Assembly (NCBI GenBank): GCA_023484045.1 | Contig: JAMDAA010000035.1 | Coordinates: forward strand, 10,966 to 74,965 | Direction of reading: 5' to 3' | Length of the DNA stretch: 64,000 nucleotides | Source of the DNA: Patescibacteria group bacterium | GTDB lineage: Bacteria > Patescibacteriota > Microgenomatia > Levybacterales > UBA12049 | Part shown: positions 1 through 64,000 of the stretch, piece by piece | Numbering within the stretch: the first letter of the stretch is position 1 | Layout of the letters: every line of letters starts with the position of its first letter | Notes under the pieces: model-generated | Told to the model about the DNA's origin: nothing | The model's database searches: none | Seen by the model: only the letters and a program-made list of their open reading frames with translations | Translations under genes and position numbers: made by a program

Positions 1-624
1 TATCCATGTTTCTGGTTGTGTAAAGTCTGTCGACTCCGATCGGAATACAACTTTTAAACCCATCTTCCATCTGCAAAGTTGCGGTTTTCGGAACGATTAA
101 AAGAGAGGAAAGTGTTGTTAAAAGTTTTTTTGACGTTTCCTCGAGTTCCGGCAAGGTTTTACAGGAGATTGTAACGTATAGGCTGAATTGAAAAAACCGC
201 TCGACGCCTTTTGCGAGCTCTTCTTGTAATGCTAAAGCGTCCTCCAATGCTGCTGTGACCTTTGGGTCGATTACTCTTCCTTGTTCGGCCTCCGATGAAA
301 TCGTCGCTTCCATTTCAGCGACTTTTCGTCGTAAATCGGTTAATACGTCACCCGAAAAAGTCGGATAGCAAAACATCGAAATGTTCATCGTGTTGCCAAA
401 ATCGATTAATGGCTCGAGCCAATTCGGAGATACAAAGCGCGGATAGCCGACGATAAAAAAAGTTCTGTAAAATCTTTCCCCAATTCTGATATAGCGAAAA
501 TCAACTTCGATTGAAGACGGCGCGATAATATCAATAAGTGACACCATGCCTTTTTCGACCGCTGGTATTACATTGCTAGCAGGCGTTTTAGGCGCCACAG
601 CTTTATTTTTATTTTTACCGAATA
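1..624 (-). CDS. VirB4/TrbE-like conjugative ATPase, N-terminal 208 aa only (partial; continues beyond window start)
   Basis: Own translation of the reverse strand from the ATG at 624: MSLFGKNKNK...IEVDFRYIRIGERFYRTFFIVGYPRFVSPNWLEPLIDFGNTMNISMF. This matches the N-terminal CagE/TrbE/VirB4-type domain pattern. The frame is open to coordinate 1. It is not in the ORF track because no stop codon lies inside the window. Confidence 0.45.
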
Positions 625-627
625 GAC

Positions 628-1281
628 TCATACGCTTTTTTGTGCCGTAATCATCGGCGTTTTTATGTCGTTACTTTCAACCAATGTGTTTTCTTCGGCT
701 TCTTCGTTATAGACAGAATAGTAAAGTTTTACCAATTCTTCTTTTTCGAGTGTTTTTGCTTTGAGTCCGAGTCTTGCGAGTTGCGTATTCAGAGAGCTCG
801 ATTTTGTATCCAGGGCTTGTTTTGCCTGCTCCTTCGAATTTTTGTCTTTAATAACGCTCGCCGCGCCTTTCTCAAGCGGCGAATAAGGAATAACAATATA
901 GAATTTTTTATCCAGGACTTCGTTTACTTTTATCAATTCTTGTACGAAATCGTGATACAAACTTATTTGCAGCGAAAGTTTTTCGTTGGTCGATTTTTTA
1001 ACTTCTTCTTCGAGTAATTTTAAATAAGACGAGATATCGACTTTTTTGTTTCGGATCAACACTTGTATCGGAAAAGAAAGTGAATTCAGAAGCGACGCGT
1101 AAGAATATATTTTTGTATTTTGTTCTTCTCTTGACAAAAGCGAAAAGTTAGTCGCCTGAATTTCGGTGATCAAACACGCGTTTCCGCCTGTCAAAAACAC
1201 GATATTCCCCTCGATATCGACAATTTCAGTAAATTTTTGGGTAGACCCTGCTTTTATTTTGTTTGGTTTATCGATCGCCAT
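628..1281 (-). CDS. Hypothetical protein in the T4SS-like operon, between the PrgI-like and VirB4-like genes
   Basis: 217-aa ORF separated by 3 nt from both the upstream PrgI-like gene and the downstream VirB4-like start. Charged and coiled-coil rich. No family recognised. Confidence 0.4.
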   Translation of the reverse strand: MAIDKPNKIKAGSTQKFTEIVDIEGNIVFLTGGNACLITEIQATNFSLLSREEQNTKIYSYASLLNSLSFPIQVLIRNKKVDISSYLKLLEEEVKKSTNEKLSLQISLYHDFVQELIKVNEVLDKKFYIVIPYSPLEKGAASVIKDKNSKEQAKQALDTKSSSLNTQLARLGLKAKTLEKEELVKLYYSVYNEEAEENTLVESNDIKTPMITAQKSV

Positions 1282-1283
1282 AA

Positions 1284-2534
1284 TTAATTACCTGCCGCGC
1301 TTGAAAACAATGCTTTTCTTAACTCTTCACGTTCGTCGCTCGAAATTACCTCAAGCGGCGAGATTATTTCTCCCGACACGATAAGCTCAATGACGTCAAA
1401 CTTATTTTTCCCTTTTGGGTCTTCAAATGCGACAGTATACGTGCCGTTTAAAAGCGGCGTCGCTGACGCAAATTGGCCCAAGCCGTTTGTTTTAAACGCG
1501 CGAACAGGATTTCCTTCTTTATCCTTTACCTCGATTAAAATACCCGGCAATACGTTTCCTCTGGCGTCTTTAACGATTCCTGTTATTAGATTTGGAACAT
1601 CGGGCGTTATTGGCGCGCCGACAGTTTTGCCCATCGTTTTTGGAATCGTTCTCACGTTTTGAGTTTCGGCTTTGGGTTGTATTGCCCCCGGTGTAAACAC
1701 TTTTTGCTGTTGTGTTTCGATTGTTTTTTTAAGGTTCAATAATTGCTGTTCAAATTGATTTCGTTCTGTCATAACTTCGTTTAACTGCTGTTCTAGTTCC
1801 AATACTTTTTGATGTATGTTTGCGGTCACAGCTGGTTCTTTCTGAATCGCTTCCTCTTTTTTTGCCTCCTCGAGTTCTTTTGTGATCAACGCCGCTTCTT
1901 TTTGAAGCACCTCGTTTAAATTTTGTTGATTTTTAGGTTGGGAAATGATAGGTTTTTCTTCTTTTCTGGCGGAGCCAGATCCCGCTTCGCGGGACTTTTT
2001 TTCCTCATCTGTCAAAATTATGCGTGGCGGTCCGCCAGGTGGCTGAGAAACCGTTGGTTGGGCCATGCCACCACTAAGCATCGACGAAAGAGACTTAAAA
2101 AACATCATTTCCTTTTCGTCGTGTTTCTCTTTCGGTTTTTGTGGAAGATTTGCTAAATACATCTGAAGTTTGTTTTGCGATTGCGCTTGTGTTTGTTTTG
2201 CCGGGCCTTGAATTTTTTGAATTACGATCGGGACTAATAACTGCCCTCCGAGTTTTTGATAAACGTACTGATTGGGAGAAAAAAGCGCTCTTAAAAAATT
2301 GCCAAACATTATATCGAGCGGTCTTCCTTCGATCGGCAAAAAAGCCAAAGAAACACCAAGTAAAGCAGAAAACAAAGAAATGGAATATTTTATAAGCCAA
2401 AAAATGGGTGCGTAAAAAAATAAAAATGCCAAACCGACTCCACCGGCCAAAAACGCAAACTGCTTAACCGTCATGTCGCCGATCAATTTAAATTTAAATC
2501 CGGTAACATCCTGGGGTATTGGATGATTTTCCAT
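1284..2534 (-). CDS. PrgI-family (VirB3-like) membrane protein with a long C-terminal coiled-coil / beta-rich extension
   Basis: The N-terminus IPQDVTGFKFKLIGDMTVKQFAFLAGGVGLAFLFFY...GRPLDIMFGNFLRALFSPNQYVYQK matches the PrgI-family pattern (xPQxIxxEDKIxGPxTxKQFxYLAGG, two TM segments, then YxWxK). Residues 100-416 are an extension with a Q-rich coiled coil and a C-terminal beta-sandwich-like region. Confidence 0.55.
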   Translation of the reverse strand: MENHPIPQDVTGFKFKLIGDMTVKQFAFLAGGVGLAFLFFYAPIFWLIKYSISLFSALLGVSLAFLPIEGRPLDIMFGNFLRALFSPNQYVYQKLGGQLLVPIVIQKIQGPAKQTQAQSQNKLQMYLANLPQKPKEKHDEKEMMFFKSLSSMLSGGMAQPTVSQPPGGPPRIILTDEEKKSREAGSGSARKEEKPIISQPKNQQNLNEVLQKEAALITKELEEAKKEEAIQKEPAVTANIHQKVLELEQQLNEVMTERNQFEQQLLNLKKTIETQQQKVFTPGAIQPKAETQNVRTIPKTMGKTVGAPITPDVPNLITGIVKDARGNVLPGILIEVKDKEGNPVRAFKTNGLGQFASATPLLNGTYTVAFEDPKGKNKFDVIELIVSGEIISPLEVISSDEREELRKALFSSAAGN

Positions 2535-2542
2535 AATATTTT

Positions 2543-3016
2543 AAAATCCGAAATTCGAATATCGAAATTCGAAACAAATTCAAATTTTTAATTTTTAAAT
2601 ATCTAAATCTATTCTGACTTTCGAATTATCGATCCAAATATGTTCATTAATTCTGTTGCTTCTTTAATCAATACACCTCTTTCTTTTTCTAATTCAGGAT
2701 TATTGTTTATATCTATTAGCAATAGCCAATATCTACTTTCTTTTACTTCTTTCCTACAAATTTTAATCCTCAAAACAAAATCTTTTTTACTTAACGATTC
2801 ATTCGCCTCAATGTAATTTGCTCCAACCGACCCAGATGCTCTTATAAGTTGTATGCCGTCTTCGATGTTTCCGACTGTTTTAACTACTTTTTTAACAAAA
2901 ATTCTTACTCTCTTAGCAAAATTAAATGTCCTTTCCTCTAGGTCGTATTGTTTTGTATTTTTGATTTCTGTCATTTAGAGATTGTTTCGGGTTTCGGACT
3001 TCGTGCTTCGGATTTT
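2543..3016. other. Four-helix-bundle ORF cassette 1, bracketed by an imperfect inverted repeat (IR-L 2543-2577, IR-R 2983-3016)
   Basis: IR-L is aaaatccgaaattcgaatatcgaaattcgaaacaa. The reverse complement of IR-R is aaaatccgaagcacgaagtccgaaacccgaaacaa. Both are built of NNNCGAA heptamers and identical at both ends. The IRs start about 9 nt outside the ORF start codon and about 30 nt after the stop. Confidence 0.45.
2609..2974 (-). CDS. Four-helix-bundle protein (TIGR02436-type; 23S rRNA intervening-sequence protein / DGR Avd family)
   Basis: 121 aa with ...FAKRVRIFVKKV...LIRASGSVGANYIEANESLSKKDFVLRIKICRKEVKESRYWLLL, the characteristic IAEG/ANxxEA...S.KDF...ALGS/CRKE...E..YWL pattern. Confidence 0.75.
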   Translation of the reverse strand: MTEIKNTKQYDLEERTFNFAKRVRIFVKKVVKTVGNIEDGIQLIRASGSVGANYIEANESLSKKDFVLRIKICRKEVKESRYWLLLIDINNNPELEKERGVLIKEATELMNIFGSIIRKSE

Positions 3017-3180
3017 AATGCATAAAACTGTCTTAAATAAGATTATTATGTGAAAAAAATGTTTGCAAGATTATCAAAGTGGGTCAAACGTTACTATAAA
3101 TCAGCCTGCCCCGTGAAAATTGCTCTCTGAGCCGTATTCGAATAGAATAAAAAAGGCGAAAGAGGCTAGTTGTGAAAAAT

Positions 3181-3528
3181 TTATTTATTGAGGCAGACAT
3201 CAAAACCAAAACTTTTTATGCAACCTACCCCTGTAATATAACTTATAAAGCTTATAATAAAGTAGGAAAGAAGAATAATTACGAGTCCGATAATAGCGTA
3301 GGTTAATGTTTTTTTTGCGCCTTCGACTTGCTTTTGGTCGCCGCCAGATGTAATAAATTTAATACCCGAGATTATAACGATTATTACTGCAACGACTCCG
3401 GCCAAAATCAGCGCCCAGATCAAACCATTGTGAAATACGGCGGGAAGACATTTTAAAGTTGCAACTTTATCGCCTTTTTCAGTTGTTTCTAGACATTCAG
3501 GAACAAATGTTTCCCAGTCCACTCCCAT
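3181..3528 (-). CDS. TrbC/VirB2-like pilin-type small membrane protein (paralog 1)
   Basis: 115 aa with a hydrophobic helix, then GIKFITSGGDQKQVEGAKKTL, then a second hydrophobic helix. This two-TM plus conserved GG(D/N)xxKxxxAK loop is shared by all five paralogs. Confidence 0.5.
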   Translation of the reverse strand: MGVDWETFVPECLETTEKGDKVATLKCLPAVFHNGLIWALILAGVVAVIIVIISGIKFITSGGDQKQVEGAKKTLTYAIIGLVIILLSYFIISFISYITGVGCIKSFGFDVCLNK

Positions 3529-3573
3529 ATCTTAAGATTATCAAACAGCGTTAGAAAAGACAAGTTGAATTTA

Positions 3574-3981
3574 TTAGGAGCCGATCAGGGGAGGTATCGT
3601 AAGATTTGTAATATTAATTCCGAACAATTGCGCTACAAACGATATAATAAAGTAAGCCAATATCGCAATAATTAATCCTACAATCGCCGCCACAATCTGA
3701 TTTCTCGCTCCCTCTACTTTCGATTTATCTCCGCCGGAAGTAATCCATCTTATTCCGCCGATGATTAAGAAGAATACGGCGATAATAATCGCGATAATAA
3801 TAACAGCGATTATGACTCTACCGACCATCGGGCCGAAATCTGTCGGCGTAATCAAACATATTTGTCTGAGAATGTCATTTTTCTCTTTTTCTTGGCAAAT
3901 AGCAAGGTCTACGGCAAAAGCAGGATTTGCCAGTAATAGATACGAGATAAGTCCTGTTATCGGGGCGATAATTTTCCTCAT
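3574..3981 (-). CDS. TrbC/VirB2-like pilin-type protein (paralog 2). Start trimmed to MRKIIAPITG with a signal peptide
   Basis: Signal peptide ending ANPAFA, then the core FGPMVGRVIIAVIIIAIIIAVFFLIIGGIRWITSGGDKSKVEGARNQIVAAIVGLIIAILAYFIISFVA. This core is identical to paralog 3 over 68 aa. Confidence 0.5.
   Translation of the reverse strand: MRKIIAPITGLISYLLLANPAFAVDLAICQEKEKNDILRQICLITPTDFGPMVGRVIIAVIIIAIIIAVFFLIIGGIRWITSGGDKSKVEGARNQIVAAIVGLIIAILAYFIISFVAQLFGINITNLTIPPLIGS
3635..3838. repeat. 204-bp perfect direct repeat, copy A (inside pilin paralog 2); identical to 4213-4416
   Basis: Direct base-by-base comparison of the two regions. Identity begins at acaaacgatataataaagtaagcc and ends at ggccgaaa. 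Flanks diverge immediately on both sides. Confidence 0.9.
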
Positions 3982-4043
3982 TAGATTTATGATATGGAGA
4001 TTTTTGGAGTTTGTCAAGAGGAAAATATTTTAAATTTAACTGT

Positions 4044-4571
4044 TTACCGACATTCAAAAATTGGCGGGAGTAGTCCAGGATTAATTTGGGTACAGGTTCC
4101 CGAAGTGCAGGATCCAGATGTATTCCCGCCGCAAACAGCAGACGAAGAGCTACTTCCGCCTATTAAATTTGGAATCGTGAGATTCGTAATCGTTATTCCG
4201 AATAATCCGGCCACAAACGATATAATAAAGTAAGCCAATATCGCAATAATTAATCCTACAATCGCCGCCACAATCTGATTTCTCGCTCCCTCTACTTTCG
4301 ATTTATCTCCGCCGGAAGTAATCCATCTTATTCCGCCGATGATTAAGAAGAATACGGCGATAATAATCGCGATAATAATAACAGCGATTATGACTCTACC
4401 GACCATCGGGCCGAAACTTTGAGGATTAAAACCGCAAAGTATCTTATTAAATCCTGTGTTGCCTCCTGCTCCGGCCTGACTGCAAACGTCAACCGTTACG
4501 TCGGCAAAAGCGGGTTTTATAAAAAAGAGATAAAAAAACAGAGTACTAAAAAATGCAAAAATTTTCCTCAT
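4044..4571 (-). CDS. TrbC/VirB2-like pilin-type protein (paralog 3) with a Cys/Gly/Ser-rich C-terminal tail
   Basis: Same start and signal peptide as paralog 2 (MRKIFAFF...KPAFA) and the identical 68-aa core. It has a divergent N-terminal region and a C-terminal GGSSSSSAVCGGNTSGSCTSGTCTQ tail. Confidence 0.5.
   Translation of the reverse strand: MRKIFAFFSTLFFYLFFIKPAFADVTVDVCSQAGAGGNTGFNKILCGFNPQSFGPMVGRVIIAVIIIAIIIAVFFLIIGGIRWITSGGDKSKVEGARNQIVAAIVGLIIAILAYFIISFVAGLFGITITNLTIPNLIGGSSSSSAVCGGNTSGSCTSGTCTQINPGLLPPIFECR
4213..4416. repeat. 204-bp perfect direct repeat, copy B (inside pilin paralog 3)
   Basis: See copy A. The offset between copies is 578 bp. Confidence 0.9.
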
Positions 4572-4616
4572 TAAATTTATAGTAGCTGGTTTTTAAAAAT
4601 TGTCAAGTATTATGGT

Positions 4617-4943
4617 TTATTTAAGATTACCGACTAAATTAGTCCCGAATAAGCCGCCTATAAAACCGATTATAAAGAATGCGAGAAGAATAATTACAAG
4701 TCCGATAATCGCAAAAGTAATTTTTTGCCTTGCTTTTTGGATCGCTTCTTTGTTTCCTCCGGATGAACTCCACTGAATTCCGCCCCAAATTAAAAAAATA
4801 AGCGCGAGGATAATCGAAACTACAAAAAGAATAACTATTGTATTTGAAATAATTTTCTGCAGAGTTCCTTCTCCGGCAGTCGGCACATTACCTGGAACAT
4901 TGATTTCTCCAAGCTGAGGAATATTTAATGCAAAAAGTTTCAT
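4617..4943 (-). CDS. TrbC/VirB2-like pilin-type protein (paralog 4)
   Basis: 108 aa: ...IVILFVVSIILALIFLIWGGIQWSSSGGNKEAIQKARQKITFAIIGLVIILLAFFIIGFIGGLFG. Confidence 0.5.
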   Translation of the reverse strand: MKLFALNIPQLGEINVPGNVPTAGEGTLQKIISNTIVILFVVSIILALIFLIWGGIQWSSSGGNKEAIQKARQKITFAIIGLVIILLAFFIIGFIGGLFGTNLVGNLK

Positions 4944-4944
4944 T

Positions 4945-6369
4945 TTAAGGAATTTTTAAAGACCATCCGGGAATATGTAATATATTAACTCCGATAAGTT
5001 CCAATATAAATATCGAAAATATTATAAATAAAAGACCCACAATGGTAGATGTTAAGGTTTCCTTTGCCCCCTGAACTTTTTCTGCATTTCCCCGAGACGT
5101 CATTAGTTTATAACCGGAATAAATAATTAATAAGAGGGCAATTCCACCAGAGAGACTAAGAGTAATTCCAAAAATGCTTGCTATAAAGTCTTTTGGGTCA
5201 GTGCCAATGTCGATTCCTAAACCGGTGGAAACCTTTTCACATTTATCATTTACTAGTCCACCGGGCGCGCAAACTGGCGCGGGAGGAGGGAACGATTGTT
5301 GGTCAGATGATTTGTCGTAAAGTATACACCCATAACCCTGATAACACCATCCGCTAGCAGAGCAATCGACATATGATGTTGGATCAGTAAATTCAGTTTG
5401 ATTTTTGATGTTTTGACACGTATTTTCGAAGCCATTCCAAATAAATTTATTTGAACAAACAGGACAGCTTGTTAATAAATCTGGATTCTGTGTCGGTTTA
5501 GGGATTGGAGTGTTTCTCGGAATCGGTGTTGGAGTATTTGTGCCTGCTGGAGCGGGATTAACTTTAAAGTTTAATGGGCACCAGTTATTGTATTGTATGG
5601 ATTCGGAATCACTACCAATATAGACCTCATAAGTTCCTAATTGGGATGGTGCTGAAAATTCATGTGCTAAAGTATTATTAGCATCAAGCGTAACTGGTTC
5701 TGGATTTTTTGCGTCCCAACTTCTGCCAAAATATACAGACTTTTTTGTTATTCCGGGCCATGTTACTTTGTACGTTAAACCTGCATTAGGGGTTGTATCT
5801 ATTAAATCTTGCGATTGTCCACATTGTGGGTTAACATTGACCGATGGCTGCGGGGTTGGTGTTGATGATTGATTTTGATCAGACTTAATAATATTAATTA
5901 CATATTCGTCAACTTGATTAAAAATATCACCGCCCAATGTAATAACCTTTTTTTTATTAAGGATAATGTCATATCTTCCCAGAACAAGGTTTTTTAGATC
6001 ATTTTTATCATCAACTACGAACTCGTGTTTTGTCGCTCCAGTATCATGAGTATCAAAAACAAAATAAGGATGTAATCCTTTTTTCCGTGCAAATTGAGCG
6101 CAATCATTATTATATGAATTCGTAAGCGTACTTTCTAAAAATACATATTTATCAAGATTTTGAATTTCTATTACATAACAAGTTCTTGGCTGGAGATTAG
6201 AAATCTTGATTTTAAAAGGGGAACCTTCTTTGAAATTATTTTCAGACGTGGCCACAATTTTTTCTGGATTTTCAGAGTCAGAGTTAGCAAATACATTCTT
6301 GGCAAAAGTTATTAAGTAAGAAAGGATAAAAACTATTATTAATAATAAAAGAAGATTATTTTTTCTCAC
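4945..6369 (-). CDS. Large secreted protein (about 400-aa Cys-rich extracellular region) fused to a C-terminal TrbC/VirB2-like pilin module
   Basis: N-terminal signal peptide. The long extracellular region has about 16 Cys and PTP-rich linkers. The C-terminal 75 aa, GGIALLLIIYSGYKLMTSRGNAEKVQGAKETLTSTIVGLLFIIFSIFILELIG, has the same two-TM pilin-like architecture as the four short paralogs. Confidence 0.5.
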   Translation of the reverse strand: MRKNNLLLLLIIVFILSYLITFAKNVFANSDSENPEKIVATSENNFKEGSPFKIKISNLQPRTCYVIEIQNLDKYVFLESTLTNSYNNDCAQFARKKGLHPYFVFDTHDTGATKHEFVVDDKNDLKNLVLGRYDIILNKKKVITLGGDIFNQVDEYVINIIKSDQNQSSTPTPQPSVNVNPQCGQSQDLIDTTPNAGLTYKVTWPGITKKSVYFGRSWDAKNPEPVTLDANNTLAHEFSAPSQLGTYEVYIGSDSESIQYNNWCPLNFKVNPAPAGTNTPTPIPRNTPIPKPTQNPDLLTSCPVCSNKFIWNGFENTCQNIKNQTEFTDPTSYVDCSASGWCYQGYGCILYDKSSDQQSFPPPAPVCAPGGLVNDKCEKVSTGLGIDIGTDPKDFIASIFGITLSLSGGIALLLIIYSGYKLMTSRGNAEKVQGAKETLTSTIVGLLFIIFSIFILELIGVNILHIPGWSLKIP

Positions 6370-6551
6370 TTCTTCATCGTAGAATAGTTAAAAAAGTTTT
6401 GCAACTAAGGAGAAAATTTGAGACCGCGGCCTTTTATTGTTTGGAGATGGATTGGGTTATTGGGACCAGCTTCGATTTTTCTGCGGAGTCGGTACAGTCA
6501 TCGGTTTTCGGTTGTCAGTTTTCAGAAATTTGTTTGTCGGTTTTCGGTTAA

Positions 6552-6926
6552 TCAGTCAAATTTTTGCCAGGAGGATAAAAGTTTGTTAAGTTTTCTAGAG
6601 AGAATTTTATATTTTTCTATTAGCCATTCGCAATCTTCAGTTCGGATTCTGGTATAAGTTTTTGCCACAATTTTTATTTCTCTAATATGAGTTATAACTT
6701 CATCTGATGACCCAAGTGCCATTGACAAAAACCTGCAGAATTCCCGAGGCGACCTTTTCTTGCCAAAGCCTTCTGCTATTTGAGGAGCAATTTTTTCTCC
6801 AGCTTCGTTTGCTTGGAATTTAAGCCTTCTATGAGTTAGAGGAAGTAAGTTTGTAATTCTATATAATGGTTCAAGGAGATCAAGTGACAAATTATAAACT
6901 TCAAGGTCAGTAACATCTTTAATCAC
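6552..6926 (-). CDS. Four-helix-bundle protein (TIGR02436 / Avd / IVS-protein family), copy 2
   Basis: MIKDVTDLEVYNLSLDLLEPLYRITNLLP...IAPQIAEGFGKKRSPREFCRFLSMALGSSDEV. Flanked by heptamer-repeat tracts at 6470-6551 and 6930-7000 that are roughly inverted with respect to each other. Confidence 0.75.
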   Translation of the reverse strand: MIKDVTDLEVYNLSLDLLEPLYRITNLLPLTHRRLKFQANEAGEKIAPQIAEGFGKKRSPREFCRFLSMALGSSDEVITHIREIKIVAKTYTRIRTEDCEWLIEKYKILSRKLNKLLSSWQKFD

Positions 6927-7000
6927 TCTCTTAGTCTATCAGATAAACAGATAACTGATAAACTTTTGTCCGAGAACAGAAAACCGGGAACTGATAACAT

Positions 7001-8377
7001 TTATGCAGTGAATTTCATTCCTCTCCCCTTAATTGTCTCCAGATGCTTTGGGTTATTTGGGTCTGTTTCTATTTTCTTCCGCAATCTAAAAATTAACTGA
7101 TCAAGCGCCTGGTCTGTTACTCCGGCCGTTGTTTGAGTATCTTTCCAGACCGAATTTATTATCTCTTCTCTCTCTATAATTTTTCCCTGATTTTCGATTA
7201 AATATTTTAAAAGCCGAAATTCAGCAGAAGTTAAATTCTCTGAAAGAACAAGTTCTCCTTTTTTAATCTCTCTTGCGTCTTGGTCGTAATGTATTTGTTC
7301 GTGGGCGGTTTCTTTTAATGTTTTAATATATTCTTCAAAAATCGGAATTGCGATCTGTTGATTTTTTAACATCCCGACTTTTTCAAGATATATTATGTTT
7401 TCTTTTTCGATATTAAATACCGTGCTTGAAATATTAGATATTAAATATTCTTGTTCGGCCGGAATAAACGAAGACCAGATTTCAAAAAGCCCTTTTTGAA
7501 CCGGTTTTTGTTCGAGCAAAAATTCGATAAGTTTCTTAGCGTTTGGCTGTAAGTCCTTATCTGCTAATATACTTTCCGCACAAAGTCTCGTCAGTTTTCC
7601 GTGTCCTCCGGTTAAATCGATAATTTTGTCCAAAAGTTTTATGTCGATATCTTTTCCCGATATTTTCTGAAGATATGAAATTCTAAAATCTGTTCCCGGT
7701 TTATCATAAAGCGAAAGATAAATAATATTTCCGGCGATAAACTCGTAAAAGTCTGCAAAAAGCGCCGGTTCGATTAAGTCTTCAAGCGGCCGGGGAAGCG
7801 AAAAAATAACAGAAAATCTGTACTTGGCGATGTTTCTAAGGGTTTTAAGATTTATAAAAAACTGATCGGAAACTTTTGAAATATAGTCTTCGAATCTGTC
7901 GAAAAGAAAAACAACGGCTAGTTCCTTTTCGATCGACAAAAAATTAACAGCTTCTTTTAGCCCCTGAAAAAGAACGATTTCATCATTTTGAATCATATGG
8001 GATTTGAATATTTTATGGAGTGCTTCGTGTTCTGCATTCAGCTTCCGGTCGCGGAGCGAATCGGCCAAAGACAAAAACATAAATTTTAGAACGTCAAAAA
8101 GAGATCGGTTTTTGACTTCGGAAAAATTCATGTAGACAAAGTGAAGCCATTTTTGATCTTCGCCTGAATGTTTAATGCGGACATTCCGGTTATAGGCAAG
8201 AAGTCTTAATAGATTTGATCTTCCTGTTCCGGGAAGGCTTACGATCTGACACGATTTCCCTCCTTTAATAAAACCCAGAATTTTTTCGATTTCTGCAAAA
8301 CGAGAGTCGTCGGGGTATAAAGATTCAAAATGAAGACCTTCCATTGCTTCATTGTTAAATTGCTTGATTGTTTTCAT
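7001..8377 (-). CDS. P-loop NTPase fused to a C-terminal OmpR/PhoB-type winged-helix DNA-binding domain (putative regulator)
   Basis: N-terminal SLPGTGRSNLLRLL P-loop-like motif followed by an ATPase-like region of about 300 aa. The C-terminal FRLLKYLIENQGKIIEREEIINSVW...ALDQLIFRLRKKIE...IETIKGRGMKF is a typical trans_reg_C winged helix. Confidence 0.6.
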   Translation of the reverse strand: MKTIKQFNNEAMEGLHFESLYPDDSRFAEIEKILGFIKGGKSCQIVSLPGTGRSNLLRLLAYNRNVRIKHSGEDQKWLHFVYMNFSEVKNRSLFDVLKFMFLSLADSLRDRKLNAEHEALHKIFKSHMIQNDEIVLFQGLKEAVNFLSIEKELAVVFLFDRFEDYISKVSDQFFINLKTLRNIAKYRFSVIFSLPRPLEDLIEPALFADFYEFIAGNIIYLSLYDKPGTDFRISYLQKISGKDIDIKLLDKIIDLTGGHGKLTRLCAESILADKDLQPNAKKLIEFLLEQKPVQKGLFEIWSSFIPAEQEYLISNISSTVFNIEKENIIYLEKVGMLKNQQIAIPIFEEYIKTLKETAHEQIHYDQDAREIKKGELVLSENLTSAEFRLLKYLIENQGKIIEREEIINSVWKDTQTTAGVTDQALDQLIFRLRKKIETDPNNPKHLETIKGRGMKFTA

Positions 8378-8434
8378 TGTTTGATATTTTAGTTAAAAGT
8401 TCAAAGTTAAAAATTAAAAATTACAACTCAAAAT

Positions 8435-8806
8435 TCAAAGTTTATTTCTTCCTTTTAACGTAGAAATACTTGAACCAAGGATTTTTACAAGTTCATCTGT
8501 TTCTTTTAAGAGTGCTTCAATTTCTGCTATTAATTTGGGATCAAGATCTTTTGATAAAGCCAGCCAAAATTTAGTTTCGTTCCCGCTTTTTAAAGCGTGA
8601 TTTAAGAAATTAACAAAATCTCTTTTTGAACTAGCCGCTTGTGCTTCGATAATATTAGCCCCGATGGATGTCGCTGCTCTTAAAAGCTGATCGCTTATAA
8701 CCCATGCAGATCTTTTATTGGGGAACTTATCAACCAGATTAATTATTCTTCTGGCCAAAATAAACGCCCGGCTTATTAACTGTTTTTTAAAATCTTTGTT
8801 ATTCAT
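8435..8806 (-). CDS. Four-helix-bundle protein (TIGR02436 / Avd / IVS-protein family), copy 3
   Basis: ...RAATSIGANIIEAQAASSKRDFVNFLNHALKSGNETKFWLAL... Flanked by inverted heptamer-repeat tracts at about 8390-8440 and 8807-8860, both containing ttaaaagttcaaagt. Confidence 0.75.
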   Translation of the reverse strand: MNNKDFKKQLISRAFILARRIINLVDKFPNKRSAWVISDQLLRAATSIGANIIEAQAASSKRDFVNFLNHALKSGNETKFWLALSKDLDPKLIAEIEALLKETDELVKILGSSISTLKGRNKL

Positions 8807-8938
8807 AACTTTTAATTTTAAACTTCAACTTTGAACTTTGCACTTTGAACTTTTAATTTATTTTATAAGTATATCGTTAGCTTCTTGTAAAGTAAATATC
8901 AAGCTCCTTTACCTCTTTTTCTATAAACTGCGGGTGCT

Positions 8939-11575
8939 ATGAAAGAGGTTTTTAGGCCAACGCCCGAATTGACAAACAAGGCTCCGGTGCAATATTCTAG
9001 AACTGGAGATATTTTTATGGGGGAAAACAGTGGAGAAAAAAATCCTTCTGGACAGAACAATGCAGCTGAACAAGTCAAGACCCCAACCTCTCAGCAGCTT
9101 ATTGCTGGACTAGAATCTATGCACCCGGAAAATTGGGGGTTAAGAGAATCATTTATTCGAGGAAGAAAACAACTAGGTCCGGAATCGATTGTGGATCGAT
9201 TGGATCCGGTTGCTGCCTCAATTCTATCGATCGATCCCACAGGATTTCATGAAGATCCGATTGTAAATGCGATCAATTATTTACAGCTAGAAGCCAGAAA
9301 GGGGAGAGTCGATTTATCTACTTTAAGGGAAATCCGCGAACCGATTTTAAAAGATTTTCTCAGTCCTGATCGAAAAATAAGTTCTGCGGAGGCGACTGAG
9401 TTTTTAAGTAGGACAAGAGACATATTAACCTTGGCGCAAGGAATAAAAGAGCTGGAAGAAGAGGAAGAAAAAAAGGCCGAGGAGGGGAGAAAAAAAGCAG
9501 AAAGAGTAACTGAAGAAGAGAAACTTAAGGATTCAGAAGTGATCGAAAGACTATTTCAGGAAAACATGTTGCGGATTGAACAGCGTGAAATGACTACTCA
9601 AAGCCAGGCGTGGTTTGAAGAAACAACCATGATTAATAAGTTAATAAACTTGGCAGAAGATCTTGGAGATAAAGACCCGGGAGGTAAATTACGTCAACGG
9701 TTAGTCGCACAAAAAAACGTGCGCTTTGCCCTTCACGACATCAATTTCTATGCGCGGGCAGGAATCAAGGAAAATTTTCCCCACATGAGTGAGGCAGCAA
9801 ACCAAATCAATACAGAACATTTTTATTTGGTACACGCCTTGCCTGGCGTAGCGCCAGTTATGCGTATTTTTGAAGAAGAGTATTCTAAGGCAATCCAACA
9901 AACAGGAAGAATTACAGATATCGAGGTCCAAAAAGTCCGTGCCGATGTAGAAAAAAGGTTTAATACGGTAGCTACGATGTACGGTTTAACAGAGCCTCAG
10001 GCGAAAACAGCTTTTAGACTCGGAGAAAACCTATTTAATACTAAAACTCGTTTAGCAGTTTATATATCGCGTGGCGAGATTCCGCAAAATTTGGAGTATC
10101 TACGCACAGATCCTTGGAGTGAATTTGTGCGTTTATATTCTGCTTATGAATTTGAAGTTGGCAAATGGAGATCAATACCAGAAAGCGCAAAAGACTTCGC
10201 CCGATTTTTAGGTAAAACAGCCTTCGACAAAATTCTCAGTGTCCCCGATCACGATTCTTCAATATGGAGAACTTTTGGAATAATCGAAGGATTAAATCAA
10301 AAAGGATATTACAAGTGGGGTCTTTTTATGAGGTTAAAATTTGCTTATAAAGACAAAAAAGCCTTATACGGCGAGGATGGAAAATCGGGCGAAGATCGAA
10401 AAAAAATGGAGAAAAGAGCGGATGAATTAAGGGATGAAATTGTCCAGGATTTTTTGAAAGGAGGAGCATCAAGAGAAGAAGCGGACAAAATGGGAGACAG
10501 AAGAGTCGCGGGATACTGGAAAGACATGCAAAAAGAAATAGATACTAAAACGCATATGGGCAAAACTGGAGAAACCGGGGAGCCTCAACTTAAACAAGTT
10601 TTTAGAGAAGATATTCTTAAGGAAATTAATCATTATATGCCCGAAGAATTAGCGCGGGCATATTGGGGAGATGAGCAATTAGCGAATGTAATTAAAGAAT
10701 GCGGAGGGGCGGAAGTGTTCGGTGAATTATGCAACGAATTAACCCGGATTCGAGAAGAGGAATTAAGAGATGAAAAAGAAAGAGTAAAAGGTCTTAGCGC
10801 TGAGGATCGTGAAAAAAGACAAGACAATTATCAAAATTTTGACAGTAAGGTTACTCATCTTAAGCCAGAGCTTCGTAATCTTTATGCAAGGCTTCATGAT
10901 TTTTTTGAAGAAATAGATGGAAAAGATGGAAAAGGAAGAACAAGAATACAGATTCTCACAGATGAAGATGCAATTATTGGCGGAAGAAAAAATCCTTTGT
11001 ATGACAAAATTTGGTCTGAAAAAGACATGCCATTTGAAGAATTAGAAGATACTATAACACCTGGCTTTGTCGGCCATAAAACATTGGGAAGAAATTATAA
11101 TGATCATGCTGCAGCATTTGGTACCTTAGAAATACTTGAAGAGCTCGCAAAAAATCCAACAAATTTGGAAAATTTACAAAAACTCCACGGAACATTTTCA
11201 AAGTGGCTCGGTTTGGAAACTGAAGAAAAATTAATCGCCCAAATCGCAGAGTCCGTATTAAAATATCATGCCCAAGATGAAGCTTTTAGGCATTTAATGC
11301 CTGGAATTTCAAATCTTCTTGGCTGGGTCATAAGAGGTGGTTCTTCACCTGCGCGAAGAAGATTGGGGAAAAAAGGAGCACAATGGGATTCAGGAACATT
11401 AAATGATCAAATAAATGAAATGCAGGCAAAAGGGTTATTGAGCAAGGAAAAGGCAGATGAACTACGGCAAAAATTGCACATTGTATTTGGTTTTAGGATT
11501 CTACCCTTAGTTCAATTATTTATACTTACTATGGTTTTTGAGATTATCTACAGCCAGGGTCCCCAGAAGAAATAA
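8939..11575 (+). CDS. Large (878 aa) highly charged hypothetical protein with a single C-terminal hydrophobic segment
   Basis: Long intact ORF, rich in E/K/R with coiled-coil-like stretches. The C-terminus is ...FGFRILPLVQLFILTMVFEIIYSQ. No recognised catalytic motif. Confidence 0.5.
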   Translation: MKEVFRPTPELTNKAPVQYSRTGDIFMGENSGEKNPSGQNNAAEQVKTPTSQQLIAGLESMHPENWGLRESFIRGRKQLGPESIVDRLDPVAASILSIDPTGFHEDPIVNAINYLQLEARKGRVDLSTLREIREPILKDFLSPDRKISSAEATEFLSRTRDILTLAQGIKELEEEEEKKAEEGRKKAERVTEEEKLKDSEVIERLFQENMLRIEQREMTTQSQAWFEETTMINKLINLAEDLGDKDPGGKLRQRLVAQKNVRFALHDINFYARAGIKENFPHMSEAANQINTEHFYLVHALPGVAPVMRIFEEEYSKAIQQTGRITDIEVQKVRADVEKRFNTVATMYGLTEPQAKTAFRLGENLFNTKTRLAVYISRGEIPQNLEYLRTDPWSEFVRLYSAYEFEVGKWRSIPESAKDFARFLGKTAFDKILSVPDHDSSIWRTFGIIEGLNQKGYYKWGLFMRLKFAYKDKKALYGEDGKSGEDRKKMEKRADELRDEIVQDFLKGGASREEADKMGDRRVAGYWKDMQKEIDTKTHMGKTGETGEPQLKQVFREDILKEINHYMPEELARAYWGDEQLANVIKECGGAEVFGELCNELTRIREEELRDEKERVKGLSAEDREKRQDNYQNFDSKVTHLKPELRNLYARLHDFFEEIDGKDGKGRTRIQILTDEDAIIGGRKNPLYDKIWSEKDMPFEELEDTITPGFVGHKTLGRNYNDHAAAFGTLEILEELAKNPTNLENLQKLHGTFSKWLGLETEEKLIAQIAESVLKYHAQDEAFRHLMPGISNLLGWVIRGGSSPARRRLGKKGAQWDSGTLNDQINEMQAKGLLSKEKADELRQKLHIVFGFRILPLVQLFILTMVFEIIYSQGPQKK

Positions 11576-11605
11576 GTTATTAATTATAATTTTAGCTAAA
11601 AACTC

Positions 11606-13291
11606 CTATTGAAACCGAAATATTTGTCGGGCAGCACCCCACATGCCTGCTTTTTGAGTTGGGTTACCCGGTAAAGGAGTTCGAGACGCAGCAACTGCTT
11701 TCCCAGAACCACTAATTGCTCCTGTTCCAACCCCGAGCGCAGTAACAATCGGAGAAAGATCAACTTTAGGCGGCTTTAAGACTTGTTGCATATAAGTTAC
11801 TACACGTGGTGTAAGAAGTATAAATCCCATTCCGATTAAAGAACCGATTGGACCTACTTCTCCTCCAGTTGGATTTCCGATAAGCGGAGGTACAAACAAT
11901 GAACTATTTTTGTTAAAAATATTCATCATCGTGTTTCCTAATAATAGCATTGCAATTGTGGTAGGAAATGCTAATAGGTAAGAAAGCATGTAACGTAGCC
12001 AGCTTACAAACCCTCTTCCTCCGACAGCCGGGATAATCCCGGCTACGATCCAAAAAGGCGAGAGGGTAATACCGATTAGTATGGCGACATAAGCCATAAC
12101 AAGTTTAAACCAAAGTCTAAAAAGGGCCCAAAGGATCGCGATAAAAACAATAAGGAATACTAGCAAATAAGGGAGACCAAGTCTTAATGTAGATTGAGCG
12201 AGTCCATAAGAAACTAAACCCGCAGAGATACCGACCCCGGCTGAAATTAAAGGGGTTCCTATCATGCTCGATACTTTTGCCCCAGTTCCAATTCCGATAG
12301 ATGTACTAGCTATGTCGATTAACCAATTAAAAACATTATTTTTTAAACCACTTAATCCAGCAAATCCCTTCAGAAAATTAATAAATTCTGAGGGGCCCAA
12401 AAATGATATGACATTTTGATTTATGTCAAAAATCTTCCCCACAACCGCCGTAGCTGAACTGGCAATATTATTTGCCATTCCGGAAATATTTCCAATATTA
12501 GTTACACCTGGTCCATTACTAGTTCCACCAACAGCTTCTAAAACATTTCTCCCTTGTAAAATTGTTGGATTTAAATTGCTTACATCTATAGCTAAATTAG
12601 CGTTCGAGAATACCCCAAAAGTTAAATACATAAGTATCCACATAAGATCAATCAAAAACCCTGCAATAGCGAAGGAGAATGTAACCATGATGACACCGAT
12701 AATGATTCGCGGGATCTGGTTTTGTATAGTCATTACGGTTCGGGGATCAATTTTAACCCTCAACATTATCATTAATCCTATTATGATAAATATAAGTATA
12801 AAGACGAAATAAACCATATTTCGAAATATAACCCATAATTGCATTAACGGTTTTATGCTATCGAGACCAGTCGATGCATATACGGGTTTTGCGAGGCCAA
12901 AATTACGCGCCAAATAATTAAAATAATCACTTGTATGTATTGGTGGGGTATAAAGCGTTGCGATCATGTTCCCCATAACTCCGATCGCGCCTCCGCCGTT
13001 TTCGACAAAGCCGATTTTCCCAGTTTTTTGATCCACGCCTAAACACTTTTGATTTGGATTTACCGGATCGACACCTGTTAACTGACAAGTCATGGCAGAC
13101 ATAACTTCGATCATCGCATTTTGTGTCCAGGTATGAAGATTTTGGGGAATATCAGGATTAGTGTTAGGAGCAGCATATTGATTTTGTTGGTGTGTTTGTG
13201 ATTGGGCATATGACGGCGTGATAGAAAATAGAAGATAGAAAATAGAAGATAGAAAGAAAAGAGCGACGATATGGACAGTTTGTTTAAACAT
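11606..13291 (-). CDS. Polytopic membrane protein with signal peptide, possibly VirB6/TrbL-like
   Basis: 561 aa. Signal peptide, then a soluble domain of about 110 aa, then at least seven hydrophobic helices and a Gly-rich C-terminus. The architecture resembles VirB6/TrbL. The assignment is by context and topology only. Confidence 0.35.
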   Translation of the reverse strand: MFKQTVHIVALFFLSSIFYLLFSITPSYAQSQTHQQNQYAAPNTNPDIPQNLHTWTQNAMIEVMSAMTCQLTGVDPVNPNQKCLGVDQKTGKIGFVENGGGAIGVMGNMIATLYTPPIHTSDYFNYLARNFGLAKPVYASTGLDSIKPLMQLWVIFRNMVYFVFILIFIIIGLMIMLRVKIDPRTVMTIQNQIPRIIIGVIMVTFSFAIAGFLIDLMWILMYLTFGVFSNANLAIDVSNLNPTILQGRNVLEAVGGTSNGPGVTNIGNISGMANNIASSATAVVGKIFDINQNVISFLGPSEFINFLKGFAGLSGLKNNVFNWLIDIASTSIGIGTGAKVSSMIGTPLISAGVGISAGLVSYGLAQSTLRLGLPYLLVFLIVFIAILWALFRLWFKLVMAYVAILIGITLSPFWIVAGIIPAVGGRGFVSWLRYMLSYLLAFPTTIAMLLLGNTMMNIFNKNSSLFVPPLIGNPTGGEVGPIGSLIGMGFILLTPRVVTYMQQVLKPPKVDLSPIVTALGVGTGAISGSGKAVAASRTPLPGNPTQKAGMWGAARQIFRFQ

Positions 13292-13529
13292 TATCTAGTC
13301 GTCTCGCTAAGCGAGATCTTGCTCCACAAGACTAATATTAGTTTGATCTATTTATAAAATCTTGTCAAGCAGTCCTTCGCTCTAAGGCTTTGCGATTTGA
13401 AGCACGCTTTCGCGAATCTATGCGGACTTGTCCGCCGAAGGTCGCCCAGAATAATTTAATTTATCTTTGTTTTTAACTCTAACTTTCATGGGTGAATGTC
13501 GCCGTCGCTAAAGCTATGGCGACCGAAGG

Positions 13530-13616
13530 CGGAGGGAGGGAGATTCGAACTCCCGGTAAAGTTTCCTCTACACACGATTTCCAATCGTGCTCCTTAAACC
13601 ACTCAGACATCCCTCC
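13530..13616 (-). tRNA. tRNA-Ser (anticodon GGA), long variable arm
   Basis: Reverse complement folds as GGAGGGATGTCTGAGTGGTTTAAGGAGCACGATTGGAAATCGTGTGTAGAGGAAACTTTACCGGGAGTTCGAATCTCCCTCCCTCCG. Anticodon loop TTGGAAA. CCA not encoded. Confidence 0.85.
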
Positions 13617-13624
13617 TAGATTTA

Positions 13625-13852
13625 TTATAGTCCTAGTCTATTAAATAGAATTTCTTTTTGTTGACCTTTTTTCTTCAGTTCTAATTCTCTTTTCCTAGTT
13701 AAAGTGTAATTGCCGTAAGCTTCATAATAGACCAAATCAAAAGGTTTGTAAGATTTTGTTGAACGAACTCTTCCAGAGTTATGCTCGTTAAATCTATTTA
13801 CTAAATTTTTTGTTGATCCAATATAGTGCCAATTTTTATTTTTTGCTTTTGA
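13625..13852 (-). pseudogene. GIY-YIG nuclease domain fragment (UPF0213-type) lacking an N-terminal strand and start codon
   Basis: Own translation: KNKNWHYIGSTKNLVNRFNEHNSGRVRSTKSYKPFDLVYYEAYGNYTLTRKRELELKKKGQQKEILFNRLGL*. It aligns to the intact paralogs at 54177 and 54853 but has no ATG and misses about 20 N-terminal residues. Confidence 0.5.
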
Positions 13853-13877
13853 TTAAATATAGATAATACACAAACGA

Positions 13878-14393
13878 CTATTTTTTTGCTTTCAACCTAC
13901 GGTTGATCGCCCGCAGGGCGACTTGCCAGACTTGTTTATCTGATTTATAAGTCAGTCTTTTTTCGACTTCATGAATATCGAGCCATTCTACGTTTTCCAT
14001 TTCGTGATCGTGATTTTTCGTATCGCCGGACACGTACTGCATTAAAAAATAATACACGGTTTTTTTTATTTTCTCTTGCCCTGAGCCTGTCGAAGGGTTC
14101 CCCTCAAATTGATACCAATACGTAACCGCCGGTAACTCTTTTTCTATTTTCCCCAAAATTCCTGTTTCTTCCTCGACTTCCCGAACCGCGGCTTCTTCCT
14201 TTGTCTCTTTTTTCTCTTGCCCTGAGCCTGTCGAAGGGCCGATTAGTCCTTTCGGAAAAACCCAGCCGTGATGTTGTGAATGTTGCGCTACAAGAATCAA
14301 AATTTTGTTATTTTCTCTTTTATGGACTATTCCTCCGGCTGAAAATTCAAATTTCATAATTTTTTGCGTCCTCGAGAGGAATCGAACCTCCAA
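13878..14393 (-). CDS. NUDIX hydrolase carrying two in-frame copies of a 23-bp repeat element
   Basis: Nudix box GX5EX7REVEEETGI is present. Two insertions, at 14075-14097 and 14215-14237, encode (G/N)PSTGSGQEK. Confidence 0.8.
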   Translation of the reverse strand: MEVRFLSRTQKIMKFEFSAGGIVHKRENNKILILVAQHSQHHGWVFPKGLIGPSTGSGQEKKETKEEAAVREVEEETGILGKIEKELPAVTYWYQFEGNPSTGSGQEKIKKTVYYFLMQYVSGDTKNHDHEMENVEWLDIHEVEKRLTYKSDKQVWQVALRAINRRLKAKK

Positions 14394-14439
14394 CCATTAG
14401 GTTCGGAACCTAACGTTCTATCCATTGAACTACGAGGAC
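14367..14439 (-). tRNA. tRNA-Arg (anticodon CCG)
   Basis: Reverse complement: GTCCTCGTAGTTCAATGGATAGAACGTTAGGTTCCGAACCTAATGGTTGGAGGTTCGATTCCTCTCGAGGACG. Anticodon loop TTCCGAA. Confidence 0.8.
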
Positions 14440-14478
14440 ACTTCGTTGTACGCTCAGTGTAAACAAATATTATCAATG

Positions 14479-14501
14479 CTTGCCCTGAGCAAAGCGAAGG
14501 G
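14479..14501. repeat. GC-rich repeat element, short form, directly abutting the 3' end of tRNA-Ser(CGA)
   Basis: cttgccctgagcaaagcgaaggg ends at 14501. The tRNA discriminator base is at 14502. Confidence 0.7.
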
Positions 14502-14586
14502 CGGAGGGTACAGGATTCGAACCTGTGTAGGCCTTTCGGCCTCGAGTTTTCGAAACTCGTGCAATTGTCCGCTATGCGAACCCTCC
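14502..14586 (-). tRNA. tRNA-Ser (anticodon CGA), long variable arm
   Basis: Reverse complement: GGAGGGTTCGCATAGCGGACAATTGCACGAGTTTCGAAAACTCGAGGCCGAAAGGCCTACACAGGTTCGAATCCTGTACCCTCCG. Anticodon loop TTCGAAA. Confidence 0.85.
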
Positions 14587-14588
14587 TG

Positions 14589-14662
14589 CGTGCCTGGCGA
14601 GACTCGGACTCGCAACCTTTAGATCCGCAATCTAATGCTCTATCCAATTAAGCTACAGGCAC
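14589..14662 (-). tRNA. tRNA-Arg (anticodon GCG as read; could be an ACG-type relative)
   Basis: Reverse complement: GTGCCTGTAGCTTAATTGGATAGAGCATTAGATTGCGGATCTAAAGGTTGCGAGTCCGAGTCTCGCCAGGCACG. Anticodon loop TTGCGGA. Atypical T-loop TCCGAGT. Confidence 0.7.
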
Positions 14663-14772
14663 ATTTGTTCCAACCGTCTATCCATTGTCCGCTAAAGCGA
14701 GATCTCGCCTCTGGCGGAAACTACGGGCACAAATCAATTTGTATTTTAGCCGATTACAGTCTTTGAAGCAAA

Positions 14773-15300
14773 TTATTTAGACGCGGCGTGGGTTTTTTCA
14801 AGGGGAAAATTGCGCGTAAGCCAATCTCCGGATTTTTCCATAAAGGTCGGTTTTATTACTTCGCGGTAGGGAAGAAAGGGTAAAAGAACAGATCTGATAT
14901 GGTCTTTACTTATATCCCCAAGCGTAATAATAAGCTCTCCCGGCAAAAAAGCGCGAGTCCTGATATGTAAAACTTCGATCCCGTGAATTTTTCTAAAATA
15001 AAAATCATAAAGCTCCTGCCATAAATAAAAATGATCTTCAACGGTTACCCCCTCGCTACTTATTCTGTAATGGAAATTATACGGAGGGACAGTTGCCAGG
15101 GCAAAAGCGACAAAAACAAGTGACGCGACGATTCCCATTAATAAATATTGTGAGAATAAGAACAAAATGACTTCGATAACGAGCGCGAGTAAAATTACGT
15201 TTATATAATACTCCTTGCCTCTTTTTCTAAACGGTCTTCCCGGCGCAGACCAGGATAAAAGCGTTTTTACTTGATTCGGGGAAAAATCAGCATTCTCCAT
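14773..15300 (-). CDS. Hypothetical two-TM membrane protein
   Basis: 175-aa ORF with two adjacent hydrophobic helices after a basic N-terminus. Confidence 0.45.
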   Translation of the reverse strand: MENADFSPNQVKTLLSWSAPGRPFRKRGKEYYINVILLALVIEVILFLFSQYLLMGIVASLVFVAFALATVPPYNFHYRISSEGVTVEDHFYLWQELYDFYFRKIHGIEVLHIRTRAFLPGELIITLGDISKDHIRSVLLPFLPYREVIKPTFMEKSGDWLTRNFPLEKTHAASK

Positions 15301-15327
15301 ACATTTACTGTAGATGATTAAAATGTT

Positions 15328-15900
15328 TTAGTCAATGTTTTTTGTTTTCGAAATCAACATTAAATATTCTGTGTTTCCGCCTTTTTCGCCTTTTAACGGA
15401 GACTCTGTTATTCCTTTAATTTCGATCGGTAAATTAGCTAGATCGTTTTTCACTTTTTCGAGCGTGTTTTCTAAAAATTCGTCTTTGACTTTACCTTTTT
15501 TCCGCCATATGTTTTCGGCTTCGTACTGGGGTTTTACGAGTGAAATTATAATTCCGTCGTCTTTTAGAAATTCAAGACTTTTTGGAATTATTAATTTTTG
15601 TTGTGTCCAGCCGACATCGACCGAAATAAAATCGACTTTTTCGGGAAGGTCAGTATATAAAGCATTTGTGCGTTCCATTACGATAACACGCGGATCATTT
15701 CTGAGTTTCCACGCTAATTCGCCGTACGCAGTATCGATCGCGTAAACTTTTTTTGCGCCGTTTTGCAAAAGACAATCCGTAAACCCGCCGGTCGAACATC
15801 CCAAATCCGCGCAGATTTTATCTTTTACATCAACATTAAATTCTCTTAAAGCGTGCTCAAGTTTTAGTCCCGCTCGTGACGCAAATTTGTTTTCGTCCAT
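15328..15900 (-). CDS. tlyA: TlyA-family rRNA 2'-O-methyltransferase (FtsJ-like). Start trimmed to MDENK
   Basis: SRAGLKLEHALREFNVDVKDKICADLGCSTGGFTDCLLQNGAKKVYAIDTAYGELAWKLRNDPRVIVMER matches the TlyA/hemolysin-A methyltransferase core. Confidence 0.7.
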   Translation of the reverse strand: MDENKFASRAGLKLEHALREFNVDVKDKICADLGCSTGGFTDCLLQNGAKKVYAIDTAYGELAWKLRNDPRVIVMERTNALYTDLPEKVDFISVDVGWTQQKLIIPKSLEFLKDDGIIISLVKPQYEAENIWRKKGKVKDEFLENTLEKVKNDLANLPIEIKGITESPLKGEKGGNTEYLMLISKTKNID

Positions 15901-15958
15901 AGTTCTAATAATATCAGAAAAGATTGCAAAAATAGGAAAAAGGGATATAATCACATTT

Positions 15959-16825
15959 ATGGCAGCAGTTGCAGAGATTTTTGAGCCCTCAAGAATCGAC
16001 GTCGACACTGTTAGTTCCGGAATATTTAAAAGAAATCTTAGAAGAGCAGGTCATTTTACCCACGAAAATTTAAAAAAAGTTCTCCCGCTTGATCTTGTTG
16101 AGGAAACAGTCAGGGAGAGATCATTAAGGGTGCCTCTGCGATTTTTTAAAGCAAGCAAAGAAGAATTCGGAACCAGCGCGTTTTTTGAAGTGGCGGGAAG
16201 ATTTTTGTTTCCGCTCCAAGCCGGAACAGTATATTTTCTATATAGAACGATGGGAGATCTTCCCTTAAGCTCAAGATTGGAGATTCTCGTAGCGGCGACG
16301 GTCGCAGGCGAAGTCTCTACATACTTTGCAGAAAAGTATGCACTCGATCATGGGATATCGGCAAGCCTAAGAACACTCACAACCTACAAAAATTCAATAT
16401 CTGAAAAAGATGAGAAAGGGAATTTCGTGGAGAAAAACCTAGGTGAAGAAGAAAAAGAAGGAAAAAAACGCGTTGCAATATTTTCTTCAAAAACACTAGG
16501 TTTTTTAACAAGTTTCCCGGCATTAATAAATGCCGGAGCTGGGATTATGGGACCTTCAGGAGCTACAGAGTACTTAATTTACAGCCAGCTTGCGGGAAGA
16601 TGTGTTGGTACTCCCTTTTGGCTGGCTGCTCATCTGATAGCTGCAAATAAAGACGAGATAAAAGCGTTTGGGAAAAAGGCTATTAAAGAGATAAAAGAGA
16701 TGCCCGAAAATGTAAGAGCAGCTTCACAAAGAATCAGGAAGGACCTAGCGCCTGCAGTTTTGGACTCTCCGGGAAAAATTAAGGATACAATCGCGCGCGA
16801 AGGAGTTATTTTTCAAAGAGACTAG
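15959..16825 (+). CDS. Hypothetical protein
   Basis: ORF 15887-16825. Start moved to the internal Met to avoid overlap with tlyA. No recognised motifs. Confidence 0.35.
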   Translation: MAAVAEIFEPSRIDVDTVSSGIFKRNLRRAGHFTHENLKKVLPLDLVEETVRERSLRVPLRFFKASKEEFGTSAFFEVAGRFLFPLQAGTVYFLYRTMGDLPLSSRLEILVAATVAGEVSTYFAEKYALDHGISASLRTLTTYKNSISEKDEKGNFVEKNLGEEEKEGKKRVAIFSSKTLGFLTSFPALINAGAGIMGPSGATEYLIYSQLAGRCVGTPFWLAAHLIAANKDEIKAFGKKAIKEIKEMPENVRAASQRIRKDLAPAVLDSPGKIKDTIAREGVIFQRD

Positions 16826-16922
16826 CGCTTGCAACTTCAAATATCTCTTCTTCGATGCCTATTTAGTTTTGGTATCAGAACTATGATGTAGCAAGGTTGT
16901 TTATTGATACGTATTGATCTAC

Positions 16923-16952
16923 TTGACTGATAATATTTTAAGAGACTATAAA
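16923..16952 (+). promoter_or_regulatory. Candidate sigma70-type promoter (TTGACT, 18-nt spacer, TATAAA) upstream of the LTD gene
   Basis: Hexamers seen at 16923-16928 and 16947-16952, 13 nt before the start codon at 16966. Confidence 0.25.
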
Positions 16953-16965
16953 TTAATTAATTGCC

Positions 16966-17937
16966 ATGAAACATCGTCTGCCCGTGTTTCTGTTTGTATT
17001 TTTAATTCCTGTTGCTGCTTTTTTCTTATTCTTTCGATTTGAAACGAAAAACGCCTCAGCGGCAAATGCCACTCATTTGGTAATTTCGGAAATACAAGTC
17101 GCCGGAGCTTCATCTTCTCAGGATTTTATCGAGCTTTATAATCCGACGTCGTCAGAGATTAGTTTAGATGGATATAGATTGGTCAAGAGGACAAGTGCGA
17201 GTGCCACAGACTCAAGTATCATGGTTTTTGCGTCTGATGAAATTATTCCCGCTCACGGTTTTTATCTGTGGTGTAATTCGAGTTTAACTGCAAGTTTTGG
17301 ATGTGACAGAAATACGGGCGCTAGCATTGCTAATAACAACAGCATCGGTTTACGTAATGGTCCCGCAAATACAGGGACAGTGGTCGATGCGGTTACTTTT
17401 GGATCTGTAACAAACGCGCTCGGAGAGGGGATATCTCTTACTGCTCCTGTTGCGAGTACGAGTGTTGAAAGAAAAGCGAGTCCTACTTCAGATTCTGCGA
17501 GTATGGCAGTCGGAGGGTCTGATGAATTTATGGGAAACGGGGAAGATACAGATAATAACGCTTCGGATTTTGTAATAAGAACTATGCCTCAGCCCCAAAA
17601 TAGCAAGTCGGCCGTTGAGCCAGCTTTAACATCAACAGAGAGTCCGACCGGAACAATTACGCCAACTGTTACTCCGATAATTACAGAAACACCCACGGAA
17701 ACTCCGACAGAAACTCCAGCTGCAACACCAACGATCGGGATAACAATAACGCCGACTCCTACATTAATTCCCACAATTACACCTTCCCCCAAACCGACGC
17801 CGATTTTGCATAACCCGTTTGTTATTAAACTTCCAAACTCGATATTAGTCTGCGGCTTCCGTTATATAAAAGTTCCGATACTGTGGGGCATGATGCGTAT
17901 GCCAAGATTTACATGCTTCTTTGTGCGCCTCAAATAG
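16966..17937 (+). CDS. Secreted lamin-tail-domain (LTD) protein with a TP-rich linker
   Basis: Signal peptide, then LVISEIQVAGASSSQDFIELYNPTSSEISLDGYRL (LTD signature), then a TPTETPTETPAATPT low-complexity linker. Confidence 0.6.
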   Translation: MKHRLPVFLFVFLIPVAAFFLFFRFETKNASAANATHLVISEIQVAGASSSQDFIELYNPTSSEISLDGYRLVKRTSASATDSSIMVFASDEIIPAHGFYLWCNSSLTASFGCDRNTGASIANNNSIGLRNGPANTGTVVDAVTFGSVTNALGEGISLTAPVASTSVERKASPTSDSASMAVGGSDEFMGNGEDTDNNASDFVIRTMPQPQNSKSAVEPALTSTESPTGTITPTVTPIITETPTETPTETPAATPTIGITITPTPTLIPTITPSPKPTPILHNPFVIKLPNSILVCGFRYIKVPILWGMMRMPRFTCFFVRLK

Positions 17938-17940
17938 TTC

Positions 17941-18360
17941 TTATTTTACGCCAGAGAGCATGACAACGCCTAAAAATATTATTATCGTTCCAATTACCCC
18001 GATTATATTAGGAAATTGGCGGTACAATACAGAACTAAGGATTAACGCGATAACAATACTAAAAGCCTGAACGCTTCTGGCATACCCGACATTGGAAGTT
18101 AATTTATACGCATAAAAAATTGAGAGATCCGCAATAGCCGCAAGGATGGAAACAATTATTAGGAGCGATGAGTTTTTTATATCTGGGATTGTAATTTTGG
18201 TAGTAAGCAAAGAAACGACCCATAAAATAATAGCAACGATACTGTAATACCAAGCCATCGCTAATTGGGGAGGAACTTTTTGTTGGATAGTTTTAAGGAA
18301 TAGTGGGATTATCCCAAATCCGATCGCAGAAACTAAAGATAATATAAACCAATTATTCAT
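17941..18360 (-). CDS. Small four-TM membrane protein (EamA/DMT-like half transporter?). Start trimmed to MNNWF
   Basis: Four hydrophobic helices. The longer ORF start would read through a copy of the GC-rich repeat element. Confidence 0.4.
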   Translation of the reverse strand: MNNWFILSLVSAIGFGIIPLFLKTIQQKVPPQLAMAWYYSIVAIILWVVSLLTTKITIPDIKNSSLLIIVSILAAIADLSIFYAYKLTSNVGYARSVQAFSIVIALILSSVLYRQFPNIIGVIGTIIIFLGVVMLSGVK

Positions 18361-18393
18361 AAATATATTAAGAAAATAGGCGGAGAGGGTGGG

Positions 18394-18470
18394 ATTCCCT
18401 TCGACTTCGCTCAGGGTAAACTTCTCATCTCGCCCAGACTTCAACTCACTCTACTTGCACTGAGCAAGCA
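18394..18470. repeat. Two adjacent copies of the GC-rich repeat element (one inverted) at the 3' flank of tRNA-Ser(TGA)
   Basis: cccttcgacttcgctcagggtaa is the reverse complement of ttaccctgagcgaagtcgaaggg. It is followed by cttgcactgagcaagcaaagcgcgtcgaagtgcgg. Confidence 0.6.
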
Positions 18471-18485
18471 AAGCGCGTCGAAGTG

Positions 18486-18572
18486 CGGAGAGGGTGAGAT
18501 TCGAACTCACGGTGGCGAAAACGCCACAATAGTTTTCAAGACTATCCGGATAAACCGCTCCCGCACCTCTCC
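18486..18572 (-). tRNA. tRNA-Ser (anticodon TGA), long variable arm
   Basis: Reverse complement: GGAGAGGTGCGGGAGCGGTTTATCCGGATAGTCTTGAAAACTATTGTGGCGTTTTCGCCACCGTGAGTTCGAATCTCACCCTCTCCG. Anticodon loop CTTGAAA. Confidence 0.85.
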
Positions 18573-18602
18573 AAACTCACTACTAGTGCTTAGATACTAG
18601 TT

Positions 18603-18693
18603 TGGCGGAGGAGGTGAGATTCGAACTCACGCGAGCATTTCTGCTCAAGGGTTTAGCAAACCCTCGCAATGGACCAAGCTATGCGACTCCTCC
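18603..18693 (-). tRNA. tRNA-Ser (anticodon GCT), CCA encoded
   Basis: Reverse complement: GGAGGAGTCGCATAGCTTGGTCCATTGCGAGGGTTTGCTAAACCCTTGAGCAGAAATGCTCGCGTGAGTTCGAATCTCACCTCCTCCGCCA. Anticodon loop TTGCTAA. Confidence 0.85.
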
Positions 18694-18745
18694 AAACGAT
18701 CGTATTATATCATCAAATATCTTCGACCTGCTACACTTAGCTCGT

Positions 18746-19447
18746 GTGGGTATTCTAGATTTTCTTTTCCCAAAATATTGTGTTAATTGTAAAAAAATCG
18801 GCTCGTATCTTTGCGGTAATTGTTTTTCTTATTTATCTTTTGACGACGAAAAAATATGCGTGGTTTGCGATCGGCCATCGATTAATAGCTTGACTCATCC
18901 GCGCTGCCAAACAAAATACGCGATCGATGGTGTTTTTACGAGCCTTGCGTATAAAGGAGTGGTTAAAAAACTCGTTTATAAGTTTAAATACAATCCTTAT
19001 CTCTCTGATCTTAAAAATCTACTTATAGAGCTTTTTTACGAAGGTTTAATTCAGAAAGAGGATTTTTACAGGGTTTTTTCGAAAGATTCGGTTTTTGTTC
19101 CAATCCCACTTCACCCTTCAAAATTAAAGAAAAGGGGATATAACCAGTCGCAAATTTTGGCTGAAGAGTTGTCGAAAAAATTCGGGAATAGAGTCGTAAA
19201 CTTACTAGAAAGAGTAAAAGATACAAAAACTCAAGCCGGTCTTAAAAAGGATGACAGAAAGAAAAATATTATTGCCGCCTTTGTTCTCAAAAGGTCTCAC
19301 CTTGATCAAGGTGAGACCTTGAACGGGAAAACCATCTTTATCGTGGACGATGTTTTGACTACCGGCTCAACTTTTTTGGAGGCGGCAAAGGTGCTCAAGA
19401 AAGGAGGAGCAAAGCGCGTTTTTGGCCTCGCTCTAGCCAGGGATTAA
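18746..19447 (+). CDS. comF: ComF-family protein (phosphoribosyltransferase domain with N-terminal Cys-rich zinc finger). Start uncertain
   Basis: [10 protein letters not shown]...CGNC...VCDRP zinc-finger motifs, then the PRTase signature [15 protein letters not shown]. The listed ORF start at 18602 overlaps tRNA-Ser and is spurious. A GTG at 18746 is proposed instead. Confidence 0.65.
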
Positions 19448-19911
19448 TAGGAGTTCTCATTTTTTCCATATAGCTTTAAAATTTCTTTGGCCCAAACTAT
19501 TACGTCTTTTACTCTAACGCCAGAGGGCTGTGGTTTCACCCATAGTTCTAGATTTTCAATTCTGTTATCATCCTTAACTCCGTTTTTATGGTGGACATTT
19601 TCATTGGACATTAAAAATCTTCCTAATTTTTTCTCCATTACGATAATGTGCTCGAATATATATCCCGTACCTTTTTGTGAATGAGGATGTTCTTTTTTTC
19701 GTGTTAATATATAGCCATTGTGTTTAACGGAAGTGTTATAATTTCTTCTAGTTTGACTCTCGCATTTTCCGCAGAAATTCGACGTTGGTTGTATAAGCTT
19801 ACCGCATTTTGGACAAGGTTTTTTGTAGATCTGACCCCTACAAGATGGACAAAGCTTATGTCTACTAGAGGGTGTAAACAGCCTTTGACATTGTAAACAT
19901 ATTCTCTCCAC
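19444..19911 (-). CDS. HNH endonuclease with N-terminal zinc ribbon
   Basis: Four CxxC pairs at the N-terminus. HNH core ...[20 protein letters not shown]. Confidence 0.65.
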
Positions 19912-19949
19912 AATTTAATATTAATTTATTGTGGACTTATTGTAAAGTG

Positions 19950-20334
19950 TGGAGATGTCGAGCATTGAGTCTCGAGTCCAAGAATATCCTTAAAAAACAT
20001 CTACAAGCTTATTCGATTTTTGTCCCACCAAAGGCGGGAGTCGCTCTATTCTTTTCTAATCGAAAAGAATGAATAAAGTCAAGGTTTATAATAATAAATA
20101 AGGACGAAAACCGTTTTCCTTATCATCTCTCAACTGTTTTTATGCCCATATCGCCCCGTTGAGAAAAGACAACATGAACAGGTCTAATTCAATTAAGCGT
20201 ATAGTAACGCCGGTTGATATCGACCGCTAAACGATTGCTCGTTAGCATTTATAATTTGAATCTGTTTTACGACTATTATTCAAAGTCGGCTTGCAGTTTT
20301 TTAATGTACTTTCTTGTCGATACGATGCATCCCC
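19950..20334 (-). ncRNA. ssrA: Candidate tmRNA (ssrA) next to smpB
   Basis: The reverse strand begins GGGGATGCATCGTATCGAC..., like the tmRNA 5' end GGGGnnGAttcGAC. It ends ...GGACTCGAGACTCAATGCTCGACATCTCCA, with a T-arm-like hairpin and an acceptor strand pairing with the 5' GGGGATG. A possible tag ORF is ...ANEQSFSGRYQPALLYA*. The tag frame is uncertain. Confidence 0.5.
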
Positions 20335-20369
20335 AAGGACTGTATTATAGCTTGTTTTGAAGAGTAAAG

Positions 20370-20819
20370 TCAAGTTGTTTTAGCTTCGGAGATCAATTCC
20401 TGCTCGATTTCTCTTTGGAGGTCTCTTTTTTTAATCGCTTCTTTTTTTTGGTATTTTTTCTTTCCGCGAGCCAAGGCTAGCTCGACTTTTATAAAATGGT
20501 GTTTGTCGTAAAGCGATAAGGGTACGATCGATAAATTCGATCCTTCCATTTTGGATTTCAGGCTTATTATTTCATTTTTATGGAGTAAAAGTTTCCTAGT
20601 TCTTTTTTCGTCGTAATTTTCGATTTGGGCGTATTTATACGGAAAAATTTTGGCGTTTAAAAGATATGCTTCACTTCCGATTATTCTAACGTGGCTTCCG
20701 GTTAAATCCGCGTGGCCAAGCCTAATTGCTTTAACCTCTGAGCCATATAAATTAATCCCGGCTTCAAACCGGTCTAAAATTTCATAATCAAAAAAAGCCC
20801 TCTTGTTCACAATTTTCAT
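20370..20819 (-). CDS. smpB: SsrA-binding protein SmpB
   Basis: FFDYEILDRFEAGINLYGSEVKAIR...HVRIIG...NRKLLLHKNEI matches SmpB throughout. Confidence 0.85.
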   Translation of the reverse strand: MKIVNKRAFFDYEILDRFEAGINLYGSEVKAIRLGHADLTGSHVRIIGSEAYLLNAKIFPYKYAQIENYDEKRTRKLLLHKNEIISLKSKMEGSNLSIVPLSLYDKHHFIKVELALARGKKKYQKKEAIKKRDLQREIEQELISEAKTT

Positions 20820-20860
20820 GCTTCAATAATACTTCAAAAGCAGAAAAATGTAAATTTGAT

Positions 20861-22555
20861 CTATTTGATGCTGATTTCGTAGATTTTGCCGCTAGATAGA
20901 ACGAGGATTTTTTTGTCTTTTTCAAGAACTTCAAAATCTTTTGCGTCTTTCAAAACTTTAGATTTATACTGTGCCACATAGCTCCCGTCTTTTTTCAAAA
21001 CTACGATTCTATTATTTGCGCCATCAAGAACATAGATATTATCAAAATCGACGTTTGTATAAATCCTGTTTGGATTAGAAAACGGTTGATCGAGTCCGGA
21101 TATTTTAAAATTATCGGTTTTTCCCTTTAAAAACTTTAAAATATTTCCGTCTTGTAAAATTGTATAAAGCGCGCCGTCAACAGTTACAGCGGTTGCTTTA
21201 GAAAGATCTGCAGGTTGCGTAAGATAATCTGTTTTCGAATAAGTAGATCCGCTCGGGACAAATTTAAAAATCTTATCGGCACTTTTATCTAAAATATAAA
21301 CGTTTCCAAGGTACGCATCGATTCCTCCTGCTGTATCCCAATCTTTTTTAATAATCAGTTTTTCTTTACTGTTTCCCTTGTCGACGCTTATTACGCCGTC
21401 AGAATTTATGTAATATATGCTTGCACTGTTTTGTGCAAAAAGACTTGAATCTCCCTTTTTGGCCTCTAAAGCTAATAGTTTACTCGCATCATTGCCAACT
21501 TCCTTTGCCTCGACCGTATTTACCTCCGAAATTTCGGAAATCGCGGTTTCGACTTTTGCTAAAAGTTCCGAAACTTTTTTTTCTTCATCGGAATTCGGTT
21601 TAAACTTAGATTTATTTTCATTCAATGTTTTTTGTGCGGACAGAAAGTCGTCGCGCGCCAGATTTTTGTTTAAGCTCAGAAGACTTTGACCCTCGTCGTA
21701 TTTTTTCTGAGCAGCTTGATAAACCTCGTTAAATATAGTTTTTGTTTTTTGGTCTTCACGACTTTTTACAGCCAAATAAACGCTTCCTACTAAAATTACG
21801 GCGATTATTAAAGCAACGCTTAAAAAGACTTTTCTCGAATGGCTAAGGTTAAATTTTGATAAATTGTTTTTAATCGAGCTAAGGACGGGCAGTGAGGAAG
21901 GAGTCGGGAGAGGTTCTTCTTCCTTTTCTTCTTCGACAACTTCAGCTGTTTTATAAGAGATAATTACGGCCGACGCTTCTCCCTCTTGCCGTTCGTGAAC
22001 TTTGGGGGATAAATTTTCGGCGATTTCGGATGGAGAAAAGTTGTCGATCGCGGAGATAAGTGTATCTTTTGTAATCGTTTCGATGAATTTTTCGGTCGCC
22101 AATATAATTACGTCGTTGTTTTCCAAAAAACCCGATGCGGATTTTAGTTGATTATCCGACGAATCTAAAACCGCTCCGGTTTTTTCTCCGCGTTTTATTA
22201 AAATCTTACCGTTCCCCGAAAGAAAGCAATACATTATGTTTTGTGTAATACAAGAGACCGTAAAACAAGAATTAGTGTCGTTTGGAATTTTTTCAAAAGC
22301 TAAAGAAACGGCTTTTTTAATCGATTCAAGATCTTTGACTTCGAGCGTAAAAAATTCGGTTTCGAGGGTGCTTAGTATGTCTTTTCCAATCGATGCGAGC
22401 GACTCTTCTTCTCCGATTTCCTTCTTTGAAAGCGAGAGAACAGCGAAGAGTCCGCCCGCGTTATAGGCTTGTGACCAAGAAGTAAGCGTCGGCGTCGCGA
22501 CAATTTTCGAAAAAGCCAGCTTTGGTTTGTCTGAATTAAAATTTTCTTCTGCCAT
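20861..22555 (-). CDS. Hypothetical membrane-anchored protein (N-terminal PP2C-like region?, central TM, C-terminal beta-propeller-like repeats)
   Basis: 564 aa with one central TM helix (VFLSVALIIAVILVGSVYLAV). The C-terminal YVLDGANNRIVVLKKDGSYV-type repeats suggest a beta-propeller. The N-terminal phosphatase-like call is weak. Confidence 0.4.
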   Translation of the reverse strand: MAEENFNSDKPKLAFSKIVATPTLTSWSQAYNAGGLFAVLSLSKKEIGEEESLASIGKDILSTLETEFFTLEVKDLESIKKAVSLAFEKIPNDTNSCFTVSCITQNIMYCFLSGNGKILIKRGEKTGAVLDSSDNQLKSASGFLENNDVIILATEKFIETITKDTLISAIDNFSPSEIAENLSPKVHERQEGEASAVIISYKTAEVVEEEKEEEPLPTPSSLPVLSSIKNNLSKFNLSHSRKVFLSVALIIAVILVGSVYLAVKSREDQKTKTIFNEVYQAAQKKYDEGQSLLSLNKNLARDDFLSAQKTLNENKSKFKPNSDEEKKVSELLAKVETAISEISEVNTVEAKEVGNDASKLLALEAKKGDSSLFAQNSASIYYINSDGVISVDKGNSKEKLIIKKDWDTAGGIDAYLGNVYILDKSADKIFKFVPSGSTYSKTDYLTQPADLSKATAVTVDGALYTILQDGNILKFLKGKTDNFKISGLDQPFSNPNRIYTNVDFDNIYVLDGANNRIVVLKKDGSYVAQYKSKVLKDAKDFEVLEKDKKILVLSSGKIYEISIK

Positions 22556-22561
22556 TTTCGA

Positions 22562-22798
22562 TTACAGTATAACAAGCGCGACTAAAAAAAGCGAAATCGC
22601 AAAAATCATATTTAAAATTGTTATAACAGTTAAAATTGTCGAGGCATGGATTTGCGACACAACGCGGTTCATCGTTTTTACCTGATTAAAAAGAATAAAG
22701 GAAAAAATAATATAAGCCGAAAGCAAAATTAAAAAAACAATTTTTACTAAAAATAAAGCGTTTGTAAATTGTAGGAATGACAAAAAATCACTTGGCAT
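22562..22798 (-). CDS. Small hydrophobic membrane protein
   Basis: 78 aa with two hydrophobic helices. Overlaps the next gene's start by 11 nt. Confidence 0.35.
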   Translation of the reverse strand: MPSDFLSFLQFTNALFLVKIVFLILLSAYIIFSFILFNQVKTMNRVVSQIHASTILTVITILNMIFAISLFLVALVIL

Positions 22799-23417
22799 GT
22801 ATTCCCTTTCCGATTAAATCTTCGATTATAGAGACAACACCCGATGGATTAATAACTGACAAAAAATCAAAATTCACGATTTCTCCCGCTGTTTGAACAA
22901 TAACATCGCCGTAATTAAAAAGTGTCGCAAAAAAACCGACCTGTGTATAACTTACGTCTTCGACTAAACCGAGCTTTGTCATCGCTACGTTGTGATAAAC
23001 GAGATCGGAAAAATCGATATCGACAATTCTATTGGTTGTGACAAGTGAAATATTATAATGCCAGGTAATAAATTTTACAAAAGCGTAATTAAATACTAAA
23101 ACATAATAAAAAAATATAAAAAAATTTATAAAATTTGACGGAAGAAACGATGGGAAGAAATTCATAAAAGAAGAAAGATAAAGTAGTACTGCAGGAAGAA
23201 TAAGGAGAACAATCGTTATTAAAATCCAAGAGAGGTTTTTAATAAAATGGGCCCTGAGAAAAAGGAGAATCTTTTCGTCGTCCCCCTGATCACGGAAATA
23301 AACTCCGTCGGGTTTTTGTCTAAAATAACTGAAAAAACCCGGATAATTTGTTTTTATTTTTTCGTTTACGGTTTTGGTTGACTTGTCTGTATTTTTTGGA
23401 ATAAAAATATCCGGCAT
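22788..23417 (-). CDS. Membrane protein with bacterial PH-like (YdbT/DUF304-like) domain
   Basis: A two-TM hairpin followed by a soluble domain. The N-terminus has DGVYFRDQGDDEKILLFLRAH. Weak family call. Confidence 0.35.
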   Translation of the reverse strand: MPDIFIPKNTDKSTKTVNEKIKTNYPGFFSYFRQKPDGVYFRDQGDDEKILLFLRAHFIKNLSWILITIVLLILPAVLLYLSSFMNFFPSFLPSNFINFFIFFYYVLVFNYAFVKFITWHYNISLVTTNRIVDIDFSDLVYHNVAMTKLGLVEDVSYTQVGFFATLFNYGDVIVQTAGEIVNFDFLSVINPSGVVSIIEDLIGKGIHAK

Positions 23418-23420
23418 AAA

Positions 23421-25178
23421 TTATCTCTTTTCTACATTATACAATGGTCCGACAATGTTTATGTTAGAAGGGGCACGTAGATTGAAGTAATTCTTAAATT
23501 CGTCTCCGGAAAAGGGCGTTGTGCCGGCATCGCCTGTAACATTTACCGAAGTTGTTCTTCCGGTGCCTTTATCCCAGTCGACGCTTATGTCAGAAACGGA
23601 ATTATATGGCGTTATGTTTCTATTTCGAAGTTCCTGTTTTACACGATCGGCATCCCACGTGTCGACTCCGTCGGGATTCGGTTTGTCGACCTGTGACAGA
23701 TGTTGTTGTGTCGAAGAGTCATTTTTTGCGAGTATTAAAACATTTACGATGTCGGCGATTTCATCGGATTTTAGCCACGCGGTTTTATTGTATTGAGCTC
23801 GTGATCCCCAGTCGCAGTAAAACACTGGCGAATCTTTATCGTACGCGCTACTTTGTAAATCAGAAAAACTGTTTATCGAAGACGAGGCATCGACAGCCCT
23901 TTTAGTAAACGATGTTTGACTCCAGCCTATATCGCCGGAAGTAAAAACATAACCTCCGTGAGTCGAAGAAAACCACGCCTTAATCGGGTTTCCTCCTTGA
24001 ATCATTACTTTTCCGGGCGTTGCATTGACAGCCTGTTCCCAATTACCGCCTTTGGGATTTGTTTGAAAAGCTTGGCAATATTCATTGGCGCAAATAGACG
24101 AAGTACCATTATTCGTCGCAGCCAAAACATATGATCTTGCTGCAATCGCTTGGGCTTTTAATGCCGCAAGATTATTATCCGCCCAAGAATCAGGAACTTC
24201 ATATATTCTCTTGATATAATCTTCTAATCCTCCGCTCCAGATAATATTGCCGGAATTAAATCCGTTACTGTCATTTACTTTGATATTAGTATTGACATCT
24301 GCATCTTGAATTCCGTCAAAACTGTAATAGGCGCGTAGTATTTGTTCGTAATCCTGACCGGCTTTTGCCCTTCCCCATGCGCCAAATTGACTAAGCCCGA
24401 CTCGATTGGGAACGCCGTATGTAAACAGAGCAAATCTCGGGCTGAATCCAGGATTGATATTTCTGTCGTCGGTACATCCGCCTCTCATCGAATAGGCCGA
24501 TTTTGGAAGATTAAGACTTCCGAGTTTTTGCGCTAAAAGTTCTTGCTGTCGGGATGTTAATTGCGCGATTTGGCCCGATAATTTAGTCTGATATTCTTTT
24601 GCGCCCGAAACGATTTTGTCTAATTTCCCCGATTGCTCGTCTAAGCTAGCTTTAGCCGTGACGAGTCTTGATTGTTCGTCTTCGAGCGCTCTTTTTTTTA
24701 CTTCGAGGTCAGCGATCGACAGTGCGATGTTTGTGATTATTGTTTTATCCTGATCTGCTTTTGCTTTTTGATAGGCCAAAAGTTGTGTTATTTCCGACGC
24801 ATCCTGTCCGGACAGAAAAACTAAAATCGGAGAATCGTAGTAACTTTTAATATAATAATTTCGGATCGCGATATTCAATATTTTCTGCTGTTTTTCCATG
24901 TTTTTGTAACCGTCATCGATTATTTTCTTTTTATTTTCGATATCTTTTTCGATCACAGCGACACGATTTTTAATTTCTTTTATTTGCGCTTGGAGGCTTT
25001 TTAATTGAGATTCTAAGGGTCTTGTCGCGTTTATCGACATATTGAGCGCTGTGGTTAGATCGTTTATCTGTTTATTTAGATCATCTAATTCATCGGAGAA
25101 AGTTTTATCTGGAAATACGAAAAATAAAAAATTAAAAATAAAAAAGAAAATAATCGTAGTAGATAGAAATTTTTTCAT
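23421..25178 (-). CDS. Secreted coiled-coil protein with SpoIID/LytB-like domain
   Basis: Signal peptide and about 200 aa of coiled coil. Then ...RVGLSQFGAWGRAKAGQDYEQILRAYY, resembling the SpoIID/LytB motif MSQYGAxGMAxxGKxYxEILxHYY. Confidence 0.55.
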   Translation of the reverse strand: MKKFLSTTIIFFFIFNFLFFVFPDKTFSDELDDLNKQINDLTTALNMSINATRPLESQLKSLQAQIKEIKNRVAVIEKDIENKKKIIDDGYKNMEKQQKILNIAIRNYYIKSYYDSPILVFLSGQDASEITQLLAYQKAKADQDKTIITNIALSIADLEVKKRALEDEQSRLVTAKASLDEQSGKLDKIVSGAKEYQTKLSGQIAQLTSRQQELLAQKLGSLNLPKSAYSMRGGCTDDRNINPGFSPRFALFTYGVPNRVGLSQFGAWGRAKAGQDYEQILRAYYSFDGIQDADVNTNIKVNDSNGFNSGNIIWSGGLEDYIKRIYEVPDSWADNNLAALKAQAIAARSYVLAATNNGTSSICANEYCQAFQTNPKGGNWEQAVNATPGKVMIQGGNPIKAWFSSTHGGYVFTSGDIGWSQTSFTKRAVDASSSINSFSDLQSSAYDKDSPVFYCDWGSRAQYNKTAWLKSDEIADIVNVLILAKNDSSTQQHLSQVDKPNPDGVDTWDADRVKQELRNRNITPYNSVSDISVDWDKGTGRTTSVNVTGDAGTTPFSGDEFKNYFNLRAPSNINIVGPLYNVEKR

Positions 25179-25263
25179 AAGTTTTGTGATGCAGGATTTA
25201 TTATACCAAAGTAATACAAAAAGATTGCAAAATTGACAAGTTATGTTATACTTTGTGCAATAA

Positions 25264-25866
25264 ATGGAAGAGGCAGGATTTAGAGAAACGACGATCTCGT
25301 TTAAACCACCGGAAAAAAGACGTTCAAAACGCCCGTTGATAATAATTGCCGCTGTTATCGTAGTCGCGGTTATAATTTTTTTAGCAATACGCTTTATTGG
25401 TTCATCTAAAAAAACTCCAGAAAAATCAACAAGCGGGATAACTCCGACTCCGACCGAATTTCAGTTTCCGACAGATACACCGACGCCATCGGGATCAGAA
25501 AAATCAACCCCGACGCCTACTTCCAAAGAAAAAGCACCAACACCGACTTCGGCCGCTAATCCAGTCGACAAAAAGACCGGTCTTGACAGAAGCGAGCTTA
25601 AAGTTGCGGTTCAAAACGGGAGCGGAACGGTTGGGGTTGCGAGCAAAGTTTCTGATTATCTGAAGGGATTTGGTTATCACGTGGTCGCAGTCGGTAACGC
25701 AGAAACTTTTGATTACGAGAATGTCACTATTTCGATTAAAACAAGTTCTGTAAAATATCTTCCACTTCTTAAATCCGATATCTCAAAAGATTACACGATC
25801 GCAAAAACATCAGAAGATTTAGATGCTTCATCTTCGGCAGACGTTGTAGTGATAGTCGGAAAATAA
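25264..25866 (+). CDS. Membrane-anchored LytR_C (LytR/CpsA/Psr C-terminal) domain protein
   Basis: One TM helix, a TP-rich linker, then LKVAVQNGSGTVGVASKVSDYLKGFGYHVVAVGNAETFDYENVTI. Confidence 0.55.
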   Translation: MEEAGFRETTISFKPPEKRRSKRPLIIIAAVIVVAVIIFLAIRFIGSSKKTPEKSTSGITPTPTEFQFPTDTPTPSGSEKSTPTPTSKEKAPTPTSAANPVDKKTGLDRSELKVAVQNGSGTVGVASKVSDYLKGFGYHVVAVGNAETFDYENVTISIKTSSVKYLPLLKSDISKDYTIAKTSEDLDASSSADVVVIVGK

Positions 25867-25910
25867 ATTCATCGGTTGATTAAAAATCCTCTTTTTATTA
25901 TTATGGAAAG

Positions 25911-26873
25911 GTGGAGAAATACAATTTAGTCGCGATCGGTGATGCTGTGATCGATGTCTTTTTAACGATCGGTGAAGAAAATGTTCACGTAAATTTTAAG
26001 GATTCAGAACTTTGTTTTAAATACGGAACCAAAATTCCGGTCGAAAGCGCTAATTTTTTCTTAGGCGGAAACGCGTGTAATGTATCGGTCGGATTATCAA
26101 AACTTGGTTTTAAAACGGCGCTTTTTTCTGAAATCGGTGACGACGATTTTTCGGACATGGTTATTAAGGGTTTAAAAAACGAAAACGTTTCAGAAGAGTT
26201 TGTTAGGAAAGTGAGCGGGATTTCTTCTTTTTCGGTCGGGATAAATTACAAAGGAGAGCGTACGCTTTTTGTTGAGCACGTCCAGAGAAAAAACAATTTT
26301 GATTTTTCAAACATAGATACAGAATGGGTCTATTTAACGAGTCTCGGAAAAGAATGGAAAGACGCGTATAAAAAGACGTTAGATTTTGTTCAAAACAAAA
26401 ACCTGCGGTTCGCGTTTAATCCGGGAACATTGCAACTTAAAGAAGGATATTCTTCTATTTCAGAGATCCTCAAAAAGACAGACGTGCTTTTTTTAAACAA
26501 GGAGGAGTCAATAAAACTTCTGTATGGTATTAACAATTCGGAACAGATAGACGATATCGATGAGCTCTTAGTCAATTTGCAAGCACTCGGATCTAAAATA
26601 GTAGTAATAACAGATGGGATAAATGGCTCATTTTGTATCGATGAAGACAAAAAAACTTATTCACGCGAGATAATCGACGTAAAAGTTATGAATAAAACAG
26701 GTGCCGGAGACGCTTATACTTCGGGATTTATCGCGGCTTTAATTTCGGGTAAAACTGTGAAAGATGCGATGGAGTGGGGAACATTGAACGCAACTGCGGT
26801 TATCGGAAAGATCGGAGCACAAGTCGGTCTTTTGAAAAAAACCGAGATGGAAGAAAAATTAAAGAGCTTATGA
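25911..26873 (+). CDS. PfkB-family carbohydrate kinase (ribokinase-like)
   Basis: GGNACNVSVGLSKLGF near the N-terminus and the GAGDAYTSGFIAAL anion-hole motif near the C-terminus. Confidence 0.75.
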   Translation: MEKYNLVAIGDAVIDVFLTIGEENVHVNFKDSELCFKYGTKIPVESANFFLGGNACNVSVGLSKLGFKTALFSEIGDDDFSDMVIKGLKNENVSEEFVRKVSGISSFSVGINYKGERTLFVEHVQRKNNFDFSNIDTEWVYLTSLGKEWKDAYKKTLDFVQNKNLRFAFNPGTLQLKEGYSSISEILKKTDVLFLNKEESIKLLYGINNSEQIDDIDELLVNLQALGSKIVVITDGINGSFCIDEDKKTYSREIIDVKVMNKTGAGDAYTSGFIAALISGKTVKDAMEWGTLNATAVIGKIGAQVGLLKKTEMEEKLKSL

Positions 26874-27697
26874 TTTCACTCGATAAAATAACAACAAACA
26901 ATAAGGCCTTGTATCTTGCTTACGATCAGGGTTTTGAACACGGACCGACAGATTTTAACGATGAAAATGTCGACCCGAATTTCGTATTAGATATCGGAAT
27001 AAAAGGTGGTTTTAACGCGATAATTTTCCAAAAAGGAGTCGCGGAAAAATATTATCCTTCGACAAGCTCAGGACAAGTTCCTTCGGCAAGCTCCCTTCAG
27101 CAAAGTTCAGAGCAGGCAGGACAAGTTACTAAAATACCACTCATACTTAAACTGAATGGAAAAACAAATCTTGTCGAAGGACGAGATCCGTATTCGCCAC
27201 TTTTGTGTACAGTCAGTGAGGCCTTGGATTTGGGTGCGGTAGCTGTTGGTTATACGATTTATGTCGGAAGTGAATTCGAAAGTAAAATGACATCGGAATT
27301 TTCTTCGGTTGTCCGCGAAGCGCACGAGAAAGGAGTTCCTGTAATAGGATGGATGTATTTGGCAGGAAAATTCCTTCGGCAAGCTCAGGACAAGCAAAAA
27401 GGCAGAGAACTAACGGCGTATGCTGCAAGGCTCGGATTGGAATTAGGCGCAGATATTATTAAAATAAAATATCCCGGGGATTTGGAATCGCTGAAATGGG
27501 CGGTCGAATCGGCAGGAAAGACAAAAGTTGTTATCTCGGGCGGGGTAAAGGAGAATGAAAACGAATTTTTAGAAACTGCAAAAACGATAATGGAGACGGA
27601 AGCAATCGGTATGGCTGTCGGCCGAAACATCTGGCAAAATAAAAATCCGCTCGAAATAACAAAAAAGTTGAAGGAGATTATTTTTAAAAATAGTTAA
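26870..27697 (+). CDS. Class I aldolase of the DhnA/FbaB (DeoC-like) family, with two in-frame repeat-element insertions
   Basis: MISLDKITTNNKALYLAYDQGFEHGPTDF... TIM-barrel aldolase pattern. Start set at the internal Met (ATGA overlap with the kinase stop). Insertions are TSSGQVPSASSLQQSSEQAGQ (27055-27128) and FLRQAQDKQKG (27371-27400). Confidence 0.55.
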   Translation: MISLDKITTNNKALYLAYDQGFEHGPTDFNDENVDPNFVLDIGIKGGFNAIIFQKGVAEKYYPSTSSGQVPSASSLQQSSEQAGQVTKIPLILKLNGKTNLVEGRDPYSPLLCTVSEALDLGAVAVGYTIYVGSEFESKMTSEFSSVVREAHEKGVPVIGWMYLAGKFLRQAQDKQKGRELTAYAARLGLELGADIIKIKYPGDLESLKWAVESAGKTKVVISGGVKENENEFLETAKTIMETEAIGMAVGRNIWQNKNPLEITKKLKEIIFKNS

Positions 27698-28341
27698 ATA
27701 TATTCCTTAACAATATCCCCAAAAAATTTTTTTACCTCTTTTTTCGTCGGTAAGGGTTTGGAAGAGGCTGGAATAACATCAAAATTTAATAAGTCGTCAA
27801 AATATACTAATTGCTCAAGAAATATTTTCTCTTCAAAAACGCTTCCGTACACTTTTTTTGCAACGGAAATAAGCTCGGGAAGTTTAATATAGCCGTTTTT
27901 AAAAACAGAGTAAAGATCGAAGTAATCGCGATACTCCCCGCGTCTTCCAATTGTATAAGCTTTTTGTACCGCAATGTCTTTTACGTTAAATAATCTTAAA
28001 TTGTTTTCAAAGTCTAATATTTCAAAATAGGGCTTAAACGGATAATGTAAAAAAGTAACTTTTACTTCGTTTTTAGTAAAAAATGTAAGTTCGTCGGAAG
28101 AATCTGTCGCAATGTTTTTAATCTCGAGAGTTTCTGATATTTTTTCAAGAAGGTTTTTCGAAAGAGGATTATCTCTAAAAAAATCAAAGTCAAAAGATTT
28201 TCTGTGGGCAAGGTAAAGCGCTAAAGCCGTTCCTCCGCCGAGTGTAAAATCTTTTGCGTGCAATAAAAGCTTTTTCAAAAGCTTTTGTCTTTTGCTATCA
28301 AGTACTTCTAGGTGCAGATTTGAGATATTTTTGTTCATCAA
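27694..28341 (-). CDS. AbiEii/AbiGii-family nucleotidyltransferase (type IV TA toxin-like)
   Basis: FTLGGGTALALYLAHRKSFDFDFF...RGEYRDYFDLYSV matches the DUF1814/AbiEii nucleotidyltransferase fold signature. Confidence 0.55.
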   Translation of the reverse strand: MMNKNISNLHLEVLDSKRQKLLKKLLLHAKDFTLGGGTALALYLAHRKSFDFDFFRDNPLSKNLLEKISETLEIKNIATDSSDELTFFTKNEVKVTFLHYPFKPYFEILDFENNLRLFNVKDIAVQKAYTIGRRGEYRDYFDLYSVFKNGYIKLPELISVAKKVYGSVFEEKIFLEQLVYFDDLLNFDVIPASSKPLPTKKEVKKFFGDIVKEYI

Positions 28342-28603
28342 TCGACTTTGTGTGCAATATGAACTTTGTAATAAAGTTAAGAGAAGAAGTCGTATAGACT
28401 TTCTTTGGATGTTTCAAAAATAGCTTTAAAAGTTTGTCTTCCCCCGCTGTTTTTTTGAGGGTTTTAATATCGTTAATCGTGCCATAAGCCAGGGTTTGAT
28501 GAATATTGTCTGCGGACTTTGCAGTAATTTTTTTTGCGTACCAAGAATAATTAAACATTAAAAAAATTATACCAATAAACGACTCGTTTGACAAGAAACT
28601 CAT
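28298..28603 (-). CDS. Small hypothetical protein immediately upstream of, and overlapping, the AbiEii-like gene (candidate partner)
   Basis: 101-aa ORF with a 44-nt overlap with the AbiEii start. No wHTH recognised. Confidence 0.3.
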   Translation of the reverse strand: MSFLSNESFIGIIFLMFNYSWYAKKITAKSADNIHQTLAYGTINDIKTLKKTAGEDKLLKLFLKHPKKVYTTSSLNFITKFILHTKSIDEQKYLKSAPRST

Positions 28604-28606
28604 AGT

Positions 28607-29356
28607 ATGATATATAGTAGCAAACTTATGGCAATAGAAGCTAGAGATTTACTTCGAAGACAACTTGAGCAGTTGCCGGAAGATCATCCGGAAAGGGCTT
28701 TCATAAACACCCAGATAGGTGTTTTTGATGCTTATATTGCGGCCAGAAAAGGAGTAGCGTCAGAGCCTTCTGAGTCAAGCGAAAGAGTTGATCTAAATGC
28801 AGAGTGGAAAAGACGAGCGGAAAGGTACATAGAACTTGGTTTTCATAAAGAGCTTGGTCTTTCAAAAAAGGATTATTTGGCATCTTTGCCAAAATTTGAA
28901 CTACAGCCGGAAAGCTTTCGCGGCCGTTTTGATATCCCAATTCTTGTTGAAACGAGAATTAAATCACAACGCCAAGCAGAACTTGCAGGACTCAGTTACT
29001 ACCTGAGTGGTTCAGCAGTTTCTGACTGGGAAGGTGACCCCATGGATTACAAAACTTCCGATGTTCCATATACTGCGTGGATGCAAGATGGAAGAAAAAA
29101 TCTTAAAAGGAGTGTTGACGATGTTCGTAAAGCATTAGAAATAGATGAGCGTGGAGCAACGGAATATGATGGCGTAGCCCTTTGGATTTCAAACCCAAGC
29201 GTGTTAAGAGATCATTATATTGACCTTCCGGGGACGCAGGTTGGGTCTGGGGGTGCGCCCGATTTGGCTCGTGGGCTCGGTGGGCCGCGCTTGGACTACG
29301 GTTGGGCTGGCAATGGCGATCCTAGGTTTGGTTCTGCTTCCTGCGGGAGAGTTTAA
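28607..29356 (+). CDS. Hypothetical protein. The 3' half is compositionally GC-rich relative to the window
   Basis: 249-aa ORF. The C-terminal Gly-rich stretch is encoded by unusually GC-rich DNA (ggtgcgcccgatttggctcgtgggctcggtgggccgcgc...). Confidence 0.4.
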   Translation: MIYSSKLMAIEARDLLRRQLEQLPEDHPERAFINTQIGVFDAYIAARKGVASEPSESSERVDLNAEWKRRAERYIELGFHKELGLSKKDYLASLPKFELQPESFRGRFDIPILVETRIKSQRQAELAGLSYYLSGSAVSDWEGDPMDYKTSDVPYTAWMQDGRKNLKRSVDDVRKALEIDERGATEYDGVALWISNPSVLRDHYIDLPGTQVGSGGAPDLARGLGGPRLDYGWAGNGDPRFGSASCGRV

Positions 29357-29544
29357 TTTTGACCTTTGAATCTTTTCCTTTTTTGTCCTCTTGAATTTTA
29401 TTATCGGATACCCCTTTAAGGCCAGGCCTTTTAAGGCTCTCGTATTCGTATTATTTAGGCTATTTAAAACATGCCAATAGTTATAAATTAATTAGGCATT
29501 TAAGAGAGAGTTTTTTTATGGTAGACTAGGATTAAATTATTAAA

Positions 29545-29991
29545 ATGAAAATATTTTTAGGGACTGATCACGCGGGGTTTGAGTTAAAAGAATACGTTAA
29601 AAACTTTCTTCAAAAAGAGAATTATGAGCTGGTTGATTGTGGGGCGTTAAGTTTTGATAAAGATGATGATTATCCCGATTTTGTGGGTAAAGCTGCTGTA
29701 GGAGTTTCGGAAAATCCTGGTTCGATGGGAATAGTTTTTGGCAAATCAGGAGCGGGTGAGTGTATCGTTGCCAATAAAATAAAAGGAATAAGGGCGTTTT
29801 TGGGGATAAACGAAGAGAATGTAAAACTCGCAAGAGAGCATAACGATGTAAACGTGCTTTCTTTGGGTTCAGCATTTGTAAGTAATGAAAAAGCATGTGA
29901 ATTAATAAAATTATTTATCGAAACACCGTTTTCCAATGAGGAAAGACACAGGCGCAGAATCGAAAAGATCACTGCGATCGAAAACAAATAA
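29545..29991 (+). CDS. rpiB: Ribose-5-phosphate isomerase B
   Basis: MKIFLGTDHAGFELKEYV...GSMGIVFGKSGAGECIVANKIKGIRAF matches RpiB/LacAB. Confidence 0.8.
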   Translation: MKIFLGTDHAGFELKEYVKNFLQKENYELVDCGALSFDKDDDYPDFVGKAAVGVSENPGSMGIVFGKSGAGECIVANKIKGIRAFLGINEENVKLAREHNDVNVLSLGSAFVSNEKACELIKLFIETPFSNEERHRRRIEKITAIENK

Positions 29992-30079
29992 TTGTTACAT
30001 TGTTAAAATTGTTTCATTGTTTAATTCTTAACAATGTAGCAATAAGCGAGTGCAACGAGCGGAACAATGCAACAATAAT

Positions 30080-30739
30080 ATGCAAATAATTCCTGGGATT
30101 TTAGAAAAAACTTGGGAAGAGGTTGAAAAAAAGATCGAAACCGCTAAAACTTTTTCAAAAATTATTCATATCGATATAATCGACGGAAAATTTGCGCCGA
30201 ACACGACTTTTTTAGATCCAGCGCCGTTTAAAAAATATTCAAACGATTTTTTTTTCGAAGTTCAACTAATGGTCGATGAACCGATAAATTATTTAAAACC
30301 TTTTGCCAACTCGGGGTTTAAAAGATTTTTGGGGCAGATCGAAAAAATGTCGAGTCAGGAAGAGTTTATAGCGCAAGGACAACTTTTGGGTGAAGTGGGT
30401 TTGGCGATCGATCTTCCAACCCCGATAGATTCGATAAAAGTTCCGTTCGACGGTCTTGACTGTTTGCTTTTTATGTCGGTAAAAGCGGGATTTTCGGGAC
30501 AAAAATTTTCGGAAAATATTTTGGAAAAAATAAGATCAGCAAGGCAAAAAACCTCGATCCCGATCGAAATCGATGGCGGAGTAAACGAAGAAAATATCAA
30601 ACGCCTTTTAGAATCCGGAGTTAATCGTTTTATCGCGACAAGCGCAATTTTTGGTTCGGATAATCCTTTAAATCAATATCGAAATTTACAAAACTTCCTT
30701 AAAGAGTCGGACTCACAGACGGAGAAGGAGACGGAGTGA
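30080..30739 (+). CDS. rpe: Ribulose-phosphate 3-epimerase
   Basis: HIDIIDGKFAPNTTF, LMSVKAGFSGQKF and EIDGGVNEENIKRL...FIATSAIF align with the Rpe motifs HFDVMDxHxVPNxT, LMSVNPGFGGQ and EVDGGV...AGSAIF. Confidence 0.8.
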   Translation: MQIIPGILEKTWEEVEKKIETAKTFSKIIHIDIIDGKFAPNTTFLDPAPFKKYSNDFFFEVQLMVDEPINYLKPFANSGFKRFLGQIEKMSSQEEFIAQGQLLGEVGLAIDLPTPIDSIKVPFDGLDCLLFMSVKAGFSGQKFSENILEKIRSARQKTSIPIEIDGGVNEENIKRLLESGVNRFIATSAIFGSDNPLNQYRNLQNFLKESDSQTEKETE

Positions 30740-32933
30740 AGATGCAGTTTACAGAATTTTCGGTTCCTTTTATAAAATATTCAATTCTCCCAAGACACGG
30801 TTTTTGAATAACATCAAAAGGCATTTTATATTTTTCATCGGGCTTATTTTTTAGGACCTCGGTCATGATTTTGTTCCAAATCGGTGCGGCACCCGTTATT
30901 CCCGATGCTAAACTTTGACTCATTGGGCTATTGTCGTTATTTCCAACCCAGACAGCAACAACATAAGAAGGTGTATAGCCGATTGTCCAATTATCTCTTT
31001 TGTTATCGGATGTTCCGGTTTTAACCGACACAGTCTTGCCAGAAATATTAAGAGGGGAATTTGTGCCGAATTCTAAGGCTCGAGCTTGATTATCTGAAAG
31101 TATGCTCGAAATAATAAAAGTAATGCCTTCATCTAAAACAGTTTTTCCATGGATTTCTTTTTTTTCTTCTAAGATGTTACCTTTATAATCGGTTATTTTT
31201 AAAATCGGGTTTAAATCGACTCTTCTGCCCTGATTCGCGATGGTTCCGTAAACGGTCGCCATATCGAGCATCGTGACATCCGCACCGCCGAGCGTTATCG
31301 ATAAACCGTATTTTTTCGAATCATCCCACGATTTTATTCCCATTTTCTTTCCCAAGTTTACGATCGCTTGGACCCCGACTTGATTTACAATTTTTACAGC
31401 AGGAATATTAAAAGAATTTGCAAATGCGATCCGAAGCGGAATATTCCCATGGAATTTACCGTCATAATTAACAGGTGAATAAACAGTTGCAGAACCGGTT
31501 GCAACAAACGTGATCGGAGAATCATTTAGAATTGTTGCAGGAGTTAGTCCGCGGGAAAGTGCTGCGGAGTACGTGACGACTTTTATCGAAGATCCGGGTT
31601 GGCGAAGAGAAAGTGTCACGTTTACATTTCCATCATTTTTTGTGTCAAAATAGTCTTTACTTCCGACCATCGCTAAAATATCTCCATTTTTCGGATCAGT
31701 TACGACACTCGCGCCGTTTGTAAGATTTAAGTAAGTATTATTTTGCACCTCATCTGCGACAATTTTTTCGGCATCTTCCTGAAGTTTTAAATCGATGCTT
31801 GTTATAATATTTAATCCGCCTTTTTCGACCATTCCGAGGCCATATTTTTTTACCAAAAAATCTTTCACATACATCACAAAATGCGGAGCGAATATTGGCG
31901 TTTGGGGAGTTTGAAAAGCTAGCTCTTCATTTTTTGCATTGTCGTGATCTTCCTTTGAAATATAATCCAAGGAAAGCATTTTGTCTAAAACTTCGATTTG
32001 TCTCCTTTTCCAAAGATTAGGTGTTGTGCCAAACGGAGAATAGATCGTCGGTGCTTTTGGGATTCCGGCCAAAAATGCAGATTCAGCAAGGTCTAAATCT
32101 TTGACGTTTTTTCCGAAATATATTTCGGAAGCCGCCTCTGCGCCCCAGGCAGTTCCCCCGTAAGGAACCTGATTAAAGTACATCTCGAGAATTTGGTTTT
32201 TGGTATAAATTCTTTCGGACCAGAAGGCAAGGATTATTTCTTTTATTTTTCTTTCGATCGTAGTTTCGGGACTTAAAAGCGCAGACTTAATAAGTTGTTG
32301 GGTGATCGTTGATCCGCCCTGCAACCCGTCTCCCGACGCATTTTTAATCGCTGATCTTATGATCGCGTTTACGTCAAATCCCGGGTGATCGTAAAAATCT
32401 TTGTCTTCGATCGCGATCGTCGCCTGCTGTAATTTTATCGGAATATCAGAAAGCGGGACCATGGTCCTGTTTTGATTTGCGTAAATTTGATATAAGAGCG
32501 TATGGTTTCGATCATAAATTTTTGTTGTTTGCGAGATGTCCCTTAAAGACAGCATTCTCGGATTCGGAAGGTTATCGATAAAAATAAATATAAGAATCGG
32601 GATAAAGATAAAAACACAGGAAAAAATAATGCCCCAAATAAAATATTTAAATTTTGTTAAAAACGGGAGAGGGAATATAACTATCGGCTTTGTTTTCTTA
32701 CTTTTTTTTATCCTATTTTTAATTTTTTCGTAGAATTGTTTTTTGGTTTTATTATTAGATCGAGAAAACCTCAACCTTCTTAAATCAAAGATTTCAAAAG
32801 TAATCTTAAAAAGATTAACTATAGGTTTAAATAAATTTTTGACAACAGATTTAATTGATTTAAACAATAAGATTACAAAATCACCAATTTTAATCAGAAT
32901 CTGCGCGATAAAAAAAGCAATATTCCCGATCAT
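30699..32933 (-). CDS. Class A penicillin-binding protein (transglycosylase + transpeptidase), paralog 1
   Basis: GT51 motifs IEDKDFYDHPGFD and GGSTITQQLIK. Transpeptidase region LSLRQPGSSIK (SxxK). N-terminal TM. Confidence 0.8.
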   Translation of the reverse strand: MIGNIAFFIAQILIKIGDFVILLFKSIKSVVKNLFKPIVNLFKITFEIFDLRRLRFSRSNNKTKKQFYEKIKNRIKKSKKTKPIVIFPLPFLTKFKYFIWGIIFSCVFIFIPILIFIFIDNLPNPRMLSLRDISQTTKIYDRNHTLLYQIYANQNRTMVPLSDIPIKLQQATIAIEDKDFYDHPGFDVNAIIRSAIKNASGDGLQGGSTITQQLIKSALLSPETTIERKIKEIILAFWSERIYTKNQILEMYFNQVPYGGTAWGAEAASEIYFGKNVKDLDLAESAFLAGIPKAPTIYSPFGTTPNLWKRRQIEVLDKMLSLDYISKEDHDNAKNEELAFQTPQTPIFAPHFVMYVKDFLVKKYGLGMVEKGGLNIITSIDLKLQEDAEKIVADEVQNNTYLNLTNGASVVTDPKNGDILAMVGSKDYFDTKNDGNVNVTLSLRQPGSSIKVVTYSAALSRGLTPATILNDSPITFVATGSATVYSPVNYDGKFHGNIPLRIAFANSFNIPAVKIVNQVGVQAIVNLGKKMGIKSWDDSKKYGLSITLGGADVTMLDMATVYGTIANQGRRVDLNPILKITDYKGNILEEKKEIHGKTVLDEGITFIISSILSDNQARALEFGTNSPLNISGKTVSVKTGTSDNKRDNWTIGYTPSYVVAVWVGNNDNSPMSQSLASGITGAAPIWNKIMTEVLKNKPDEKYKMPFDVIQKPCLGRIEYFIKGTENSVNCIFTPSPSPSVSPTL
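31585..31679. repeat. 95-bp block identical to 34080-34174 (between the two PBP paralogs)
   Basis: Direct comparison: atcgaagatccgggttggcgaagagaaagtgtcacgtttacatttccatcattttttgtgtcaaaatagtctttacttccgaccatcgctaaaat is identical in both genes. Two further shared blocks of about 32 bp lie near 32296/34790 and 32395/34880. Confidence 0.9.
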
Positions 32934-33019
32934 AAAATTTAAAATCTTATAGGATTTTTTTAAAGAGCAGTCACCAGGATTATACTATAGGGACAATCAA
33001 AATTAAAAGAGGTAAAATT

Positions 33020-35173
33020 TTACGGTTTTGGCGGTTCTGTTGGATGAGGGCAAGTCAAACAATAAAAGTCTCCGTTTGGGTCTTTGACGACAACTTCGTC
33101 CCGCATTTCGGCATTATCTGTTTGACCTTGTTTTACCAAATCATTCGTAGATTTATCGATCCAAACTTTTTGCTGTCCAGGATCGACTGTTTTAGGTTCA
33201 GTACCCTTTATAAAATATTCAAATCTTGTTGGGCATCGATTCGGTGTTCCGTCGGATGGCGGAATGAACCCCGACGTTGAACAAACGGCTTTTTGAATAA
33301 CGTCTTCTGGCTTCTGGGGAGATTCGATCGTTTTATCCTTAAGTAAATTTGCCATTATTTTATGCCAGATCGGCGCAGCACCTGTTATACCCGAAACCAG
33401 GCCTGTCATTTGACTATTATTGTTGTTCCCGACCCAAACAGCAGCCAATAAAGATTTTGTATATCCTATAGTCCAATTATCGCGGTAATCATTTGTTGTT
33501 CCGGTTTTAACCGACACTGTTTGATTGTCGATTTTTAGTTCAGAATTTGATCCAAATGCCATTTCTCTTGCGCCATTATCAGATAAAATATTCGAGATGA
33601 TAAAAGCGACAGAAGACGGAATGACTTTTTTTCCAAAAATCGGGCTCGAAGGTGGTTTATATTCTTCGATAATTTTTCCCTTCGCGTCGGTCAATTTTAA
33701 AATCGGATGGAGATCAATTCTGTATCCATTATTAGCGAAAACACCATAGGCGGTTGCCATCTGTAACATTGTTACTTCACCACCGCCGAGAGTGAGCGAT
33801 AGGCCATAACGATTTGGGTCTTTGAAAGTTGTGATTCCCATTGCAGAGGCAGTTGCGATCATCGGTTCGACTCCGTTTAGTTTTAACATTTTGACCGCTG
33901 GGATGTTTATCGAATTTCCCAAAGCATATCTCATTTGAATAACGCCGTGCCATTTTCCGTCATAATTTACGGGACAATATTCTTCATGGCCGGGATTTGG
34001 GAAACACGTCTCTTGATCGATAAATGGCGTGGCGGCGTTATATCCTTTAATAAGACCAACGGCGTAATTAATCGGTTTGATCGAAGATCCGGGTTGGCGA
34101 AGAGAAAGTGTCACGTTTACATTTCCATCATTTTTTGTGTCAAAATAGTCTTTACTTCCGACCATCGCTAAAATTTCTCCCGTACCAGGATCAGTTACGA
34201 GACCTGCGGCGTTTGAGACGTTATATCCTTTAAGTTTTGCAACCTCGGTAGCGATAACGTCTTGCACGAATTCTTGAGTCGGTAGATCAAGGGAAGTTAT
34301 TACCTTAAGTCCTCCTTGCTCGACTAAATGCTCGCCATATTTTTCTTCCAAAAGCCCCTTGACATATAGCACAAAATGCGGGGCTTTTATAGTGCTCGAG
34401 ACTTTTTGAAAATGGAGTTCTTCTTTTATGGCTTTCTCTGTCTGGCCTTTGTTTGTGTATTCTTGTTGTTCCATTTTTCGTAAAACCTCAACTTGCCTTT
34501 GTTTAGCGAGCTCCGGATGGGAGCCAAACGGGGAAAGCGTAGTCGGCGATTCGGGAAGTCCAGCGATTAATGCAGCTTCAGCGAGGGTTAGATCTTTTGC
34601 GTGTTTTCCAAAATATGTCTGAGCTGCTGCTTCAACTCCGTAGGCTGTTCCGCCATAGGGTGCCTGATTTAAGTACATCTCGAGAATCTGATTTTTAGAA
34701 TATAAAGATTCGGTTGCGAAAGAAAGGATAACTTCTTTGATTTTTCGTGTTATCGTTCTTTCTGGTGTAAGAAGACTATTTTTTACGAGTTGTTGGGTGA
34801 TCGTTGATCCGCCCTGCAATTCTTTATGGAATACGATCGAATACAGAGCGCGGGTGATTCCCCGAAGATCGATCGCGCCGTGTCGATAAAAATCTTTGTC
34901 TTCGATCGCGATCGTCGCATTTTGCAAATTAACCGGAATTTCTTTAAGTGGAATAAAAGTTTGGTTTTTTTGGGCGTAAATCGTATATAAAAGATTGCCG
35001 TTCCGATCGAATATTTGACTCGATTGGGGAATTGCTGAGCTACTGAGTTTTGTCGGGAGTGGCATGTCCCTTAAGATAAAAAAATAAAATAATCCGGATA
35101 AAATAGCGATTATCAGAAAGATTATCCAAAATTTGCGAACAAACTTGTAAAGCGATTTTGGGTTTTTTTTCAT
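33020..35173 (-). CDS. Class A penicillin-binding protein, paralog 2
   Basis: IEDKDFYRHGAIDLRGI and GGSTITQQLVKNSLL; LSLRQPGSSIK; N-terminal TM. Confidence 0.8.
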   Translation of the reverse strand: MKKNPKSLYKFVRKFWIIFLIIAILSGLFYFFILRDMPLPTKLSSSAIPQSSQIFDRNGNLLYTIYAQKNQTFIPLKEIPVNLQNATIAIEDKDFYRHGAIDLRGITRALYSIVFHKELQGGSTITQQLVKNSLLTPERTITRKIKEVILSFATESLYSKNQILEMYLNQAPYGGTAYGVEAAAQTYFGKHAKDLTLAEAALIAGLPESPTTLSPFGSHPELAKQRQVEVLRKMEQQEYTNKGQTEKAIKEELHFQKVSSTIKAPHFVLYVKGLLEEKYGEHLVEQGGLKVITSLDLPTQEFVQDVIATEVAKLKGYNVSNAAGLVTDPGTGEILAMVGSKDYFDTKNDGNVNVTLSLRQPGSSIKPINYAVGLIKGYNAATPFIDQETCFPNPGHEEYCPVNYDGKWHGVIQMRYALGNSINIPAVKMLKLNGVEPMIATASAMGITTFKDPNRYGLSLTLGGGEVTMLQMATAYGVFANNGYRIDLHPILKLTDAKGKIIEEYKPPSSPIFGKKVIPSSVAFIISNILSDNGAREMAFGSNSELKIDNQTVSVKTGTTNDYRDNWTIGYTKSLLAAVWVGNNNNSQMTGLVSGITGAAPIWHKIMANLLKDKTIESPQKPEDVIQKAVCSTSGFIPPSDGTPNRCPTRFEYFIKGTEPKTVDPGQQKVWIDKSTNDLVKQGQTDNAEMRDEVVVKDPNGDFYCLTCPHPTEPPKP
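34080..34174. repeat. 95-bp block identical to 31585-31679
   Basis: See 31585-31679. Confidence 0.9.
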
Positions 35174-35236
35174 CTCTATATGATATCATTTGAAGCTCGT
35201 CCTGACAAATCAGTTTTGTATAGTTTATAATTAACT

Positions 35237-36268
35237 TTGTTTATGTTTACGCCTTACTTACCGACAATAAATAATATTTTCAATGCCGTTTCGGTTCCCA
35301 GTATCGGTCTAAATTTTTTCGATATCATCATCTTGATCATTTTTATTTTTTACGCGATCGAAGGGTATTCTATCGGTTTTTTTTCTTCGCTTTTTGATCT
35401 TACGAGTTTTATTTTATCTTTTGTTTTAGCGCTAAAATTTTATTCTTTGATCGGAAAATTACTCGTCAATTTTTTTCACATCCCCCAGGGCTTTGCGGAC
35501 GCAGGCGGATTTTTTATTGTTTTTATCTTTTTAGATATCATTGTCAATATAATTCTCAAGAAAAAAATATTAAACAGATTTCCGGTCAAGCTTATTCATA
35601 ATAAGGCAAGTCATATTTTAGGTGTTATTCCGGCGATATTTTCGGCCGGGATTCTTGTTTCTTTCATTTTAACTTTGATAATTTCGTTGCCGTTTTCGGC
35701 TTTTCTCAAAGAATCAGTTTCCTCTTCGAAAATCGGAAATCTTCTTGTTCTAAACACGGCGGGTTTTGAAAAAAAACTTAACGAAGTTTTCGGGGGCGCG
35801 GTTAGCGAAACTTTAAACTTTCTAACGATCGAACCCGAAAGCAACGAATCGGTTAGCCTTAATTTTAAAATAAAAAATTTTAAGGTCGACAAAACTTCAG
35901 AAAAACAGATGCTAGCATTGATAAATAAAGAAAGAACAAATAGGGGTCTTAACCAATTGATTTTTGACGACAATATTGCAGAAGTCGCAAGAGCGCACGC
36001 GGAAGACATGTTTAAAAAGGGATATTTTTCGCATTACAGTCAAAATGGCGCTTCACCTTTCGATCGACTATCAAACGCCAATATTGATTTTACTTACGCT
36101 GGCGAAAACCTGGCGCTCGCTCCGAGTACGGAATTCGCGATGCAGGGTTTAATGAACAGCAAGAGCCACAAAGATAACATTTTATCTCCGAATTTTAATA
36201 AAATAGGAATTGGGACCATAGACGGAGGAATTTACGGAAAAATGTTCGTTCAGGAATTTACTAATTAA
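35237..36268 (+). CDS. CvpA-like membrane protein fused to a C-terminal CAP/SCP (PR-1-like) extracellular domain
   Basis: Four N-terminal hydrophobic helices typical of CvpA. The C-terminal ...GYFSHYSQNGASPFDRL...YAGENLA...HKDNIL resembles the CAP domain signatures. Confidence 0.55.
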   Translation: MFMFTPYLPTINNIFNAVSVPSIGLNFFDIIILIIFIFYAIEGYSIGFFSSLFDLTSFILSFVLALKFYSLIGKLLVNFFHIPQGFADAGGFFIVFIFLDIIVNIILKKKILNRFPVKLIHNKASHILGVIPAIFSAGILVSFILTLIISLPFSAFLKESVSSSKIGNLLVLNTAGFEKKLNEVFGGAVSETLNFLTIEPESNESVSLNFKIKNFKVDKTSEKQMLALINKERTNRGLNQLIFDDNIAEVARAHAEDMFKKGYFSHYSQNGASPFDRLSNANIDFTYAGENLALAPSTEFAMQGLMNSKSHKDNILSPNFNKIGIGTIDGGIYGKMFVQEFTN

Positions 36269-36364
36269 AAAATCGACGATTGTTAAATTGTTTTCATTGT
36301 TCAATTGTTAACAATAGTAGCAATAAAACAATAATGGCAATGTCTTAGTTATTTAGATAAATAT

Positions 36365-37495
36365 ATGAGTTACCTCTTGCCTCTTATAAAAAATGCTGAT
36401 GTTAAAGGTAAAACTGTTCTTCTTCGATTAGATTTGGATGTTCCGATCGTACAACTCAAAATTCAAAATTCAAAATCAGAAATTAAAATAGAGGACAAAG
36501 AGCGCCTGGAATCGGGATTAGCGACGATTAGGTATTTAACTAAACACGGGGCGGAAATAATTATTGCTGGACATTTGGGTCGTCCAGAAGGAAAGGATGA
36601 AAATTTCTCCCTACGACCCGTAGCAAAGTGGTTTGCGAGAAAAGTAGGATATAGTCAAATTCATCCTCGTAAATTTGGAATTTTTAACGGTTGGCGTCTT
36701 ACAGAAAGAATTTCGATTCTTGAGAATCTGAGGTTTTTTAAAGGAGAGGAGAGAGACGATAAACAGTTTTCAAAAGAATTGGCATCTCTTGCAGATGTTT
36801 ATATCAACGATGCGTTTGCAGTGAGTCATCGGACTCACGCTTCGATCGTCGGAGTTCCAGCGATTTTGCCCCATTTTGCGGGAATTCATTTTGCAGAAGA
36901 AGTAGAAATTTTAGGAAATGTATTAAAGCGCCCAAAAAGGCCGCTTATTGTAATAATCGGAGGAGCAAAACTCGAAACAAAACTACCACTCGTCGAAAAA
37001 ATGCACCGTTTTGCCGATTACGTCCTGATCGGAGGAAAGATCGCACGGGAAACACGAGTTTTGTTAAAGGTGGCCCATGAAAAAATTTATCCTCAAGCTG
37101 GCAGGAAAAGATCGGTTCTTTTGATCGCTGATTCAAATTTTAACGGTACTGACATTTCCGAAAAGAGTGTTGAAAATTTTTGCCAGATAGTAGTTTTAGC
37201 AAAAACGATTATTTGGAATGGACCGATGGGAATTATCAAGAATTCAGAATTCTCGCCTCGCGGCGAAGCGGGCAGAATTCAGAATTCAGAAGATACGGAA
37301 AAAGGGACGAGGAAATTGGCAAAAGCGATTACAGAGAGCAAAGCATATTCGATCGTCGGCGGCGGAGATACATTAGCTTATCTTAAAAAAATTGATCTAC
37401 TAAATAAATTCGACTTTTGTTCGATGGGCGGGGGAGCGATGCTTTCATTTTTAGCCGGCGAAAAAATGCCGGGGATTGAGGTACTCGAAAAATAA
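36365..37495 (+). CDS. pgk: Phosphoglycerate kinase with two in-frame low-complexity insertions
   Basis: ADVKGKTVLLRLDLDVP, IIAGHLGRPEGK and GGGDTLAYL motifs. Insertions at about 36455-36492 (VQLKIQNSKSEIKIE) and 37237-37290 (KNSEFSPRGEAGRIQNSE). Confidence 0.85.
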   Translation: MSYLLPLIKNADVKGKTVLLRLDLDVPIVQLKIQNSKSEIKIEDKERLESGLATIRYLTKHGAEIIIAGHLGRPEGKDENFSLRPVAKWFARKVGYSQIHPRKFGIFNGWRLTERISILENLRFFKGEERDDKQFSKELASLADVYINDAFAVSHRTHASIVGVPAILPHFAGIHFAEEVEILGNVLKRPKRPLIVIIGGAKLETKLPLVEKMHRFADYVLIGGKIARETRVLLKVAHEKIYPQAGRKRSVLLIADSNFNGTDISEKSVENFCQIVVLAKTIIWNGPMGIIKNSEFSPRGEAGRIQNSEDTEKGTRKLAKAITESKAYSIVGGGDTLAYLKKIDLLNKFDFCSMGGGAMLSFLAGEKMPGIEVLEK

Positions 37496-38596
37496 TTACT
37501 CAAAAAAACTTTTATAAAACGACGTGCTTCTTTGAATCGCTGTTTCCCAACTGCCATTATTAAAATTGTGATTCTCTCCGGGGTATGTGTGATAAGTAAC
37601 ATTTTTTCCGAGTTTTTTAAGCTCGTCTACTAATTGGTTAGACCATTTTTGAGGAACTGCTTCATCGTCTCCGCCTTGATGAATTTCAATCGGCGCGTTT
37701 ATCCAGGAGAAATAATTAGTTAGCGAATAGAGTTCAATATCATAACCTTTTTCAAAATCAGCGATAATTTTCCTTAAATACTTTCCGTGGTCATCTAATT
37801 CGTCGGTGTAATAAAAAATCGAATAAGGAAAAGGTTTTGAAACAGGAGCCCAAAGCACAGTCGGGTACCTTCGGCCGGTTATTTCTAAAATAGATAAAGC
37901 AATTTGACCTCCGTTACTGTGTCCCCAAATTCCAACCTTTTCATAATCTGCCTTAGTTTCACTATTAACATTTATTAAGCCTTCATTTATGTTTTTAATC
38001 GAAGAAAGTAAAGTTAGGGCAGTTGTGTATGTTTGAAATCTATCTTCGAGCGAATCAGTCGAGGCAGGAGAGGATTCACTGTAACCTAAAAAATCGGGCG
38101 CTAAAGTTATAAATCCGTTTTGGGCAAAATATTCTCCACCGTGTTGTGTTCCGACTCCAAAATCATAAATTTCTTTATCGACATATCCCCGAAACATAAC
38201 AATTACCGGATACGCGCCTTGTTTTTTCGGGATATTCGCGAGTCCGCTGACTTTTTTAGCTTGCCCTGAGCTCTTCGAGTCTGAGCTTGAGGGTTCCTCC
38301 CTCAGAGTCGAATGACCTGTCGAAGGGACATCAAAATAAAAAACCCGCGAGGTATAATCGGGAGTTTCTTTTATGATCTTTCCAAAAGTGATCGGACTTT
38401 CTTTCCAGCCAGAGGCTGGTCCGCCTTTGGCGGAAAAAGTTTTTTTTAAGTTTTCGAAACTGTATTTTTCAAACTTTTTTTCTTTGATATTGCTTAAAGG
38501 ATTTATTAGAGGTTTTTGTTGCTGACTAAGTAAATAAATTACGCCGATAAGAGCTAAAAAAACGAGGGAGTATACAAGATATATTTTTTTCATCAT
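37496..38596 (-). CDS. Secreted alpha/beta-hydrolase (esterase/peptidase-like) with an in-frame 68-bp repeat-element insertion
   Basis: GHSNGG nucleophile elbow and an N-terminal TM/signal. The insertion at 38260-38327 encodes HSTLREEPSSSDSKSSGQAKK. Confidence 0.6.
   Translation of the reverse strand: MMKKIYLVYSLVFLALIGVIYLLSQQQKPLINPLSNIKEKKFEKYSFENLKKTFSAKGGPASGWKESPITFGKIIKETPDYTSRVFYFDVPSTGHSTLREEPSSSDSKSSGQAKKVSGLANIPKKQGAYPVIVMFRGYVDKEIYDFGVGTQHGGEYFAQNGFITLAPDFLGYSESSPASTDSLEDRFQTYTTALTLLSSIKNINEGLINVNSETKADYEKVGIWGHSNGGQIALSILEITGRRYPTVLWAPVSKPFPYSIFYYTDELDDHGKYLRKIIADFEKGYDIELYSLTNYFSWINAPIEIHQGGDDEAVPQKWSNQLVDELKKLGKNVTYHTYPGENHNFNNGSWETAIQRSTSFYKSFFE
38260..38327. repeat. GC-rich repeat element, long form (CTTGCCCTGAGC - internal hairpin - CTGTCGAAGGG), in-frame in the esterase gene
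   Basis: cttgccctgagc tcttcgagtctgagcttgagggttcctccctcagagtcgaatgac ctgtcgaaggg. The termini are identical to the 23-bp short form at 14075 and 14215. The internal segment has a ctcagagtcga/tcgagtctgag inverted repeat. Confidence 0.7.
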
Positions 38597-38669
38597 TCCT
38601 ATTATATATGTTTTTAGGACTTGAAGTCATAAACTTTTATTTATATACTCATATTGAGGAATTCGAAAT

Positions 38670-39722
38670 ATGACACGCGTTGCGATTAACGGCTACGGAA
38701 GAATCGGAAGGATCACGCATAGAGTAATTTTAGAAAAATACAATTCCGAAATCGAAGTTGTCGCGATAAATGCAGGTTCATCGACGGATATAAAGGGTTG
38801 GATGTACCTGTTAAAATACGATTCTGCATACGGGCCACTCAATAAGAATTTAGAATCTAAAATTCAGAATTCAGAATTAAATAATTCGATAGGGTCGCTC
38901 ATTATCGACGGAAAGGAAATTCCGGTTTTTTCTCAAAAAGATCCGTCTTTACTTCCTTGGAAGGATTTAAATGTTGATGTTGTTGTCGAATCGACCGGAG
39001 AATTTGAAAAGGAAGAAGAATTAAAAAAGCACATAACCGCGGGGGCAAAAACAGTCGTTTTATCAGCGCCATTAAAAGAGGGAACTTCTCCGACCTATGT
39101 TATTTCCGTAAACGATAAGGATTACAAAGGCGAAAATATTATTAGCAATGCCTCGTGTACAACAAATTGTATCGCGCCCGTTGCAAAGATTATGATCGAA
39201 CATTTTGGGGTCGAAAAAGCGATGATGACAACAATTCATGCTTACACTTCCGATCAAAGACTTCAGGACGGCGGTCACAAAGATTATAGACGGGGAAGGG
39301 CGGCTTCTCAAAATATTGTTCCAACTTCAACCGGCGCGACAAAAGCCGCGGCAAAGGCATTGCCGGAATTACAAGATAAATTTTCTGGCCTTGCGATAAG
39401 AGTCCCGGTAATCATCGGATCGCTTTCCGACTTTACGTTTCTTCTTAAAAAAGAAACAACGGTCGACGAAATTAACAGTGTGTTTAAGCAAGAATCTCAA
39501 AATTCGGCATATAAAGGAATTTTGACAGTGAGCGAAGATCCTTTAGTTTCATCCGACATAATCGGAAATTCAAACTCTTCGATCGTCGATTTGTCGCTTA
39601 CCCAAGTTGTTGGTGGCAATATGGTAAAAGTTGTCGCGTGGTACGATAATGAATATGGTTATGCGTGTCGACTCGTCGAGGAAGCAATAATGGTTGGAAA
39701 GGGGATTAACTCCGCTCAATGA
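38670..39722 (+). CDS. gap: Glyceraldehyde-3-phosphate dehydrogenase with one in-frame heptamer-repeat insertion
   Basis: NGYGRIGR and SNASCTTNC catalytic motifs. Insertion at about 38846-38885 (NLESKIQNSELNNS). Confidence 0.85.
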   Translation: MTRVAINGYGRIGRITHRVILEKYNSEIEVVAINAGSSTDIKGWMYLLKYDSAYGPLNKNLESKIQNSELNNSIGSLIIDGKEIPVFSQKDPSLLPWKDLNVDVVVESTGEFEKEEELKKHITAGAKTVVLSAPLKEGTSPTYVISVNDKDYKGENIISNASCTTNCIAPVAKIMIEHFGVEKAMMTTIHAYTSDQRLQDGGHKDYRRGRAASQNIVPTSTGATKAAAKALPELQDKFSGLAIRVPVIIGSLSDFTFLLKKETTVDEINSVFKQESQNSAYKGILTVSEDPLVSSDIIGNSNSSIVDLSLTQVVGGNMVKVVAWYDNEYGYACRLVEEAIMVGKGINSAQ

Positions 39723-40309
39723 GTACTCCTATTGAACTTCCAAATATAAAAAATATTACAGTTTCTGGAAGAATCGGTGCTGGCGCTACGACTCTTGCTA
39801 AAAAACTTGCAGAAAAATTAAACTGGCGGGTTTTAGAGGGCGGGGATTTATTTGAAAAGATCCATAAAGAATTAGGGCTGAGTCAGACAGAAGTTTTAAA
39901 AAGACCGGACCATTTTGATTTAGAGTACGAAGAAAAAGTAAAAAAAATACTTAGAGAAGAATCTCATCAGATCGTCCAAAGTCATTTGGCAGGATTTGAT
40001 GCCCGGGGAATCGAAGGAGTTTTTAAGATTTTTATTGACTGTGAAGATAGTGAGGGTAATGATAAACCGGAGATTCGAATCGACCGTTTAATTAACCGCG
40101 ACGGGATTTCGATAGAAAATGCCAAAGAAGAGGTATTTGATCGGGAAAAACAACACACAGAAAAATGGCGAAGACTTTATGCCGGAAGCGACCCAAATTG
40201 GGTTTATTGGGATAAAAAATATTACGATTTAGTAATTAATACTTACTCGCATAACCAGGAAGAAACTCTCAAACTCGCCCTTTCAGCGATGGGATATAAG
40301 CGGATTTAA
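39719..40309 (+). CDS. Cytidylate-kinase-like / AAA-type nucleotide kinase family protein
   Basis: P-loop GRIGAGATTLAKKLAEKL, about 190 aa. 4-nt overlap with the gap stop. Confidence 0.5.
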   Translation: MSTPIELPNIKNITVSGRIGAGATTLAKKLAEKLNWRVLEGGDLFEKIHKELGLSQTEVLKRPDHFDLEYEEKVKKILREESHQIVQSHLAGFDARGIEGVFKIFIDCEDSEGNDKPEIRIDRLINRDGISIENAKEEVFDREKQHTEKWRRLYAGSDPNWVYWDKKYYDLVINTYSHNQEETLKLALSAMGYKRI

Positions 40310-40310
40310 A

Positions 40311-41204
40311 TTAAACCTTCAATCCTTTGCAAATAGCTACTGGGATCATTGTAAGAGGACCAGATTTGCCCCAAAGATATTTATAGTCAGGAGCTGTTTT
40401 AAGTCTACTTTTTCGAAGCATAATCTCGTCAAAATATGGGTTAAGTAATTCATATTGTTGTGCGATCATCTGTCCTTCCGAGCCGATCTCAGCACCTGGA
40501 ACGTTTGGATAAAATGCAAATATGCCATCTGGGAGAAGCATCTCGGAGAGCGTAGGAAGATATAATAAATCATTTATTCCTCTGTCCTCTGGTCTTAGAG
40601 GAAAGGTATCTGAAATTATTATATCGAACTTTTTGCGTCTTTCAGCAAGGCTTTTCGCTACTTCACCTGCCTCGCCGTTATATAAAACTATTTTTATAAT
40701 TGGTTTTGTACCCGGTACTTCATGTGATGTGCCCGTAAAACTTTTTTCCCATCTCTCTTTCCATTTTTCGGATCTTTCGTAGACATCTTTATTTAGTTCA
40801 ACAACACGGTATTCTCCTCTTCCGCGACCCACTAATTTCTGAATTACGCGGTTACCAGTTATACCAATTCCAAAACCTAATTCTAAAACTCTAACAGGCG
40901 CTTTTCTATCTCTTATAAGTTGATCAAAAGCGAGACTTACGGTATCACTACACCATGGAGTTTCGCACGTATCCATGACCTGATTACCCATAATAATTAG
41001 TCTTGTTCCAGCATCATAGTCATAAAAAGTCCCGTCTCCGTAATAAAATCTGCCTTTAGGATAGCTAATATATTCTGCCTTGGCATTTCTCCATACTTCA
41101 ATTGGATTACCGGTTTCCCCATCTTTACCACCATCATGATTTCTGTTTCCATTAAATATTGCCTGCGCCGTTAATTGTTGTAGTACTTCTGGATTAACAC
41201 TCAT
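40311..41204 (-). CDS. SAM-dependent methyltransferase-like protein (spermidine-synthase-like fold?)
   Basis: VRVLELGFGIGITGNRV GxGxG-type motif with a later DIIISDTF acidic motif. Weak. Confidence 0.4.
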   Translation of the reverse strand: MSVNPEVLQQLTAQAIFNGNRNHDGGKDGETGNPIEVWRNAKAEYISYPKGRFYYGDGTFYDYDAGTRLIIMGNQVMDTCETPWCSDTVSLAFDQLIRDRKAPVRVLELGFGIGITGNRVIQKLVGRGRGEYRVVELNKDVYERSEKWKERWEKSFTGTSHEVPGTKPIIKIVLYNGEAGEVAKSLAERRKKFDIIISDTFPLRPEDRGINDLLYLPTLSEMLLPDGIFAFYPNVPGAEIGSEGQMIAQQYELLNPYFDEIMLRKSRLKTAPDYKYLWGKSGPLTMIPVAICKGLKV

Positions 41205-41344
41205 AATAATTTAATATTGTGTCTGCGTATTCTATAGCGAGTACGATTATAAGTCAAGCGTAGATAAGCCATCTATTGGATGAATAATTAAGATATTGCA
41301 AAGCAATATTTTATAAGATACAATTTCAATGCAAAATTAAATTT

Positions 41345-42367
41345 ATGAGAGTAGCAGCCATAATGCAGAAAAAAGTTGATTATGTCACCACTAAAGATTC
41401 GGTCGGTCACGTGTCTCGTATTATATTTGGCCACGGAATAAATGGCGTCCCTGTTTGTAAGGATAAAAAGCTAGTAGGATTTATTACGGAGCGCGACATA
41501 TTATCGAAATTTTTCCCATCAATGCAGGAATATATAGAAGATCCTGTTCACGCTAGAGACTTTGAGTCGATGGAAAAGAAAATTTCCGAAATCCTGTCTT
41601 TGAGTGCGGATGACATAATGACTAAAAATCCAATAAGCATAACTTCCGATACCCCCGTTCTTCACGCGCAATCTCTAATGTTTGTTAACAAAATCGGACG
41701 GCTGCCTATCGTAGATGATTCTGGAACACTTGTGGGAATAATATCTAAAGGCGATATTTTTAAAGCAGTTGTTGGGAAAAAATTAATTTTAGGAGAAGAA
41801 GAGGGTTTTTATGATTGGATGTCTAAATATTATGATGTTTTGATAGATTGGGAAGAAAGATTATCACAAGAGATTCCTGATCTCGTAGAGCTTTTTAAAG
41901 CTGAAAATACGAAAAGGATTTTAGATGTTGCTTCTAGCACGGGAGAACATTCAATTGGTCTTGTAAAAAAGGGATTCCAAATATGCGGTTTAGACAGAAG
42001 TAGTCTTATAAATGAAGTTGCGGAAAAAAAGAAAAATAAATTAGTTGAAGAACAAAAAGAAAGAATAAAGTTCTTCGCTGGGAATTATAAAGAAATAATA
42101 TCATCACTCCCTCATACGTTCGATGCGGCAATTTTCATGGGAAACGCTTTACCACATGTTATAAACACAAAAAAAGACATAGTAAAAGAAGTTGTTAAGG
42201 TTCTAGAACCAAAAAACTCGTTATTATTTTTTCAAATTATAAATTTTGATCGAATATTTGAGTTACGCGGGGGAGTTAGAGAATTTGTAGTAAGGAAATC
42301 GAGTATAGGCTATGGTCAAGAGCACGCTTTTTTACTTTTTATAAAAAAAGGACAAATAATACTGTAA
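41345..42367 (+). CDS. CBS-pair domain fused to a SAM-dependent methyltransferase domain
   Basis: Two CBS motifs (GINGVPVC..., IGRLPIVDDSGTLVGIISKGD) then ILDVASSTGEHSIGLVKKGFQICGLDRS, a methyltransferase motif I. Confidence 0.55.
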   Translation: MRVAAIMQKKVDYVTTKDSVGHVSRIIFGHGINGVPVCKDKKLVGFITERDILSKFFPSMQEYIEDPVHARDFESMEKKISEILSLSADDIMTKNPISITSDTPVLHAQSLMFVNKIGRLPIVDDSGTLVGIISKGDIFKAVVGKKLILGEEEGFYDWMSKYYDVLIDWEERLSQEIPDLVELFKAENTKRILDVASSTGEHSIGLVKKGFQICGLDRSSLINEVAEKKKNKLVEEQKERIKFFAGNYKEIISSLPHTFDAAIFMGNALPHVINTKKDIVKEVVKVLEPKNSLLFFQIINFDRIFELRGGVREFVVRKSSIGYGQEHAFLLFIKKGQIIL

Positions 42368-42617
42368 TTTATACTCGTGCAATCTTTGATTTCATCGGCG
42401 ATAAGTGGAGTTTCAAAACGATGAATAGCACGATAATAACCTATATTGGAAAAAAAGAGATTACTGAAATATTAAATAAATTTGGTTTTTTAAAAGTAAA
42501 ATTTTACGGAGGTCAATTTTATGGTCCTTTATTTAAGGAGCCGTTTAAGCCCTTGGAGAGCGACTGGTTGAATGTTGTGGCGAAAAGATAAATTTATTTG
42601 ACATAGTAATATAAAAG

Positions 42618-43187
42618 GTGTATGTTATAAACGAAATGAGAAAGTTTTTTCTCGTCGCGATCGCATTCTTAATATTTCTCCAAACTTATAAAGTTTCTTT
42701 TGCTCAAGAGAAAATTACTCCAACTTCAACTCCTTTTCCGACTCCAACACCAATTGAGTATCAGCTTCCATATCCGGGTCTTTTGCCCGATCATCCGTTA
42801 TATTTTATAAAAGCGGTAAGAGATAAAATTATGGACGTTTTAATTTCTGATCCATTTAAAAAAGCCGAATTTAATTTACTTTCGGCAGATAAGCGTTTAA
42901 ACGCCGGAATTTTTCTTTTTAAGAATGGCAAACAACAGTTAGCCGCCGACACGATTTCCAAAGGAGAAAATTATTTTGAAAAAGCGATTGATAACGCAAA
43001 AGAAGCAAAAAAGCAGGGGAAAGATGTTAATGGTATTATTTCAAGACTGCTGCTTTCTGTGAAGAAACAACAAGCTGTCATTAAAGATCTCGAAAATAAA
43101 GCGTCGGGCAAGGTAACACAGAGTTTAAATTTAAGTCTGCAAAGGGCGACTGATCTAGAAAAACAGGTAAATACGATTAATCTTTAA
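42618..43187 (+). CDS. Secreted hypothetical protein (DUF5667-like)
   Basis: Signal peptide; PYPGLLPDHPLYFIKAVRDKIMD motif recalled from CPR DUF5667 proteins. Weak. Confidence 0.35.
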   Translation: MYVINEMRKFFLVAIAFLIFLQTYKVSFAQEKITPTSTPFPTPTPIEYQLPYPGLLPDHPLYFIKAVRDKIMDVLISDPFKKAEFNLLSADKRLNAGIFLFKNGKQQLAADTISKGENYFEKAIDNAKEAKKQGKDVNGIISRLLLSVKKQQAVIKDLENKASGKVTQSLNLSLQRATDLEKQVNTINL

Positions 43188-43397
43188 TTGTTACTGAAAA
43201 GTTCTTAATTGTTTATTTTTTTTACTCACGTACCTAACCCAAAAATACACTTATTCTAATAGTCCTATATTTTTTTTACTCTATTTTTTTCCCGTTAATG
43301 AAACTTTGAAAAACCGAGGCTAGAAAAATAACTGACTAATTTTGATATATTTATTGATAGTTGACACGGCAGATCTAGGGTCATATTATTTGTCTTG

Positions 43398-43413
43398 GCA
43401 CTAGATATAGAGT
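43398..43413 (+). promoter_or_regulatory. Candidate NrdR box immediately upstream of nrdR-nrdJ
   Basis: GCACTAGATATAGAGT resembles the NrdR-box palindrome acaCtAtATaTaGtgt. It lies 9 nt before the nrdR start. Confidence 0.3.
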
Positions 43414-43421
43414 TTTTAGTT

Positions 43422-43871
43422 ATGAAGTGTCCTTATTGCGGAAGCACAGATACAGAAGTAATCGAAACAAGAGACAGTGAAGATCTTGAAACAATAAGGA
43501 GAAGGAGATCATGCTTAAAGTGCGGAAAAAGATTTACAACTTATGAAAGAGTGGAAAATATTAATTTAGTCGTAATAAAAAAGGAAGGAAAAAGAGAGCA
43601 GTTTAACAGAGATAAATTAAAAAGCGGAATTTTAAAGGCGAGTGAAAAAACAGCGGTGTCGGTCGACGCGATCGAAAAAATCGTGACAGAAATAGAGCAT
43701 GAATTAAGAAGCGCAGATTCAGTCGAAGTCGAAAGTAAAAAAATCGGGCAAATGGTTGCGAACAAACTTAAAAAAATCGACAAAATCGCTTATATTAGAT
43801 TCTCAAGCGTTTTTAGACGATTTGTCGACGTCGAAGATTTCGAAAAAGAAGTAAAAAAACTTATTAAATAA
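43422..43871 (+). CDS. nrdR: Transcriptional repressor NrdR
   Basis: MKCPYCGSTDTEVIETRDSEDLETIRRRRSCLKCGKRFTTYE zinc ribbon and ATP-cone. Confidence 0.85.
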   Translation: MKCPYCGSTDTEVIETRDSEDLETIRRRRSCLKCGKRFTTYERVENINLVVIKKEGKREQFNRDKLKSGILKASEKTAVSVDAIEKIVTEIEHELRSADSVEVESKKIGQMVANKLKKIDKIAYIRFSSVFRRFVDVEDFEKEVKKLIK

Positions 43872-43895
43872 TCCGCCAGAGGCGAGACAAGAATT

Positions 43896-46397
43896 ATGAA
43901 ACTTGACGGAATAAGACAACAGGTATTTTTAGACAGATACGCCTTAAAAGATAAAAAAGGACATCCGATTGAACAAGCTCCAGATGAAATGTGGCAAAGA
44001 GTCGCGCGTGGTGTTTCTCAGGCTGAAAAAAAAGAAGACAGAAAACTTTGGGAGAAAAAATTTGTCGACGCGATGAAGGATTTCAAATTTGTACCGGGCG
44101 GGAGAATTTTGGCTGGCGCTGGAACCGGTTTTGACGTAACATTTTATAATTGTTTTGTTTTGCCTTCTCCCGCCGATTCAAGAGACGGAATTTTGGATAA
44201 TCTTAAATCGATGATCGAGATTATGGCGCGGGGCGGAGGTGCGGGGATTAATCTTTCTTCTCTTAGGCCTCGCGGAGCGAGGGTTAAAAAAGTAAACGGA
44301 TTTTCATCGGGGCCGTGTAATTGGGCAGAGCTTTATTCGATCGCGACTCATGACATTATTCAACAAGGAGGATCAAGGCGAGGCGCTTTGATGCTCATGC
44401 TCTGGGACTGGCATCCGGATATAGAAGAGTTTGTTACTGTAAAACAGGATTTAAGAAAAATAACGGGCGCTAATCTTTCGGTTTGCGTATCCGATAGATT
44501 TATGGAAGCGGTAAAAAAAGATGAAAATTGGGATTTAGTATTTCCTGACCTTTCAGATAAAGATTACGACGAAAAGTGGGACGGAGATTTAACTACCTGG
44601 AGAGCATTAAAAAAGAAAGTAAAAGTATACAAAACAATAAAAGCTAGACATCTTTGGAATTTAATTTGTGAGGCCGCGTGGAAAAGCGCTGAACCTGGAA
44701 TCGTTTTTATGGAACGCTACAATAAAATGTACAACAATTGGTATTGGAACAGGGTTAATTGTACAAATCCGTGTGGAGAAGAAGGACTTCCGGCGTGGGG
44801 CGTATGTAATTTAAGTTCGCTCAATCTTTCGGCTTTTGTAAGGGGTTATTCTGTCGACAAGCCGGGAGAGATGGATTATAAAAGTTTGGCAGAACACGCA
44901 AAAATCGGAGTAAGGCTTCAAGACGACGTGATTAATATTGATAGTTACGCTTTCCCCGAAATCAAAGAGATGCAGGTAAACGGAGAGCGAAGAATCGGTC
45001 TCGGGACTTTGGGACTCGGCGACGCGCTTATAAAGATGCATCTTCGCTATGGATCGGATAAGTCGCTTAAAGTGATCGAAAAAATTTTCAAAACAATAAG
45101 AGACGCGGCGTATGAAGCGTCGACAGAAATCGCGAAAGAAAAAGGTGCTTTCCCGAAATTTAACGCGACAAAATATCTAAAAGGATATTTTATAAAAAAA
45201 CTTCCAAAAAATCTTCGAGACAAAATCAGAAAATACGGAATCAGAAATTCGCTTCTTTTGCAGGAAGCACCCACCGGCTCAACGAGTCTTTTATCCGGAG
45301 TTTCGTCCGGTATCGAACCGATTTACGAATTCGAATTTATCAGAAAAGACAGACTTGGTGAACATAAGATGTTTCACCCCCTTTATGAAGAATGGAAAAA
45401 AGCCCATCCGAATTCACTAACTAGTGAAAGACCCGATTATTTTGTTTCGGCGAATGATTTAACACCGGAGGATCATGTAAAAGTTCAATCGACAATTCAG
45501 CAATACGTCGATGCGTCGATTTCTAAAACCGTTAACGCGCCAAAAATACACACGGTAGAAGATGTTAAAAAATTGTACGAGCTCGCGTATAAACTCGGTT
45601 GTAAAGGAATTACATACATGAGGGAGGGTTCAAGAGAAGGGGTTCTGACAAGAATCGATGCTTCGGCAAGCTCAGCACAAGAGAAAAAAGAAGAACAGCC
45701 GGTTGCTACTACACAAGTGGTTTATTCTCATAAACCGATGGTTGCGCGGCCGGAAAGAGCAGAAGGAGTTACTTACAGAACTCAAACCCCGATCGGCGAA
45801 GCGTTTATTACGATAAATCACGATGAAAACAAAGAACCGTTTGAAATGTTTATTACGATCGGAAAATCGGGGTCAGATATTGCCGCGATGGCAGAGGCGC
45901 TAGGCAGAATAGTATCGTTGAACTTAAGACTTTCAGGCGGGCTTTCCCCGCGCGAGAGAGTTAGACAGGTTATCGCTCAGCTTGCCGGAATCGGCGGTGC
46001 AAGAAGTGTTGGGTTTGGTAAAGAAAAAGTTAGGTCTTTACCCGATGCAGTCGCAAAAGTTTTAGCGAGACATTTTAACTTTTCTGTAAACGGTAAAGTC
46101 GAAGATAAAAAAATGGTCGCAGTAACAAACGGAGAAGCAAAAGAGATGGTCGAAAAACAAGATCAGAGAGTAATTAAAAACGGAGAAAGTAAATTAGATG
46201 TTAAAGAATTTAAAGAAAAACAAGATATTATTATGCTTCAACAGCTTTCTATCGAAGGACAAGCGAGTGGTTTGTCGCTTGAGCATTCTTCGACCAGCAC
46301 GAGTCTTTTTGATGTGTGTCCGGATTGCGGAAGCGGAAGTTTAGCGTACGAAGAAGGCTGTAGAAAATGTTACAGCTGTGGTTATTCAGAATGTTAA
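43896..46397 (+). CDS. nrdJ: Class II (adenosylcobalamin-dependent) ribonucleotide reductase
   Basis: 833 aa. The N-terminal region and the C-terminal Cys cluster (CPDCGSGSLAYEEGCRKCYSCGYSEC) are typical of NrdJ. Small in-frame insertion at 45661-45685 (ASASSAQEK). Confidence 0.85.
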   Translation: MKLDGIRQQVFLDRYALKDKKGHPIEQAPDEMWQRVARGVSQAEKKEDRKLWEKKFVDAMKDFKFVPGGRILAGAGTGFDVTFYNCFVLPSPADSRDGILDNLKSMIEIMARGGGAGINLSSLRPRGARVKKVNGFSSGPCNWAELYSIATHDIIQQGGSRRGALMLMLWDWHPDIEEFVTVKQDLRKITGANLSVCVSDRFMEAVKKDENWDLVFPDLSDKDYDEKWDGDLTTWRALKKKVKVYKTIKARHLWNLICEAAWKSAEPGIVFMERYNKMYNNWYWNRVNCTNPCGEEGLPAWGVCNLSSLNLSAFVRGYSVDKPGEMDYKSLAEHAKIGVRLQDDVINIDSYAFPEIKEMQVNGERRIGLGTLGLGDALIKMHLRYGSDKSLKVIEKIFKTIRDAAYEASTEIAKEKGAFPKFNATKYLKGYFIKKLPKNLRDKIRKYGIRNSLLLQEAPTGSTSLLSGVSSGIEPIYEFEFIRKDRLGEHKMFHPLYEEWKKAHPNSLTSERPDYFVSANDLTPEDHVKVQSTIQQYVDASISKTVNAPKIHTVEDVKKLYELAYKLGCKGITYMREGSREGVLTRIDASASSAQEKKEEQPVATTQVVYSHKPMVARPERAEGVTYRTQTPIGEAFITINHDENKEPFEMFITIGKSGSDIAAMAEALGRIVSLNLRLSGGLSPRERVRQVIAQLAGIGGARSVGFGKEKVRSLPDAVAKVLARHFNFSVNGKVEDKKMVAVTNGEAKEMVEKQDQRVIKNGESKLDVKEFKEKQDIIMLQQLSIEGQASGLSLEHSSTSTSLFDVCPDCGSGSLAYEEGCRKCYSCGYSEC

Positions 46398-46410
46398 GAT
46401 CAAAAATCAA

Positions 46411-46454
46411 CCCTTCGATTTCGCCAAGTCAGACTTGGCTTCGCTCAGGGCAAG
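46411..46454. repeat. GC-rich repeat element (inverted orientation, with ccaagtcagacttgg palindromic insert), intergenic after nrdJ, flanked by TCAAAAA-type heptamers
   Basis: cccttcgatttcgccaagtcagacttggcttcgctcagggcaag. Its reverse complement begins cttgccctgagcgaag. Flanked by gatcaaaaatcaa and gaattcaaaaatcaaaactacaagttaaaactcaaaag. Confidence 0.65.
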
Positions 46455-46519
46455 AATTCAAAAATCAAAACTACAAGTTAAAACTCAAAAGTGTTAAAAT
46501 CAGAAAGATAAATTTAAAT

Positions 46520-46675
46520 TTTAAAATTTAGGGCAAAAGTTCCGAAGTCTGTGGAAATCAAACGCTGTGCCGCAACCGTAATAGTCGGGGCGAAGGCTTT
46601 TGCTGTTTTAAAAATTCTTCGAGCAAAGAATAGTATTTTATAAAATACCTTCTCGACTCGAGAAGGTTTTTTGTA
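46520..46675 (+). promoter_or_regulatory. Candidate cobalamin riboswitch with intrinsic-terminator expression platform upstream of pduO
   Basis: TAGGGCAAAAGTTCCGAAGTCTGTGGAAATCAAACGCTGTGCCGCAACCGTAATAG resembles the conserved B12-element core (AGGGAA..GGTG.GAAUCC..GCUG.C.CGCA.C.GUAAGG). Downstream hairpin ccttctcgactcgagaagg plus a T6 run at 46648-46672. No clear B12 box was seen. Confidence 0.4.
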
Positions 46676-46717
46676 GATTCGAATACATTTGTATTATTTC
46701 GATTAGCATTTATTAGT

Positions 46718-47320
46718 ATGACAAAAATCTATACAAGAAAAGGAGATAAAGGAAAAACTTCTCTTTTTGGCGGAAAATGTGTTCAAAAATCAAATTCCCG
46801 GGTCGAAGCTTACGGGACAGTAGACGAATTAAATAGCGTGATTGGAATCGTTATTACTCAAGTTCAAAAATCAAAACTTCCTCCTTCGCTAAAGCTTCGG
46901 AGGACAAGCAAATCTCAAAACCATATCTTAAAGCTCAAAAATGAGTTGACCGAGATTCAAAAGGATTTATTTGAGATAGGAACAGAGCTTGCAGATCAAA
47001 AATCAGAAGTCAAAAATCAAAAACAACTCGCAGAGAGGATTGAAAAAATTGAGAAAGAGATCGATGAGATGGCGGAGCAACTGCCGGAAATTCACAATTT
47101 TATAATTCCCGGCGGGGGAGAAGCGGGGTCACTTCTTCACTTTTGTCGGGCAATCTGTCGGAGAGCAGAAAGAAGAGTGGTTGCATTGTCGAAAAAAGAA
47201 AAAATAAACAAAGAAATTCTCATTTATCTAAATCGTCTTTCGGACTTTTTGTTTATATCAGCACGATTTGTAAACAAATTAGAAAATAAAAAAGAAATAG
47301 TTTGGAGAAAAGAAATATGA
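46718..47320 (+). CDS. PduO-type ATP:cob(I)alamin adenosyltransferase, with two in-frame low-complexity insertions
   Basis: MTKIYTRKGDKGKTSLFGGKCVQKSNSRVEAYGTVDELNSVIG matches the PduO/MMAB N-terminus. Insertions are QVQKSKLPPSLKLRRTSKSQNHILKLK and ADQKSEVKNQKQ. Confidence 0.75.
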   Translation: MTKIYTRKGDKGKTSLFGGKCVQKSNSRVEAYGTVDELNSVIGIVITQVQKSKLPPSLKLRRTSKSQNHILKLKNELTEIQKDLFEIGTELADQKSEVKNQKQLAERIEKIEKEIDEMAEQLPEIHNFIIPGGGEAGSLLHFCRAICRRAERRVVALSKKEKINKEILIYLNRLSDFLFISARFVNKLENKKEIVWRKEI

Positions 47321-48675
47321 GAGGAAAAGAATTATTAACAGACGGAAGCGCGGCACTCCAGCCGGTTGTTAAACCGGAATTTAGGATTGTGGGAAGGAAT
47401 GAGAGGGAAGTAGTTGATTTAGAAATATATAGAAGAAAAAAAGAACTCCAGAAACCTATAGGACTTCAGAAATTTATAGATTTTCTCGACAGAAATTATC
47501 AGCAACAAAACTTAAAACGGGATTGGTATACATTAGATAAGGAAGTTGGGTTTAGTATGGATGCTCAAATGAGAATTTTTGAAGAAGCAGGAGAAAATAA
47601 GGCGTTGGCAGTTACGCGTACAAAACAGGATATGTTAGGATTTTCTCTTGAGTATTTACGACAAGGAACAGTTATGCCGGCAGATTATGAAATAAAAGAA
47701 GAATCCGACGGAACACAGAAAGTTGTAAACCTCAAATATGGGAAAGAAATATTGGATACCGTCTCCGAAAAGGAAAGAAAAGGATCTGTAAAAAGATCGA
47801 TTGGGAGAGTCAGAGATTATCTTTTGGGAGAAGGCGAGGGATCAGTTGGTATAGTTGTTAGTCCTCCAGGGTGGACAGGTCTTAAGACAGACAGAGGAGA
47901 GCCTATTATTTATGATCAAACTCAAATTTTATACTTCCAAAATACAGGAAATAGAATAGAAGAAACTACTTATAGAACTGATTTTGATCAACAAAAATGC
48001 AGAAAATTAATAGAAAGACTAACCGGTACAGAAATTCCGAGTAATGCTAATGTCGAAGATTATGTTGGTCAAATAGCTTTAATCGGACCATCGGCAGGGC
48101 ATTTAGCAAAAGAGCCAGAGGGACTTATAAATATTATGCAGGGAATCGGAGGATCAGCCTTTGCTTATGGAGATAAAACATGGGAAGACATGAGAAAAGA
48201 TTTAAGGCGAAGAAGAGAACTTTACGAATTTGACGCAAGAGCAAAGGAAATTCTTGATAAATTTGAAGTTTATGTTTTATCGCATGATCTAAATCCACTA
48301 CAGACACAGAAAGCGATTGCAGGAACAGTACTTCGTTTGTCCAAGTTTTTCCTATATGATGGCCAAGAAGATTATGATCAAGGAGAATTAACTCTAAAAA
48401 GATCGTCGTACACAGTTGTTTATCGCCGACCTGTAACTTATGGTCAGGTACTTGAAGAAGTTAAAAAATTACCAGGCTGTGAAGGAGGAGGGAATAAAAC
48501 AAGCGTTTTATCGGTTACCGAAAGAACAGGAACAGTGTTAACAAAAGATAGGGGATATAAATTTGATGATTACGAACATGGTTGCAAAAATTGCGGAAAA
48601 AAACCAACAGGGCCATGCCAAATATGCGAGCCCTGCACAGAAGATATAGAAAGAGCAGAGGCGGGTCTGGAATAA
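47317..48675 (+). CDS. Hypothetical protein with a C-terminal Cys cluster (zinc-ribbon-like), translationally coupled to pduO
   Basis: ATGA overlap with the pduO stop. C-terminal HGCKNCGKKPTGPCQICEPC. Confidence 0.4.
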   Translation: MRGKELLTDGSAALQPVVKPEFRIVGRNEREVVDLEIYRRKKELQKPIGLQKFIDFLDRNYQQQNLKRDWYTLDKEVGFSMDAQMRIFEEAGENKALAVTRTKQDMLGFSLEYLRQGTVMPADYEIKEESDGTQKVVNLKYGKEILDTVSEKERKGSVKRSIGRVRDYLLGEGEGSVGIVVSPPGWTGLKTDRGEPIIYDQTQILYFQNTGNRIEETTYRTDFDQQKCRKLIERLTGTEIPSNANVEDYVGQIALIGPSAGHLAKEPEGLINIMQGIGGSAFAYGDKTWEDMRKDLRRRRELYEFDARAKEILDKFEVYVLSHDLNPLQTQKAIAGTVLRLSKFFLYDGQEDYDQGELTLKRSSYTVVYRRPVTYGQVLEEVKKLPGCEGGGNKTSVLSVTERTGTVLTKDRGYKFDDYEHGCKNCGKKPTGPCQICEPCTEDIERAEAGLE

Positions 48676-48729
48676 TTTGTGACCTTAATATAATGACATC
48701 AAAAAATTTTAGTGTTATTATGATAGTGT

Positions 48730-49182
48730 ATGGACGACAAAACTCAAACAGATACTCAACAGACAGTTAACCAGTCATCTCAACCGCCTTCACAGGTTTC
48801 GCCTCAGAAGGTCGTGATTACTCCTCAGATTCAGCCGACGGCACCAGTACATAAAGAATTTGAGCGTCCGGTGGGTGTTTCGAGCGAATTAAATGATTAT
48901 GTAAAGTCTTCCGAAACACCGCCGCAGGTAGAGCAAGAAGTATTAGACGCAGGAGTTCAAAAAGTAGATCATTTACCAAAACTTTCTGATCAGCATAATA
49001 ATATCGGCGTAAAGCATTCGATTCCGCCTGTGTCAAGAACAATTGCCGAACCTTCAGTTGTTCTTCCGATGACCAAACAAGAAGCCGAAAAAACGTTGAG
49101 ACACAATCCGGTCTCGAGCGCGATAAAATGGAAAGCAGCAGAAGTTTTAAAACAATTTTCAAAATTATTTATCGGAGGGTAG
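48730..49182 (+). CDS. Hypothetical Pro/Gln-rich protein preceding the VirD4-like ATPase
   Basis: 150-aa ORF ending 4 nt before the ATPase start. Confidence 0.3.
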   Translation: MDDKTQTDTQQTVNQSSQPPSQVSPQKVVITPQIQPTAPVHKEFERPVGVSSELNDYVKSSETPPQVEQEVLDAGVQKVDHLPKLSDQHNNIGVKHSIPPVSRTIAEPSVVLPMTKQEAEKTLRHNPVSSAIKWKAAEVLKQFSKLFIGG

Positions 49183-49186
49183 AGTA

Positions 49187-51565
49187 ATGTTTTTACAGAC
49201 ACCATCGCTTGAAAATTTAGATACACTCATTATCTCATCTTTACTCGGTTTTTTAGCCGCAGCTATTTTGGTTTTGGGTTTGGCCGGAATTTTATATATC
49301 ATATTTCTAGTTTATAAAAACCGGAACCGCGAGAAAGAATCTTTAAATTCGACACTTCTTCAAATTTCTTTACCGCGTGACAACGAAATTAAAATCGATG
49401 CCGCAGAACAACTATTCTCGAGTCTTGCGTCGATTGGGAAAAGCGGAATGTTTTCTTTTTTAAAACCGCAACCTCATTTATCTTTCGAAATCGTCGGGGT
49501 GCCAGGGGATATCAGCTTTTTTGTATATGTTCCAAATTCGATTCGCGACCTCGTCGAAAAGCAAATTAACGGCGCATATCCAGACGCAGAGATAAAACCT
49601 GTAGATATAGGAAGTTATAATAAAAAAGAATATACGGTTGGAAATGAATATAATATTTTTTCAGAAGCAGGAAAGGTCGCGTTCACCTCTTTAAAACTCA
49701 AATCATCGAATTACCACCCGATAAAAGTTTTTAAAGATCTACCGACAGATCCGCTATCATCGATAACATCAGTTTTAGCAAAGATGACAGAAGGAGAGGG
49801 GGCGGCGATTCAGATTTTAATAAGTCCGGCCGATGACAAGTGGAGGAAACAGGGACGATCTTATATAGCAAAAACTAAAAAAATTGAAGCTAATCCCGAA
49901 ACTGCAAAATATGCATCAGACTCTAAAGAACTCGAGGCGATCGAAAGCGAAATATCAAAGTCCGGATTTAACACGGTCGTGAGAATAGTTGTGTGCTCAA
50001 GTACGATCGAATCTGCCAACGCGCACCTGAGCAATATAAAAACAAGTTTTGGACAGTTTAGCGGTCTTAATTCTTTTAAGAAAAACCGTCATTGGTTCAA
50101 AGGGCTTTTTATGAATGACTTTATTTATAGATATATGCCGCTTTTCGACCAAACCTCGGTCATGTCAAGCGAGGAGTTGGCGACAATATTTCATCTGCCG
50201 AATAAAAGCATCACAACTCCGCATATTCATTGGGTAACGGCCAAACGCGCTCCGGCTCCGGCGCAGATTCCGGAAAGCGGTTTGTACCTTGGCAAAAGTT
50301 CGTACAGAGGAATATCAAAACCCGTTTATATCGGACTCGAAGATCGGAGAAAACACATGTACATAATCGGAAAAACAGGCGTTGGAAAATCCGAATTTAT
50401 GAAAGAAATGATCATGCAGGATATAAAAGCGGGTGAGGGAGTTGCGGTTATCGATCCGCACGGAGATTTAATCGACGATATTTTACTATTAATGCCTTCA
50501 AACAGATCAGAAGACGTAATTTTATTCGATCCGTCTGACACCCAAAGACCGATGGGTTTTAATATGCTTGAGGCTCAAACAGAGGAACAAAAGCATTTGG
50601 TAACAACCTCAATTATAGGACTCATGTATAAACTTTTCGATCCGCATCAAACCGGAATTATCGGTCCTAGATTTGAACACGCGATTAGAAACGCGATGTT
50701 GACTGTTATGTGTGAGCCGGGAAATACTTTTGTCGAAGTTGTCCGTGCGCTTACAGATGCTGCATTTGTTCAGGAGCTTTTGCCAAAAGTTCAGGATCCG
50801 ATCATCAGGCGTTACTGGACAGATCAAATCGCGCAAACTTCGGATTTTCATAAGTCCGAAGTTTTGGATTATATCGTTTCTAAATTCGGCCGATTCGTCA
50901 CGAATAAAACGATCCGAAATATTATCGGGCAATCAGACAGCGCGTTTAATTTTAGAAAAGTAATGGACGAAGGAAAAATTTTATTGGTCAATCTTTCAAA
51001 GGGAAAAATAGGGGAGGAAAATTCTAACTTCTTGGGTTTAGTTCTTGTGCCTAAAATATTAATCGCCGCGATGTCGCGTCAGGACATAGCGAGAGAGCAA
51101 CGACGAGACTTTTTCTTATATGTTGATGAGTTTCAGAATTTCGCGACGCCAGATTTTGCGCAGATTTTATCAGAAGCCCGAAAATACAAGCTTAATTTAA
51201 CCGTTGCGAACCAATTTATCGGCCAAATGGAAGAAGAAATTAAAAATGCGATTTTTGGAAACGTAGGAACGGTCGTTGCGTTCAGAGTCGGAGTAACAGA
51301 CGCAAATTATTTACAGCATGAATTCCAGCCGGTTTTTACAGAAGCGGATTTAATAAACGTCGAAAGATTTAACGCCTACGTCAAGACGGTAGTAAACGGC
51401 GAACCGGTTCCACCGTTTTCGATGGATTTAGTAAAAGACATTAATAAAGAAAAAGAATTACAGAACCCGAGAGTCGCAGAGCTCGTTAAAGAACTTTCAA
51501 GGCTTAAATACGGGAAAGACGCAAGAGAAATCGAAAACGAAATCGCCGAAAGAGCCAGGTTGTAA
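49187..51565 (+). CDS. VirD4/TraG-like (or VirB4-like) type IV secretion ATPase with an N-terminal TM anchor
   Basis: N-terminal hydrophobic helix pair (LIISSLLGFLAAAILVLGLAGILYIIFLVY). Walker A IIGKTGVGKSEF followed by AVIDPHGDL. Walker B-like LYVDEFQNF. 792 aa. Confidence 0.55.
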   Translation: MFLQTPSLENLDTLIISSLLGFLAAAILVLGLAGILYIIFLVYKNRNREKESLNSTLLQISLPRDNEIKIDAAEQLFSSLASIGKSGMFSFLKPQPHLSFEIVGVPGDISFFVYVPNSIRDLVEKQINGAYPDAEIKPVDIGSYNKKEYTVGNEYNIFSEAGKVAFTSLKLKSSNYHPIKVFKDLPTDPLSSITSVLAKMTEGEGAAIQILISPADDKWRKQGRSYIAKTKKIEANPETAKYASDSKELEAIESEISKSGFNTVVRIVVCSSTIESANAHLSNIKTSFGQFSGLNSFKKNRHWFKGLFMNDFIYRYMPLFDQTSVMSSEELATIFHLPNKSITTPHIHWVTAKRAPAPAQIPESGLYLGKSSYRGISKPVYIGLEDRRKHMYIIGKTGVGKSEFMKEMIMQDIKAGEGVAVIDPHGDLIDDILLLMPSNRSEDVILFDPSDTQRPMGFNMLEAQTEEQKHLVTTSIIGLMYKLFDPHQTGIIGPRFEHAIRNAMLTVMCEPGNTFVEVVRALTDAAFVQELLPKVQDPIIRRYWTDQIAQTSDFHKSEVLDYIVSKFGRFVTNKTIRNIIGQSDSAFNFRKVMDEGKILLVNLSKGKIGEENSNFLGLVLVPKILIAAMSRQDIAREQRRDFFLYVDEFQNFATPDFAQILSEARKYKLNLTVANQFIGQMEEEIKNAIFGNVGTVVAFRVGVTDANYLQHEFQPVFTEADLINVERFNAYVKTVVNGEPVPPFSMDLVKDINKEKELQNPRVAELVKELSRLKYGKDAREIENEIAERARL

Positions 51566-51643
51566 CCCCTTTTTCTTGACAGCACGTCAATATTTTCGTA
51601 CGCTAGAATTATATTCTAAGAAATATTATTTAAATGTCCAATT

Positions 51644-52336
51644 ATGACACGGATAATAGATCGGCAAAAAGCTATTAGACTAAGAAAACAAGGAAAGACA
51701 TATAGTGAAATAAAGAAAGAATTAAAAATCTCTAAAAGTACTCTTTCTGATTGGTTGTCAAACTTTTATTTGACAAATGAACAACTTAAGTTATTAGAAA
51801 AGAGTATCAAAAGAAAAAAAGAATTAGCCATAGAGAAATATAGGGGAACGATGCATTCAAAACGAGAAACAAGATTAGAAAAGATTTATGATATTCAAAA
51901 AAGAACAATTCTTCCATTATTAAAAAAAGAATTGGATATTGCTGGATTATTTTTGTATTGGGGAGAAGGAAATAAGAATTTGCAAGGACCGGTATCGATT
52001 AATAATACTGATCCTCAGGTTCTTTTGTTTACCCTATATTGGTTAACAAAAATTATAATGGTGCCAAAAGAGAAAATTAAAGTGTATATTCATCTGTATG
52101 CAGATATGAATATAAAGAAAGAAATTAATTATTGGAGCACAACTTTAAATATCTCATTATCTCAATTTAATAAACCCTATATTAAAAAAAGTAAAAGAAT
52201 AGATCTGGATCAAAAAGGATTTGGCCACGGAACATGTGCCTTAGTCGTTAATAACGTAAGGCTTAAAGAAAAAATTTTAATGAGTATTAAAGTAATAGCT
52301 GACTACTATAGTAGATTGAATCTGTGCTATAATTGA
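51644..52336 (+). CDS. HTH-domain protein, possible LAGLIDADG-like homing-endonuclease relative
   Basis: N-terminal GKTYSEIKKELKISKSTLSDWL helix-turn-helix. Later DIAGLFLYWGEGNKN loosely resembles a LAGLIDADG motif. Weak. Confidence 0.3.
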   Translation: MTRIIDRQKAIRLRKQGKTYSEIKKELKISKSTLSDWLSNFYLTNEQLKLLEKSIKRKKELAIEKYRGTMHSKRETRLEKIYDIQKRTILPLLKKELDIAGLFLYWGEGNKNLQGPVSINNTDPQVLLFTLYWLTKIIMVPKEKIKVYIHLYADMNIKKEINYWSTTLNISLSQFNKPYIKKSKRIDLDQKGFGHGTCALVVNNVRLKEKILMSIKVIADYYSRLNLCYN

Positions 52337-52346
52337 GCAGTTAAAG

Positions 52347-52418
52347 GGGCTCGTAGCTCAGCGGGAGAGCGGTTGTCTTATAAACAACAGGTGCTTGGTT
52401 CGACCCCAAGCGGGCCCA
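52347..52418 (+). tRNA. tRNA-Ile (anticodon TAT)
   Basis: GGGCTCGTAGCTCAGCGGGAGAGCGGTTGTCTTATAAACAACAGGTGCTTGGTTCGACCCCAAGCGGGCCCA. Anticodon stem GTTGT/ACAAC, loop CTTATAA. Confidence 0.75.
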
Positions 52419-52470
52419 CTTCGAATCCAAGCGGACGCACAAGTAAATCTCAAATCTCAAAAATCAAATC

Positions 52471-52860
52471 TCAAATCTGAGAAGCGATAGATTTAACTCT
52501 TATGATCTCATATTTATTCCATTTTTCTTGAAAATCAATCATAATTGATATCTCATCATTTGTTAATTCAATGTTTTTGGGAACCACAATTAATTTATCG
52601 TCATCATCGTTCAATCTATGGATTACAGCAATGACCTTGCCTTTTACCCGATTAACAGGAGTATTCACCCCAAGAAAATATACGTCTAATTCTTCTCCGT
52701 CTGGAGCTTTTGTATTTGGTATATATCCATAATTAGCTAAATATAAAAAACCATGCTTAGGATGTTTAGTTCCAAGTGGTCTATCGATAAAAACCTCCAC
52801 CTCTTTTCCTAAATATTTTGAAGCCATCAAAAAAGATCGCGTTTTATTTTTCATAAGCAA
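52471..52860 (-). CDS. ppa: Family I inorganic pyrophosphatase-like protein (short form)
   Basis: LANYGYIPNTKAPDGEELDVYFLG...GKVIAVIHRLNDDDDKLIVVP aligns with the PPase core (NYGYIxxTLxxDGDPVDVLV ... GVLxMxDExGxDxKLVAVP). It is about 45 aa shorter than E. coli Ppa. Confidence 0.5.
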   Translation of the reverse strand: MLMKNKTRSFLMASKYLGKEVEVFIDRPLGTKHPKHGFLYLANYGYIPNTKAPDGEELDVYFLGVNTPVNRVKGKVIAVIHRLNDDDDKLIVVPKNIELTNDEISIMIDFQEKWNKYEIIRVKSIASQI

Positions 52861-52917
52861 AATTATAACATCTTTGTAAATTTTAAGCTAAAAAAATTAG
52901 ATGAGTCTACTTTTTCG

Positions 52918-53778
52918 TTAAAGTTCTATGAGGTGAGCGTTTTCTTTTGCGCGGTCTTTAACAAACTCCAAATATCTTTCTGTTGTCGAAAGTCTTTTGT
53001 GTCCCAAAATCTTTGAAAGTATAACCAGAGAAACACCGTGTTTTAAATGATGGGCGACGAAAGTGTGTCGGAGGTCGTTTACTTTTGCATTTTTTATGTC
53101 ACAAAGTCTAAAGTAACGTTCGATCGCGGTTCTTATATTTCTTATTAAAAACGGCTTGCCTGATTTTGTAACAAAAATCCGGTCTTCTTTAACTTCTGGT
53201 CTTGCTTTTATGTAGCTATCTAAGGCATCTTTCGCAGCTTTGTTTAAAGGAACAATTCTTTCTTCGTGTTTTTCAAACGCCTGAATTCTTAAATTATCGC
53301 CGTTCATATCCGAAAGACGAAGACCCGCTAATTCTCCGATCCTTATGCCTGTTTGCAAAAGGAGTTCGATAACGGCAAACATCCTGCAATCGTTTCTTGC
53401 AGCATCCCGTAAGGCTCTGTATTCAGTCGGGGCTAAAATTCGGGGTGGGGCAAGTTCATATCTTGGATGATTTATCAAAAGAGAGGGGTCCTCTACGACA
53501 TACTCATTACTCTTTAAAAACCTATAAAACGTACGTGTTGAGTTAATTTTTCGTGAGATTGATTTCGGCGTGTATCCATCTTTTGATAATTTCGCCAAAA
53601 AAGCCTCGAGATTCTCTTTTGTAGCCTCATGAATATTGTTTTTCGATAATTCCTCTAAGAATAGAACTAACTGCTCGATATCTTTCCCATATGCTACAAT
53701 GGTAGAGTTCGAGTGATGTTTTTCTTTGAGAAAATTCTTAAATTGAACGTGGGCATCTCTAACTTTTATTATTTTCAT
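52918..53778 (-). CDS. Tyrosine recombinase, XerC/XerD / phage-integrase family
   Basis: N-terminal SAM-like core-binding domain. Catalytic region has RIGELAGLR (R), HTFVAHHL (HxxR) and LSTTERYLE (Y). Confidence 0.8.
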   Translation of the reverse strand: MKIIKVRDAHVQFKNFLKEKHHSNSTIVAYGKDIEQLVLFLEELSKNNIHEATKENLEAFLAKLSKDGYTPKSISRKINSTRTFYRFLKSNEYVVEDPSLLINHPRYELAPPRILAPTEYRALRDAARNDCRMFAVIELLLQTGIRIGELAGLRLSDMNGDNLRIQAFEKHEERIVPLNKAAKDALDSYIKARPEVKEDRIFVTKSGKPFLIRNIRTAIERYFRLCDIKNAKVNDLRHTFVAHHLKHGVSLVILSKILGHKRLSTTERYLEFVKDRAKENAHLIEL

Positions 53779-53828
53779 TAGAATTTAATAAAGCCTATAA
53801 TATCAACAAACGTTAAGATAGTCAAGAT

Positions 53829-54173
53829 GTGAAAAAAATATTATTTTTCACGGTTTTAATCGCATCGATCTTTATAATAAACGGCCTAGTACGCTCGATT
53901 TGCGGTCTTTGGCAAAAACAGGGGTTAGTCGCGACCGCACAAAAAGAACTCGATCGGCAAAAACAGGAAAACAAAAATCTTAAAAAAAAGCTCACAGAAG
54001 TCCAAAATCCTAAATTTCTAGAAGAGCAGGCGAGAAACAAGCTGCTTTTGGTTAAAGAGAATGAGCAGGAAGTAATAATCCCGAAAGAATTCTTGGGAGC
54101 TTCGGATTCAGCTAGGGGGAAAAAGAGCGATTCGCGGCCAAACTGGCAAAAATGGTGGGATTTATTTTTCTAG
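53829..54173 (+). CDS. FtsB/DivIC-like septum-formation initiator
   Basis: N-terminal TM, a coiled coil (ELDRQKQENKNLKKKL) and NPKFLEEQARNKLLLVKENEQEVIIP, like the FtsB C-terminal motif. Confidence 0.6.
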   Translation: MKKILFFTVLIASIFIINGLVRSICGLWQKQGLVATAQKELDRQKQENKNLKKKLTEVQNPKFLEEQARNKLLLVKENEQEVIIPKEFLGASDSARGKKSDSRPNWQKWWDLFF

Positions 54174-54176
54174 AAA

Positions 54177-54422
54177 TTAGATTTTTAAACCTAAAATTTT
54201 CATCTTTTTATCTCTCCTCCAACCTTTAATTTGGCTCTCTCTTTTTAGGGCTGCAAATTTTGATTCAAGTGGTTCGGCATAAAGTAGTTTTACTGGTTTA
54301 TGAGACCTTGTGTATCTCCCGCCTTTCCCATTTTTATGATCCACAAATCTTGCATCGGGATTATTTGAGGAACCCGTATATAAACTGCCGTCAGAGCATA
54401 GAATAATGTAAACGAACCACAT
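54177..54422 (-). CDS. GIY-YIG nuclease-domain protein (UPF0213-type)
   Basis: MWFVYIILCSDGSLYTGSSNNPDARFVDHKNGKGGRYTRSHKPVKLLYAE... has the classic GIY...YTG...R...H...G...E pattern. Confidence 0.75.
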   Translation of the reverse strand: MWFVYIILCSDGSLYTGSSNNPDARFVDHKNGKGGRYTRSHKPVKLLYAEPLESKFAALKRESQIKGWRRDKKMKILGLKI

Positions 54423-54685
54423 AAAAGTGCTTGCACTGAACGGAGCGAAGCCTAGAAAAAGATATGTCCTTCGATAAACTCAGGACAATTCGCCGCTTCT
54501 ATTCTAAATGCTTGCAATGAGCAAGCCCGAATGAAATGAAGGGCGCGTCGAATTGTTGCGGGGCTGGGAGTTGCGCCCAGCCTGTGAGATTATGAGCCTC
54601 ACGTGCACTGTACACTACCCCGCGCGTGCGTACTATTATAACAATTGATTTCACCTTGGTCAACCTGATATACTTTGATCTGAAA

Positions 54686-54762
54686 GCCAGGGTAGCTCAG
54701 TCGGTAAGAGCACAGCATTCATAACGCTGAGGTCGTGGGTTCGATTCCCACCCCTGGTACCA
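54686..54762 (+). tRNA. tRNA-Met/Ile2-type (anticodon CAT), CCA encoded
   Basis: GCCAGGGTAGCTCAGTCGGTAAGAGCACAGCATTCATAACGCTGAGGTCGTGGGTTCGATTCCCACCCCTGGTACCA. Whether it is elongator Met, initiator or lysidine-Ile2 cannot be decided from the sequence. Confidence 0.8.
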
Positions 54763-54852
54763 TAAAGCAGAACAAGTTCGCTTTATGGCCATGAAGTGAT
54801 CTTTGATCTACTTCATTGGCTATTAATGTTTCTTTCGAATCAATAGAAACAA

Positions 54853-55158
54853 ATGTCAAAACTTACGCATTGTGTTTACGTTTTGTTTAGTTTAAAAGAT
54901 AAAAATTTTTATATTGGATCTTCTTCAAATTTAAAGTCAAGATTAACGGACCATTTTAATGGAGAAGTTAAAAGCACTTTGTTCAGAAGACCATTTAAGC
55001 TTATTTTTTGTGAATATTTTTTATCTAAAAAAGATTCGTTAAGGAGAGAAAAATATTTTAAAACGACTTCAGGAAAAAAGGCATTAAAATTAATTATTAG
55101 AAAATCGCTTGATGAATTAATGCCTAAATTGGTTTCAAGAAATGCAAATTCTGTCTAA
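54853..55158 (+). CDS. GIY-YIG nuclease-domain protein (second intact paralog)
   Basis: ...CVYVLFSLKDKNFYIGSSSNLKSRLTDHFNGEVKSTLFRRPFKLIFCEYF... Confidence 0.7.
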   Translation: MSKLTHCVYVLFSLKDKNFYIGSSSNLKSRLTDHFNGEVKSTLFRRPFKLIFCEYFLSKKDSLRREKYFKTTSGKKALKLIIRKSLDELMPKLVSRNANSV

Positions 55159-55161
55159 ATT

Positions 55162-55950
55162 ATGAATAATCAGCCGATCGGTGTTTTTGATTCTGGAGTT
55201 GGGGGATTAAGTATCCTCTCCGAAGTTAAAAAAAAACTACCAAAAGAAAACTATATTTTTTTAGCCGACCAGGCCCATGTTCCTTACGGCGAAAAAACAG
55301 GAGAAGAGCTCAAAATTCTTGTTTCCAAAATTATCGATTTTTTTATCAGAAAAAAAGTTAAAATGGTCATTTTCGGTTGCAACACGGCGACTGTCTACGC
55401 GATCGATTTTTTAAGGAAAAGATATCCGATTCCGCTTGTCGGTGTGGTTCCTGTTATAAAAACGCTCGCGGAACATACAGTAAGTAATAAAGTAGGGGTT
55501 TTATCCACGCCAGCGACGAGTAAAAGTCCGTATCTTAAAAAATTGATAAATGAATTTGCAAATGGAATAAAAATTTATAATGTCGGCGGAAACGGACTCG
55601 AAAATTTGGTCGAGGAGGGGAAAATAGATGATCAAAAGACAAAAAAAGTTTTATCGGAAATTCTTACGCCGATGATTAAAAAAGGCGTTGATTGTATCGG
55701 TCTTGGCTGTACTCATTACCCGTTTTTAAAAGATGAGATTCAAAAAATCGTCGGATCTAAGATTTCTATTTTTGATTCGGGAAAGGCCGTCGCTAAAAGA
55801 GTAGACGAAGTATTATCAAAAAAGAATATAAAAGGAAATAAAAGAACAGGAGATTTATATTACACAACCGGAGATCCAAAAGAATTTAAAAGAGTAGCAG
55901 AAAAGCTATTGTCGCATAAGTTAGATAATGTTTCTACGGCGATAATTTAA
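55162..55950 (+). CDS. murI: Glutamate racemase
   Basis: PIGVFDSGVGGLS ... FGCNTATV ... GCTHYPFL motifs. Confidence 0.85.
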   Translation: MNNQPIGVFDSGVGGLSILSEVKKKLPKENYIFLADQAHVPYGEKTGEELKILVSKIIDFFIRKKVKMVIFGCNTATVYAIDFLRKRYPIPLVGVVPVIKTLAEHTVSNKVGVLSTPATSKSPYLKKLINEFANGIKIYNVGGNGLENLVEEGKIDDQKTKKVLSEILTPMIKKGVDCIGLGCTHYPFLKDEIQKIVGSKISIFDSGKAVAKRVDEVLSKKNIKGNKRTGDLYYTTGDPKEFKRVAEKLLSHKLDNVSTAII

Positions 55951-55953
55951 TAT

Positions 55954-57498
55954 ATGAATTTTAAAAATAAACCCTACGACGTTGAAACTTTGCAGGGCAA
56001 GAAAATAGCGGTTATTGGGCTTGGGGTAGAGGGGGAATCAAGCGTGAGATACTTGAAAAAGCAGGGCGCAGAAGTTACTGTTTTGGATAAAAAAGATAGT
56101 GAGGATTATCTTAAAGATCTTGACAAATACGATTTGATCGTTAGAAGCCCCGGGGTTCAATTGAATAAAATTCAGAATTCAGAATTCAGAATTCAGAATT
56201 CGATTATAACCTCTCAGACAAAACTTTTTTTTGATCTTTGCCCTTGTAAAATTATCGGAGTAACGGGGACAAAGGGAAAAGGAACAACTTCTTCATTAAT
56301 TTATGAAATGCTAAAAAAATCCTTCGACTCCGCTCAGGACAAGGCAGAGAAAAATGTGTATTTAGGCGGTAATATTGGACAGCCGCCGCTTGATTTTTTG
56401 AACAAATTAAATGATCAATCTTTAGTAGTCCTAGAGTTATCGAGTTTTCAGCTTCAAGACCTTACAAAGAGTCCGTACATAGCAGTTGTCTTAATGATAA
56501 CTTCGGAACATCTCGATTATCACAAAGATATTGATGAGTACGTCGACGCAAAAAGAAATATCTTAAAATTTCAGACAGCGTCAGATTTTGCAATTGTTAA
56601 TCGGGATTATCCGGCGAGCAATGAATCGGATATTCAAACAGAAGGAAAAGTGTATTTTGTAAGTAGGGAAAGAGAGGTCGAAGAAGGGTGTTTTGTAAAG
56701 GACGGAAAAATATTCATAAGACTTGGTACTGAAGTGACCCGCTCGCCGCTGAGGTCGGCTTGCCAGTTCGACGAGTTTTCGAACGCAAGCGTCCCTGCGG
56801 TCGCCTCAGGCGACCTCGGGATACGCTCCGATGTTCATCGGAGTCTAGCGAAAACATCGTCTCATGGTAAGCCTCCCCGCGGCGACCCGCGCTCTTCTCA
56901 ATATCCTAATATCTTTGAAGAACAAGTGATCGATACAAACGACATTCTTCTTCCCGGTACGCATAATTTGGAAAATGTATGCGCCGCGGTTATGGCGGCA
57001 ACATTGTCAGGAGTTTCAAAACAAAATATTATTCATGTTCTTAAAACTTTTAAAGGTTTGGAACATAGGCTCGAGTTGGTAGATGAGATCAACGGCGTTT
57101 CGTATTACGATGATTCGTTTTCTACGACTCCAGAGACCGCGATCGCCGCGATTCAGGCGTTTAAACAGCCGAAGATATTAATTCTTGGAGGATCGAGTAA
57201 AGGGAGCGATTTTACAGAACTCGGTCAAATTATTTCAAAAGACGAAAGTATAAAAGCGATTATCGGAATCGGAGAAGAATGGAGCCGCATGAAAGCGGAA
57301 TTTCCAATTTCCAATTTCCAATTTCCAATTATCGAAGGGGCGAAGAATATGTTGCAGATAGCTCAGGCGGCTTCGAAAATCGCAAAACCAGGGGACGTTG
57401 TACTTTTGACTCCGGCCTGCGCGAGTTTTGGGATGTTTAAAAACTACAAAGACCGCGGAGAACAATTTAAGAGAGAGGTCGAAAAACTTAAAAATTAA
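55954..57498 (+). CDS. murD: UDP-N-acetylmuramoyl-L-alanine--D-glutamate ligase with several in-frame repeat insertions
   Basis: GKKIAVIGLGVEGES and VTGTKGKGTT P-loop; DDSFSTTPE and LILGGSSKG C-terminal motifs. Insertions at 56169-56202 (AATTCAG x5), 56321-56346, about 56735-56900 (a 160-bp GC-rich nested palindrome) and 57301-57329 (TTTCCAA x4). Confidence 0.8.
   Translation: MNFKNKPYDVETLQGKKIAVIGLGVEGESSVRYLKKQGAEVTVLDKKDSEDYLKDLDKYDLIVRSPGVQLNKIQNSEFRIQNSIITSQTKLFFDLCPCKIIGVTGTKGKGTTSSLIYEMLKKSFDSAQDKAEKNVYLGGNIGQPPLDFLNKLNDQSLVVLELSSFQLQDLTKSPYIAVVLMITSEHLDYHKDIDEYVDAKRNILKFQTASDFAIVNRDYPASNESDIQTEGKVYFVSREREVEEGCFVKDGKIFIRLGTEVTRSPLRSACQFDEFSNASVPAVASGDLGIRSDVHRSLAKTSSHGKPPRGDPRSSQYPNIFEEQVIDTNDILLPGTHNLENVCAAVMAATLSGVSKQNIIHVLKTFKGLEHRLELVDEINGVSYYDDSFSTTPETAIAAIQAFKQPKILILGGSSKGSDFTELGQIISKDESIKAIIGIGEEWSRMKAEFPISNFQFPIIEGAKNMLQIAQAASKIAKPGDVVLLTPACASFGMFKNYKDRGEQFKREVEKLKN
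56169..56202. repeat. (AATTCAG)x4 plus one degenerate unit, a perfect heptamer microsatellite in-frame in murD
   Basis: aattcagaattcagaattcagaattcagaattcg encodes KIQNSEFRIQNS. Confidence 0.85.
56735..56900. repeat. About 160-bp GC-rich nested-palindrome insertion inside murD (in-frame, no stop codons)
   Basis: Palindromes seen: gcttgc...gttcgacgagttttcgaac...gcaagc, gtcgcctcaggcgac and ctccgatgttcatcggag. Encodes TRSPLRSACQFDEFSNASVPAVASGDLGIRSDVHRSLAKTSSHGKPPRGDPRSSQ, which is absent from MurD orthologs. Confidence 0.6.
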
Positions 57499-57499
57499 C

Positions 57500-58720
57500 A
57501 TGAGTAAGTTTGGTTTCGACATTTCTTTTAAAGATAAATCTTCACGCGCCCGGATCGGAAAAATCTCGACCCCGCACGGCGTTATCGAAACTCCGGCGTT
57601 TACCCCAGTCGGTACTCAGGCGTCGGTTAAATCATTAGACCCGAAAGATTTAAAAGAAACGAAAACCCAAATATTTTTTGGCAATACTTACCATTTACAT
57701 TTAAGGCCGGGGGAAGAGGTTGTTAAAAAATTTGGCGGATTGGCAAAATTTATGGGATGGGATGGACCGACGATTACGGACAGCGGGGGTTTTCAGGTTT
57801 TTTCGCTTGCTCAAAAAAAAGGAAGATCGCGCAATCAGGAAGAAGAAATTAATCTGGTTAAGATTACAGAAGACGGGGTTGTTTTTCGTTCGCATATAGA
57901 CGGAAGCTTACACGAATTCACCCCCGAAAAATCGATCGAGATACAAAAGAATTTGAGCGCGGATATTATTTTAGCGTTTGATCAATGTCCGCCGTATCCG
58001 GCAAGTTATGAAGACGCCAAAAAAGCGATGGACAGAACGCACGAATGGGCAGTTCGTTGCCTAAACTCAAAGCTCAAAGCTCAAAAGTCAAAACTACAAC
58101 TTAAAATTCAAAACTTTAATCAGGCGATTTATGGGATAGTTCAGGGTTCGGTTTATGAGGATTTAAGAAAAGAGTCGGCAAAATTCATTGGCGATCTTGC
58201 CCTGAGCGGAGTCGAAGGGTTTGACGGGATTGCCATCGGCGGAGTCGCGGTCGGAGAAAGTAAAGTTGAAATGCTGCGAGCTGTTGAATGGGTGGTTCCG
58301 CTTTTGCCAGAAGAAAAACCCCGGCATTTGTTGGGCGTTGGGGAAGTGGATGATATTTTTGAAATTATTGAGCGCGGAATCGATACTTTTGATTGTGTTA
58401 TTCCGACAAGACTCGGAAGAACCGGATTCTTGTTTGTCGGGCCAAAAGAGGGGAACATTAAAAACCGATTTAGAATCGACATTAATAAATCGGTTTTTGC
58501 CAAAGACCAAGAACCGGTGACCAAAAATTGCAATTGTTATGTCTGTCAAAATTTTACCCGCGGCTATCTCAATCATTTATTTATAGGTAGAGAGCTTCTC
58601 GCATATAGACTTGCGAGTTATCACAATATTTACTTTATTAACGATCTCGTCGAAAAAATAAGGAACGCAATTTTAAACGGAGAGTTTAAAAAGATGAAAA
58701 GAGAATGGCTGGAAGCGTAA
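57500..58720 (+). CDS. tgt: Queuine tRNA-ribosyltransferase
   Basis: FGFDISFKDKSSRARIGKISTPHGVIETPAFTPVGTQASVK and the zinc site CxCxxC...H (CNCYVCQNFTRGYLNHL). In-frame insertions at 58063-58117 and 58196-58219. Confidence 0.85.
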   Translation: MSKFGFDISFKDKSSRARIGKISTPHGVIETPAFTPVGTQASVKSLDPKDLKETKTQIFFGNTYHLHLRPGEEVVKKFGGLAKFMGWDGPTITDSGGFQVFSLAQKKGRSRNQEEEINLVKITEDGVVFRSHIDGSLHEFTPEKSIEIQKNLSADIILAFDQCPPYPASYEDAKKAMDRTHEWAVRCLNSKLKAQKSKLQLKIQNFNQAIYGIVQGSVYEDLRKESAKFIGDLALSGVEGFDGIAIGGVAVGESKVEMLRAVEWVVPLLPEEKPRHLLGVGEVDDIFEIIERGIDTFDCVIPTRLGRTGFLFVGPKEGNIKNRFRIDINKSVFAKDQEPVTKNCNCYVCQNFTRGYLNHLFIGRELLAYRLASYHNIYFINDLVEKIRNAILNGEFKKMKREWLEA

Positions 58721-58833
58721 ATTTGACTTGATTTAGCAGTCTTGCTATACTTTATTAGTCATGAAAAAGGGAATATTAAATAATTGGTACGATCAGGATT
58801 CAGCTTAACTGTTGGTCTGATTTCTCGTGCTTG

Positions 58834-58860
58834 AACCAGCCAACAGCGGCTGGTTTTTTT
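58834..58860 (+). terminator. Rho-independent terminator after tgt
   Basis: aaccagccaacagcggctggtt hairpin followed by a T7 run. Confidence 0.5.
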
Positions 58861-58871
58861 ATGGAAAAAAT

Positions 58872-59564
58872 ATGAAAAATAAAAAAGCAATCTGTATTTT
58901 AGGAGGAATGGGGCCGCAAGCCTCAGTTTATATGCATAAAATGCTGGTCGAATTATCGGCAAGATATTTTAATGCAAAAAATAACGAAGATTATCCCGAA
59001 ATAATCATATATTCAATTCCGATTCCTGATTTTATCTCTAACAAAGTCAATAAAAGAAAGGCGCTGATTATGCTTAAAAAACGTGTAGCAGAGATAAATA
59101 AACTTTCTGTTTCACAAATCGGAATAGCATGCAATACGGCTCATTTACTTTTAGGGGAGTTACAAAATATATCAAAAACTCCTTTTGTATCGATAATAGA
59201 TGAAGTAAATAAAACAGTTGGGCCAAAGATTAAAAAAGTTGGTCTTTTAGCTTCACCTACAACAATAAAGTCATATTTGTATCAAAACGTTCTTGAAAAA
59301 AAGAGGATAGAAATAATTACGCCGTCTTTAATTGAATTGGAAATACTTGAAAAAATAATAAGAAAAGTGATTAGAGGCAAAATAACTAAAAAAGATCAAA
59401 TAACCTTAAGATCGATTGCTAATTCATTAAAAGACAGAGGTGCAGAGGGAATTATCCTTGGCTGTACAGAATTACCGCTTATTTTTCCACCGAAATTTTC
59501 TTTGCCTGTCTTTAATTCGGTTGAGATACTGGCGATGGCTTTATTGCGTAAATATTACAAATAA
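58872..59564 (+). CDS. Aspartate/glutamate racemase family protein (aspartate racemase-like)
   Basis: ICILGGMGPQAS ... IGIACNTAHLL ... GAEGIILGCTELPLI motifs of the Asp/Glu racemase fold with two Cys/Thr catalytic sites. Confidence 0.7.
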   Translation: MKNKKAICILGGMGPQASVYMHKMLVELSARYFNAKNNEDYPEIIIYSIPIPDFISNKVNKRKALIMLKKRVAEINKLSVSQIGIACNTAHLLLGELQNISKTPFVSIIDEVNKTVGPKIKKVGLLASPTTIKSYLYQNVLEKKRIEIITPSLIELEILEKIIRKVIRGKITKKDQITLRSIANSLKDRGAEGIILGCTELPLIFPPKFSLPVFNSVEILAMALLRKYYK

Positions 59565-59572
59565 AATACAAT

Positions 59573-60592
59573 ATGAAAAAGATGAAAAAGAGAATATTAA
59601 CAGGAGATAACACAACCGGAAGACTTCATTTGGGTCATTATGTAGGATCGCTTGAAAATAGAGTGAAGCTTCAGCATGAGTATGAAACCTTTATTTTGCT
59701 GGCTGATATGCATTCTTTAGCTTATCCAAGATATATTGGCGAACCAGGTACGGTTGCCGATTCCGTAATTCAGGTGACTATGGATAACTTAGCGGTTGGA
59801 CTTGATCCGGAAATTTCAACAATTTTTGCAGAATCAACTGTTCCTGAAATTTATGAACTTGCCACCATATTTAGCATGTTTGTTTCTCATAACCGGGCCT
59901 TAAGAAACCCGACGATTAAAGAAGAAATAAGAGAAAAAAGCTTAGGTGATAATTACTCTTTGGGTTATATATTTTTTCCAATTCTTCAAGCAGCAGATAT
60001 TTTATGTGTAAAAGCGGATTTGGTTCCTGTGGGAGAAGATCAACTTCCTCATATTGAGCAAACCAATGAGATAGTACGAAGGTTCAATCAACTCTACGGA
60101 GGAGAAGCTTTAAAAGAAACAAAAGGCTTGGTTGGTCGTATAAACAGATTGGTTGGAACGGACGGAAATGTCAAAATGACTAAATCATTAGGTAATTGTA
60201 TCTACCTTTCTGATTCGGAAGCCGAGTTAGAGAAAAAAGTTATGAATATGTACACTGATCCAAAAAGAATTCACCCGACGGATAAAGGTACTGTGGAGAG
60301 CAATCCTGTTTTTATTTATTTAGATGCTTTTGGAAAAGAAAAAGACAAATCTCAAATCGAAGATTTTAAAATTCGATACAGAGAAGGAAAGGTGGGAGAT
60401 GTTGAGGTAAAAAAATATTTGGTTAAAGTTTTAAACGATTTTTTGGATCCGATTAGAAAAAGACGTAAAAAATACGAAGCAAATCCGGAACAAGTAATAA
60501 AAATCTTAGAGGAAGGCACAAAAAAAGCGCGGGAGGAAGCAATTAAAACTTTAACTGCGGTTAAAAATGTGATTAATCTGAATTATTTTTGA
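59573..60592 (+). CDS. trpS: Tryptophan--tRNA ligase
   Basis: TGDNTTGRLHLGHYVG (HIGH) and KMTKS (KMSKS) motifs. Confidence 0.85.
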   Translation: MKKMKKRILTGDNTTGRLHLGHYVGSLENRVKLQHEYETFILLADMHSLAYPRYIGEPGTVADSVIQVTMDNLAVGLDPEISTIFAESTVPEIYELATIFSMFVSHNRALRNPTIKEEIREKSLGDNYSLGYIFFPILQAADILCVKADLVPVGEDQLPHIEQTNEIVRRFNQLYGGEALKETKGLVGRINRLVGTDGNVKMTKSLGNCIYLSDSEAELEKKVMNMYTDPKRIHPTDKGTVESNPVFIYLDAFGKEKDKSQIEDFKIRYREGKVGDVEVKKYLVKVLNDFLDPIRKRRKKYEANPEQVIKILEEGTKKAREEAIKTLTAVKNVINLNYF

Positions 60593-60620
60593 AGGTTAAA
60601 TCATTGGCAAATTAGCCTCG

Positions 60621-62507
60621 TTGTGCTATACTCTCGCTATGCCTTCCCCCAATTTTAAAAAAATTAATAAAAATGGTCGTCGCAACTTTAAAGTAAAGAT
60701 GCGATTCTCTTGGAAAAACCTTATTCTGTACAGTTTTTTGTTTATCTTTTTGCTTTTTTTATTCTCGGGTTTTACGCAATCTCTAAATTTAAACAATGTA
60801 AAAACCGCTTCGCTTTCTCAAGTGATTAATGATGTTAAAAAGGGAAAAGTGACACAGATTACCGTTTCGGATAATAAACTCACTATTCAGGAAAAAGACG
60901 AAGTTTTTCAGGCTTTTAAAGAACCTGGTTCAAACGTTTATCAAATATTCAAAGACGCCGGAGCATCACTCGATAAGACAAAAGTGACAGTAAAAGACGA
61001 ATCGAGTCTAAACAGCTGGATCAATATTTTAGGTTCGATCCTTCCGGTTATTTTAATGGTCGCGTTTTTCTATTTTATTTTCCGTCAAGCAAGAGGAGCG
61101 CAGGAAAGCATTTTTTCTTTTGGTCAATCAAAAGCAAAGCTTTTTAACAGAGATCATCCAAAGGTTACTTTTGCCGATGTAGCAGGCGTAGATGATGCAA
61201 AACAGGAATTAACAGAGATTGTTGATTTTTTGAAAAACCCGGGTAAATATAAAGCGATGGGTGCTAGAACGCCAAAGGGCGTGTTAATGGTCGGTCCATC
61301 CGGAACCGGAAAGACGCTTCTTGCCAGGGCTACAGCCGGAGAAGCGAACGTACCTTTTTTCTCGATGGCGGGATCTGAATTTATGGAAATGTTGGTCGGA
61401 GTTGGTGCCAGCCGTGTTCGTGATTTGTTTAATACCGCTAAAAAAGCGCAGCCGGCGATAATTTTTATCGATGAAGTCGATGCGATCGGAAGGCAACGCG
61501 GAGCGGGATTTATGGGTGGACATGACGAGCGTGAACAAACCTTAAATCAAATTCTAGTTGAAATGGACGGTTTTATGCCTACAGAACAGCTAGTTGTGAT
61601 TGCCGCGACAAACAGGCCCGATGTTTTGGACCCTGCGCTTATTAGACCGGGAAGATTTGACAGGCGTGTTGTTTTAGACATGCCGGACGTTGTTGGTAGA
61701 AAATCGATACTTTCGATTCACGCCAAAGGAAAACCGTTCGCCGAAGACGTCGATTGGGAAAAGGTGGCAAAAAGAACAGTCGGATTTTCCGGTGCGGATT
61801 TAGAAAATATGTTAAACGAAGCCGCGATTTTAGCGGCGAGATTAGGTAAAAAGGCGATCGAAATGAAAGATATAAACGAAGCCTCAACAAAAGTTAAACT
61901 CGGACCCGAGAAAAAAAGATTACAGTCCGAAGAAGACCGCGAAATGACAGCGTATCACGAGGCGGGGCACGCTTTAGTTTCCTGGCAGATGCCCCATGTG
62001 GATCCCGTGCACAGAATATCGATCGTGAGTCGTGGATTTTCACTCGGTCACACAATGATAGAACCGGTAGAGCATACTCACGAGACAAGAACACATCTTT
62101 TGGAACAAATAACAGTCATGCTTGGTGGAAGGGCGGCAGAAAAATTAATATTTAATGAGATGACAACAGGGGCTTCAAACGATATAGCTCGGGCGACAGA
62201 ACTCGCGCGGATGATGGTTTCAGAATTTGGCATGAGCGATTTGGGGCCGATAAATTTGGATGGAGAGAATAAAACATTCTATGATAAAGCCAATATCTCG
62301 CCTGAAATGGCAGCCAAGGTCGACGCAGAAGTTAAAAAAATAACAGATGTTTGCTACAAAAATGCCCAAGCGATTTTACTCAAACTTAAAGCAAAACTCG
62401 ATCTTTTAGCAGCGGAACTTCTTAAAAAAGAAACACTCGAAGCAGAAGAGTTCGAAAGTTTAATCGGAATAAAAAAAGTGCAGGCGAGGTTGAAAGCAGA
62501 TAAATAG
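60621..62507 (+). CDS. ftsH: ATP-dependent zinc metalloprotease FtsH
   Basis: Two TM segments, [11 protein letters not shown] Walker [12 protein letters not shown] Walker B, SRH region, and HEAGHA zinc motif. The start could be the Met at 60639. Confidence 0.9.
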
Positions 62508-62546
62508 TCATTGACAGGTAGAATGACTTGTGAAATTATTTAATTA

Positions 62547-63179
62547 ATGAGCAAATTCTCCAAAAAAGAGGCGATCGGGTACGGATGGGATAAAGTTAAA
62601 AAAAATCTCCGATTTTTTATTGTATTAATAGTAATCGTTTTTGCTGTCTCATTTGTCCCCTCTTTTATTAATAGCGCGATGACAGCATCTTCTAGGGAGG
62701 GAGGCCAGATATTTCCGACAATATTTTCTTTAATAATAAATCTTGCTTTTTGGGTTTTGCAAACGATCATCGGCATCGGTCTTATTAAAATTTATCTTAA
62801 ATTTATCGATGGACAAAAACCGAAATATTCGGATCTTTTTTCCTATTACCGATTATTTTTCAAATATTTAATAGGTTCGATTTTGAGCGGTTTAATCGTT
62901 CTCGCAGGATTTATTTTGCTTATAGTTCCCGGAATTATCTGGTCGATCAAATATCAGTTTACGACATATTTGATCGTCGATAAAGATATGAGCCCGGTTG
63001 CGGCGTTGAAAAAAAGCGGGGCAATAACTAAAGGGTCAAAATGGAATTTGTTTCTATTCGGGTTACTTCTTGGTTTAATCAATATTTTGGGTGTGATTGC
63101 CTTGGGCGTTGGATTATTTATTACAATTCCGATAACAATGCTTGCGACCGCTTATGTTTATCGTAAACTTTCAGCTTAA
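62547..63179 (+). CDS. Hypothetical polytopic membrane protein
   Basis: 210 aa with 5-6 hydrophobic helices. No catalytic motif seen. Confidence 0.4.
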   Translation: MSKFSKKEAIGYGWDKVKKNLRFFIVLIVIVFAVSFVPSFINSAMTASSREGGQIFPTIFSLIINLAFWVLQTIIGIGLIKIYLKFIDGQKPKYSDLFSYYRLFFKYLIGSILSGLIVLAGFILLIVPGIIWSIKYQFTTYLIVDKDMSPVAALKKSGAITKGSKWNLFLFGLLLGLINILGVIALGVGLFITIPITMLATAYVYRKLSA

Positions 63180-63230
63180 ACCTCGTTAGTTTTTCTTCAT
63201 TTAGCCTTATAAAATGATATAATGTCGATA

Positions 63231-64000
63231 TGACTTCCAAAACTTTTCTTTTGATCGACGGTAATGCTATCTTGCACCGTGCGTTTCACGCGTTGCCGCC
63301 ATTAACGAGTAAAGACGGAAATTTAGTAAACGCCGTCTACGGATTTTTCTCGATGTTTTTAAAAATTCTATCCGAAGTTAAACCGGACCATGCTGTTATC
63401 TGTTTTGACAGACCAAAACCAACTTTCCGCAAAACTTTGTACGTTGGTTATCAAGCACACAGGCCAAAAATGGACGATACTTTAATACCTCAAATACAAA
63501 CGGTTCACGAAATTCTAGGTAAAGCAAAATATAAAATATTCGAAATCGACGGCTACGAGGCAGACGATTTGATTGGAACGATTTCAAAAAAAGTAGTTGA
63601 CGATTTTAATTCCAGGGTTATTATTGTTTCGGGAGATCGCGACATGCTACAGCTTGTGAACTCACACGTAAAAGTTTTAGCGCCGATTACGGGGATTACA
63701 AAAATGATTTTGTTTGATGAAAAGCTGGTTGAGGAAAAATACGGGATAAAATCCTCACAAATCGTAGATTATAAATCGCTAGCCGGTGATTCTTCGGACA
63801 ATTATCCGGGCGTGCCGGGAGTCGGTCCAAAGACAGCGTCAACTTTATTAAAAGAATACGGGACGCTCGAGAATTTATATCAAAACATCGATGGTATAAA
63901 AAAGAAAAACGAGAATCTATCGATAAAACTTGCAACGGGAATCGAATCTGCGGGCCTGGCGAAGAAACTCGCGACGATCGTAACCGACGCGCCAATAACT
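63231..64000 (+). CDS. polA: DNA polymerase I, 5'-3' exonuclease domain (partial; continues beyond window end)
   Basis: Own translation from the ATG at 63231: MTSKTFLLIDGNAILHRAFHALPPLTSKDGNLVNAVYGF...EADDLIGT...SGDRDMLQL...GVPGVGPKTA are canonical FEN/5'-nuclease motifs. Confidence 0.8.

Follow-up and report, generated by a model that had tools for sequence, protein, structure and literature searches.

A gene in a type IV secretion system (T4SS) locus of the 64-kb window (the whole stretch of 64,000 nucleotides analyzed here) encodes a 474-aa protein that can be recognized from its sequence as a VirB2-like type IV secretion pilin fused to a predicted secreted, Cys-rich ectodomain. This long pilin is a variant within a known pilin family (PF18895), and NCBI already labels it "pilin". 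No published description of the architecture itself, a pilin module combined with a large ectodomain, was found. A 2026 preprint on a "Pam pilus" (10.64898/2026.03.03.709456) concerns another pilus, assembled by donor-strand exchange, and does not deal with the 474-aa protein. An earlier note on this DNA had described such a fusion, and the same architecture recurs in related genomes, in more than 200 related proteins. These long pilins, hereafter L-type, are present in 178 species-level genomes, mostly of Levybacteria/Microgenomates, and were analyzed as a locus set (83 ORFs in 79 GTDB species loci) and a database set (120 proteins). The L-type pilin is best read as a specialized, probably low-copy tip or initiator pilin. 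Coordinates are listed in Table 1.

Table 1. Long pilin, its parts and neighboring genes, by position in the window
Feature	Position	Strand	Remarks
TrsD/TraC-like protein	628..1281	(-)	Resembles VirB4 N-terminal domain
PrgI/VirB3-like protein	1284..2534	(-)	C-terminal CarboxypepD_reg Ig-like domain
Short pilin S3	3181..3528	(-)	115 aa; nearest to PF18895 consensus
Short pilin S2b	3574..4017	(-)	147 aa as listed; likely start internal MRKII; core DNA 96% identical to S2a
Short pilin S2a	4044..4571	(-)	175 aa; Cys-rich C-terminal tail
Short pilin S1	4617..4943	(-)	108 aa; start 1 nt past long-pilin stop
Long (L-type) T4SS pilin gene	4945..6369	(-)	474 aa; GTG start; stop at 4945-4947
Conserved L-type pilin module	4948..5271	(-)	Residues 367-474, ~108 aa
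Pro-rich linker ending in conserved PPP motif	5272..5319	(-)	Residues 351-366
Six-Cys mini-domain	5320..5475	(-)	Residues 299-350; CPVC..C..C..C..GYGC
Pro/Thr-rich linker	5476..5559	(-)	Residues 271-298, read from sequence; pLDDT < 50
Lineage-specific ectodomain head	5560..6285	(-)	Residues 29-270
Signal peptide	6286..6369	(-)	Residues 1-28; MRKNN, hydrophobic core, VFA/NS, read from sequence; AF2 helix 3-21
Presumed regulator	7001..8377	(-)	458 aa; C-terminal OmpR-type winged helix (Trans_reg_C); always directly upstream of L-type pilin
Polytopic membrane protein	11606..13291	(-)	561 aa; syntenic position conserved

The C-terminal pilin module

The long pilin has only three hydrophobic segments (residues 1-29, 394-420 and 436-468), and the last two enclose a basic loop, KLMTSRGNAEKVQGAK, with the basic residues K421, R426, K431 and K436. 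The complete module is composed of a Cys loop (C367-x9-C377), a T-x-G/TDP-x-x-F neck, a first helix (392-424), the basic loop, a second helix (429-463) and an IPG(F/W) tail. It begins with the motif PPP-C-x9-C, and three of the short paralogs have the same Cys loop right after their signal-peptide/start region. The earlier note had assigned only the last 75 residues to a pilin-type module with a GG-x-K-x-x-x-AK loop. The homology of the two helices and the loop to those of the paralogs holds, but the module is longer than proposed and includes the Cys loop. The basic loop is likewise related to those of the paralogs but does not follow that pattern literally: with the sequence S-R-G-N-A-E-K-V-Q-G-A-K, it is a variant of the form SGG(D/N)K..(A/G)A(K/R) found in the short pilins.

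Residues 394-457 matched the Pfam family T4SS_pilin (PF18895; profile positions 7-69 of 71) with 29.6 bits, above the gathering cut-off of 26.6, and all 85 aligned relatives matched this family as well. The module also matched the four short paralogs of the window in BLASTP (E 5e-11 to 8e-8) and phmmer (E 3e-15 to 4e-9) searches. Profile-profile comparison with hhalign gave a probability of 99.3% (E 4e-20) against the short pilins and of 98.1% (E 9e-14) when only the four paralogs of the window were used; the concern that the segment might be only generically hydrophobic and fail to align with the paralogs was thus not borne out. Furthermore, the module is 50-76% identical to more than 119 proteins, and AF2 predicts it as a helical hairpin of the two helices with a pLDDT of ~90. 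The top three Foldseek matches of the module in the PDB were Agrobacterium T-pilus VirB2, with E values of 1.5-2 that are not statistically significant, and no PDB sequence match was found for the long pilin. PF04956 (TrbC/VirB2) did not match the 474-aa protein; it scored 16.8 bits in paralog p115, below the cut-off of 27.9, and matched 2 of the 85 relatives (E 3e-4). No VirB5/TrbJ family of Pfam or NCBIfam was among the matches at E<=0.01, and the Pfam search revealed no PrgB-like adhesin domains. The protein carries no LPXTG anchor, and its C-terminus, read from the sequence, is the pilin hairpin ending in IPGWSLKIP. An identity as a type IV pilus pilin was rejected and replaced by that of a T4SS (VirB2-like) pilin of the MPF-FATA-like system of Patescibacteria.

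The Cys-rich ectodomain

The N-terminus, MRKNN-LLLLLIIVFILSYLITF-AKNVFA/NS, has by eye the form of a classical Sec signal peptide. The long pilin contains 12 Cys residues (64, 90, 183, 264, 302, 305, 318, 336, 342, 348, 367 and 377) and Pro/Thr-rich stretches at ~167-180, 271-298 and 359-366; every Cys motif listed in the earlier note for this signal-peptide-led region was found in the ORF, as were the linkers. Cys makes up 2.5% of the whole protein and 3.4% of the ectodomain, compared with 0.77% in the 46 other ORFs of the window, a 3-4-fold excess over this background. The number of Cys residues is even in 74 of 83 L-type members (p 8e-14) and in 101 of 120 in the larger member set, which points to extracellular disulfides. 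The head comprises two beta-rich parts, ~29-166 (with C64/C90) and 181-270 (with C183/C264), joined by a short P/T linker. The six-Cys mini-domain that follows is shared with a minority of L-type pilins (P0003, P0123, L102, L105 and L112); only ~5-7% of members carry it, so it is an optional module and was discarded as a hallmark of the family.

An exhaustive HMMER search with residues 29-360 against 1.84e9 representative proteins returned only three non-self matches. One of them was P0123, a long pilin with the six-Cys mini-domain, and the other two were repeat proteins and were judged spurious. The lineage-specific head (residues 29-270) had no homolog among these proteins, and the ectodomain had no Pfam match even at E<=5. 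Structure prediction of the N-terminal region, suggested previously, yielded no fold: in the full-length AF2 model the pLDDT of the ectodomain was 30-70, as opposed to ~90 in the pilin hairpin, and Foldseek comparison of the ectodomain with the PDB gave only non-significant Ig/FN3-like matches (E>0.2). With no recognizable fold or family and an ectodomain that could not be modeled, the description "adhesin-like" remains a matter of interpretation.

Locus structure and array position

The locus is a chromosomal, Gram-positive-type (MPF-FATA-like) T4SS of an uncultivated, ultrasmall Microgenomatia/Levybacteria-like Patescibacterium. The gene order in the window (regulator, long pilin, four short pilins, PrgI/VirB3, TrsD) is the same in relatives, where it continues to VirB4, dnaN and dnaA; VirB4, which follows TrsD in relatives, would here fall beyond the left edge of the window. 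The 458-aa winged-helix protein is presumed to regulate the pilin operon, and the 561-aa polytopic protein is a candidate for a divergent VirB6. A promoter and terminator scan around the operon gave no more sites than expected by chance.

The L-type gene leads a fixed L-S1-S2-S3 array: a short pilin precedes it in none of the 83 cases, and three is the commonest number of short pilins downstream. Of 79 loci, 75 have a single L-type gene and four have two, and the stop codon of the L-type gene overlaps or abuts the start of the next pilin in 28 of 62 loci. A TrsD-based metagenome scan for strain-level relatives, in which head exchange could have been followed directly, detected none closer than 62%; the same sample served as an unbiased test of presence, and an L-type gene was contained in 12 of the 19 loci that had 7 kb or more of upstream sequence. 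Module-HMM scores are bimodal (140-220 bits for L-type versus less than 100 for short pilins), and for 162 of 165 pilins the best inter-genome match is a pilin from the same position of the array. By these comparisons, L-type pilins can be assigned to an orthogroup of their own, apart from the short pilins, and the four classes (L, S1, S2 and S3) can be described as ancient, position-specific orthogroups. This favors a heteromeric structure over a set of interchangeable antigenic variants.

Exchangeable heads on a conserved module

Among the pilins of the array, the L-type module is conserved best, with a median identity of 57% versus 39-47% for S1-S3. It could be aligned in 97% of pairs, compared with 2.8% for the ectodomains. 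Relative to two L-type proteins (L001 and L002), the module of the long pilin is 62-63% identical while the ectodomain has no match; the corresponding values for the neighbors are 60% for TrsD, 46% for PrgI and 39-52% for the regulator. Unrelated heads occur in a third of the pairs whose modules are 90-100% identical, and tandem L-type genes in three loci have modules that are 85-97% identical and heads that are only 16-25% identical. Ectodomain length varies widely, from 0 to over 650 aa, and in a minority of members the extension lies on the C-terminal side of the hairpin instead. Judging from these patterns, L-type ectodomains are hypervariable, exchangeable heads on a conserved module. Four members with almost no ectodomain (L134, L132, L043 and L063; 121-154 aa) indicate that the module also functions without a head, which speaks against the tip reading proposed below. 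Diversification of the heads by a DGR, suggested by neighboring Avd-like four-helix-bundle genes, was rejected because no template/variable repeat was found; no repeats involving the long-pilin gene are present in the 64-kb window, and the Avd-like genes are members of the 23S_rRNA_IVP family without a repeat partner.

Proposed role and alternative explanations

Patescibacteria account for a large share of bacterial diversity, and those in culture live attached to the cells of a host. In Southlakia, the only species examined genetically, the T4SS with its array of VirB2-like (PF18895) pilins is essential for epibiotic growth (PMC10633639). A survey of 3,035 Patescibacteria genomes revealed no PrgB-type adhesin, and VirB5 in only one system, of Gram-negative type (PMC12102498). 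For the missing recognition element, a conserved pilin with a rapidly exchanged outer head offers a concrete candidate. We propose that the L-type protein is the leading VirB2-like pilin of the array and acts as a low-copy tip or initiator subunit displaying an exchangeable binding head, a reading to which we give an even chance; its tip location and binding are what we infer. The earlier note had suggested a tip or minor pilin and candidate host-binding determinant. This suggestion is consistent with the single gene in most loci, its invariant first position, its separate orthogroup, the most conserved module of the array, the hypervariable exchangeable heads and the even Cys counts.

According to this proposal, whose first steps are read from the sequence, the Sec pathway would export the N-terminal region and the signal peptide would be cut after VFA. 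The two C-terminal helices would then insert as a hairpin with a cytoplasmic basic loop, leaving the ~340-aa ectodomain outside on Pro/Thr-rich tethers, probably with six disulfides. In solved conjugative pili, the inter-helix loop lines the lumen and both termini of the pilin are exposed outside, as described for the F pilus (PMC5018250). Provided that the module is pulled from the membrane and assembles as other VirB2-type pilins do, the ectodomain would come to lie on the pilus surface. The L-type pilin would start or cap a heteromeric L-S1-S2-S3 filament as a low-copy subunit, and would serve as a functional stand-in for the missing tip protein VirB5, for which a role in starting pilus assembly and a final location at the tip have been proposed (PMC12857230). 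The exchangeable head of the L-type pilin would attach to a structure on the surface of the host cell and determine target specificity. The most far-reaching version, a heteromeric pilus of four ancient pilin classes in Microgenomatia in which the L-type pilin is both tip initiator and host-recognition subunit, a VirB2-fold replacement of VirB5 whose cassette-like, disulfide-bonded head fixes the host cell, is offered tentatively and is doubtful. If true, the type IV secretion pilin superfamily would gain its first known two-domain adhesin, and the head would be a sequence-readable host-range marker for uncultivated Patescibacteria.

The competing explanation that survives best, although we consider it unlikely, is that of an anchored surface protein: the hairpin would be a membrane anchor or dock at the T4SS channel (e.g., on a VirB6-like platform) that never enters a filament, and the ectodomain would act at the cell surface. 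A T4SS pilus of Patescibacteria has not been visualized so far and is referred to as a possibility (PMC12857230); polymerization is an assumption, as a filament made of PF18895 pilins has yet to be observed in any member of the Patescibacteria. The very high conservation of the module is what contact with conserved machinery would lead one to expect, and the essentiality of six out of six Southlakia pilins fits a fixed membrane or stalk complex as well as a filament. However, anchoring would require no more than one transmembrane helix, while the homology of the module to the co-encoded short pilins extends over both helices and the loop, and VirB2-type pilin features are kept; the long Pro/Thr tethers, moreover, suggest reach.

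It seems rather improbable that the L-type pilin is the main building block, with a head on every shaft subunit like a "bottle-brush". Being first in the operon and having the most conserved module would equally fit a major subunit; the N-terminus of a VirB2-type pilin faces outwards, and tethers of 25-30 residues could, by our own geometric estimate, splay the heads outside an 87-Å shaft. Nevertheless, freely swapped ectodomains of such different lengths are hard to fit into a tightly packed shaft, three more ancient position-specific pilin orthogroups are retained alongside, and the characterized VirB2-type major pilins are all small.

A processed precursor, in which cleavage at the Pro-rich/Cys-loop junction frees the head as a secreted factor while an ordinary short pilin remains, has a slim chance of being correct. 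F-type and P-type pilins undergo unusual processing, a mature-pilin-like module begins exactly at the conserved PPP-C-x9-C boundary, and the short paralogs start with the same Cys loop directly after the signal peptide; yet no protease or cleavage motif was identified, Pro/Thr linkers are typically tethers and not cleavage sites, and the C-terminal extensions of a minority of members fit display better than a propeptide. Finally, a false fusion due to a frameshift, misassembly or wrong ORF call, for which the GTG start with an out-of-frame ATG 8 nt upstream and the contig breaks at a repeat near the locus could be cited, is virtually precluded: NCBI nr and three independent SRA assemblies contain the identical 474-aa protein, which is therefore not an assembly artefact, and the recurrence of the architecture throughout the locus and database sets refutes this reading.

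Comparison with known systems

Arrays of VirB2-like pilins are known from Patescibacteria (Southlakia epibionticum SEML1_0014-0019; Quinonero-Coronel et al. 2025). They share with the present locus the pilin family as defined by HMM, a PrgI/TrsD/VirB4 locus (near dnaA in relatives) and tandem divergent pilins. While the members described so far are small (up to ~185 aa in Southlakia), the L-type pilin bears a hypervariable ectodomain of ~340 aa and falls into an orthogroup of its own, which is more conserved and always comes first in the array. The literature takes such arrays as variable copies, whereas here four ancient position-specific orthogroups can be distinguished. VirB2/TraA/TrbC pilins (PF04956; F pilus and T pilus) resemble the L-type pilin in the signal peptide, the two-helix hydrophobic hairpin with a basic loop and the expected location of both termini outside; they differ in size (~60-120 aa versus 474 aa) and in the monoderm host of the L-type pilin, and there is no significant sequence or fold match. 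With VirB5/TrwJ of Gram-negative T4SS, only the proposed role is shared (to nucleate the pilus on VirB6, end at the tip and contact the target; PMC12857230), which for the L-type pilin we infer; VirB5 is not homologous, and it is soluble and helical rather than a fusion with a pilin fold.

The combination of an N-terminal binding head and a C-terminal pilin domain is also found in FimH/PapG of chaperone-usher pili, where the pilin domain plugs the adhesin into the fiber and one adhesin per pilus is incorporated first. Fold and assembly are nevertheless unrelated, as FimH/PapG rely on Ig-like donor-strand exchange and the L-type pilin on a membrane-extracted helical hairpin. GspK and CofB/TcpB, minor pilins of type II secretion and type IV pili, likewise join a pilin module to a large extra domain, and are low-copy proteins that prime or cap a heteromeric filament of several conserved pilin classes. 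Unlike the L-type pilin, they belong to the type IV pilin superfamily, with an N-terminal helix and a prepilin peptidase, and their extra domain is C-terminal or inserted. The Trw system of Bartonella (TrwL = VirB2, TrwJ = VirB5) is another T4SS repurposed for host attachment, whose variable pilus components are thought to set host specificity (PMC12102498, PMC12857230); there, small pilin genes were amplified, whereas here a large head is swapped on one conserved pilin. The Mycoplasma ICE proteins MMCAP2_0566 and Mbov_0396 (NF045848, NF045889) are monoderm conjugation proteins of ~300 aa with a pilin-like hairpin, but their hairpin is N-terminal and the extension C-terminal. The short pilins of the window matched NF045848/NF045889 weakly, below threshold, at model positions ~53-121, and the long pilin showed no match. 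The L-type design would widen the small, uniform VirB2 family to a modular "anchor plus head" organization known before only in unrelated pilus systems.

Sequence features of the long pilin

An out-of-frame ATG lies 8 nt upstream of the GTG of the long pilin, with a stop three codons on. The reading frame is real, since NCBI nr lists the identical 474-aa protein ('MAG: pilin [Patescibacteria group bacterium]') and contigs of three separate sequencing runs encode it. Its N-terminus (MRKNN, a 17-residue hydrophobic core and VFA/NS) reads as a Sec signal peptide, besides which there are only two hydrophobic segments (394-420 and 436-468), separated by the basic loop KLMTSRGNAEKVQGAK. The 12 cysteines (residues 64, 90, 183, 264, 302, 305, 318, 336, 342, 348, 367 and 377) account for 2.5% of the protein and 3.4% of its ectodomain, compared with 0.77% in 46 other ORFs of the window, and Pro/Thr-rich linkers are found at about 167-180, 271-298 and 359-366. 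The Cys-rich, signal-peptide-led extracellular region with Pro/Thr linkers described in the earlier note was thus borne out. An artefactual fusion as the origin of the protein is excluded by the recurrence of its architecture. Another secreted protein of the window (323 aa) has a lamin tail domain followed by a long Pro/Thr-rich linker similar in style to those of the long pilin.

Features of the pilin locus and of other genes in the window
Feature	Position	Strand	Remarks
TrsD/TraC-like protein	628-1281	-	next after the PrgI/VirB3-like gene
PrgI/VirB3-like protein with C-terminal CarboxypepD_reg domain	1284-2534	-	after the pilins
23S_rRNA_IVP four-helix-bundle (Avd-like) genes	2609-2974, 6552-6926, 8435-8806	-	three genes, among T4SS genes
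Short pilin p147	3574-4017	-	S2 copy, 147 aa
Short pilin p175	4044-4571	-	S2 copy, 175 aa
Repeat shared by p147 and p175	3593-3838, 4171-4416		246-nt core, 96% identity
Long pilin gene	4945..6369	-	474 aa, GTG start
Exact 13-nt direct repeat AACCGAAAACCGA	6501-6513, 6537-6549	-	36 nt apart
458-aa protein, C-terminal OmpR-type winged helix	7001-8377	-	directly upstream of L-type in every locus inspected
878-aa ORF	8939-11575	+	no Pfam match; between winged-helix and VirB6-like genes
561-aa polytopic membrane protein	11606-13291	-	no family match; 42-43% identical to relatives' syntenic ORFs
Secreted protein with lamin tail domain	16966-17937	+	323 aa
Class A penicillin-binding proteins	30699-32933, 33020-35173	-	tandem paralogs, transglycosylase and transpeptidase
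VirD4/TraG-type coupling protein homolog	49187-51565	+	TrwB_AAD_bind, T4SS-DNA_transf, TraG-D_C

The C-terminal module is a T4SS pilin

By the curated threshold, the long pilin belongs to Pfam PF18895 (T4SS_pilin), its residues 394-457 scoring 29.6 bits against a gathering cut-off of 26.6, and the four ORFs directly downstream (108, 175, 147 and 115 aa) match the same family. Residues 378-474 match these four paralogs with E values of 5e-11 to 8e-8 (BLASTP) and 3e-15 to 4e-9 (phmmer). Profile-profile comparison with short pilins, the refutation test named in the earlier note, confirmed the pilin module (99.3% probability, E 4e-20; 98.1%, E 9e-14 against the four window paralogs alone). However, the module had been placed in the last 75 residues, whereas the conserved unit spans about 108 (367-474) and opens with PPP-C-x9-C; the loop, given there as GG-x-K-x-x-x-AK, is related but reads SRGNAEKVQGAK, a variant of the SGG(D/N)K...A(K/R) loop of the short pilins. 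In the AlphaFold2 model, residues 370-465 have a pLDDT of about 90 and form a small beta element and then a hairpin of two helices (392-424 and 429-463). All but one of the four short paralogs carry an equivalent Cys-x(12-16)-Cys loop immediately ahead of the first helix. The long protein is therefore built of a complete mature-type pilin and, inserted between this and the signal peptide, an ectodomain. Sequence comparison did not place it in PF04956 (TrbC/VirB2). A fold search with the module ranked T-pilus VirB2 first to third among 350,542 chains, yet with E values of 1.5-2, so that the link to solved VirB2 is suggestive only.

The long pilin heads an array of four pilin classes

A database search with the long pilin yielded 144 proteins at E<=1e-3. 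Among the best 120 of these, the 119 non-self matches were 267-802 aa long and aligned from about 360-395 to about 466-474 at 36-76% identity, with an N-terminal region common to almost none of them. Column conservation in the module was sharply delimited and covered PPP-C-x9-C-x2-V-x-T-(A/G)-(I/L)-G-x-I-x-T-D-P-x-G-F, both helices and an I-P-G-F tail. The fusion, which the earlier note had suggested seeking in related genomes, recurs both in these matches and in GTDB species genomes: a scan of one genome per GTDB species revealed 178 relatives of this long (L-type) class, from which 79 loci were kept, titled mostly Levybacteria/Levyibacteriota, Microgenomates, Daviesbacteria or 'Patescibacteria group'. 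A module HMM separated all pilins of these loci without overlap into L-type (140-220 bits) and short ones (<100 bits). No short pilin lay upstream of any of 83 distinct L-type ORFs, and the commonest number downstream was three; the L-type stop and the next pilin start overlapped or abutted in 28 of 62 loci (the gap in the window is 1 nt). In 41 loci with three short pilins, the best match in another genome occupied the same array position for 162 of 165 pilins; the array is thus composed of four orthogroups, all ancient, whose order L-S1-S2-S3 is fixed. An independent sample, picked via TrsD, had an L-type pilin in 12 of the 19 loci with enough upstream sequence.

The window has S2 twice, as p175 and p147, which share a nearly identical core and differ in the exposed N-terminal segment and the C-terminal tail, that of p175 having four extra cysteines. 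Such a pair, with its exposed ends diverged, suggests that a duplication or gene conversion took place recently. At this repeat, independent assemblies of the pilin locus break off. In two relatives' loci, L132 (5127-5510) and L134 (5148-5513), the L-type protein has only 121-127 aa, the signal peptide leading almost at once into the module; both lack the Cys loop, yet stand at the head of a three-short-pilin array.

A conserved module carries an exchangeable head

No pilin of the array is as well conserved as the L-type module, whose median pairwise identity is 57%, compared with 39-47% for S1-S3 in the same loci. Between the window and two syntenic loci, identity was 62-63% for the module, 60% for TrsD, 46% for PrgI, 39-52% for the winged-helix protein and 42-43% for the VirB6-like protein, while the ectodomain gave no match at all. 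In the GTDB set, 97.3% of module pairs were alignable but only 2.8% of ectodomain pairs, and the 79 ectodomains fell into 47 unconnected groups. An exhaustive search of 1.84 billion representative proteins with residues 29-360 found one credible relative, another long pilin with only a six-Cys mini-domain in common. Pfam recognised head domains in few of 85 L-type members (including fn3 in four and CarboxypepD_reg in three), all of them Ig-like beta-sandwiches. Head length ranged from essentially none (proteins of 121-154 aa) to >650 aa, and a minority of members have an extension after the second helix instead. An even number of cysteines was counted in 74 of 83 L-type proteins (p 8e-14) and in 101 of 120 members, as pairing in extracellular disulfides would predict.

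Time alone does not explain head divergence: among pairs with modules 90-100% identical, a third had no detectable head similarity, and some others had only 25-35%. Four species-level genomes have two tandem L-type genes (L068, at 6317-7294 and 7425-8750, L054, L056 and L021), and three of these pairs combine modules 85-97% identical with unrelated heads (16-25% global identity), which suggests that heads were exchanged by recombination or that modules were homogenised.

The locus encodes an MPF-FATA-like T4SS

The long-pilin locus is the MPF-FATA-like T4SS of Patescibacteria, reported to have unusual VirB2-like pilin arrays (Quinonero-Coronel et al. 2025, PMC12102498) and, in Southlakia epibionticum, to be essential together with its pilins for epibiotic growth (PMC10633639; review PMC12857230). 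Three related genomes share the order polytopic membrane protein, large divergent ORF on the other strand, Trans_reg_C regulator, long pilin, three to four short pilins, PrgI, TraC-like and VirB4, followed in one of them by dnaN and dnaA. The window carries this order reversed and ends just before VirB4. Given this order and the PrgI/VirB3 and TrsD/TraC context, 'pilin' here means a T4SS pilin and not a type IV pilus pilin. In the PrgI/VirB3-like protein, an Ig-like CarboxypepD_reg domain of about 100 aa follows a long low-complexity and coiled region, a fusion kept in three relatives.

The winged-helix protein, whose N-terminal region has a P-loop-like motif (LPGTGRSN), is likely a dedicated regulator of the pilin operon. 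The AACCGAAAACCGA pair sits in the 182-nt spacer upstream of the long-pilin gene, with no further exact copy anywhere in the window, and may serve this regulator as a binding site. The 878-aa ORF has counterparts of 894-1065 aa in related loci, at the same position and likewise divergently oriented, and is almost unalignable with them (24% over 158 aa); it is a second fast-evolving protein of the T4SS locus. The 561-aa membrane protein is a candidate divergent VirB6; a published survey found VirB6 to be scarce in Microgenomatia. No DGR repeat or reverse transcriptase was found near the three 23S_rRNA_IVP genes; in one relative (L002), a single such gene directly follows the long pilin. The VirD4/TraG homolog lies 43 kb from the pilin array, apart from the other T4SS genes. 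Elsewhere the window is ordinary chromosome, including the class A penicillin-binding proteins (DNA segments of the tandem genes 72-91% identical), ribonucleotide reductase, FtsH, a Mur ligase with a MurD-like N-terminal domain and an ORF read as a putative SmpB.

Possible role of the long pilin

The sequence analysis establishes to which family the module belongs, in what locus it lies, how the pilins divide into classes and how a conserved module contrasts with variable heads. Very likely, the long pilin is a T4SS pilin fusion displayed on the surface. After export by Sec it would be held in the membrane by the hairpin, whose loop would face the cytoplasm; recruited by the T4SS as a specialised subunit, it would then display the head outward on its Pro/Thr tethers. 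By our own estimate these tethers are long enough to make a decorated major pilin geometrically possible, and the protein may be just that. Alternatively, it may stay in the membrane throughout, as an anchored component of the surface or of a stalk, or may be a precursor that loses its head by cleavage at the conserved junction. The reading that we favour, with confidence evenly poised, is a surface-displayed, low-copy initiator or tip subunit with a target-binding role. It is favoured because the long pilin is a single class of its own next to three short classes that are conserved, because constraint is strongest on its module, and because its head resembles in behaviour the parts of other pili and of phage fibres that bind receptors. 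Moreover, no other component is known to fill the role of tip protein and adhesin: VirB5, proposed to nucleate pilus growth on VirB6 and to finish at the tip (PMC12857230), is absent from Patescibacteria T4SS loci, as are adhesins of the PrgB type (PMC12102498).

Comparison with known systems

The NCBI label 'pilin' for the protein and the pilin arrays themselves are already known. In the 2025 survey (PMC12102498) the arrays are taken for variable copies and no adhesins are recorded. The searchable literature yielded no description of a class of long, L-type pilins, of the hypervariable head that they carry or of the fixed order of the four classes. Functionally, the closest counterparts of the long pilin include VirB5, two-domain adhesins of the FimH/PapG type and domain-bearing minor pilins, all of them without homology to it.

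Follow-up and report, generated by a model that had tools for sequence, protein, structure and literature searches.

Hairpin repeats at tRNA gene 3' ends as likely boundaries of small GIY-YIG nuclease cassettes in bacteria

A hairpin repeat of 22–32 nt, found directly 3' of tRNA genes in a Patescibacteria group bacterium, is best read as the boundary of tiny mobile cassettes that occupy tRNA 3' ends of many isotypes in many bacterial phyla. A complete cassette, the host of which is usually a tRNA gene, consists, in this order, of an intact tRNA gene, a left hairpin (L) that begins at the last nucleotide of that tRNA, an ORF for a putative stand-alone GIY-YIG nuclease of the UPF0213 type (about 90 aa, range 80–105 aa), one or two inverted right hairpins (R) and a displaced, non-functional duplicate of the 3' segment of the tRNA, T-arm included. 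Derivatives of 60–110 nt that lack the ORF have retained both ends, and the right-end module GGGATGAGAAGTTTAC plus R is common to short and long forms.

In the window, i.e. the whole stretch of 64,000 nucleotides that was analysed, the repeat family is real, because GCTCAGGGCAAG was matched 15 times with at most 2 mismatches, against 2.05 matches expected, and 0 of 100 shuffles reached 15. The consensus is (C/T)CCT-TCGACAAGCTC-AGG(G/A), with a covarying stem of 4–6 bp and a conserved loop of 11 nt, and in this genome CAAG directly follows the repeat. Counting both strands of the window (128 kb), CCTTCG occurs at 35 sites; from this density we calculated a chance of about 2e-5 for its occurrence at offset 0–2 past the discriminator in 2 of the 9 tRNAs.

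The four tRNA-Ser genes of the window are all on the minus strand, with the discriminator G at 13530, 14502, 18486 and 18606. The repeat had been described as abutting three of their 3' ends; based on the 3' flank sequences, two of these cases are real and the third is a relic at best. At tRNA-Ser(CGA) the discriminator G is followed by a full copy, the L hairpin CCCTTCGCTTTGCTCAGGGCAAG (14479..14501, minus strand), which folds as GCCCU..AGGGC (-9.5 kcal/mol). Sequence and fold pair it with an R-type hairpin in inverted orientation, CACTGAGCGTACAACGAAGT(G) (14440..14459, minus strand), the last G of which (14439) is G1 of tRNA-Arg(CCG), the hairpin abutting the 5' end of that gene. The spacer between the two genes is filled by this 62-nt ORF-less L + R unit, which has no remnant and in which L pairs with R (-17.7 kcal/mol, z -2.5). 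At tRNA-Ser(TGA) the G is followed by a full copy whose loop carries an insertion, the L variant CACTTCGACGCGCTTTGCTTGCTCAGTGCAAG of the CACT..AGTG type (18454..18485, minus strand; assigned by sequence); hairpins of this CACTTCGRCAAGCTCAGTGCAAGC type recur at many metagenome cassettes. The rest of this short form (18397..18453, minus strand) comprises the L partner arm, GGGCGAGATGAGAAGTTTA and the R hairpin CCCTGAGCGAAGTCGAAGGG (18397–18416), and next to it lies a displaced remnant of the tRNA-Ser(TGA) 3' end, AAT-CCCAC-CCTCTCC-G-CC (AATCCCACCCTCTCCGCC; 18379..18396, minus strand). The short form folds at -46 kcal/mol (z -4.3), and its right-end module is 90–96% identical to those of loci L051 and L015 and recurs in L114 and L115, long forms that have the ORF. 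When trailer plus element were folded together, a check proposed in the preliminary description, the trailers of Ser(CGA) and Ser(TGA) indeed did better than shuffled sequences.

The flank of tRNA-Ser(GGA), G followed by CCTTCGGTCGCC..., has only the 7 nt CCTTCGG (13523–13529) in common with the repeat; the GCTCAGG half is absent, and the trailer (13498..13529, minus strand; fold z -1.4) continues with an unrelated hairpin, GTCGCC..GGCGAC. These 7 nt are at best a possible relic of L and no bona fide copy. Just upstream of this gene ends an interrupted GIY-YIG reading frame with an in-frame stop (13628..13852, minus strand; hmmsearch with profile A1, 2e-14). No GIY-YIG ORF adjoins any tRNA-Ser gene in the window, which weighs against the cassette reading, as does the missing remnant at Ser(CGA).

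Such an ORF is present elsewhere in the window. An L variant with a loop insertion (54511..54552, minus strand) lies 2 nt past a tRNA(CAT)-like gene predicted by ARAGORN (54555–54624), accompanied by the R-type hairpin GTCCTGAGTTTATCGAAGGAC (54466–54486, minus strand) and a second L-type hairpin, CTTCGCTCCGTTCAGTGCAAG (54430–54450, minus strand). The latter is located 7 nt upstream of the start codon of a UPF0213-type GIY-YIG nuclease ORF of 81 aa (54177..54422, minus strand; Pfam PF01541 E 5.5e-19, profile A1 8e-30), whose nearest relatives among solved structures are 1ZG2 and 1YWL, both UPF0213 proteins, followed by SLX1. A second GIY-YIG ORF, of 101 aa (54853..55158, plus strand), starts 90 nt downstream of tRNA-Met (54686–54762) and is without canonical L or R.

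We scanned 185,579 species genomes, one genome per species, for a T-loop followed by the element. The hairpin was found to abut about 13 tRNA isotypes across many phyla: Ser 22, Gln 12, Asn 11, Glu 9, Lys 3 and Pro 2, and Met, Ile, Ala, Tyr, Trp and His 1 each. In a motif-independent sample anchored on the nuclease protein the isotypes were Gln 7, Ser 5, Asn 4, Glu 2, Tyr 2 and Leu 2, with His, Gly, Arg and Lys 1 each, i.e. nine isotypes other than Ser. The preliminary description had linked the element to serine, as derived from a tRNA-Ser 3' trailer or as specifically targeting tRNA-Ser acceptor-like sequence. In favour of this link, no other isotype was as frequent as Ser in the motif scan (22 of 68 typed sites), the Ser acceptor 3' strand (CCCTCCG) is similar to the start of the element (CCCTTCG), and the local cluster has occupied Ser and unoccupied Arg genes. 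However, Ser is not favoured per gene copy, its rate being unremarkable because there are 4–5 Ser genes per genome; in addition, Glu and Lys genes carry the hairpin in Microgenomates relatives (L007, L012, L014, L035, L046 and L054), as does the tRNA(CAT)-like gene in the window. Within the conserved cluster of Ser and Arg genes in this lineage, the element occupies about 8 of 18 3' ends at Ser genes and 0 of 11 at Arg genes, a comparison that is biased because most loci were retrieved via a Ser match. The presence at many other isotypes, which the preliminary description itself had named as decisive, refutes a tRNA-Ser-specific trailer element, and an origin in or a preference for tRNA-Ser is hardly credible; what stands of the claim is an insertion aimed at tRNA 3' ends. 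An encoded CCA is no barrier, since the hairpin starts right after one in 29 cases and the Ser(GCT) orthologue is occupied in other genomes.

The tRNA 3' part was duplicated downstream in 34 of 102 motif-anchored loci, at distances that fall in two groups, about 40–190 nt and about 330–370 nt; the long class holds the GIY-YIG ORF (26 of 103 sites). These ORFs matched Pfam PF01541 with E-values of 7e-16 to 1e-19, and Y5, Y15, G17, R25, H29 and E61 (the GIY, YIG, Arg, His and Glu positions) were invariant in 15 sequences, leaving the predicted catalytic residues of the GIY-YIG fold intact. For the reverse test, 80 metagenome loci were picked by protein similarity alone and compared with 506 background tiles. 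L was present within 160 nt upstream of the nuclease ORF in 34 of 70 of these loci versus 6 of the 506 tiles, and R on its 3' side in 33 of 76 versus 4 of 506. A same-strand tRNA was located upstream in 26 loci and a remnant downstream in 16. Two observations weigh against the cassette reading: 21 of the 80 loci had none of tRNA, L, R and remnant, and roughly one in two L hairpins next to a tRNA had neither ORF nor remnant. At some loci insertions are serial, the remnant being followed by another L. In viral contigs the nuclease family is essentially absent (1 partial match), and two typical family members had no match in PHROG.

Integrases that target tRNA genes typically leave direct repeats of the stretch between T-loop and 3' end, and the duplicated 3' ends might therefore be attL/attR scars of integrase islands, at which unrelated hairpin repeats accumulated. 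Look-alike haloarchaeal loci (L001 and L036) contain remnants with a different motif, in agreement with this. The inserts, however, measure 60–420 bp and contain no integrase gene but only a GIY-YIG ORF, the hairpins are placed exactly at both junctions at dozens of independent loci, and a protein gene shows the same design: at L151 the cassette lies within the gene, and a diverged displaced 3' coding end follows R, L being absent. We consider such scars very improbable, and in the lack of an integrase gene and of a kb-scale island between the repeats an integrase-type att duplication was rejected.

Across loci, the L loop is the reverse complement of the R loop, and the stems of both covary (CCCT/AGGG, TCCT/AGGA, CACT/AGTG, GGT/ACC and TACT/AGTA). 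The closing pair of the L stem recruits the last tRNA nucleotide (G73-C in 22 of 23, A73-T in 13 of 15 and A76-T in 26 of 29), counts that are inflated by the shared ancestry of the cassettes, and the R stem recruits T-loop nucleotides 59–60 (AT with AT; GT with AC in L176). The hairpins are probably structural boundary modules, with a putative role in RNA or single-stranded DNA. Alternatively, they might be a cotranscribed host RNA signal for tRNA 3'-trailer processing or termination, which cassettes merely adjoin. A stem whose first position coincides precisely with the last tRNA nucleotide, and which covaries with that nucleotide, would fit such a signal, as would the folding of the two Ser trailers, the absence of L from the sole protein-gene cassette and the position of the element on the tRNA sense strand at every tRNA junction. 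We nevertheless think it unlikely, as the nuclease ORF is flanked by L and R even at loci without an intact tRNA, orthologous tRNAs manage without the hairpin, and the unit also occurs in frame within ORFs and on either strand. Moreover, a Rfam 15 covariance-model search yielded only tRNA, tmRNA and sub-threshold noise, and no family matching the hairpin. Just 6 of 75 tRNA-adjacent hairpins, and none of those in the window, had 5 or more T among the 8 nt that follow, and a terminator scan flagged no hairpin copy; given the 11-nt loop (norm 3–8 nt) and the general lack of a T-run after the stem, an intrinsic (Rho-independent) terminator was ruled out.

Nine or ten window copies lie within ORFs, on either strand. 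Two are in frame in a NUDIX ORF, one (NPSTGSGQE; 14075..14097, minus strand) a clean insertion of 24 nt when compared with the orthologue in L037 and the other, in the NUDIX box loop (GPSTGSGQE; 14216..14238, minus strand), a net gain of 15 nt relative to L037. ORF 26774–27697 contains a copy with an adjacent partial copy (PSTSSGQVPSASSLQ; 27055..27100, plus strand) and a further one read as FLRQAQDK (27372..27394, plus strand). Single copies are located in ORFs 37496–38596 (SKSSGQA; 38260..38281, minus strand), 43896–46397 (SASSAQE; 45660..45681, plus strand) and 55954–57498 (SFDSAQDK; 56320..56343, plus strand), and antisense to ORF 57428–58720 (read as LALSGVEG; 58196..58219, minus strand); an intergenic copy with a loop insertion is present at 46411..46454 (plus strand).

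These scattered units would suit a true transposon with single-stranded hairpin intermediates, in which the UPF0213 GIY-YIG protein acts as a structure-specific, transposase-like nuclease and the T-arm, with its TTCGA stem-loop, as a target mimic. Conserved loops and covarying stems that extend into target-derived nucleotides at both ends are consistent with it, as is the identity of (C)TTCGA in the L loop region with the first five T-loop nucleotides. A segment beside R is complementary to the remnant (mean longest stem 5.47 versus 3.92 permuted; 200 permutations, maximum 4.49), and the nearest characterised relative of the nuclease, SLX1, is a structure-specific endonuclease. On the other hand, a target-site duplication is not consistent, remnant and functional copy seem to differ as alleles do, and the ends are inverted, unlike the ends of IS200/IS605, which are reportedly on the same strand. 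A transposon of this kind seems to us quite improbable.

Syntenic comparison of the four Ser genes in the window, L037, L069, L051, L015, L019 and L115 (5–7 genomes) showed that each is occupied in some related Microgenomates genomes and empty in others. The Ser(CGA) unit is missing in L037 and L019, and in L051 this spacer contains a GIY-YIG ORF. At the Ser(GGA) orthologue, L051 has a full short form that starts CCCTTCGGCAAG, and L037 has no insert. Ser(GCT), correctly described as free of the element in the window (G followed by CCAaac), carries it in L069 and a full cassette in L115. The Ser(TGA) short form is common to the window and L037, at about 65–70% genome identity, and its R module is 90–96% conserved; this conservation could reflect a retained host function rather than mobility. 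The sequence of the Ser(TGA) remnant is exactly that of the 3' end in the L069 orthologue, which has no insert. The functional copy in the window differs (CTCAC), the T-stem difference being compensated (GTGAG/CTCAC), a pattern also seen at L038, on both strands. In general, the tRNA 3' duplications measure 15–28 nt and are often non-identical with compensated differences; Ser(CGA) has none.

With host genes intact, a displaced native 3' end downstream and orthologous sites polymorphic for presence, the cassettes have the traits of homing-type elements. We consider it probable that they are hairpin-bounded mobile elements of the homing-endonuclease type which replace the 3' end of their host gene, with miniature derivatives. 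The putative nuclease would cut alleles that lack the cassette, in the T-loop/3' region or close to it, and repair would copy the cassette along with the 3' part of the donor tRNA; the host gene would therefore stay intact and its native 3' end would be moved downstream. The upstream intact tRNA copy retains the T-loop and might thus be cut again, which weighs against homing, and homing does not explain the solitary 24-nt copies inside ORFs. Such 3'-end replacement is known from fungal mitochondria; for bacterial tRNA genes we found no published account.

The fungal mitochondrial mORFs (Allomyces atp6; Glomus atp6, atp9, cox2 and nad3) carry a foreign gene 3' end; their order is host gene with replaced 3' end, LAGLIDADG or GIY-YIG ORF and displaced native 3' end, and the native 3' copy matches relatives whereas the functional copy is divergent (PMC3630166). 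The cassettes have the identical order, the window remnant is the L069 allele, and L151 is a protein-gene case. Unlike mORFs, they reside in bacterial chromosomal tRNA genes, have an ORF of just about 90 aa, are bounded by conserved inverted hairpins and occur with ORF-less miniatures and solitary hairpins. The Seg family of T4-like phages reportedly comprises free-standing GIY-YIG homing endonuclease genes, SegB lying in a tRNA gene cluster, which are said to spread by double-strand break and co-conversion. The cassette gene likewise sits among tRNA genes, but its UPF0213/SLX1-like product belongs to another GIY-YIG subfamily, and Seg genes are not known to have either the tRNA 3' duplication or the hairpin termini.

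MITEs are miniature inverted-repeat elements that arise from autonomous elements by internal deletion. The short forms resemble them in having no ORF and terminal inverted repeats, the termini being those of the ORF-bearing long form; here, however, the termini are stem-loops with covarying stems, and the 18–28 nt host duplication at a tRNA 3' end may not correspond to a short target-site duplication of fixed length. REP/RAYT and IS200/IS605 systems combine short GC-rich dispersed hairpins with a small nuclease gene and pairing of flanks at the hairpin foot. Dispersed hairpins, a small nuclease gene and flank-element pairing near the hairpin foot are also found here, but with inverted ends and no GTAG motif, and for the window the REP/RAYT class was ruled out by the GIY-YIG partner in place of HUH/Y1 and by the copies within ORFs. 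Rickettsia palindromic elements measure 100–150 nt, whereas the present unit is 24 nt long, occurs in another lineage and is tied to tRNA 3' ends and a nuclease gene.

The repeat element at the tRNA-Ser genes of the window is a hairpin that bounds GIY-YIG cassettes, a widespread and apparently undescribed family, and their miniature derivatives at the 3' ends of tRNA genes. ARAGORN called nine tRNA genes in the window (G + C content 38%). Four of these are tRNA-Ser genes, all on the - strand, with the discriminator G at 13530, 14502, 18486 and 18606 (Rfam). The preliminary description had placed the element at three of the four junctions, which is partly confirmed. Read on the - strand, CCCTTCGCTTTGCTCAGGGCAAG directly follows tRNA-Ser(CGA) and CACTTCGACGCGCTTTGCTTGCTCAGTGCAAG follows tRNA-Ser(TGA), both full copies, whereas the flank of tRNA-Ser(GGA), CCTTCGGTCGCC followed by an unrelated hairpin, shows a 7-nt resemblance. 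The described absence at tRNA-Ser(GCT) was confirmed: its CCA is followed by no element on the - strand.

The repeat family is real. GCTCAGGGCAAG at no more than 2 mismatches gave 15 matches in the window against 2.05 expected, a number reached by no shuffle, and a stricter search of the window yielded 9 near-full copies against 0–2 in the shuffles. Downstream of the Ser(TGA) copy come an inverted copy and then, at 18379–18396, another tRNA-Ser tail, AATCCCACCCTCTCCGCC. The Ser(CGA) copy is also paired with an inverted copy, the end of which falls on G1 of tRNA-Arg(CCG). The proposed folding of the trailers was better than shuffles at Ser(TGA) (-46 kcal/mol, z -4.3) and at Ser(CGA), where left and right copies pair at -17.7 kcal/mol (z -2.5), but was unremarkable at Ser(GGA) (z -1.4). 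The copies are not intrinsic terminators; a terminator scan called none of them, and of 75 tRNA-adjacent copies no more than 6 precede a T-run. Nor do they belong to a described RNA family, as Rfam, run on the window and seven loci at gathering and E-value thresholds, returned tRNA, tmRNA and noise only.

One genome per species (185,579 species) was scanned with the pattern GTTCGAATC, 12–20 nt, CCTTCGNNNNGCTCAG, which gave 102 loci. ARAGORN typed the adjacent genes as Ser (22), Gln (12), Asn (11), Glu (9), Lys (3), Pro (2) and one each of Met, Ile, Ala, Tyr, Trp and His; 34 sites were untyped and four were haloarchaeal Arg genes with a different motif. The haloarchaeal and some Acidobacteriota matches (CCTTCGCTTCGCTCAGTC) were put aside, since that different motif is let in by the NNNN of the pattern. 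Hosts among the 102 loci include CPR bacteria (Saccharibacteria, Levy-, Woese-, Roizman-, Ames-, Gottesman- and Chisholmbacteria, and others) as well as Acidobacteriota, Nitrospirota, Omnitrophota, Dependentiae and additional phyla. Presence at many other isotypes, the outcome named beforehand as decisive against it, refutes the Ser-specific interpretation of the element; the idea of tRNA-directed insertion survives. An encoded CCA is no obstacle, because at 29 junctions the hairpin begins directly after CCA (CCA|TCCT..AGGA|T).

At 34 of the 102 loci the 3' part of the tRNA recurs downstream, from the T-loop through the 3' strands of the T-stem and acceptor to the discriminator and sometimes CCA. 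The distances from tRNA to this remnant are bimodal (approximately 40–190 nt and 330–370 nt), and the long class encloses an ORF of 89–106 aa that is a predicted GIY-YIG nuclease (Pfam PF01541, E 7e-16 to 5e-19). Across 15 ORF sequences, the residues of the GIY, YIG, Arg, His and Glu positions show no variation. Such an ORF lies directly downstream at 26 of 103 motif-anchored sites. The nearest solved relatives of the nuclease are the UPF0213 proteins 1ZG2 and 1YWL, followed by SLX1, a structure-specific endonuclease. The order of a cassette is intact tRNA, left hairpin, ORF, one or more inverted right hairpins, and remnant; the loop of the left hairpin (TCGACAAGCTC) is the reverse complement of that of the right hairpin (GAGCYTGTCGA). 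ORF-less short forms share a right-end module, GGGATGAGAAGTTTAC plus the right hairpin, with the long forms at loci L114 and L115; the short forms are therefore internal-deletion derivatives. The module of the window is 90–96% identical to those of the related genomes L051 and L015.

In the reverse direction, 80 metagenome loci were picked by similarity to the nuclease alone. A left hairpin preceded the ORF by no more than 160 nt in 34 of 70 loci, compared with 6 of 506 distant tiles, and a right hairpin was present on the 3' side in 33 of 76 (4 of 506), showing that the association of hairpin and nuclease is reciprocal. In 26 loci a tRNA on the same strand ended within 250 nt upstream (Gln 7, Ser 5, Asn 4, Glu 2, Tyr 2, Leu 2, and His, Gly, Arg and Lys 1 each), and a remnant lay downstream in 16. 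A phage origin was unsupported: the nuclease profile gave one partial match against viral contigs, and the two typical nuclease proteins had no match in the PHROGs library. No description of the hairpin or the cassette was found in the open-access literature; this covers open-access sources only, so novelty is unproven.

The anatomy of the left hairpin was derived from 73 non-identical tRNA-adjacent copies. All 73 have Watson-Crick bases at the three inner stem pairs, and 60 have them at the fourth. Outside these, the last tRNA nucleotide is joined to the first base past AGGR by a pair that is Watson-Crick in 64 of 73; by tRNA nucleotide, the pair is G73-C in 22 of 23, A73-T in 13 of 15 and A76-T in 26 of 29. 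Positions beyond this pair are random. On the right side, the hairpin stem extends into T-loop nucleotides 59–60 of the remnant, and its 5' arm varies along with them: TTCGAAT in the remnant goes with ATGGT..ACCAT, and TTCGAGT with ACGGT..ACCGT in locus L176. Right stems are fully compensated between loci (CCCT/AGGG, GGT/ACC, CACT/AGTG, TACT/AGTA, TCCC/GGGA). As the cassettes share ancestry, these counts lack phylogenetic independence; even so, the range of isotypes and stem types favours several independent compensations. A hand count of wobble pairs in the right stem gave about one G.T against one A.C, and the 12 A.C cases at the outer pair of the left hairpin are all of the Ser long-hairpin type; the wobble pairs are uninformative as to strand or RNA. 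Next to the right hairpin there is often a stretch complementary to the beginning of the remnant (longest exact stem on average 5.47; 200 permutations averaged 3.92 and peaked at 4.49), so that right end and remnant together look like an acceptor/T-stem minihelix whose loop is expanded.

The window is syntenic with L037 (Candidatus Levybacteria) and the genomes L069 and L019 at 65–75% nucleotide identity, and shares with them the cluster Ser(GGA) .. Ser(CGA)-Arg(GCG) .. Ser(TGA)-Ser(GCT) .. tmRNA. Occupancy of the 3' flanks is polymorphic; genomes not named for a gene lack it in the stretch fetched. After Ser(GGA), the window has at most a relic, L051 a full short form and L015 another short insert with remnant, and L037 is empty. 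After Ser(CGA), left and right hairpins are present in the window, the left hairpin only in L069, a full short form in L015 and a GIY-YIG ORF in L051, where it occupies the spacer to tRNA-Arg(CCG); L037 and L019 are empty. After Ser(TGA), the window and L037 carry short forms, and L069, L051 and L015 are empty. After Ser(GCT), L069 has a short form and L115 a long form with ORF, and the window, L037 and L051 are empty. The Arg genes of these clusters are empty in 11 of 11 cases. The window has 136 nt at 14366–14501 (-) that are extra relative to L037 and L019, in which the NUDIX gene begins directly after tRNA-Ser(CGA); they comprise the unit of left and right hairpins and the entire tRNA-Arg(CCG) gene, which in L051 is also there, after the GIY-YIG ORF.

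A scar of an integrase island was ruled out, as the inserts measure 60–420 bp and carry no integrase. Simple duplication of the target site was judged less likely than allele replacement because functional copy and remnant differ by compensated changes on two strands. In the window the functional Ser(TGA) gene has the compensated T-stem GTGAG/CTCAC, and in locus L038 the remnant retains its own matching T-stem 5' strand (TGGGG..CCCCA, against CGGGG..CCCCG in the functional copy). Moreover, the window Ser(TGA) remnant, CCCAC-CCTCTCC-G, is identical to the 3' end in L069, where the gene carries no insert. We therefore prefer homing with co-conversion, which would be driven by the nuclease. In L151 (metagenome contig Ga0310695_10021365) the nuclease ORF and right hairpin lie inside an apparent epimerase gene (translation read by eye), the 3' coding end of which occurs twice, intact upstream of the ORF and diverged and displaced directly after the right hairpin. 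Mobile endonuclease ORFs of fungal mitochondria have the same architecture: the ORF brings along a foreign C-terminal gene part, and the native part is displaced (PMC3630166). At five loci (L048, L070, L053, L056, L119) another left hairpin follows the remnant, which points to serial invasions.

Nine or ten hairpin copies lie inside ORFs of the window, where they read PSTGSGQE (twice), PSTSSGQV, FLRQAQDK, SKSSGQA, SASSAQE and SFDSAQDK, or LALSGVEG on the opposite strand. Compared with its L037 orthologue (81% identity), the NUDIX gene has a clean 24-nt insertion at one site and, at a second site within the Nudix box loop, a net gain of 15 nt. The hairpin is therefore able to enter genes by itself. 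This entry of solitary copies is not accounted for by homing.

A wider reading is possible, which we consider rather improbable as it stands. UPF0213/YhbQ-type GIY-YIG proteins, which are widespread and of function not established, would be the nucleases of a so far unrecognised class of minimal selfish elements. The ends would be loop-conserved hairpins, the landing pad the tRNA T-arm and acceptor 3' end with guide-like pairing between element and target, and the non-autonomous progeny the 24-nt hairpins in genes and spacers of many phyla, a GIY-YIG counterpart of REP/RAYT. These hairpins would also give rise to the peptide stretches like PSTSSGQA, FDKLRxx and SLSKxE that recur in hypothetical proteins. 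If true, the reading would explain a very common, phylum-spanning short repeat that puts spurious or inserted 8-residue segments into protein predictions (one such segment sits within a NUDIX enzyme of the window, in its Nudix box loop), and would give part of the uncharacterised UPF0213 family a likely role as selfish homing nucleases. The tRNA genes of streamlined CPR bacteria would be hotspots of repeated invasions that rewrite the T-arm and acceptor 3' strand while the gene survives. A tRNA trailed by the hairpin and by another tRNA tail, with or without a small ORF in between, would then be annotated as a single unit, and a compact natural system of approximately 400 bp that targets conserved tRNA genes would be open to experiment.

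Three GIY-YIG frames are present in the window, each adjoining a tRNA gene. An interrupted frame at 13628–13852 (-) ends just upstream of tRNA-Ser(GGA). The frame at 54853–55158 (+) follows tRNA-Met, and the spacer between them (54763–54852, +) holds three small hairpins, one of which, GTTTCT-TTCGAATCAAT-AGAAAC, has a loop resembling a T-loop. The frame at 54177–54422 (-) comes after a CAT tRNA-like gene (54555–54624, -) and three hairpins, and a variant hairpin copy begins 2 nt past this gene. ARAGORN called the gene tRNA-Met(CAT); it has an initiator-type acceptor (C1.A72; CGCGGGG..CCCCGCAA), a D-loop of 3 nt and the T-loop CGCAACT, and the Rfam tRNA model failed to report it at E values as high as 10. 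Either the gene encodes an aberrant initiator tRNA or it is a decayed copy that precedes a cassette. Beside the tmRNA locus (19947–20334, -), an ORF with an HNH-endonuclease-like motif (by eye) lies at 19444–19911 (-), its start 36 nt past the tmRNA 3' end; no duplicated tmRNA 3' end was found after it in the window. In L115 and L037 a GIY-YIG ORF adjoins the tmRNA in its place.

Several further structures were observed in and around the tRNA clusters. In the stretch 52347–52439 (+), tRNA-Ile(TAT) ends at 52418 and is followed by C and then TTCGAATCCAAGCGGACGCA, a second segment from T-loop to discriminator. Its acceptor, CGGACGC where the first has CGGGCCC, marks it as coming from a different allele, and neither hairpin nor ORF lies in between; this double tail may be the cassette-free state of the same 3'-end replacement or a deletion product. 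A tRNA 5' fragment resembling the Arg genes (GTGCCCGTAGTTT..AATGGATAGAC..) lies at 14663–14735 (-), directly upstream of tRNA-Arg(GCG), its D-loop broken by the GC-rich hairpin CCGCCAGAGGCGAGATCTCGCTTTAGCGGAC; what the remnants are on the 3' side, this fragment is on the 5' side. Spacers around the tRNA cluster also contain a second family of GC-rich hairpin repeats, at 13296–13325, 13498–13523 and 14690–14720 (CGCTAAGCGAGATCT.., GTCGCC..GGCGAC and GGACAAGTCCGC), and related pieces are present in L037, in the spacer that follows Ser(GGA). In L051 (1746–2100, -) and L069 (~360–420 and 3250–3400), GIY-YIG ORFs and tRNA 3' ends are bordered by yet another repeat, ACGTAAGAAATTGCAACGCAATTTCAACGT, and separate nuclease subfamilies may use separate boundary repeats. 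Finally, at 3248–4363 (-) of L037, tRNA-Ser(CGA) and the NUDIX gene are separated by two small ORFs (77 and 83 aa) that may be toxin-antitoxin-like, and a duplicated NUDIX 5' end (MKFEFSAGG..) remains at their tRNA side.

Follow-up and report, generated by a model that had tools for sequence, protein, structure and literature searches.

A 23–24-nucleotide hairpin repeat inserted in-frame into conserved genes of a Patescibacteria bacterium and found across bacterial phyla

Repeat copies in genes and at tRNA ends

The stretch of DNA analysed here (the window, 64 kb from a Patescibacteria group bacterium) contains housekeeping genes, tRNA genes and GIY-YIG nuclease genes, among which we found at least 18 copies of a short module (~0.1 expected), 11 of them intragenic. 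The module has the consensus CTTG, 4-nt stem, GAGC, loop, YCGA, 4-nt stem, and a unit of 23–24 nt. Searches with CTTGYCCTGAGC (≤1 mismatch) returned 11 matches versus 0.23 expected, searches with TCGAAGGG returned 8 versus 2.35 expected, and the bipartite motif gave 12 matches versus 0.1 in dinucleotide shuffles. The repeat family, put at 15 or more copies in the initial annotation, is therefore real and far more frequent than expected. All coordinates given earlier hold (NUDIX, tgt, the long form in the esterase gene, aldolase, nrdJ, murD and the intergenic copies), and we add copies at 14439–14463 (−) and 46882–46912 (−) and a nested copy within 27078–27125.

Host genes of the intragenic copies were confirmed by Pfam. 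The NUDIX gene carries two identical short forms (CTTG-CCCT-GAGC-CTG-TCGA-AGGG), both antisense: one at 14075–14097 (+; site 2, aa 87–95, NPSTGSGQE), exactly 24 nt longer than the empty site (locus L124; L216/L215 pair), and one at 14216–14238 (+; site 1, aa 40–48, GPSTGSGQE) in the Nudix box loop. In an AlphaFold (AF2) model, site 2 falls in an inter-strand turn and site 1 has pLDDT <50 at aa 42–47; the model puts both inserts in low-confidence surface loops, surface loops being a location that the initial annotation had raised as a question. The DeoC-type aldolase gene holds an antisense short form with stem TCCT/AGGA at 27055–27077 (−; YPSTSSGQV) and a tandem neighbour at 27078–27125 (−), in which, as read from the sequence, an inner copy of 24 nt interrupts an outer one (CTTGTCCTG...AGCTTGCCGAAGGA) after its CCTG; the two features make up a block of ~24 aa absent from solved aldolases. 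Another short form in this gene, at 27372–27394 (−), is translated in a different reading frame (FLRQAQDK). The long form at 38260–38327 (+), in which 48 nt containing a further hairpin separate the two halves, lies antisense in an alpha/beta-hydrolase ORF, where it encodes aa 90–113, upstream of the catalytic domain.

The remaining genic copies lie further along the window. A copy with a compensated stem (TGCT/AGCA) at 45659–45681 (−) is antisense in the post-barrel linker of nrdJ (DASASSAQE), directly before a pre-existing EKKEE, and is present in only 2 of 121 homologues. The gene for a PduO-type cobalamin adenosyltransferase contains a degenerate copy (CTTG-TCCT-...-CGA-AGGA, lacking GAGC) at 46882–46912 (−), adjoining a heptamer array. 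Two 24-nt forms with a GGAG loop occur at 56320–56343 (−), antisense in murD (SFDSAQDK; +24 nt relative to L003), and at 58196–58219 (+), in tgt and co-oriented with it (LALSGVEG; 18 nt more than in L003, L217 and L218).

Outside or at the edges of genes, copies gather at tRNA ends. Degenerate element fragments (~150 nt; 13380–13527, no strand assigned) lie between the tRNA-Ser(gga) 3' end and a conserved promoter-like CTTGACA...TATAAAT, and are absent from the syntenic sister genome. A variant (TTTA-CACT-GAGC-GTACAA-CGA-AGTG) at 14439–14463 (−), where the sister genome has an 8-nt spacer, abuts the tRNA-Arg(ccg) 5' end and forms a head-to-head dimer with its right half at 14479–14501 (+), which abuts or overlaps the tRNA-Ser(cga) 3' end. 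A second dimer joins TTTA-CCCT-GAGC-GAAG-TCGA-AGGG at 18397–18420 (−), in the predicted N-terminus of an EamA ORF and adjoining an 18-nt duplicate of a tRNA-Ser 3' end (18381–18399), to a copy with a 12-nt loop and compensated stem CACT/AGTG at 18454–18485 (+), which abuts the tRNA-Ser(tga) 3' end. In the third, whose insertion point is precisely the tRNA-Met 3' end, the left half is ATTG-TCCT-GAGT-TTA-TCGA-AGGA at 54467–54489 (−); its partner, a long-loop copy with compensated stem CAAT/ATTG at 54511–54555 (+), abuts the 3' end of tRNA-Met(−). These three dimers (14439/14479, 18397/18454 and 54467/54511) are all at tRNA ends; every genic copy is a singleton, as are most of those in other phyla. 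A degenerate copy, CTTGCACTGAACGGAGCGAAGCC, lies beside a GIY-YIG gene start at 54430–54452 (+), and an intermediate form with a nested CCAAGTC/GACTTGG hairpin in its loop, flanked by heptamer-like repeats, lies 14 nt after the nrdJ stop codon (46411–46454, −).

Structure of the element

The stem of the element is maintained by compensatory changes. Its outer pair covaries (C-G 68, T-A 32, T-G 20, C-A 2; p = 1.7e-13), double compensatory changes are seen at all four stem positions, and the window's variant stems CACT/AGTG, TGCT/AGCA and CAAT/ATTG all pair. Among copies outside the retrieval pattern, 9 of 15 were fully paired (null 3.3), with new stem types among them. Copies with a gctcaggacaag core had been listed as inverted-orientation copies; they are the same element on the other strand with T-A for C-G at the outer pair, a compensatory stem change and not a separate form. 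Folding stability of the 23–24-nt form equalled that of shuffled controls (z ~0, standard DNA parameters), so it is covariation that carries the case for a hairpin.

Between the stem arms the core GAGC...YCGA is conserved and mostly non-Watson-Crick, with a YTG or GNAG loop; CTTG precedes the stem in 125 copies, and CCTG does so in 9. Against Rfam covariance models the elements had no match at the gathering threshold, nor when E was relaxed to 10. Elements were found nested within their own loop and within loops of other hairpins (loci L007, L095, L004, L052 and L104; window 27078–27125), and the nested insertions hit one fixed loop point. The ends of the mobile unit are ambiguous, as CTTG pre-exists at the TGT site and does not at NUDIX site 2.

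Filled and empty sites

Comparison with a syntenic sister genome (GCA_023485715.1) and with >100 homologues per gene identified the NUDIX (two), MurD, TGT and NrdJ copies as insertions of 18–24 nt without target duplication. Homologues of solved structure likewise showed the encoded peptides to be extra sequence. The sister genome is empty at MurD, TGT, both NUDIX sites and the tRNA-Ser/tRNA-Arg spacer, and also at the tRNA-Met and tRNA-Ser(gga) 3' ends; it has no element copies in 30 kb, versus ~18 in the 64-kb window. Closely related filled and empty pairs differ by exactly 24 nt without duplication, and flanking heptamer arrays run seamlessly through element insertions. The element is thus gained or lost as a discrete 18–24-nt unit without target duplication.

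These comparisons bear out the earlier proposal of one repeat family inserted in-frame in housekeeping genes. Orthologues lack the extra peptides, and copies vary in presence between close relatives; the statement that every intragenic copy is in-frame holds, with net gains of 24, 24, 24 and 18 nt where measured. That the genic copies are stop-free also holds, but is nearly automatic, because five of the six reading frames through the element are open. The copies had further been said to interrupt conserved regions, which needs refinement: the inserts sit in loops or linkers between conserved blocks.

Carriers of an insert at the same site are phylogenetically scattered, which implies that gain or loss recurs at fixed codons, and the recurrent insert codons adjoin A-rich tracts of EKKE type. 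Three of the TGT carriers were read at the DNA level (window, L001 and L002), and all have the rarer GGAG or GGAA loop, a sharing that could reflect one old insertion, spread by recombination or precisely lost many times, rather than repeated insertion.

Occurrence elsewhere and comparison with known systems

The initial annotation took the element to be specific to its lineage, a view that its distribution contradicts. An identical core is found in Acidobacteriota, Chloroflexota, Cyanobacteria, Bacteroidota, Planctomycetota, Proteobacteria and other CPR groups, in genomes spanning 33–71% GC, and in 88 viral-contig stretches. Copies there often sit within another copy, within the loop of a REP hairpin or within a heptamer array, the last being the location of the Nostoc, Nodularia and Trichormus matches. 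The 64-kb window encodes no transposase, whatever the class, no RAYT (Y1 HUH transposase) occurs among its ORFs, and no recurrent protein family neighbours the element in ~200 loci from other organisms.

Rickettsia palindromic elements are ~100–150 bp long and are not known outside Rickettsia and relatives. The likeness to them that was suggested at first extends to the phenomenon, in-frame insertion in protein-coding genes tolerated as extra surface peptides, which is also known from intragenic REPs. Identity is rejected: the present unit is 23–24 nt (up to 68 nt when nested), its sequence and 5' tag differ, and its host is a Patescibacterium, with copies in many phyla. Derivation from a DDE transposon as a MITE was likewise rejected, the unit being a single hairpin with neither terminal inverted repeats nor target-site duplication, as judged from junctions and seamless heptamer arrays.

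REPs and REPINs are short hairpin repeats with a conserved unpaired end tetranucleotide, tagged GTAG or CGTC (Di Nocera et al. 2013, PMC3733652; Bertels and Rainey 2011, PMC3116915); they are often arranged as head-to-head dimers and sometimes lie in-frame within ORFs, and the CGTC class has no dedicated transposase nearby (PMC3733652). Our element shares with them the short imperfect palindrome, the conserved tetranucleotide at one end and in-frame ORF copies; head-to-head dimers occur here at tRNA ends. It differs in its CTTG tag, in a stem of 4 bp plus a non-canonical core (≥8 bp in REPs) and in being mostly intragenic in this genome. No RAYT was seen in the 64 kb of the genome covered. REP families are usually species- or genus-specific, whereas this element is shared across many phyla, an identity that is unexpected under a simple REP/RAYT-type model and speaks against it.

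As described in PMC3116915 and PMC5861425, the small dispersed repeats (SDRs) of Nostocaceae (21–27 nt; Elhai et al. 2008) are mobile, insert into other short repeats (SDR5 into HIP1) and are restricted to Nostocaceae. Set beside those descriptions, our element agrees in its ~24-nt size class and in its position within short-repeat (heptamer) arrays, whereas in-frame insertion in housekeeping genes and cross-phylum occurrence are not attributable to SDRs as there described. IS91-family elements require 5'-CTTG (or GTTC/GTCC) beside a subterminal imperfect palindrome, make no target-site duplication and use single-stranded intermediates (PMC13181058). CTTG next to a palindromic end and the absence of duplication recur here, but the element has 24 nt versus 1.5–2 kb, and neither an IS91-like transposase nor a terIS end was seen in the window; the likeness may indicate a way of working and is not evidence of membership. 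Finally, CPR rRNA genes contain GIY-YIG cassettes, IVP cassettes and short non-intron inserts at stem-loop tips (PMC11270868), in the same host clade and with the same cast of cassettes and short inserts, but that work covers rRNA genes and describes neither protein-gene insertions nor this repeat.

Discussion

We regard the element as probably a very small, non-autonomous hairpin element, REP- or nanoMITE-like, mobilised in trans as a single strand and filtered by selection to in-frame loop insertions. As single-stranded DNA it would form a hairpin with a 4-bp stem closed by the conserved core and CTTG on its 5' side; a protein supplied in trans would recognise hairpin and tag and would cut and rejoin single strands, for which the closest precedents, by analogy, are HUH-type enzymes such as RAYT/IS200 Y1 or IS91-like Y2 transposases. 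Insertion sites share a target context. In this A+T-rich genome the landing site would lie immediately 3' of a T-rich tract that ends in C on the element's strand, or, on the coding strand, just before GAR-AAA-AAA (Glu-Lys-Lys) codons, a preference that would account for both the antisense bias and the predominance of the PSTGSGQ frame. Selection would then retain copies with a multiple-of-three length and no stop codon in tolerant surface loops, and under such a filter the genic copies are most likely translated passengers without a dedicated function.

Spread without a dedicated enzyme, through template switches or gene conversion while DNA is replicated or repaired, is an explanation we consider unlikely. 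A nascent strand would pair by microhomology with another copy, copy the hairpin and return, and some observations fit: some empty sites resemble element ends (TTGCCT at the TGT empty site L217 versus TTGCCCT in the element; CTTTTCC/CGAAAT at the MurD empty site, slash marking the junction, versus CTTGTCC...CGAAGGAT), flanks beyond the core are common to different genes (82% over 39 nt for NUDIX site 1 versus nrdJ), and no transposase was found, nor a recurrent protein family beside copies in other organisms. Yet the unit ends sharply and reproducibly, and its unpaired core is conserved in genomes from 33–71% GC, which argues for sequence-specific recognition rather than passive copying; moreover, NUDIX site 2 lacks microhomology at one junction, and nested insertions hit a single loop point.

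Two further readings were considered. The 3' ends of four tRNA genes in the window each abut a copy in the same orientation, and a copy also lies at one tRNA 5' end; a sister-type hairpin occupies the same tRNA-Met end in another genome (L002), and one copy closely follows the nrdJ stop codon; with the stem covariation, this would suit a structured signal of benefit to the host, such as a tRNA-flanking processing or termination hairpin or a protein-binding site, with genic copies as by-products. We judge this improbable, since the sister genome has the same tRNA genes free of the element, which is therefore dispensable, and since copies occur on both strands, in coding regions, nested and in tandem arrays, with no Rfam match, negligible predicted stability and no T-run terminator geometry. 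The GIY-YIG nucleases beside the densest clusters could instead be mobilising or homing enzymes, with the hairpins as recognition sites or cassette scars. All three such genes in the 64 kb adjoin tRNA genes and element clusters and are missing, with the elements, from the sister genome, and GIY-YIG/23S_rRNA_IVP cassettes accompany short ORF-less inserts in CPR rRNA genes (PMC11270868). But a GIY-YIG gene lies near the element in only 1 of 120 loci from other phyla, none is among 150 small ORFs adjacent to it, and most copies, including all genic ones, are far from any such gene; shared tolerance of the same intergenic spots explains the co-location equally well, and we consider a role for these nucleases very improbable.

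Returning to mobilisation in trans, a broader and more tentative reading is that the repeat is possibly one and the same 24-nt hairpin transposable unit spreading horizontally throughout the bacteria, perhaps the smallest cross-phylum mobile element. It would be moved by a widespread nuclease or transposase acting on single strands, either of HUH type or supplied by the host; phages would partly carry it between phyla, and it would repeatedly remodel surface loops of essential enzymes at defined codons in streamlined CPR genomes.

If truly mobile, the element would put a lower bound on the size at which a transposable unit can retain its identity from phylum to phylum. The conservation of its unpaired core points to a specific protein partner. 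Gene callers and homology tools translate such repeats into recurring peptides (PSTGSGQ, LRQAQGK, FDRLRA and LALSLSKG), a possible source of spurious similarity. Filled and empty polymorphisms are ready strain markers, and tolerated sites flag permissive loops in TGT, MurD, NrdJ and NUDIX hydrolases. For Patescibacteria, the element accounts for much of the puzzling variation in length, and for many small insertions, in otherwise conserved proteins, and such insertions are shown to arise recurrently at the same codons.

Abundance and anatomy of the repeat

The repeat family reported in the initial annotation was confirmed, with all of its coordinates correct, and its counts lie far above shuffle expectation. 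With up to one mismatch, CTTGYCCTGAGC has 11 matches in the window, where dinucleotide-preserving shuffles predict 0.23; TCGAAGGG matches 8 times (2.35 expected from shuffles), and both half-motifs fall within 70 nt of each other 12 times (0.1 expected), controls that rule out a chance origin. Reading each copy and then screening for GAG...CGA enclosed by a complementary 4-bp stem gave at least 18 copies in this A+T-rich window (G+C ~38%). Their common layout is CTTG, a 4-nt 5′ stem half (h5), GAGC, a loop, YCGA and a 4-nt 3′ stem half (h3). Short forms have loops of 3 nt (YTG) or 4 nt (GNAG), and long forms carry an extra hairpin within the loop (44 nt at 46411-46454; 68 nt at 38260-38327). 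Among the genome-scan matches listed, 84 of 122 copies have a G immediately 5′ of CTTG.

Stem covariation was evaluated in two ways. The genome scan admitted all four Y...R combinations at the outer stem pair, and the matches listed comprised 68 C-G, 32 T-A, 20 T-G and 2 C-A pairs (Fisher p = 1.7e-13). A second test was anchored on the unpaired parts only; after removal of copies matching the retrieval pattern, full pairing was seen in 9 of the 15 remaining copies, where 2000 shuffles gave a mean of 3.3 and never more than 7; at least two of the copies that failed to pair fully were long forms misparsed by the regular expression. Stems among these copies include TGAT/ATCA, CCCC/GGGG, CGGT/GCCG, CACT/AGTG and TGCT/AGCA. 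Double compensatory changes are thus seen at all four stem positions; on this comparative evidence, the stem is apparently under selection. By nearest-neighbour DNA parameters the short form has no stability beyond that of shuffled sequences, leaving a stable hairpin by standard energetics unsupported. If real, the hairpin presumably needs non-canonical features, namely a tandem G·A beside the stem and a GCGNAGY mini-hairpin in copies whose loop is GNAG. A known RNA family was dismissed, as Rfam gave no match over the element, and a tRNA-derived origin, raised by the TTCGA (T-loop-like) and GCTCAG (D-arm-like) strings, was dropped since the pairing partners do not fit.

Insertion into conserved genes

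The window TGT is 100% identical to a protein of an NCBI ‘Patescibacteria group bacterium’ MAG, with nearest relatives in Levybacteria/Microgenomates; window NrdJ had no match in an exact-sequence look-up. Pfam confirms the host genes as NUDIX, DeoC-type aldolase, alpha/beta-hydrolase, class II ribonucleotide reductase, MurD and TGT, and a PduO-type adenosyltransferase (Pfam) contains a degenerate copy. Of the 11 intragenic copies, nine run antisense to their host gene, six of them giving PSTGSGQ-like peptides. Compared with solved structures, TGT has 6 additional residues (LALSGVEG opposite I-G), MurD has 8 (FDSAQDKA), NUDIX shows two clean 8-residue gaps (PSTGSGQE) and the aldolase carries a ~24-residue block and a 5-residue insert. 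The NUDIX AlphaFold2 model (pLDDT 90) is confident except at both inserts, which are predicted to be irregular stretches linking secondary-structure elements. At its end, the aldolase gene overlaps an AbiEii-type nucleotidyltransferase toxin gene (27694-28341, minus strand).

The window at 49-63 kb and 1-14 kb has a syntenic counterpart in a sister genome, GCA_023485715.1 (loci L003 and L124), at protein identities of 73-95%, and none of the 30 kb compared there contains a copy of the element. Missing from the sister genome are the MurD and TGT inserts, the two NUDIX inserts, the dimer at the 3′ end of tRNA-Met and the ~160 nt of debris that follow tRNA-Ser(gga); an 8-nt spacer separates its tRNA-Ser(cga) and tRNA-Arg(ccg) genes where the window has a 61-nt dimer. 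Junctions are exact, with net gains of 24 nt in MurD, 18 nt in TGT and 24 nt at NUDIX site 2, between GGT and GAA; an independent close pair of loci from other genomes (L216/L215) differs by the same 24 nt at this site. The extra peptides, proposed as insertions in the initial annotation, are absent from orthologues, and close relatives differ in whether they have them. No target-site duplication was found at the filled/empty junctions or in other phyla, where heptamer arrays around a copy stay in register across it.

The same positions are occupied repeatedly. The TGT insert occurs in 4 of 120 homologues, always at exactly the same position, and the nearest relatives of each carrier lack it; parsimony requires 4 changes, the same as random permutation. 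NUDIX site 2 is filled in 25 of 120 homologues, a pattern that requires 15 or more changes along the tree, NUDIX site 1 has many diverged versions among homologues, and a third NUDIX site holds the same element in another frame (PIRQAQGK). The NrdJ insert was present in 2 of 121 homologues, the window and one other. We conclude from the same-site carriers of TGT and NUDIX that the element has repeatedly been gained, or precisely lost, at fixed codons. Phylogenetic scatter disfavours a single ancient insertion as the full account of these carriers. For TGT, one old insertion followed by recombination or precise loss may apply, given that the rarer GGAG/GGAA loop is common to all three carriers with DNA read (the window and loci L001 and L002). 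As for this fixed placement, GAR-AAA-AAA (EKK) directly follows the insertion point at the empty NUDIX sites and at the NrdJ site, and on the element strand, the unit at these sites sits just 3′ of TTTTTTCTC. The antisense bias and dominant reading frame would follow from an insertion position that is fixed relative to codons.

Other repeats in the window

MurD carries a second in-frame insert of ~59 aa (aa ~257-322, window ~56722-56920; TRSPLRSACQFDEFSNASVPAVASGD...), absent from the sister genome, which is a different element class from the hairpin element. A+T-rich heptamer-array repeats (TCAAAAN, AATTCAG units) occur at 8401-8433, 36456-36488, 46458-46490, 46908-46940 and 58081-58113, and at 38847-38885 and 56169-56207. 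One array encodes an extra KSKLQLKIQNF in TGT that is missing from the sister genome, two directly adjoin hairpin copies and others lie within the GAPDH and MurD genes; similar arrays border the hairpin element in other phyla. At 18381-18399, an 18-19-nt duplicate of the tRNA-Ser(tga) 3′ end lies across an element dimer from the real tRNA (18485-18572), an arrangement reminiscent of the att-site duplication of an integrating element. A 26-nt inverted match (88%) between 13873-13898 and 62487-62512 spans the NUDIX and FtsH stop codons, the protein ends being RLKAKK/RLKADK. Sporadic occurrence of the NUDIX tail VALRAINRRLKAK among homologues suggests another small element supplying C-terminal tails and stop codons. 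The window also contains a 246-nt segment doubled at 96% identity in the T4SS-pilin gene cluster (3593-3838 and 4171-4416) and two tandem class A penicillin-binding-protein paralogues (30699-32933, 33020-35173).

Distribution across phyla and viruses

We scanned one-genome-per-species GTDB contigs for CTTGYCCTGAGC-N3-4-YCGAAGGR and found at least 120 loci with the exact pattern. Matches include Acidobacteriota, Chloroflexota, Cyanobacteria (among them two isolates, Nodularia harveyana UHCC-0300 and Baaleninema simplex PCC 7105), Bacteroidota (among them a Flavobacterium isolate), Planctomycetota, Nitrospira, Ignavibacteriota, alpha-, gamma- and delta-proteobacteria, Saccharibacteria, Parcubacteria and Chisholmbacteria, at loci with G+C from 33% to 71% and unrelated flanks. 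In IMG/VR viral contigs, the pattern occurs in 88 stretches, several of them multi-copy. The element is therefore not lineage-specific, contrary to what had initially been proposed.

Copies outside the window recur in several settings. At locus L007, stacked 5′ halves precede stacked 3′ halves, amounting to self-nesting at a fixed loop point, and tandem arrays occur at L039, L049 and L074. The element lies within loops of GTAG-tagged REP hairpins in Acidobacteria (L004, L035, L036, L051, L052, L104), within loops of other stems (L040, L077, L105, L115) and, at L095, inside a sister element of the same architecture with a different tag and stem; heptamer tandem repeats are another recurrent setting. 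Sister hairpin families have the GAGC-GNAG-CGA core in common and differ in tags and stems (L002 ~5700-5750, L095 and many flanks), for example GTCA-TCCT-...-AGGA-TC, GTCG-TTGC-...-GCAA and GAACC-...-GGTTC. Their sequences point to a possible superfamily of such modules across bacteria.

Search for a mobilizing enzyme

The ~58 ORFs scanned in the 64-kb window include no Y1/RAYT, IS91-like or DDE transposase. A cis-encoded protein was rejected because 150 small ORFs compared with Pfam, each no more than 400 nt from a copy, contained no recurring family. Three small, stand-alone GIY-YIG genes (13628-13852 and 54177-54422, minus strand; 54853-55158, plus strand) each lie by a tRNA gene and element cluster, and three genes for the four-helix-bundle 23S_rRNA_IVP protein lie on the minus strand (2609-2974, 6552-6926, 8435-8806). 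Neither type was found at matching positions in 30 kb of the sister genome, where tRNA-Met(-) and tRNA-Met(+) lie directly between the DivIC and racemase genes, with no GIY-YIG. By this comparison, the three GIY-YIG genes seem to behave as variable cassettes. Outside the clade, a GIY-YIG similar to the window's was near the element at only 1 of 120 listed loci (local profile); given this and the absence of a recurring family in the 150 ORFs, we take the GIY-YIG genes and the element to be co-located at sites that tolerate both.

Two IVP genes are flanked by 44-50-nt inverted repeats of heptamer-like arrays (2541-2584/2975-3018 and 8393-8442/8807-8856), and around the Trans_reg_C gene, there are no IVP genes at sister locus L124 and two at locus L126. 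At 19444-19911 and 19947-20334 (both minus strand), a gene for a free-standing HNH endonuclease that has a double zinc ribbon follows the tmRNA gene directly; SmpB is at 20370-20819.

Relation to known systems and proposed mechanism

Small palindromic repeats are tolerated in-frame in proteins, as is known from Rickettsia palindromic elements (RPEs) and REPs. The initial annotation had likened the element to RPEs; in-frame insertion in genes stands, but the likeness fails on size, sequence and host, and cross-phylum matches contradict lineage specificity. GTAG- or CGTC-tagged REPs occur inside ORFs, the CGTC class without a dedicated transposase nearby (PMC3733652), and differ from the element in tag and stem length. 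A MITE was rejected on the lack of terminal inverted repeats and target duplication. The nearest size class is that of the Nostocaceae SDRs, of 21-27 nt and described as confined to Nostocaceae (PMC5861425), a comparison made by description rather than by sequence. GIY-YIG, IVP and short ORF-less inserts have been described in CPR rRNA genes (PMC11270868), an account that includes neither this repeat nor its in-frame insertion into protein genes. Literature searches by sequence, by encoded peptide and by topic (MITE, REP or GIY-YIG in CPR; SDR/nanoMITE) returned no description of the element. It is unusual for a unit this small to be identical across phyla, to have a conserved non-canonical core and to insert recurrently into essential genes at the same codons.

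IS91-family elements need 5′-CTTG/GTTC/GTCC beside oriIS palindromes and form single-stranded circles (PMC13181058). The likeness of our element in tetranucleotide and palindrome would be a lead on mechanism, not membership. Conservation of a 5′ tetranucleotide beside an imperfect palindrome, together with the absence of duplication and a preference for single-strand-prone targets, similarly makes up an HUH-enzyme pattern, which may serve as a lead on mechanism. We lean towards trans-mobilized transposition, in which a trans-acting enzyme would move the hairpin as a single strand and selection would then retain in-frame insertions in loops.
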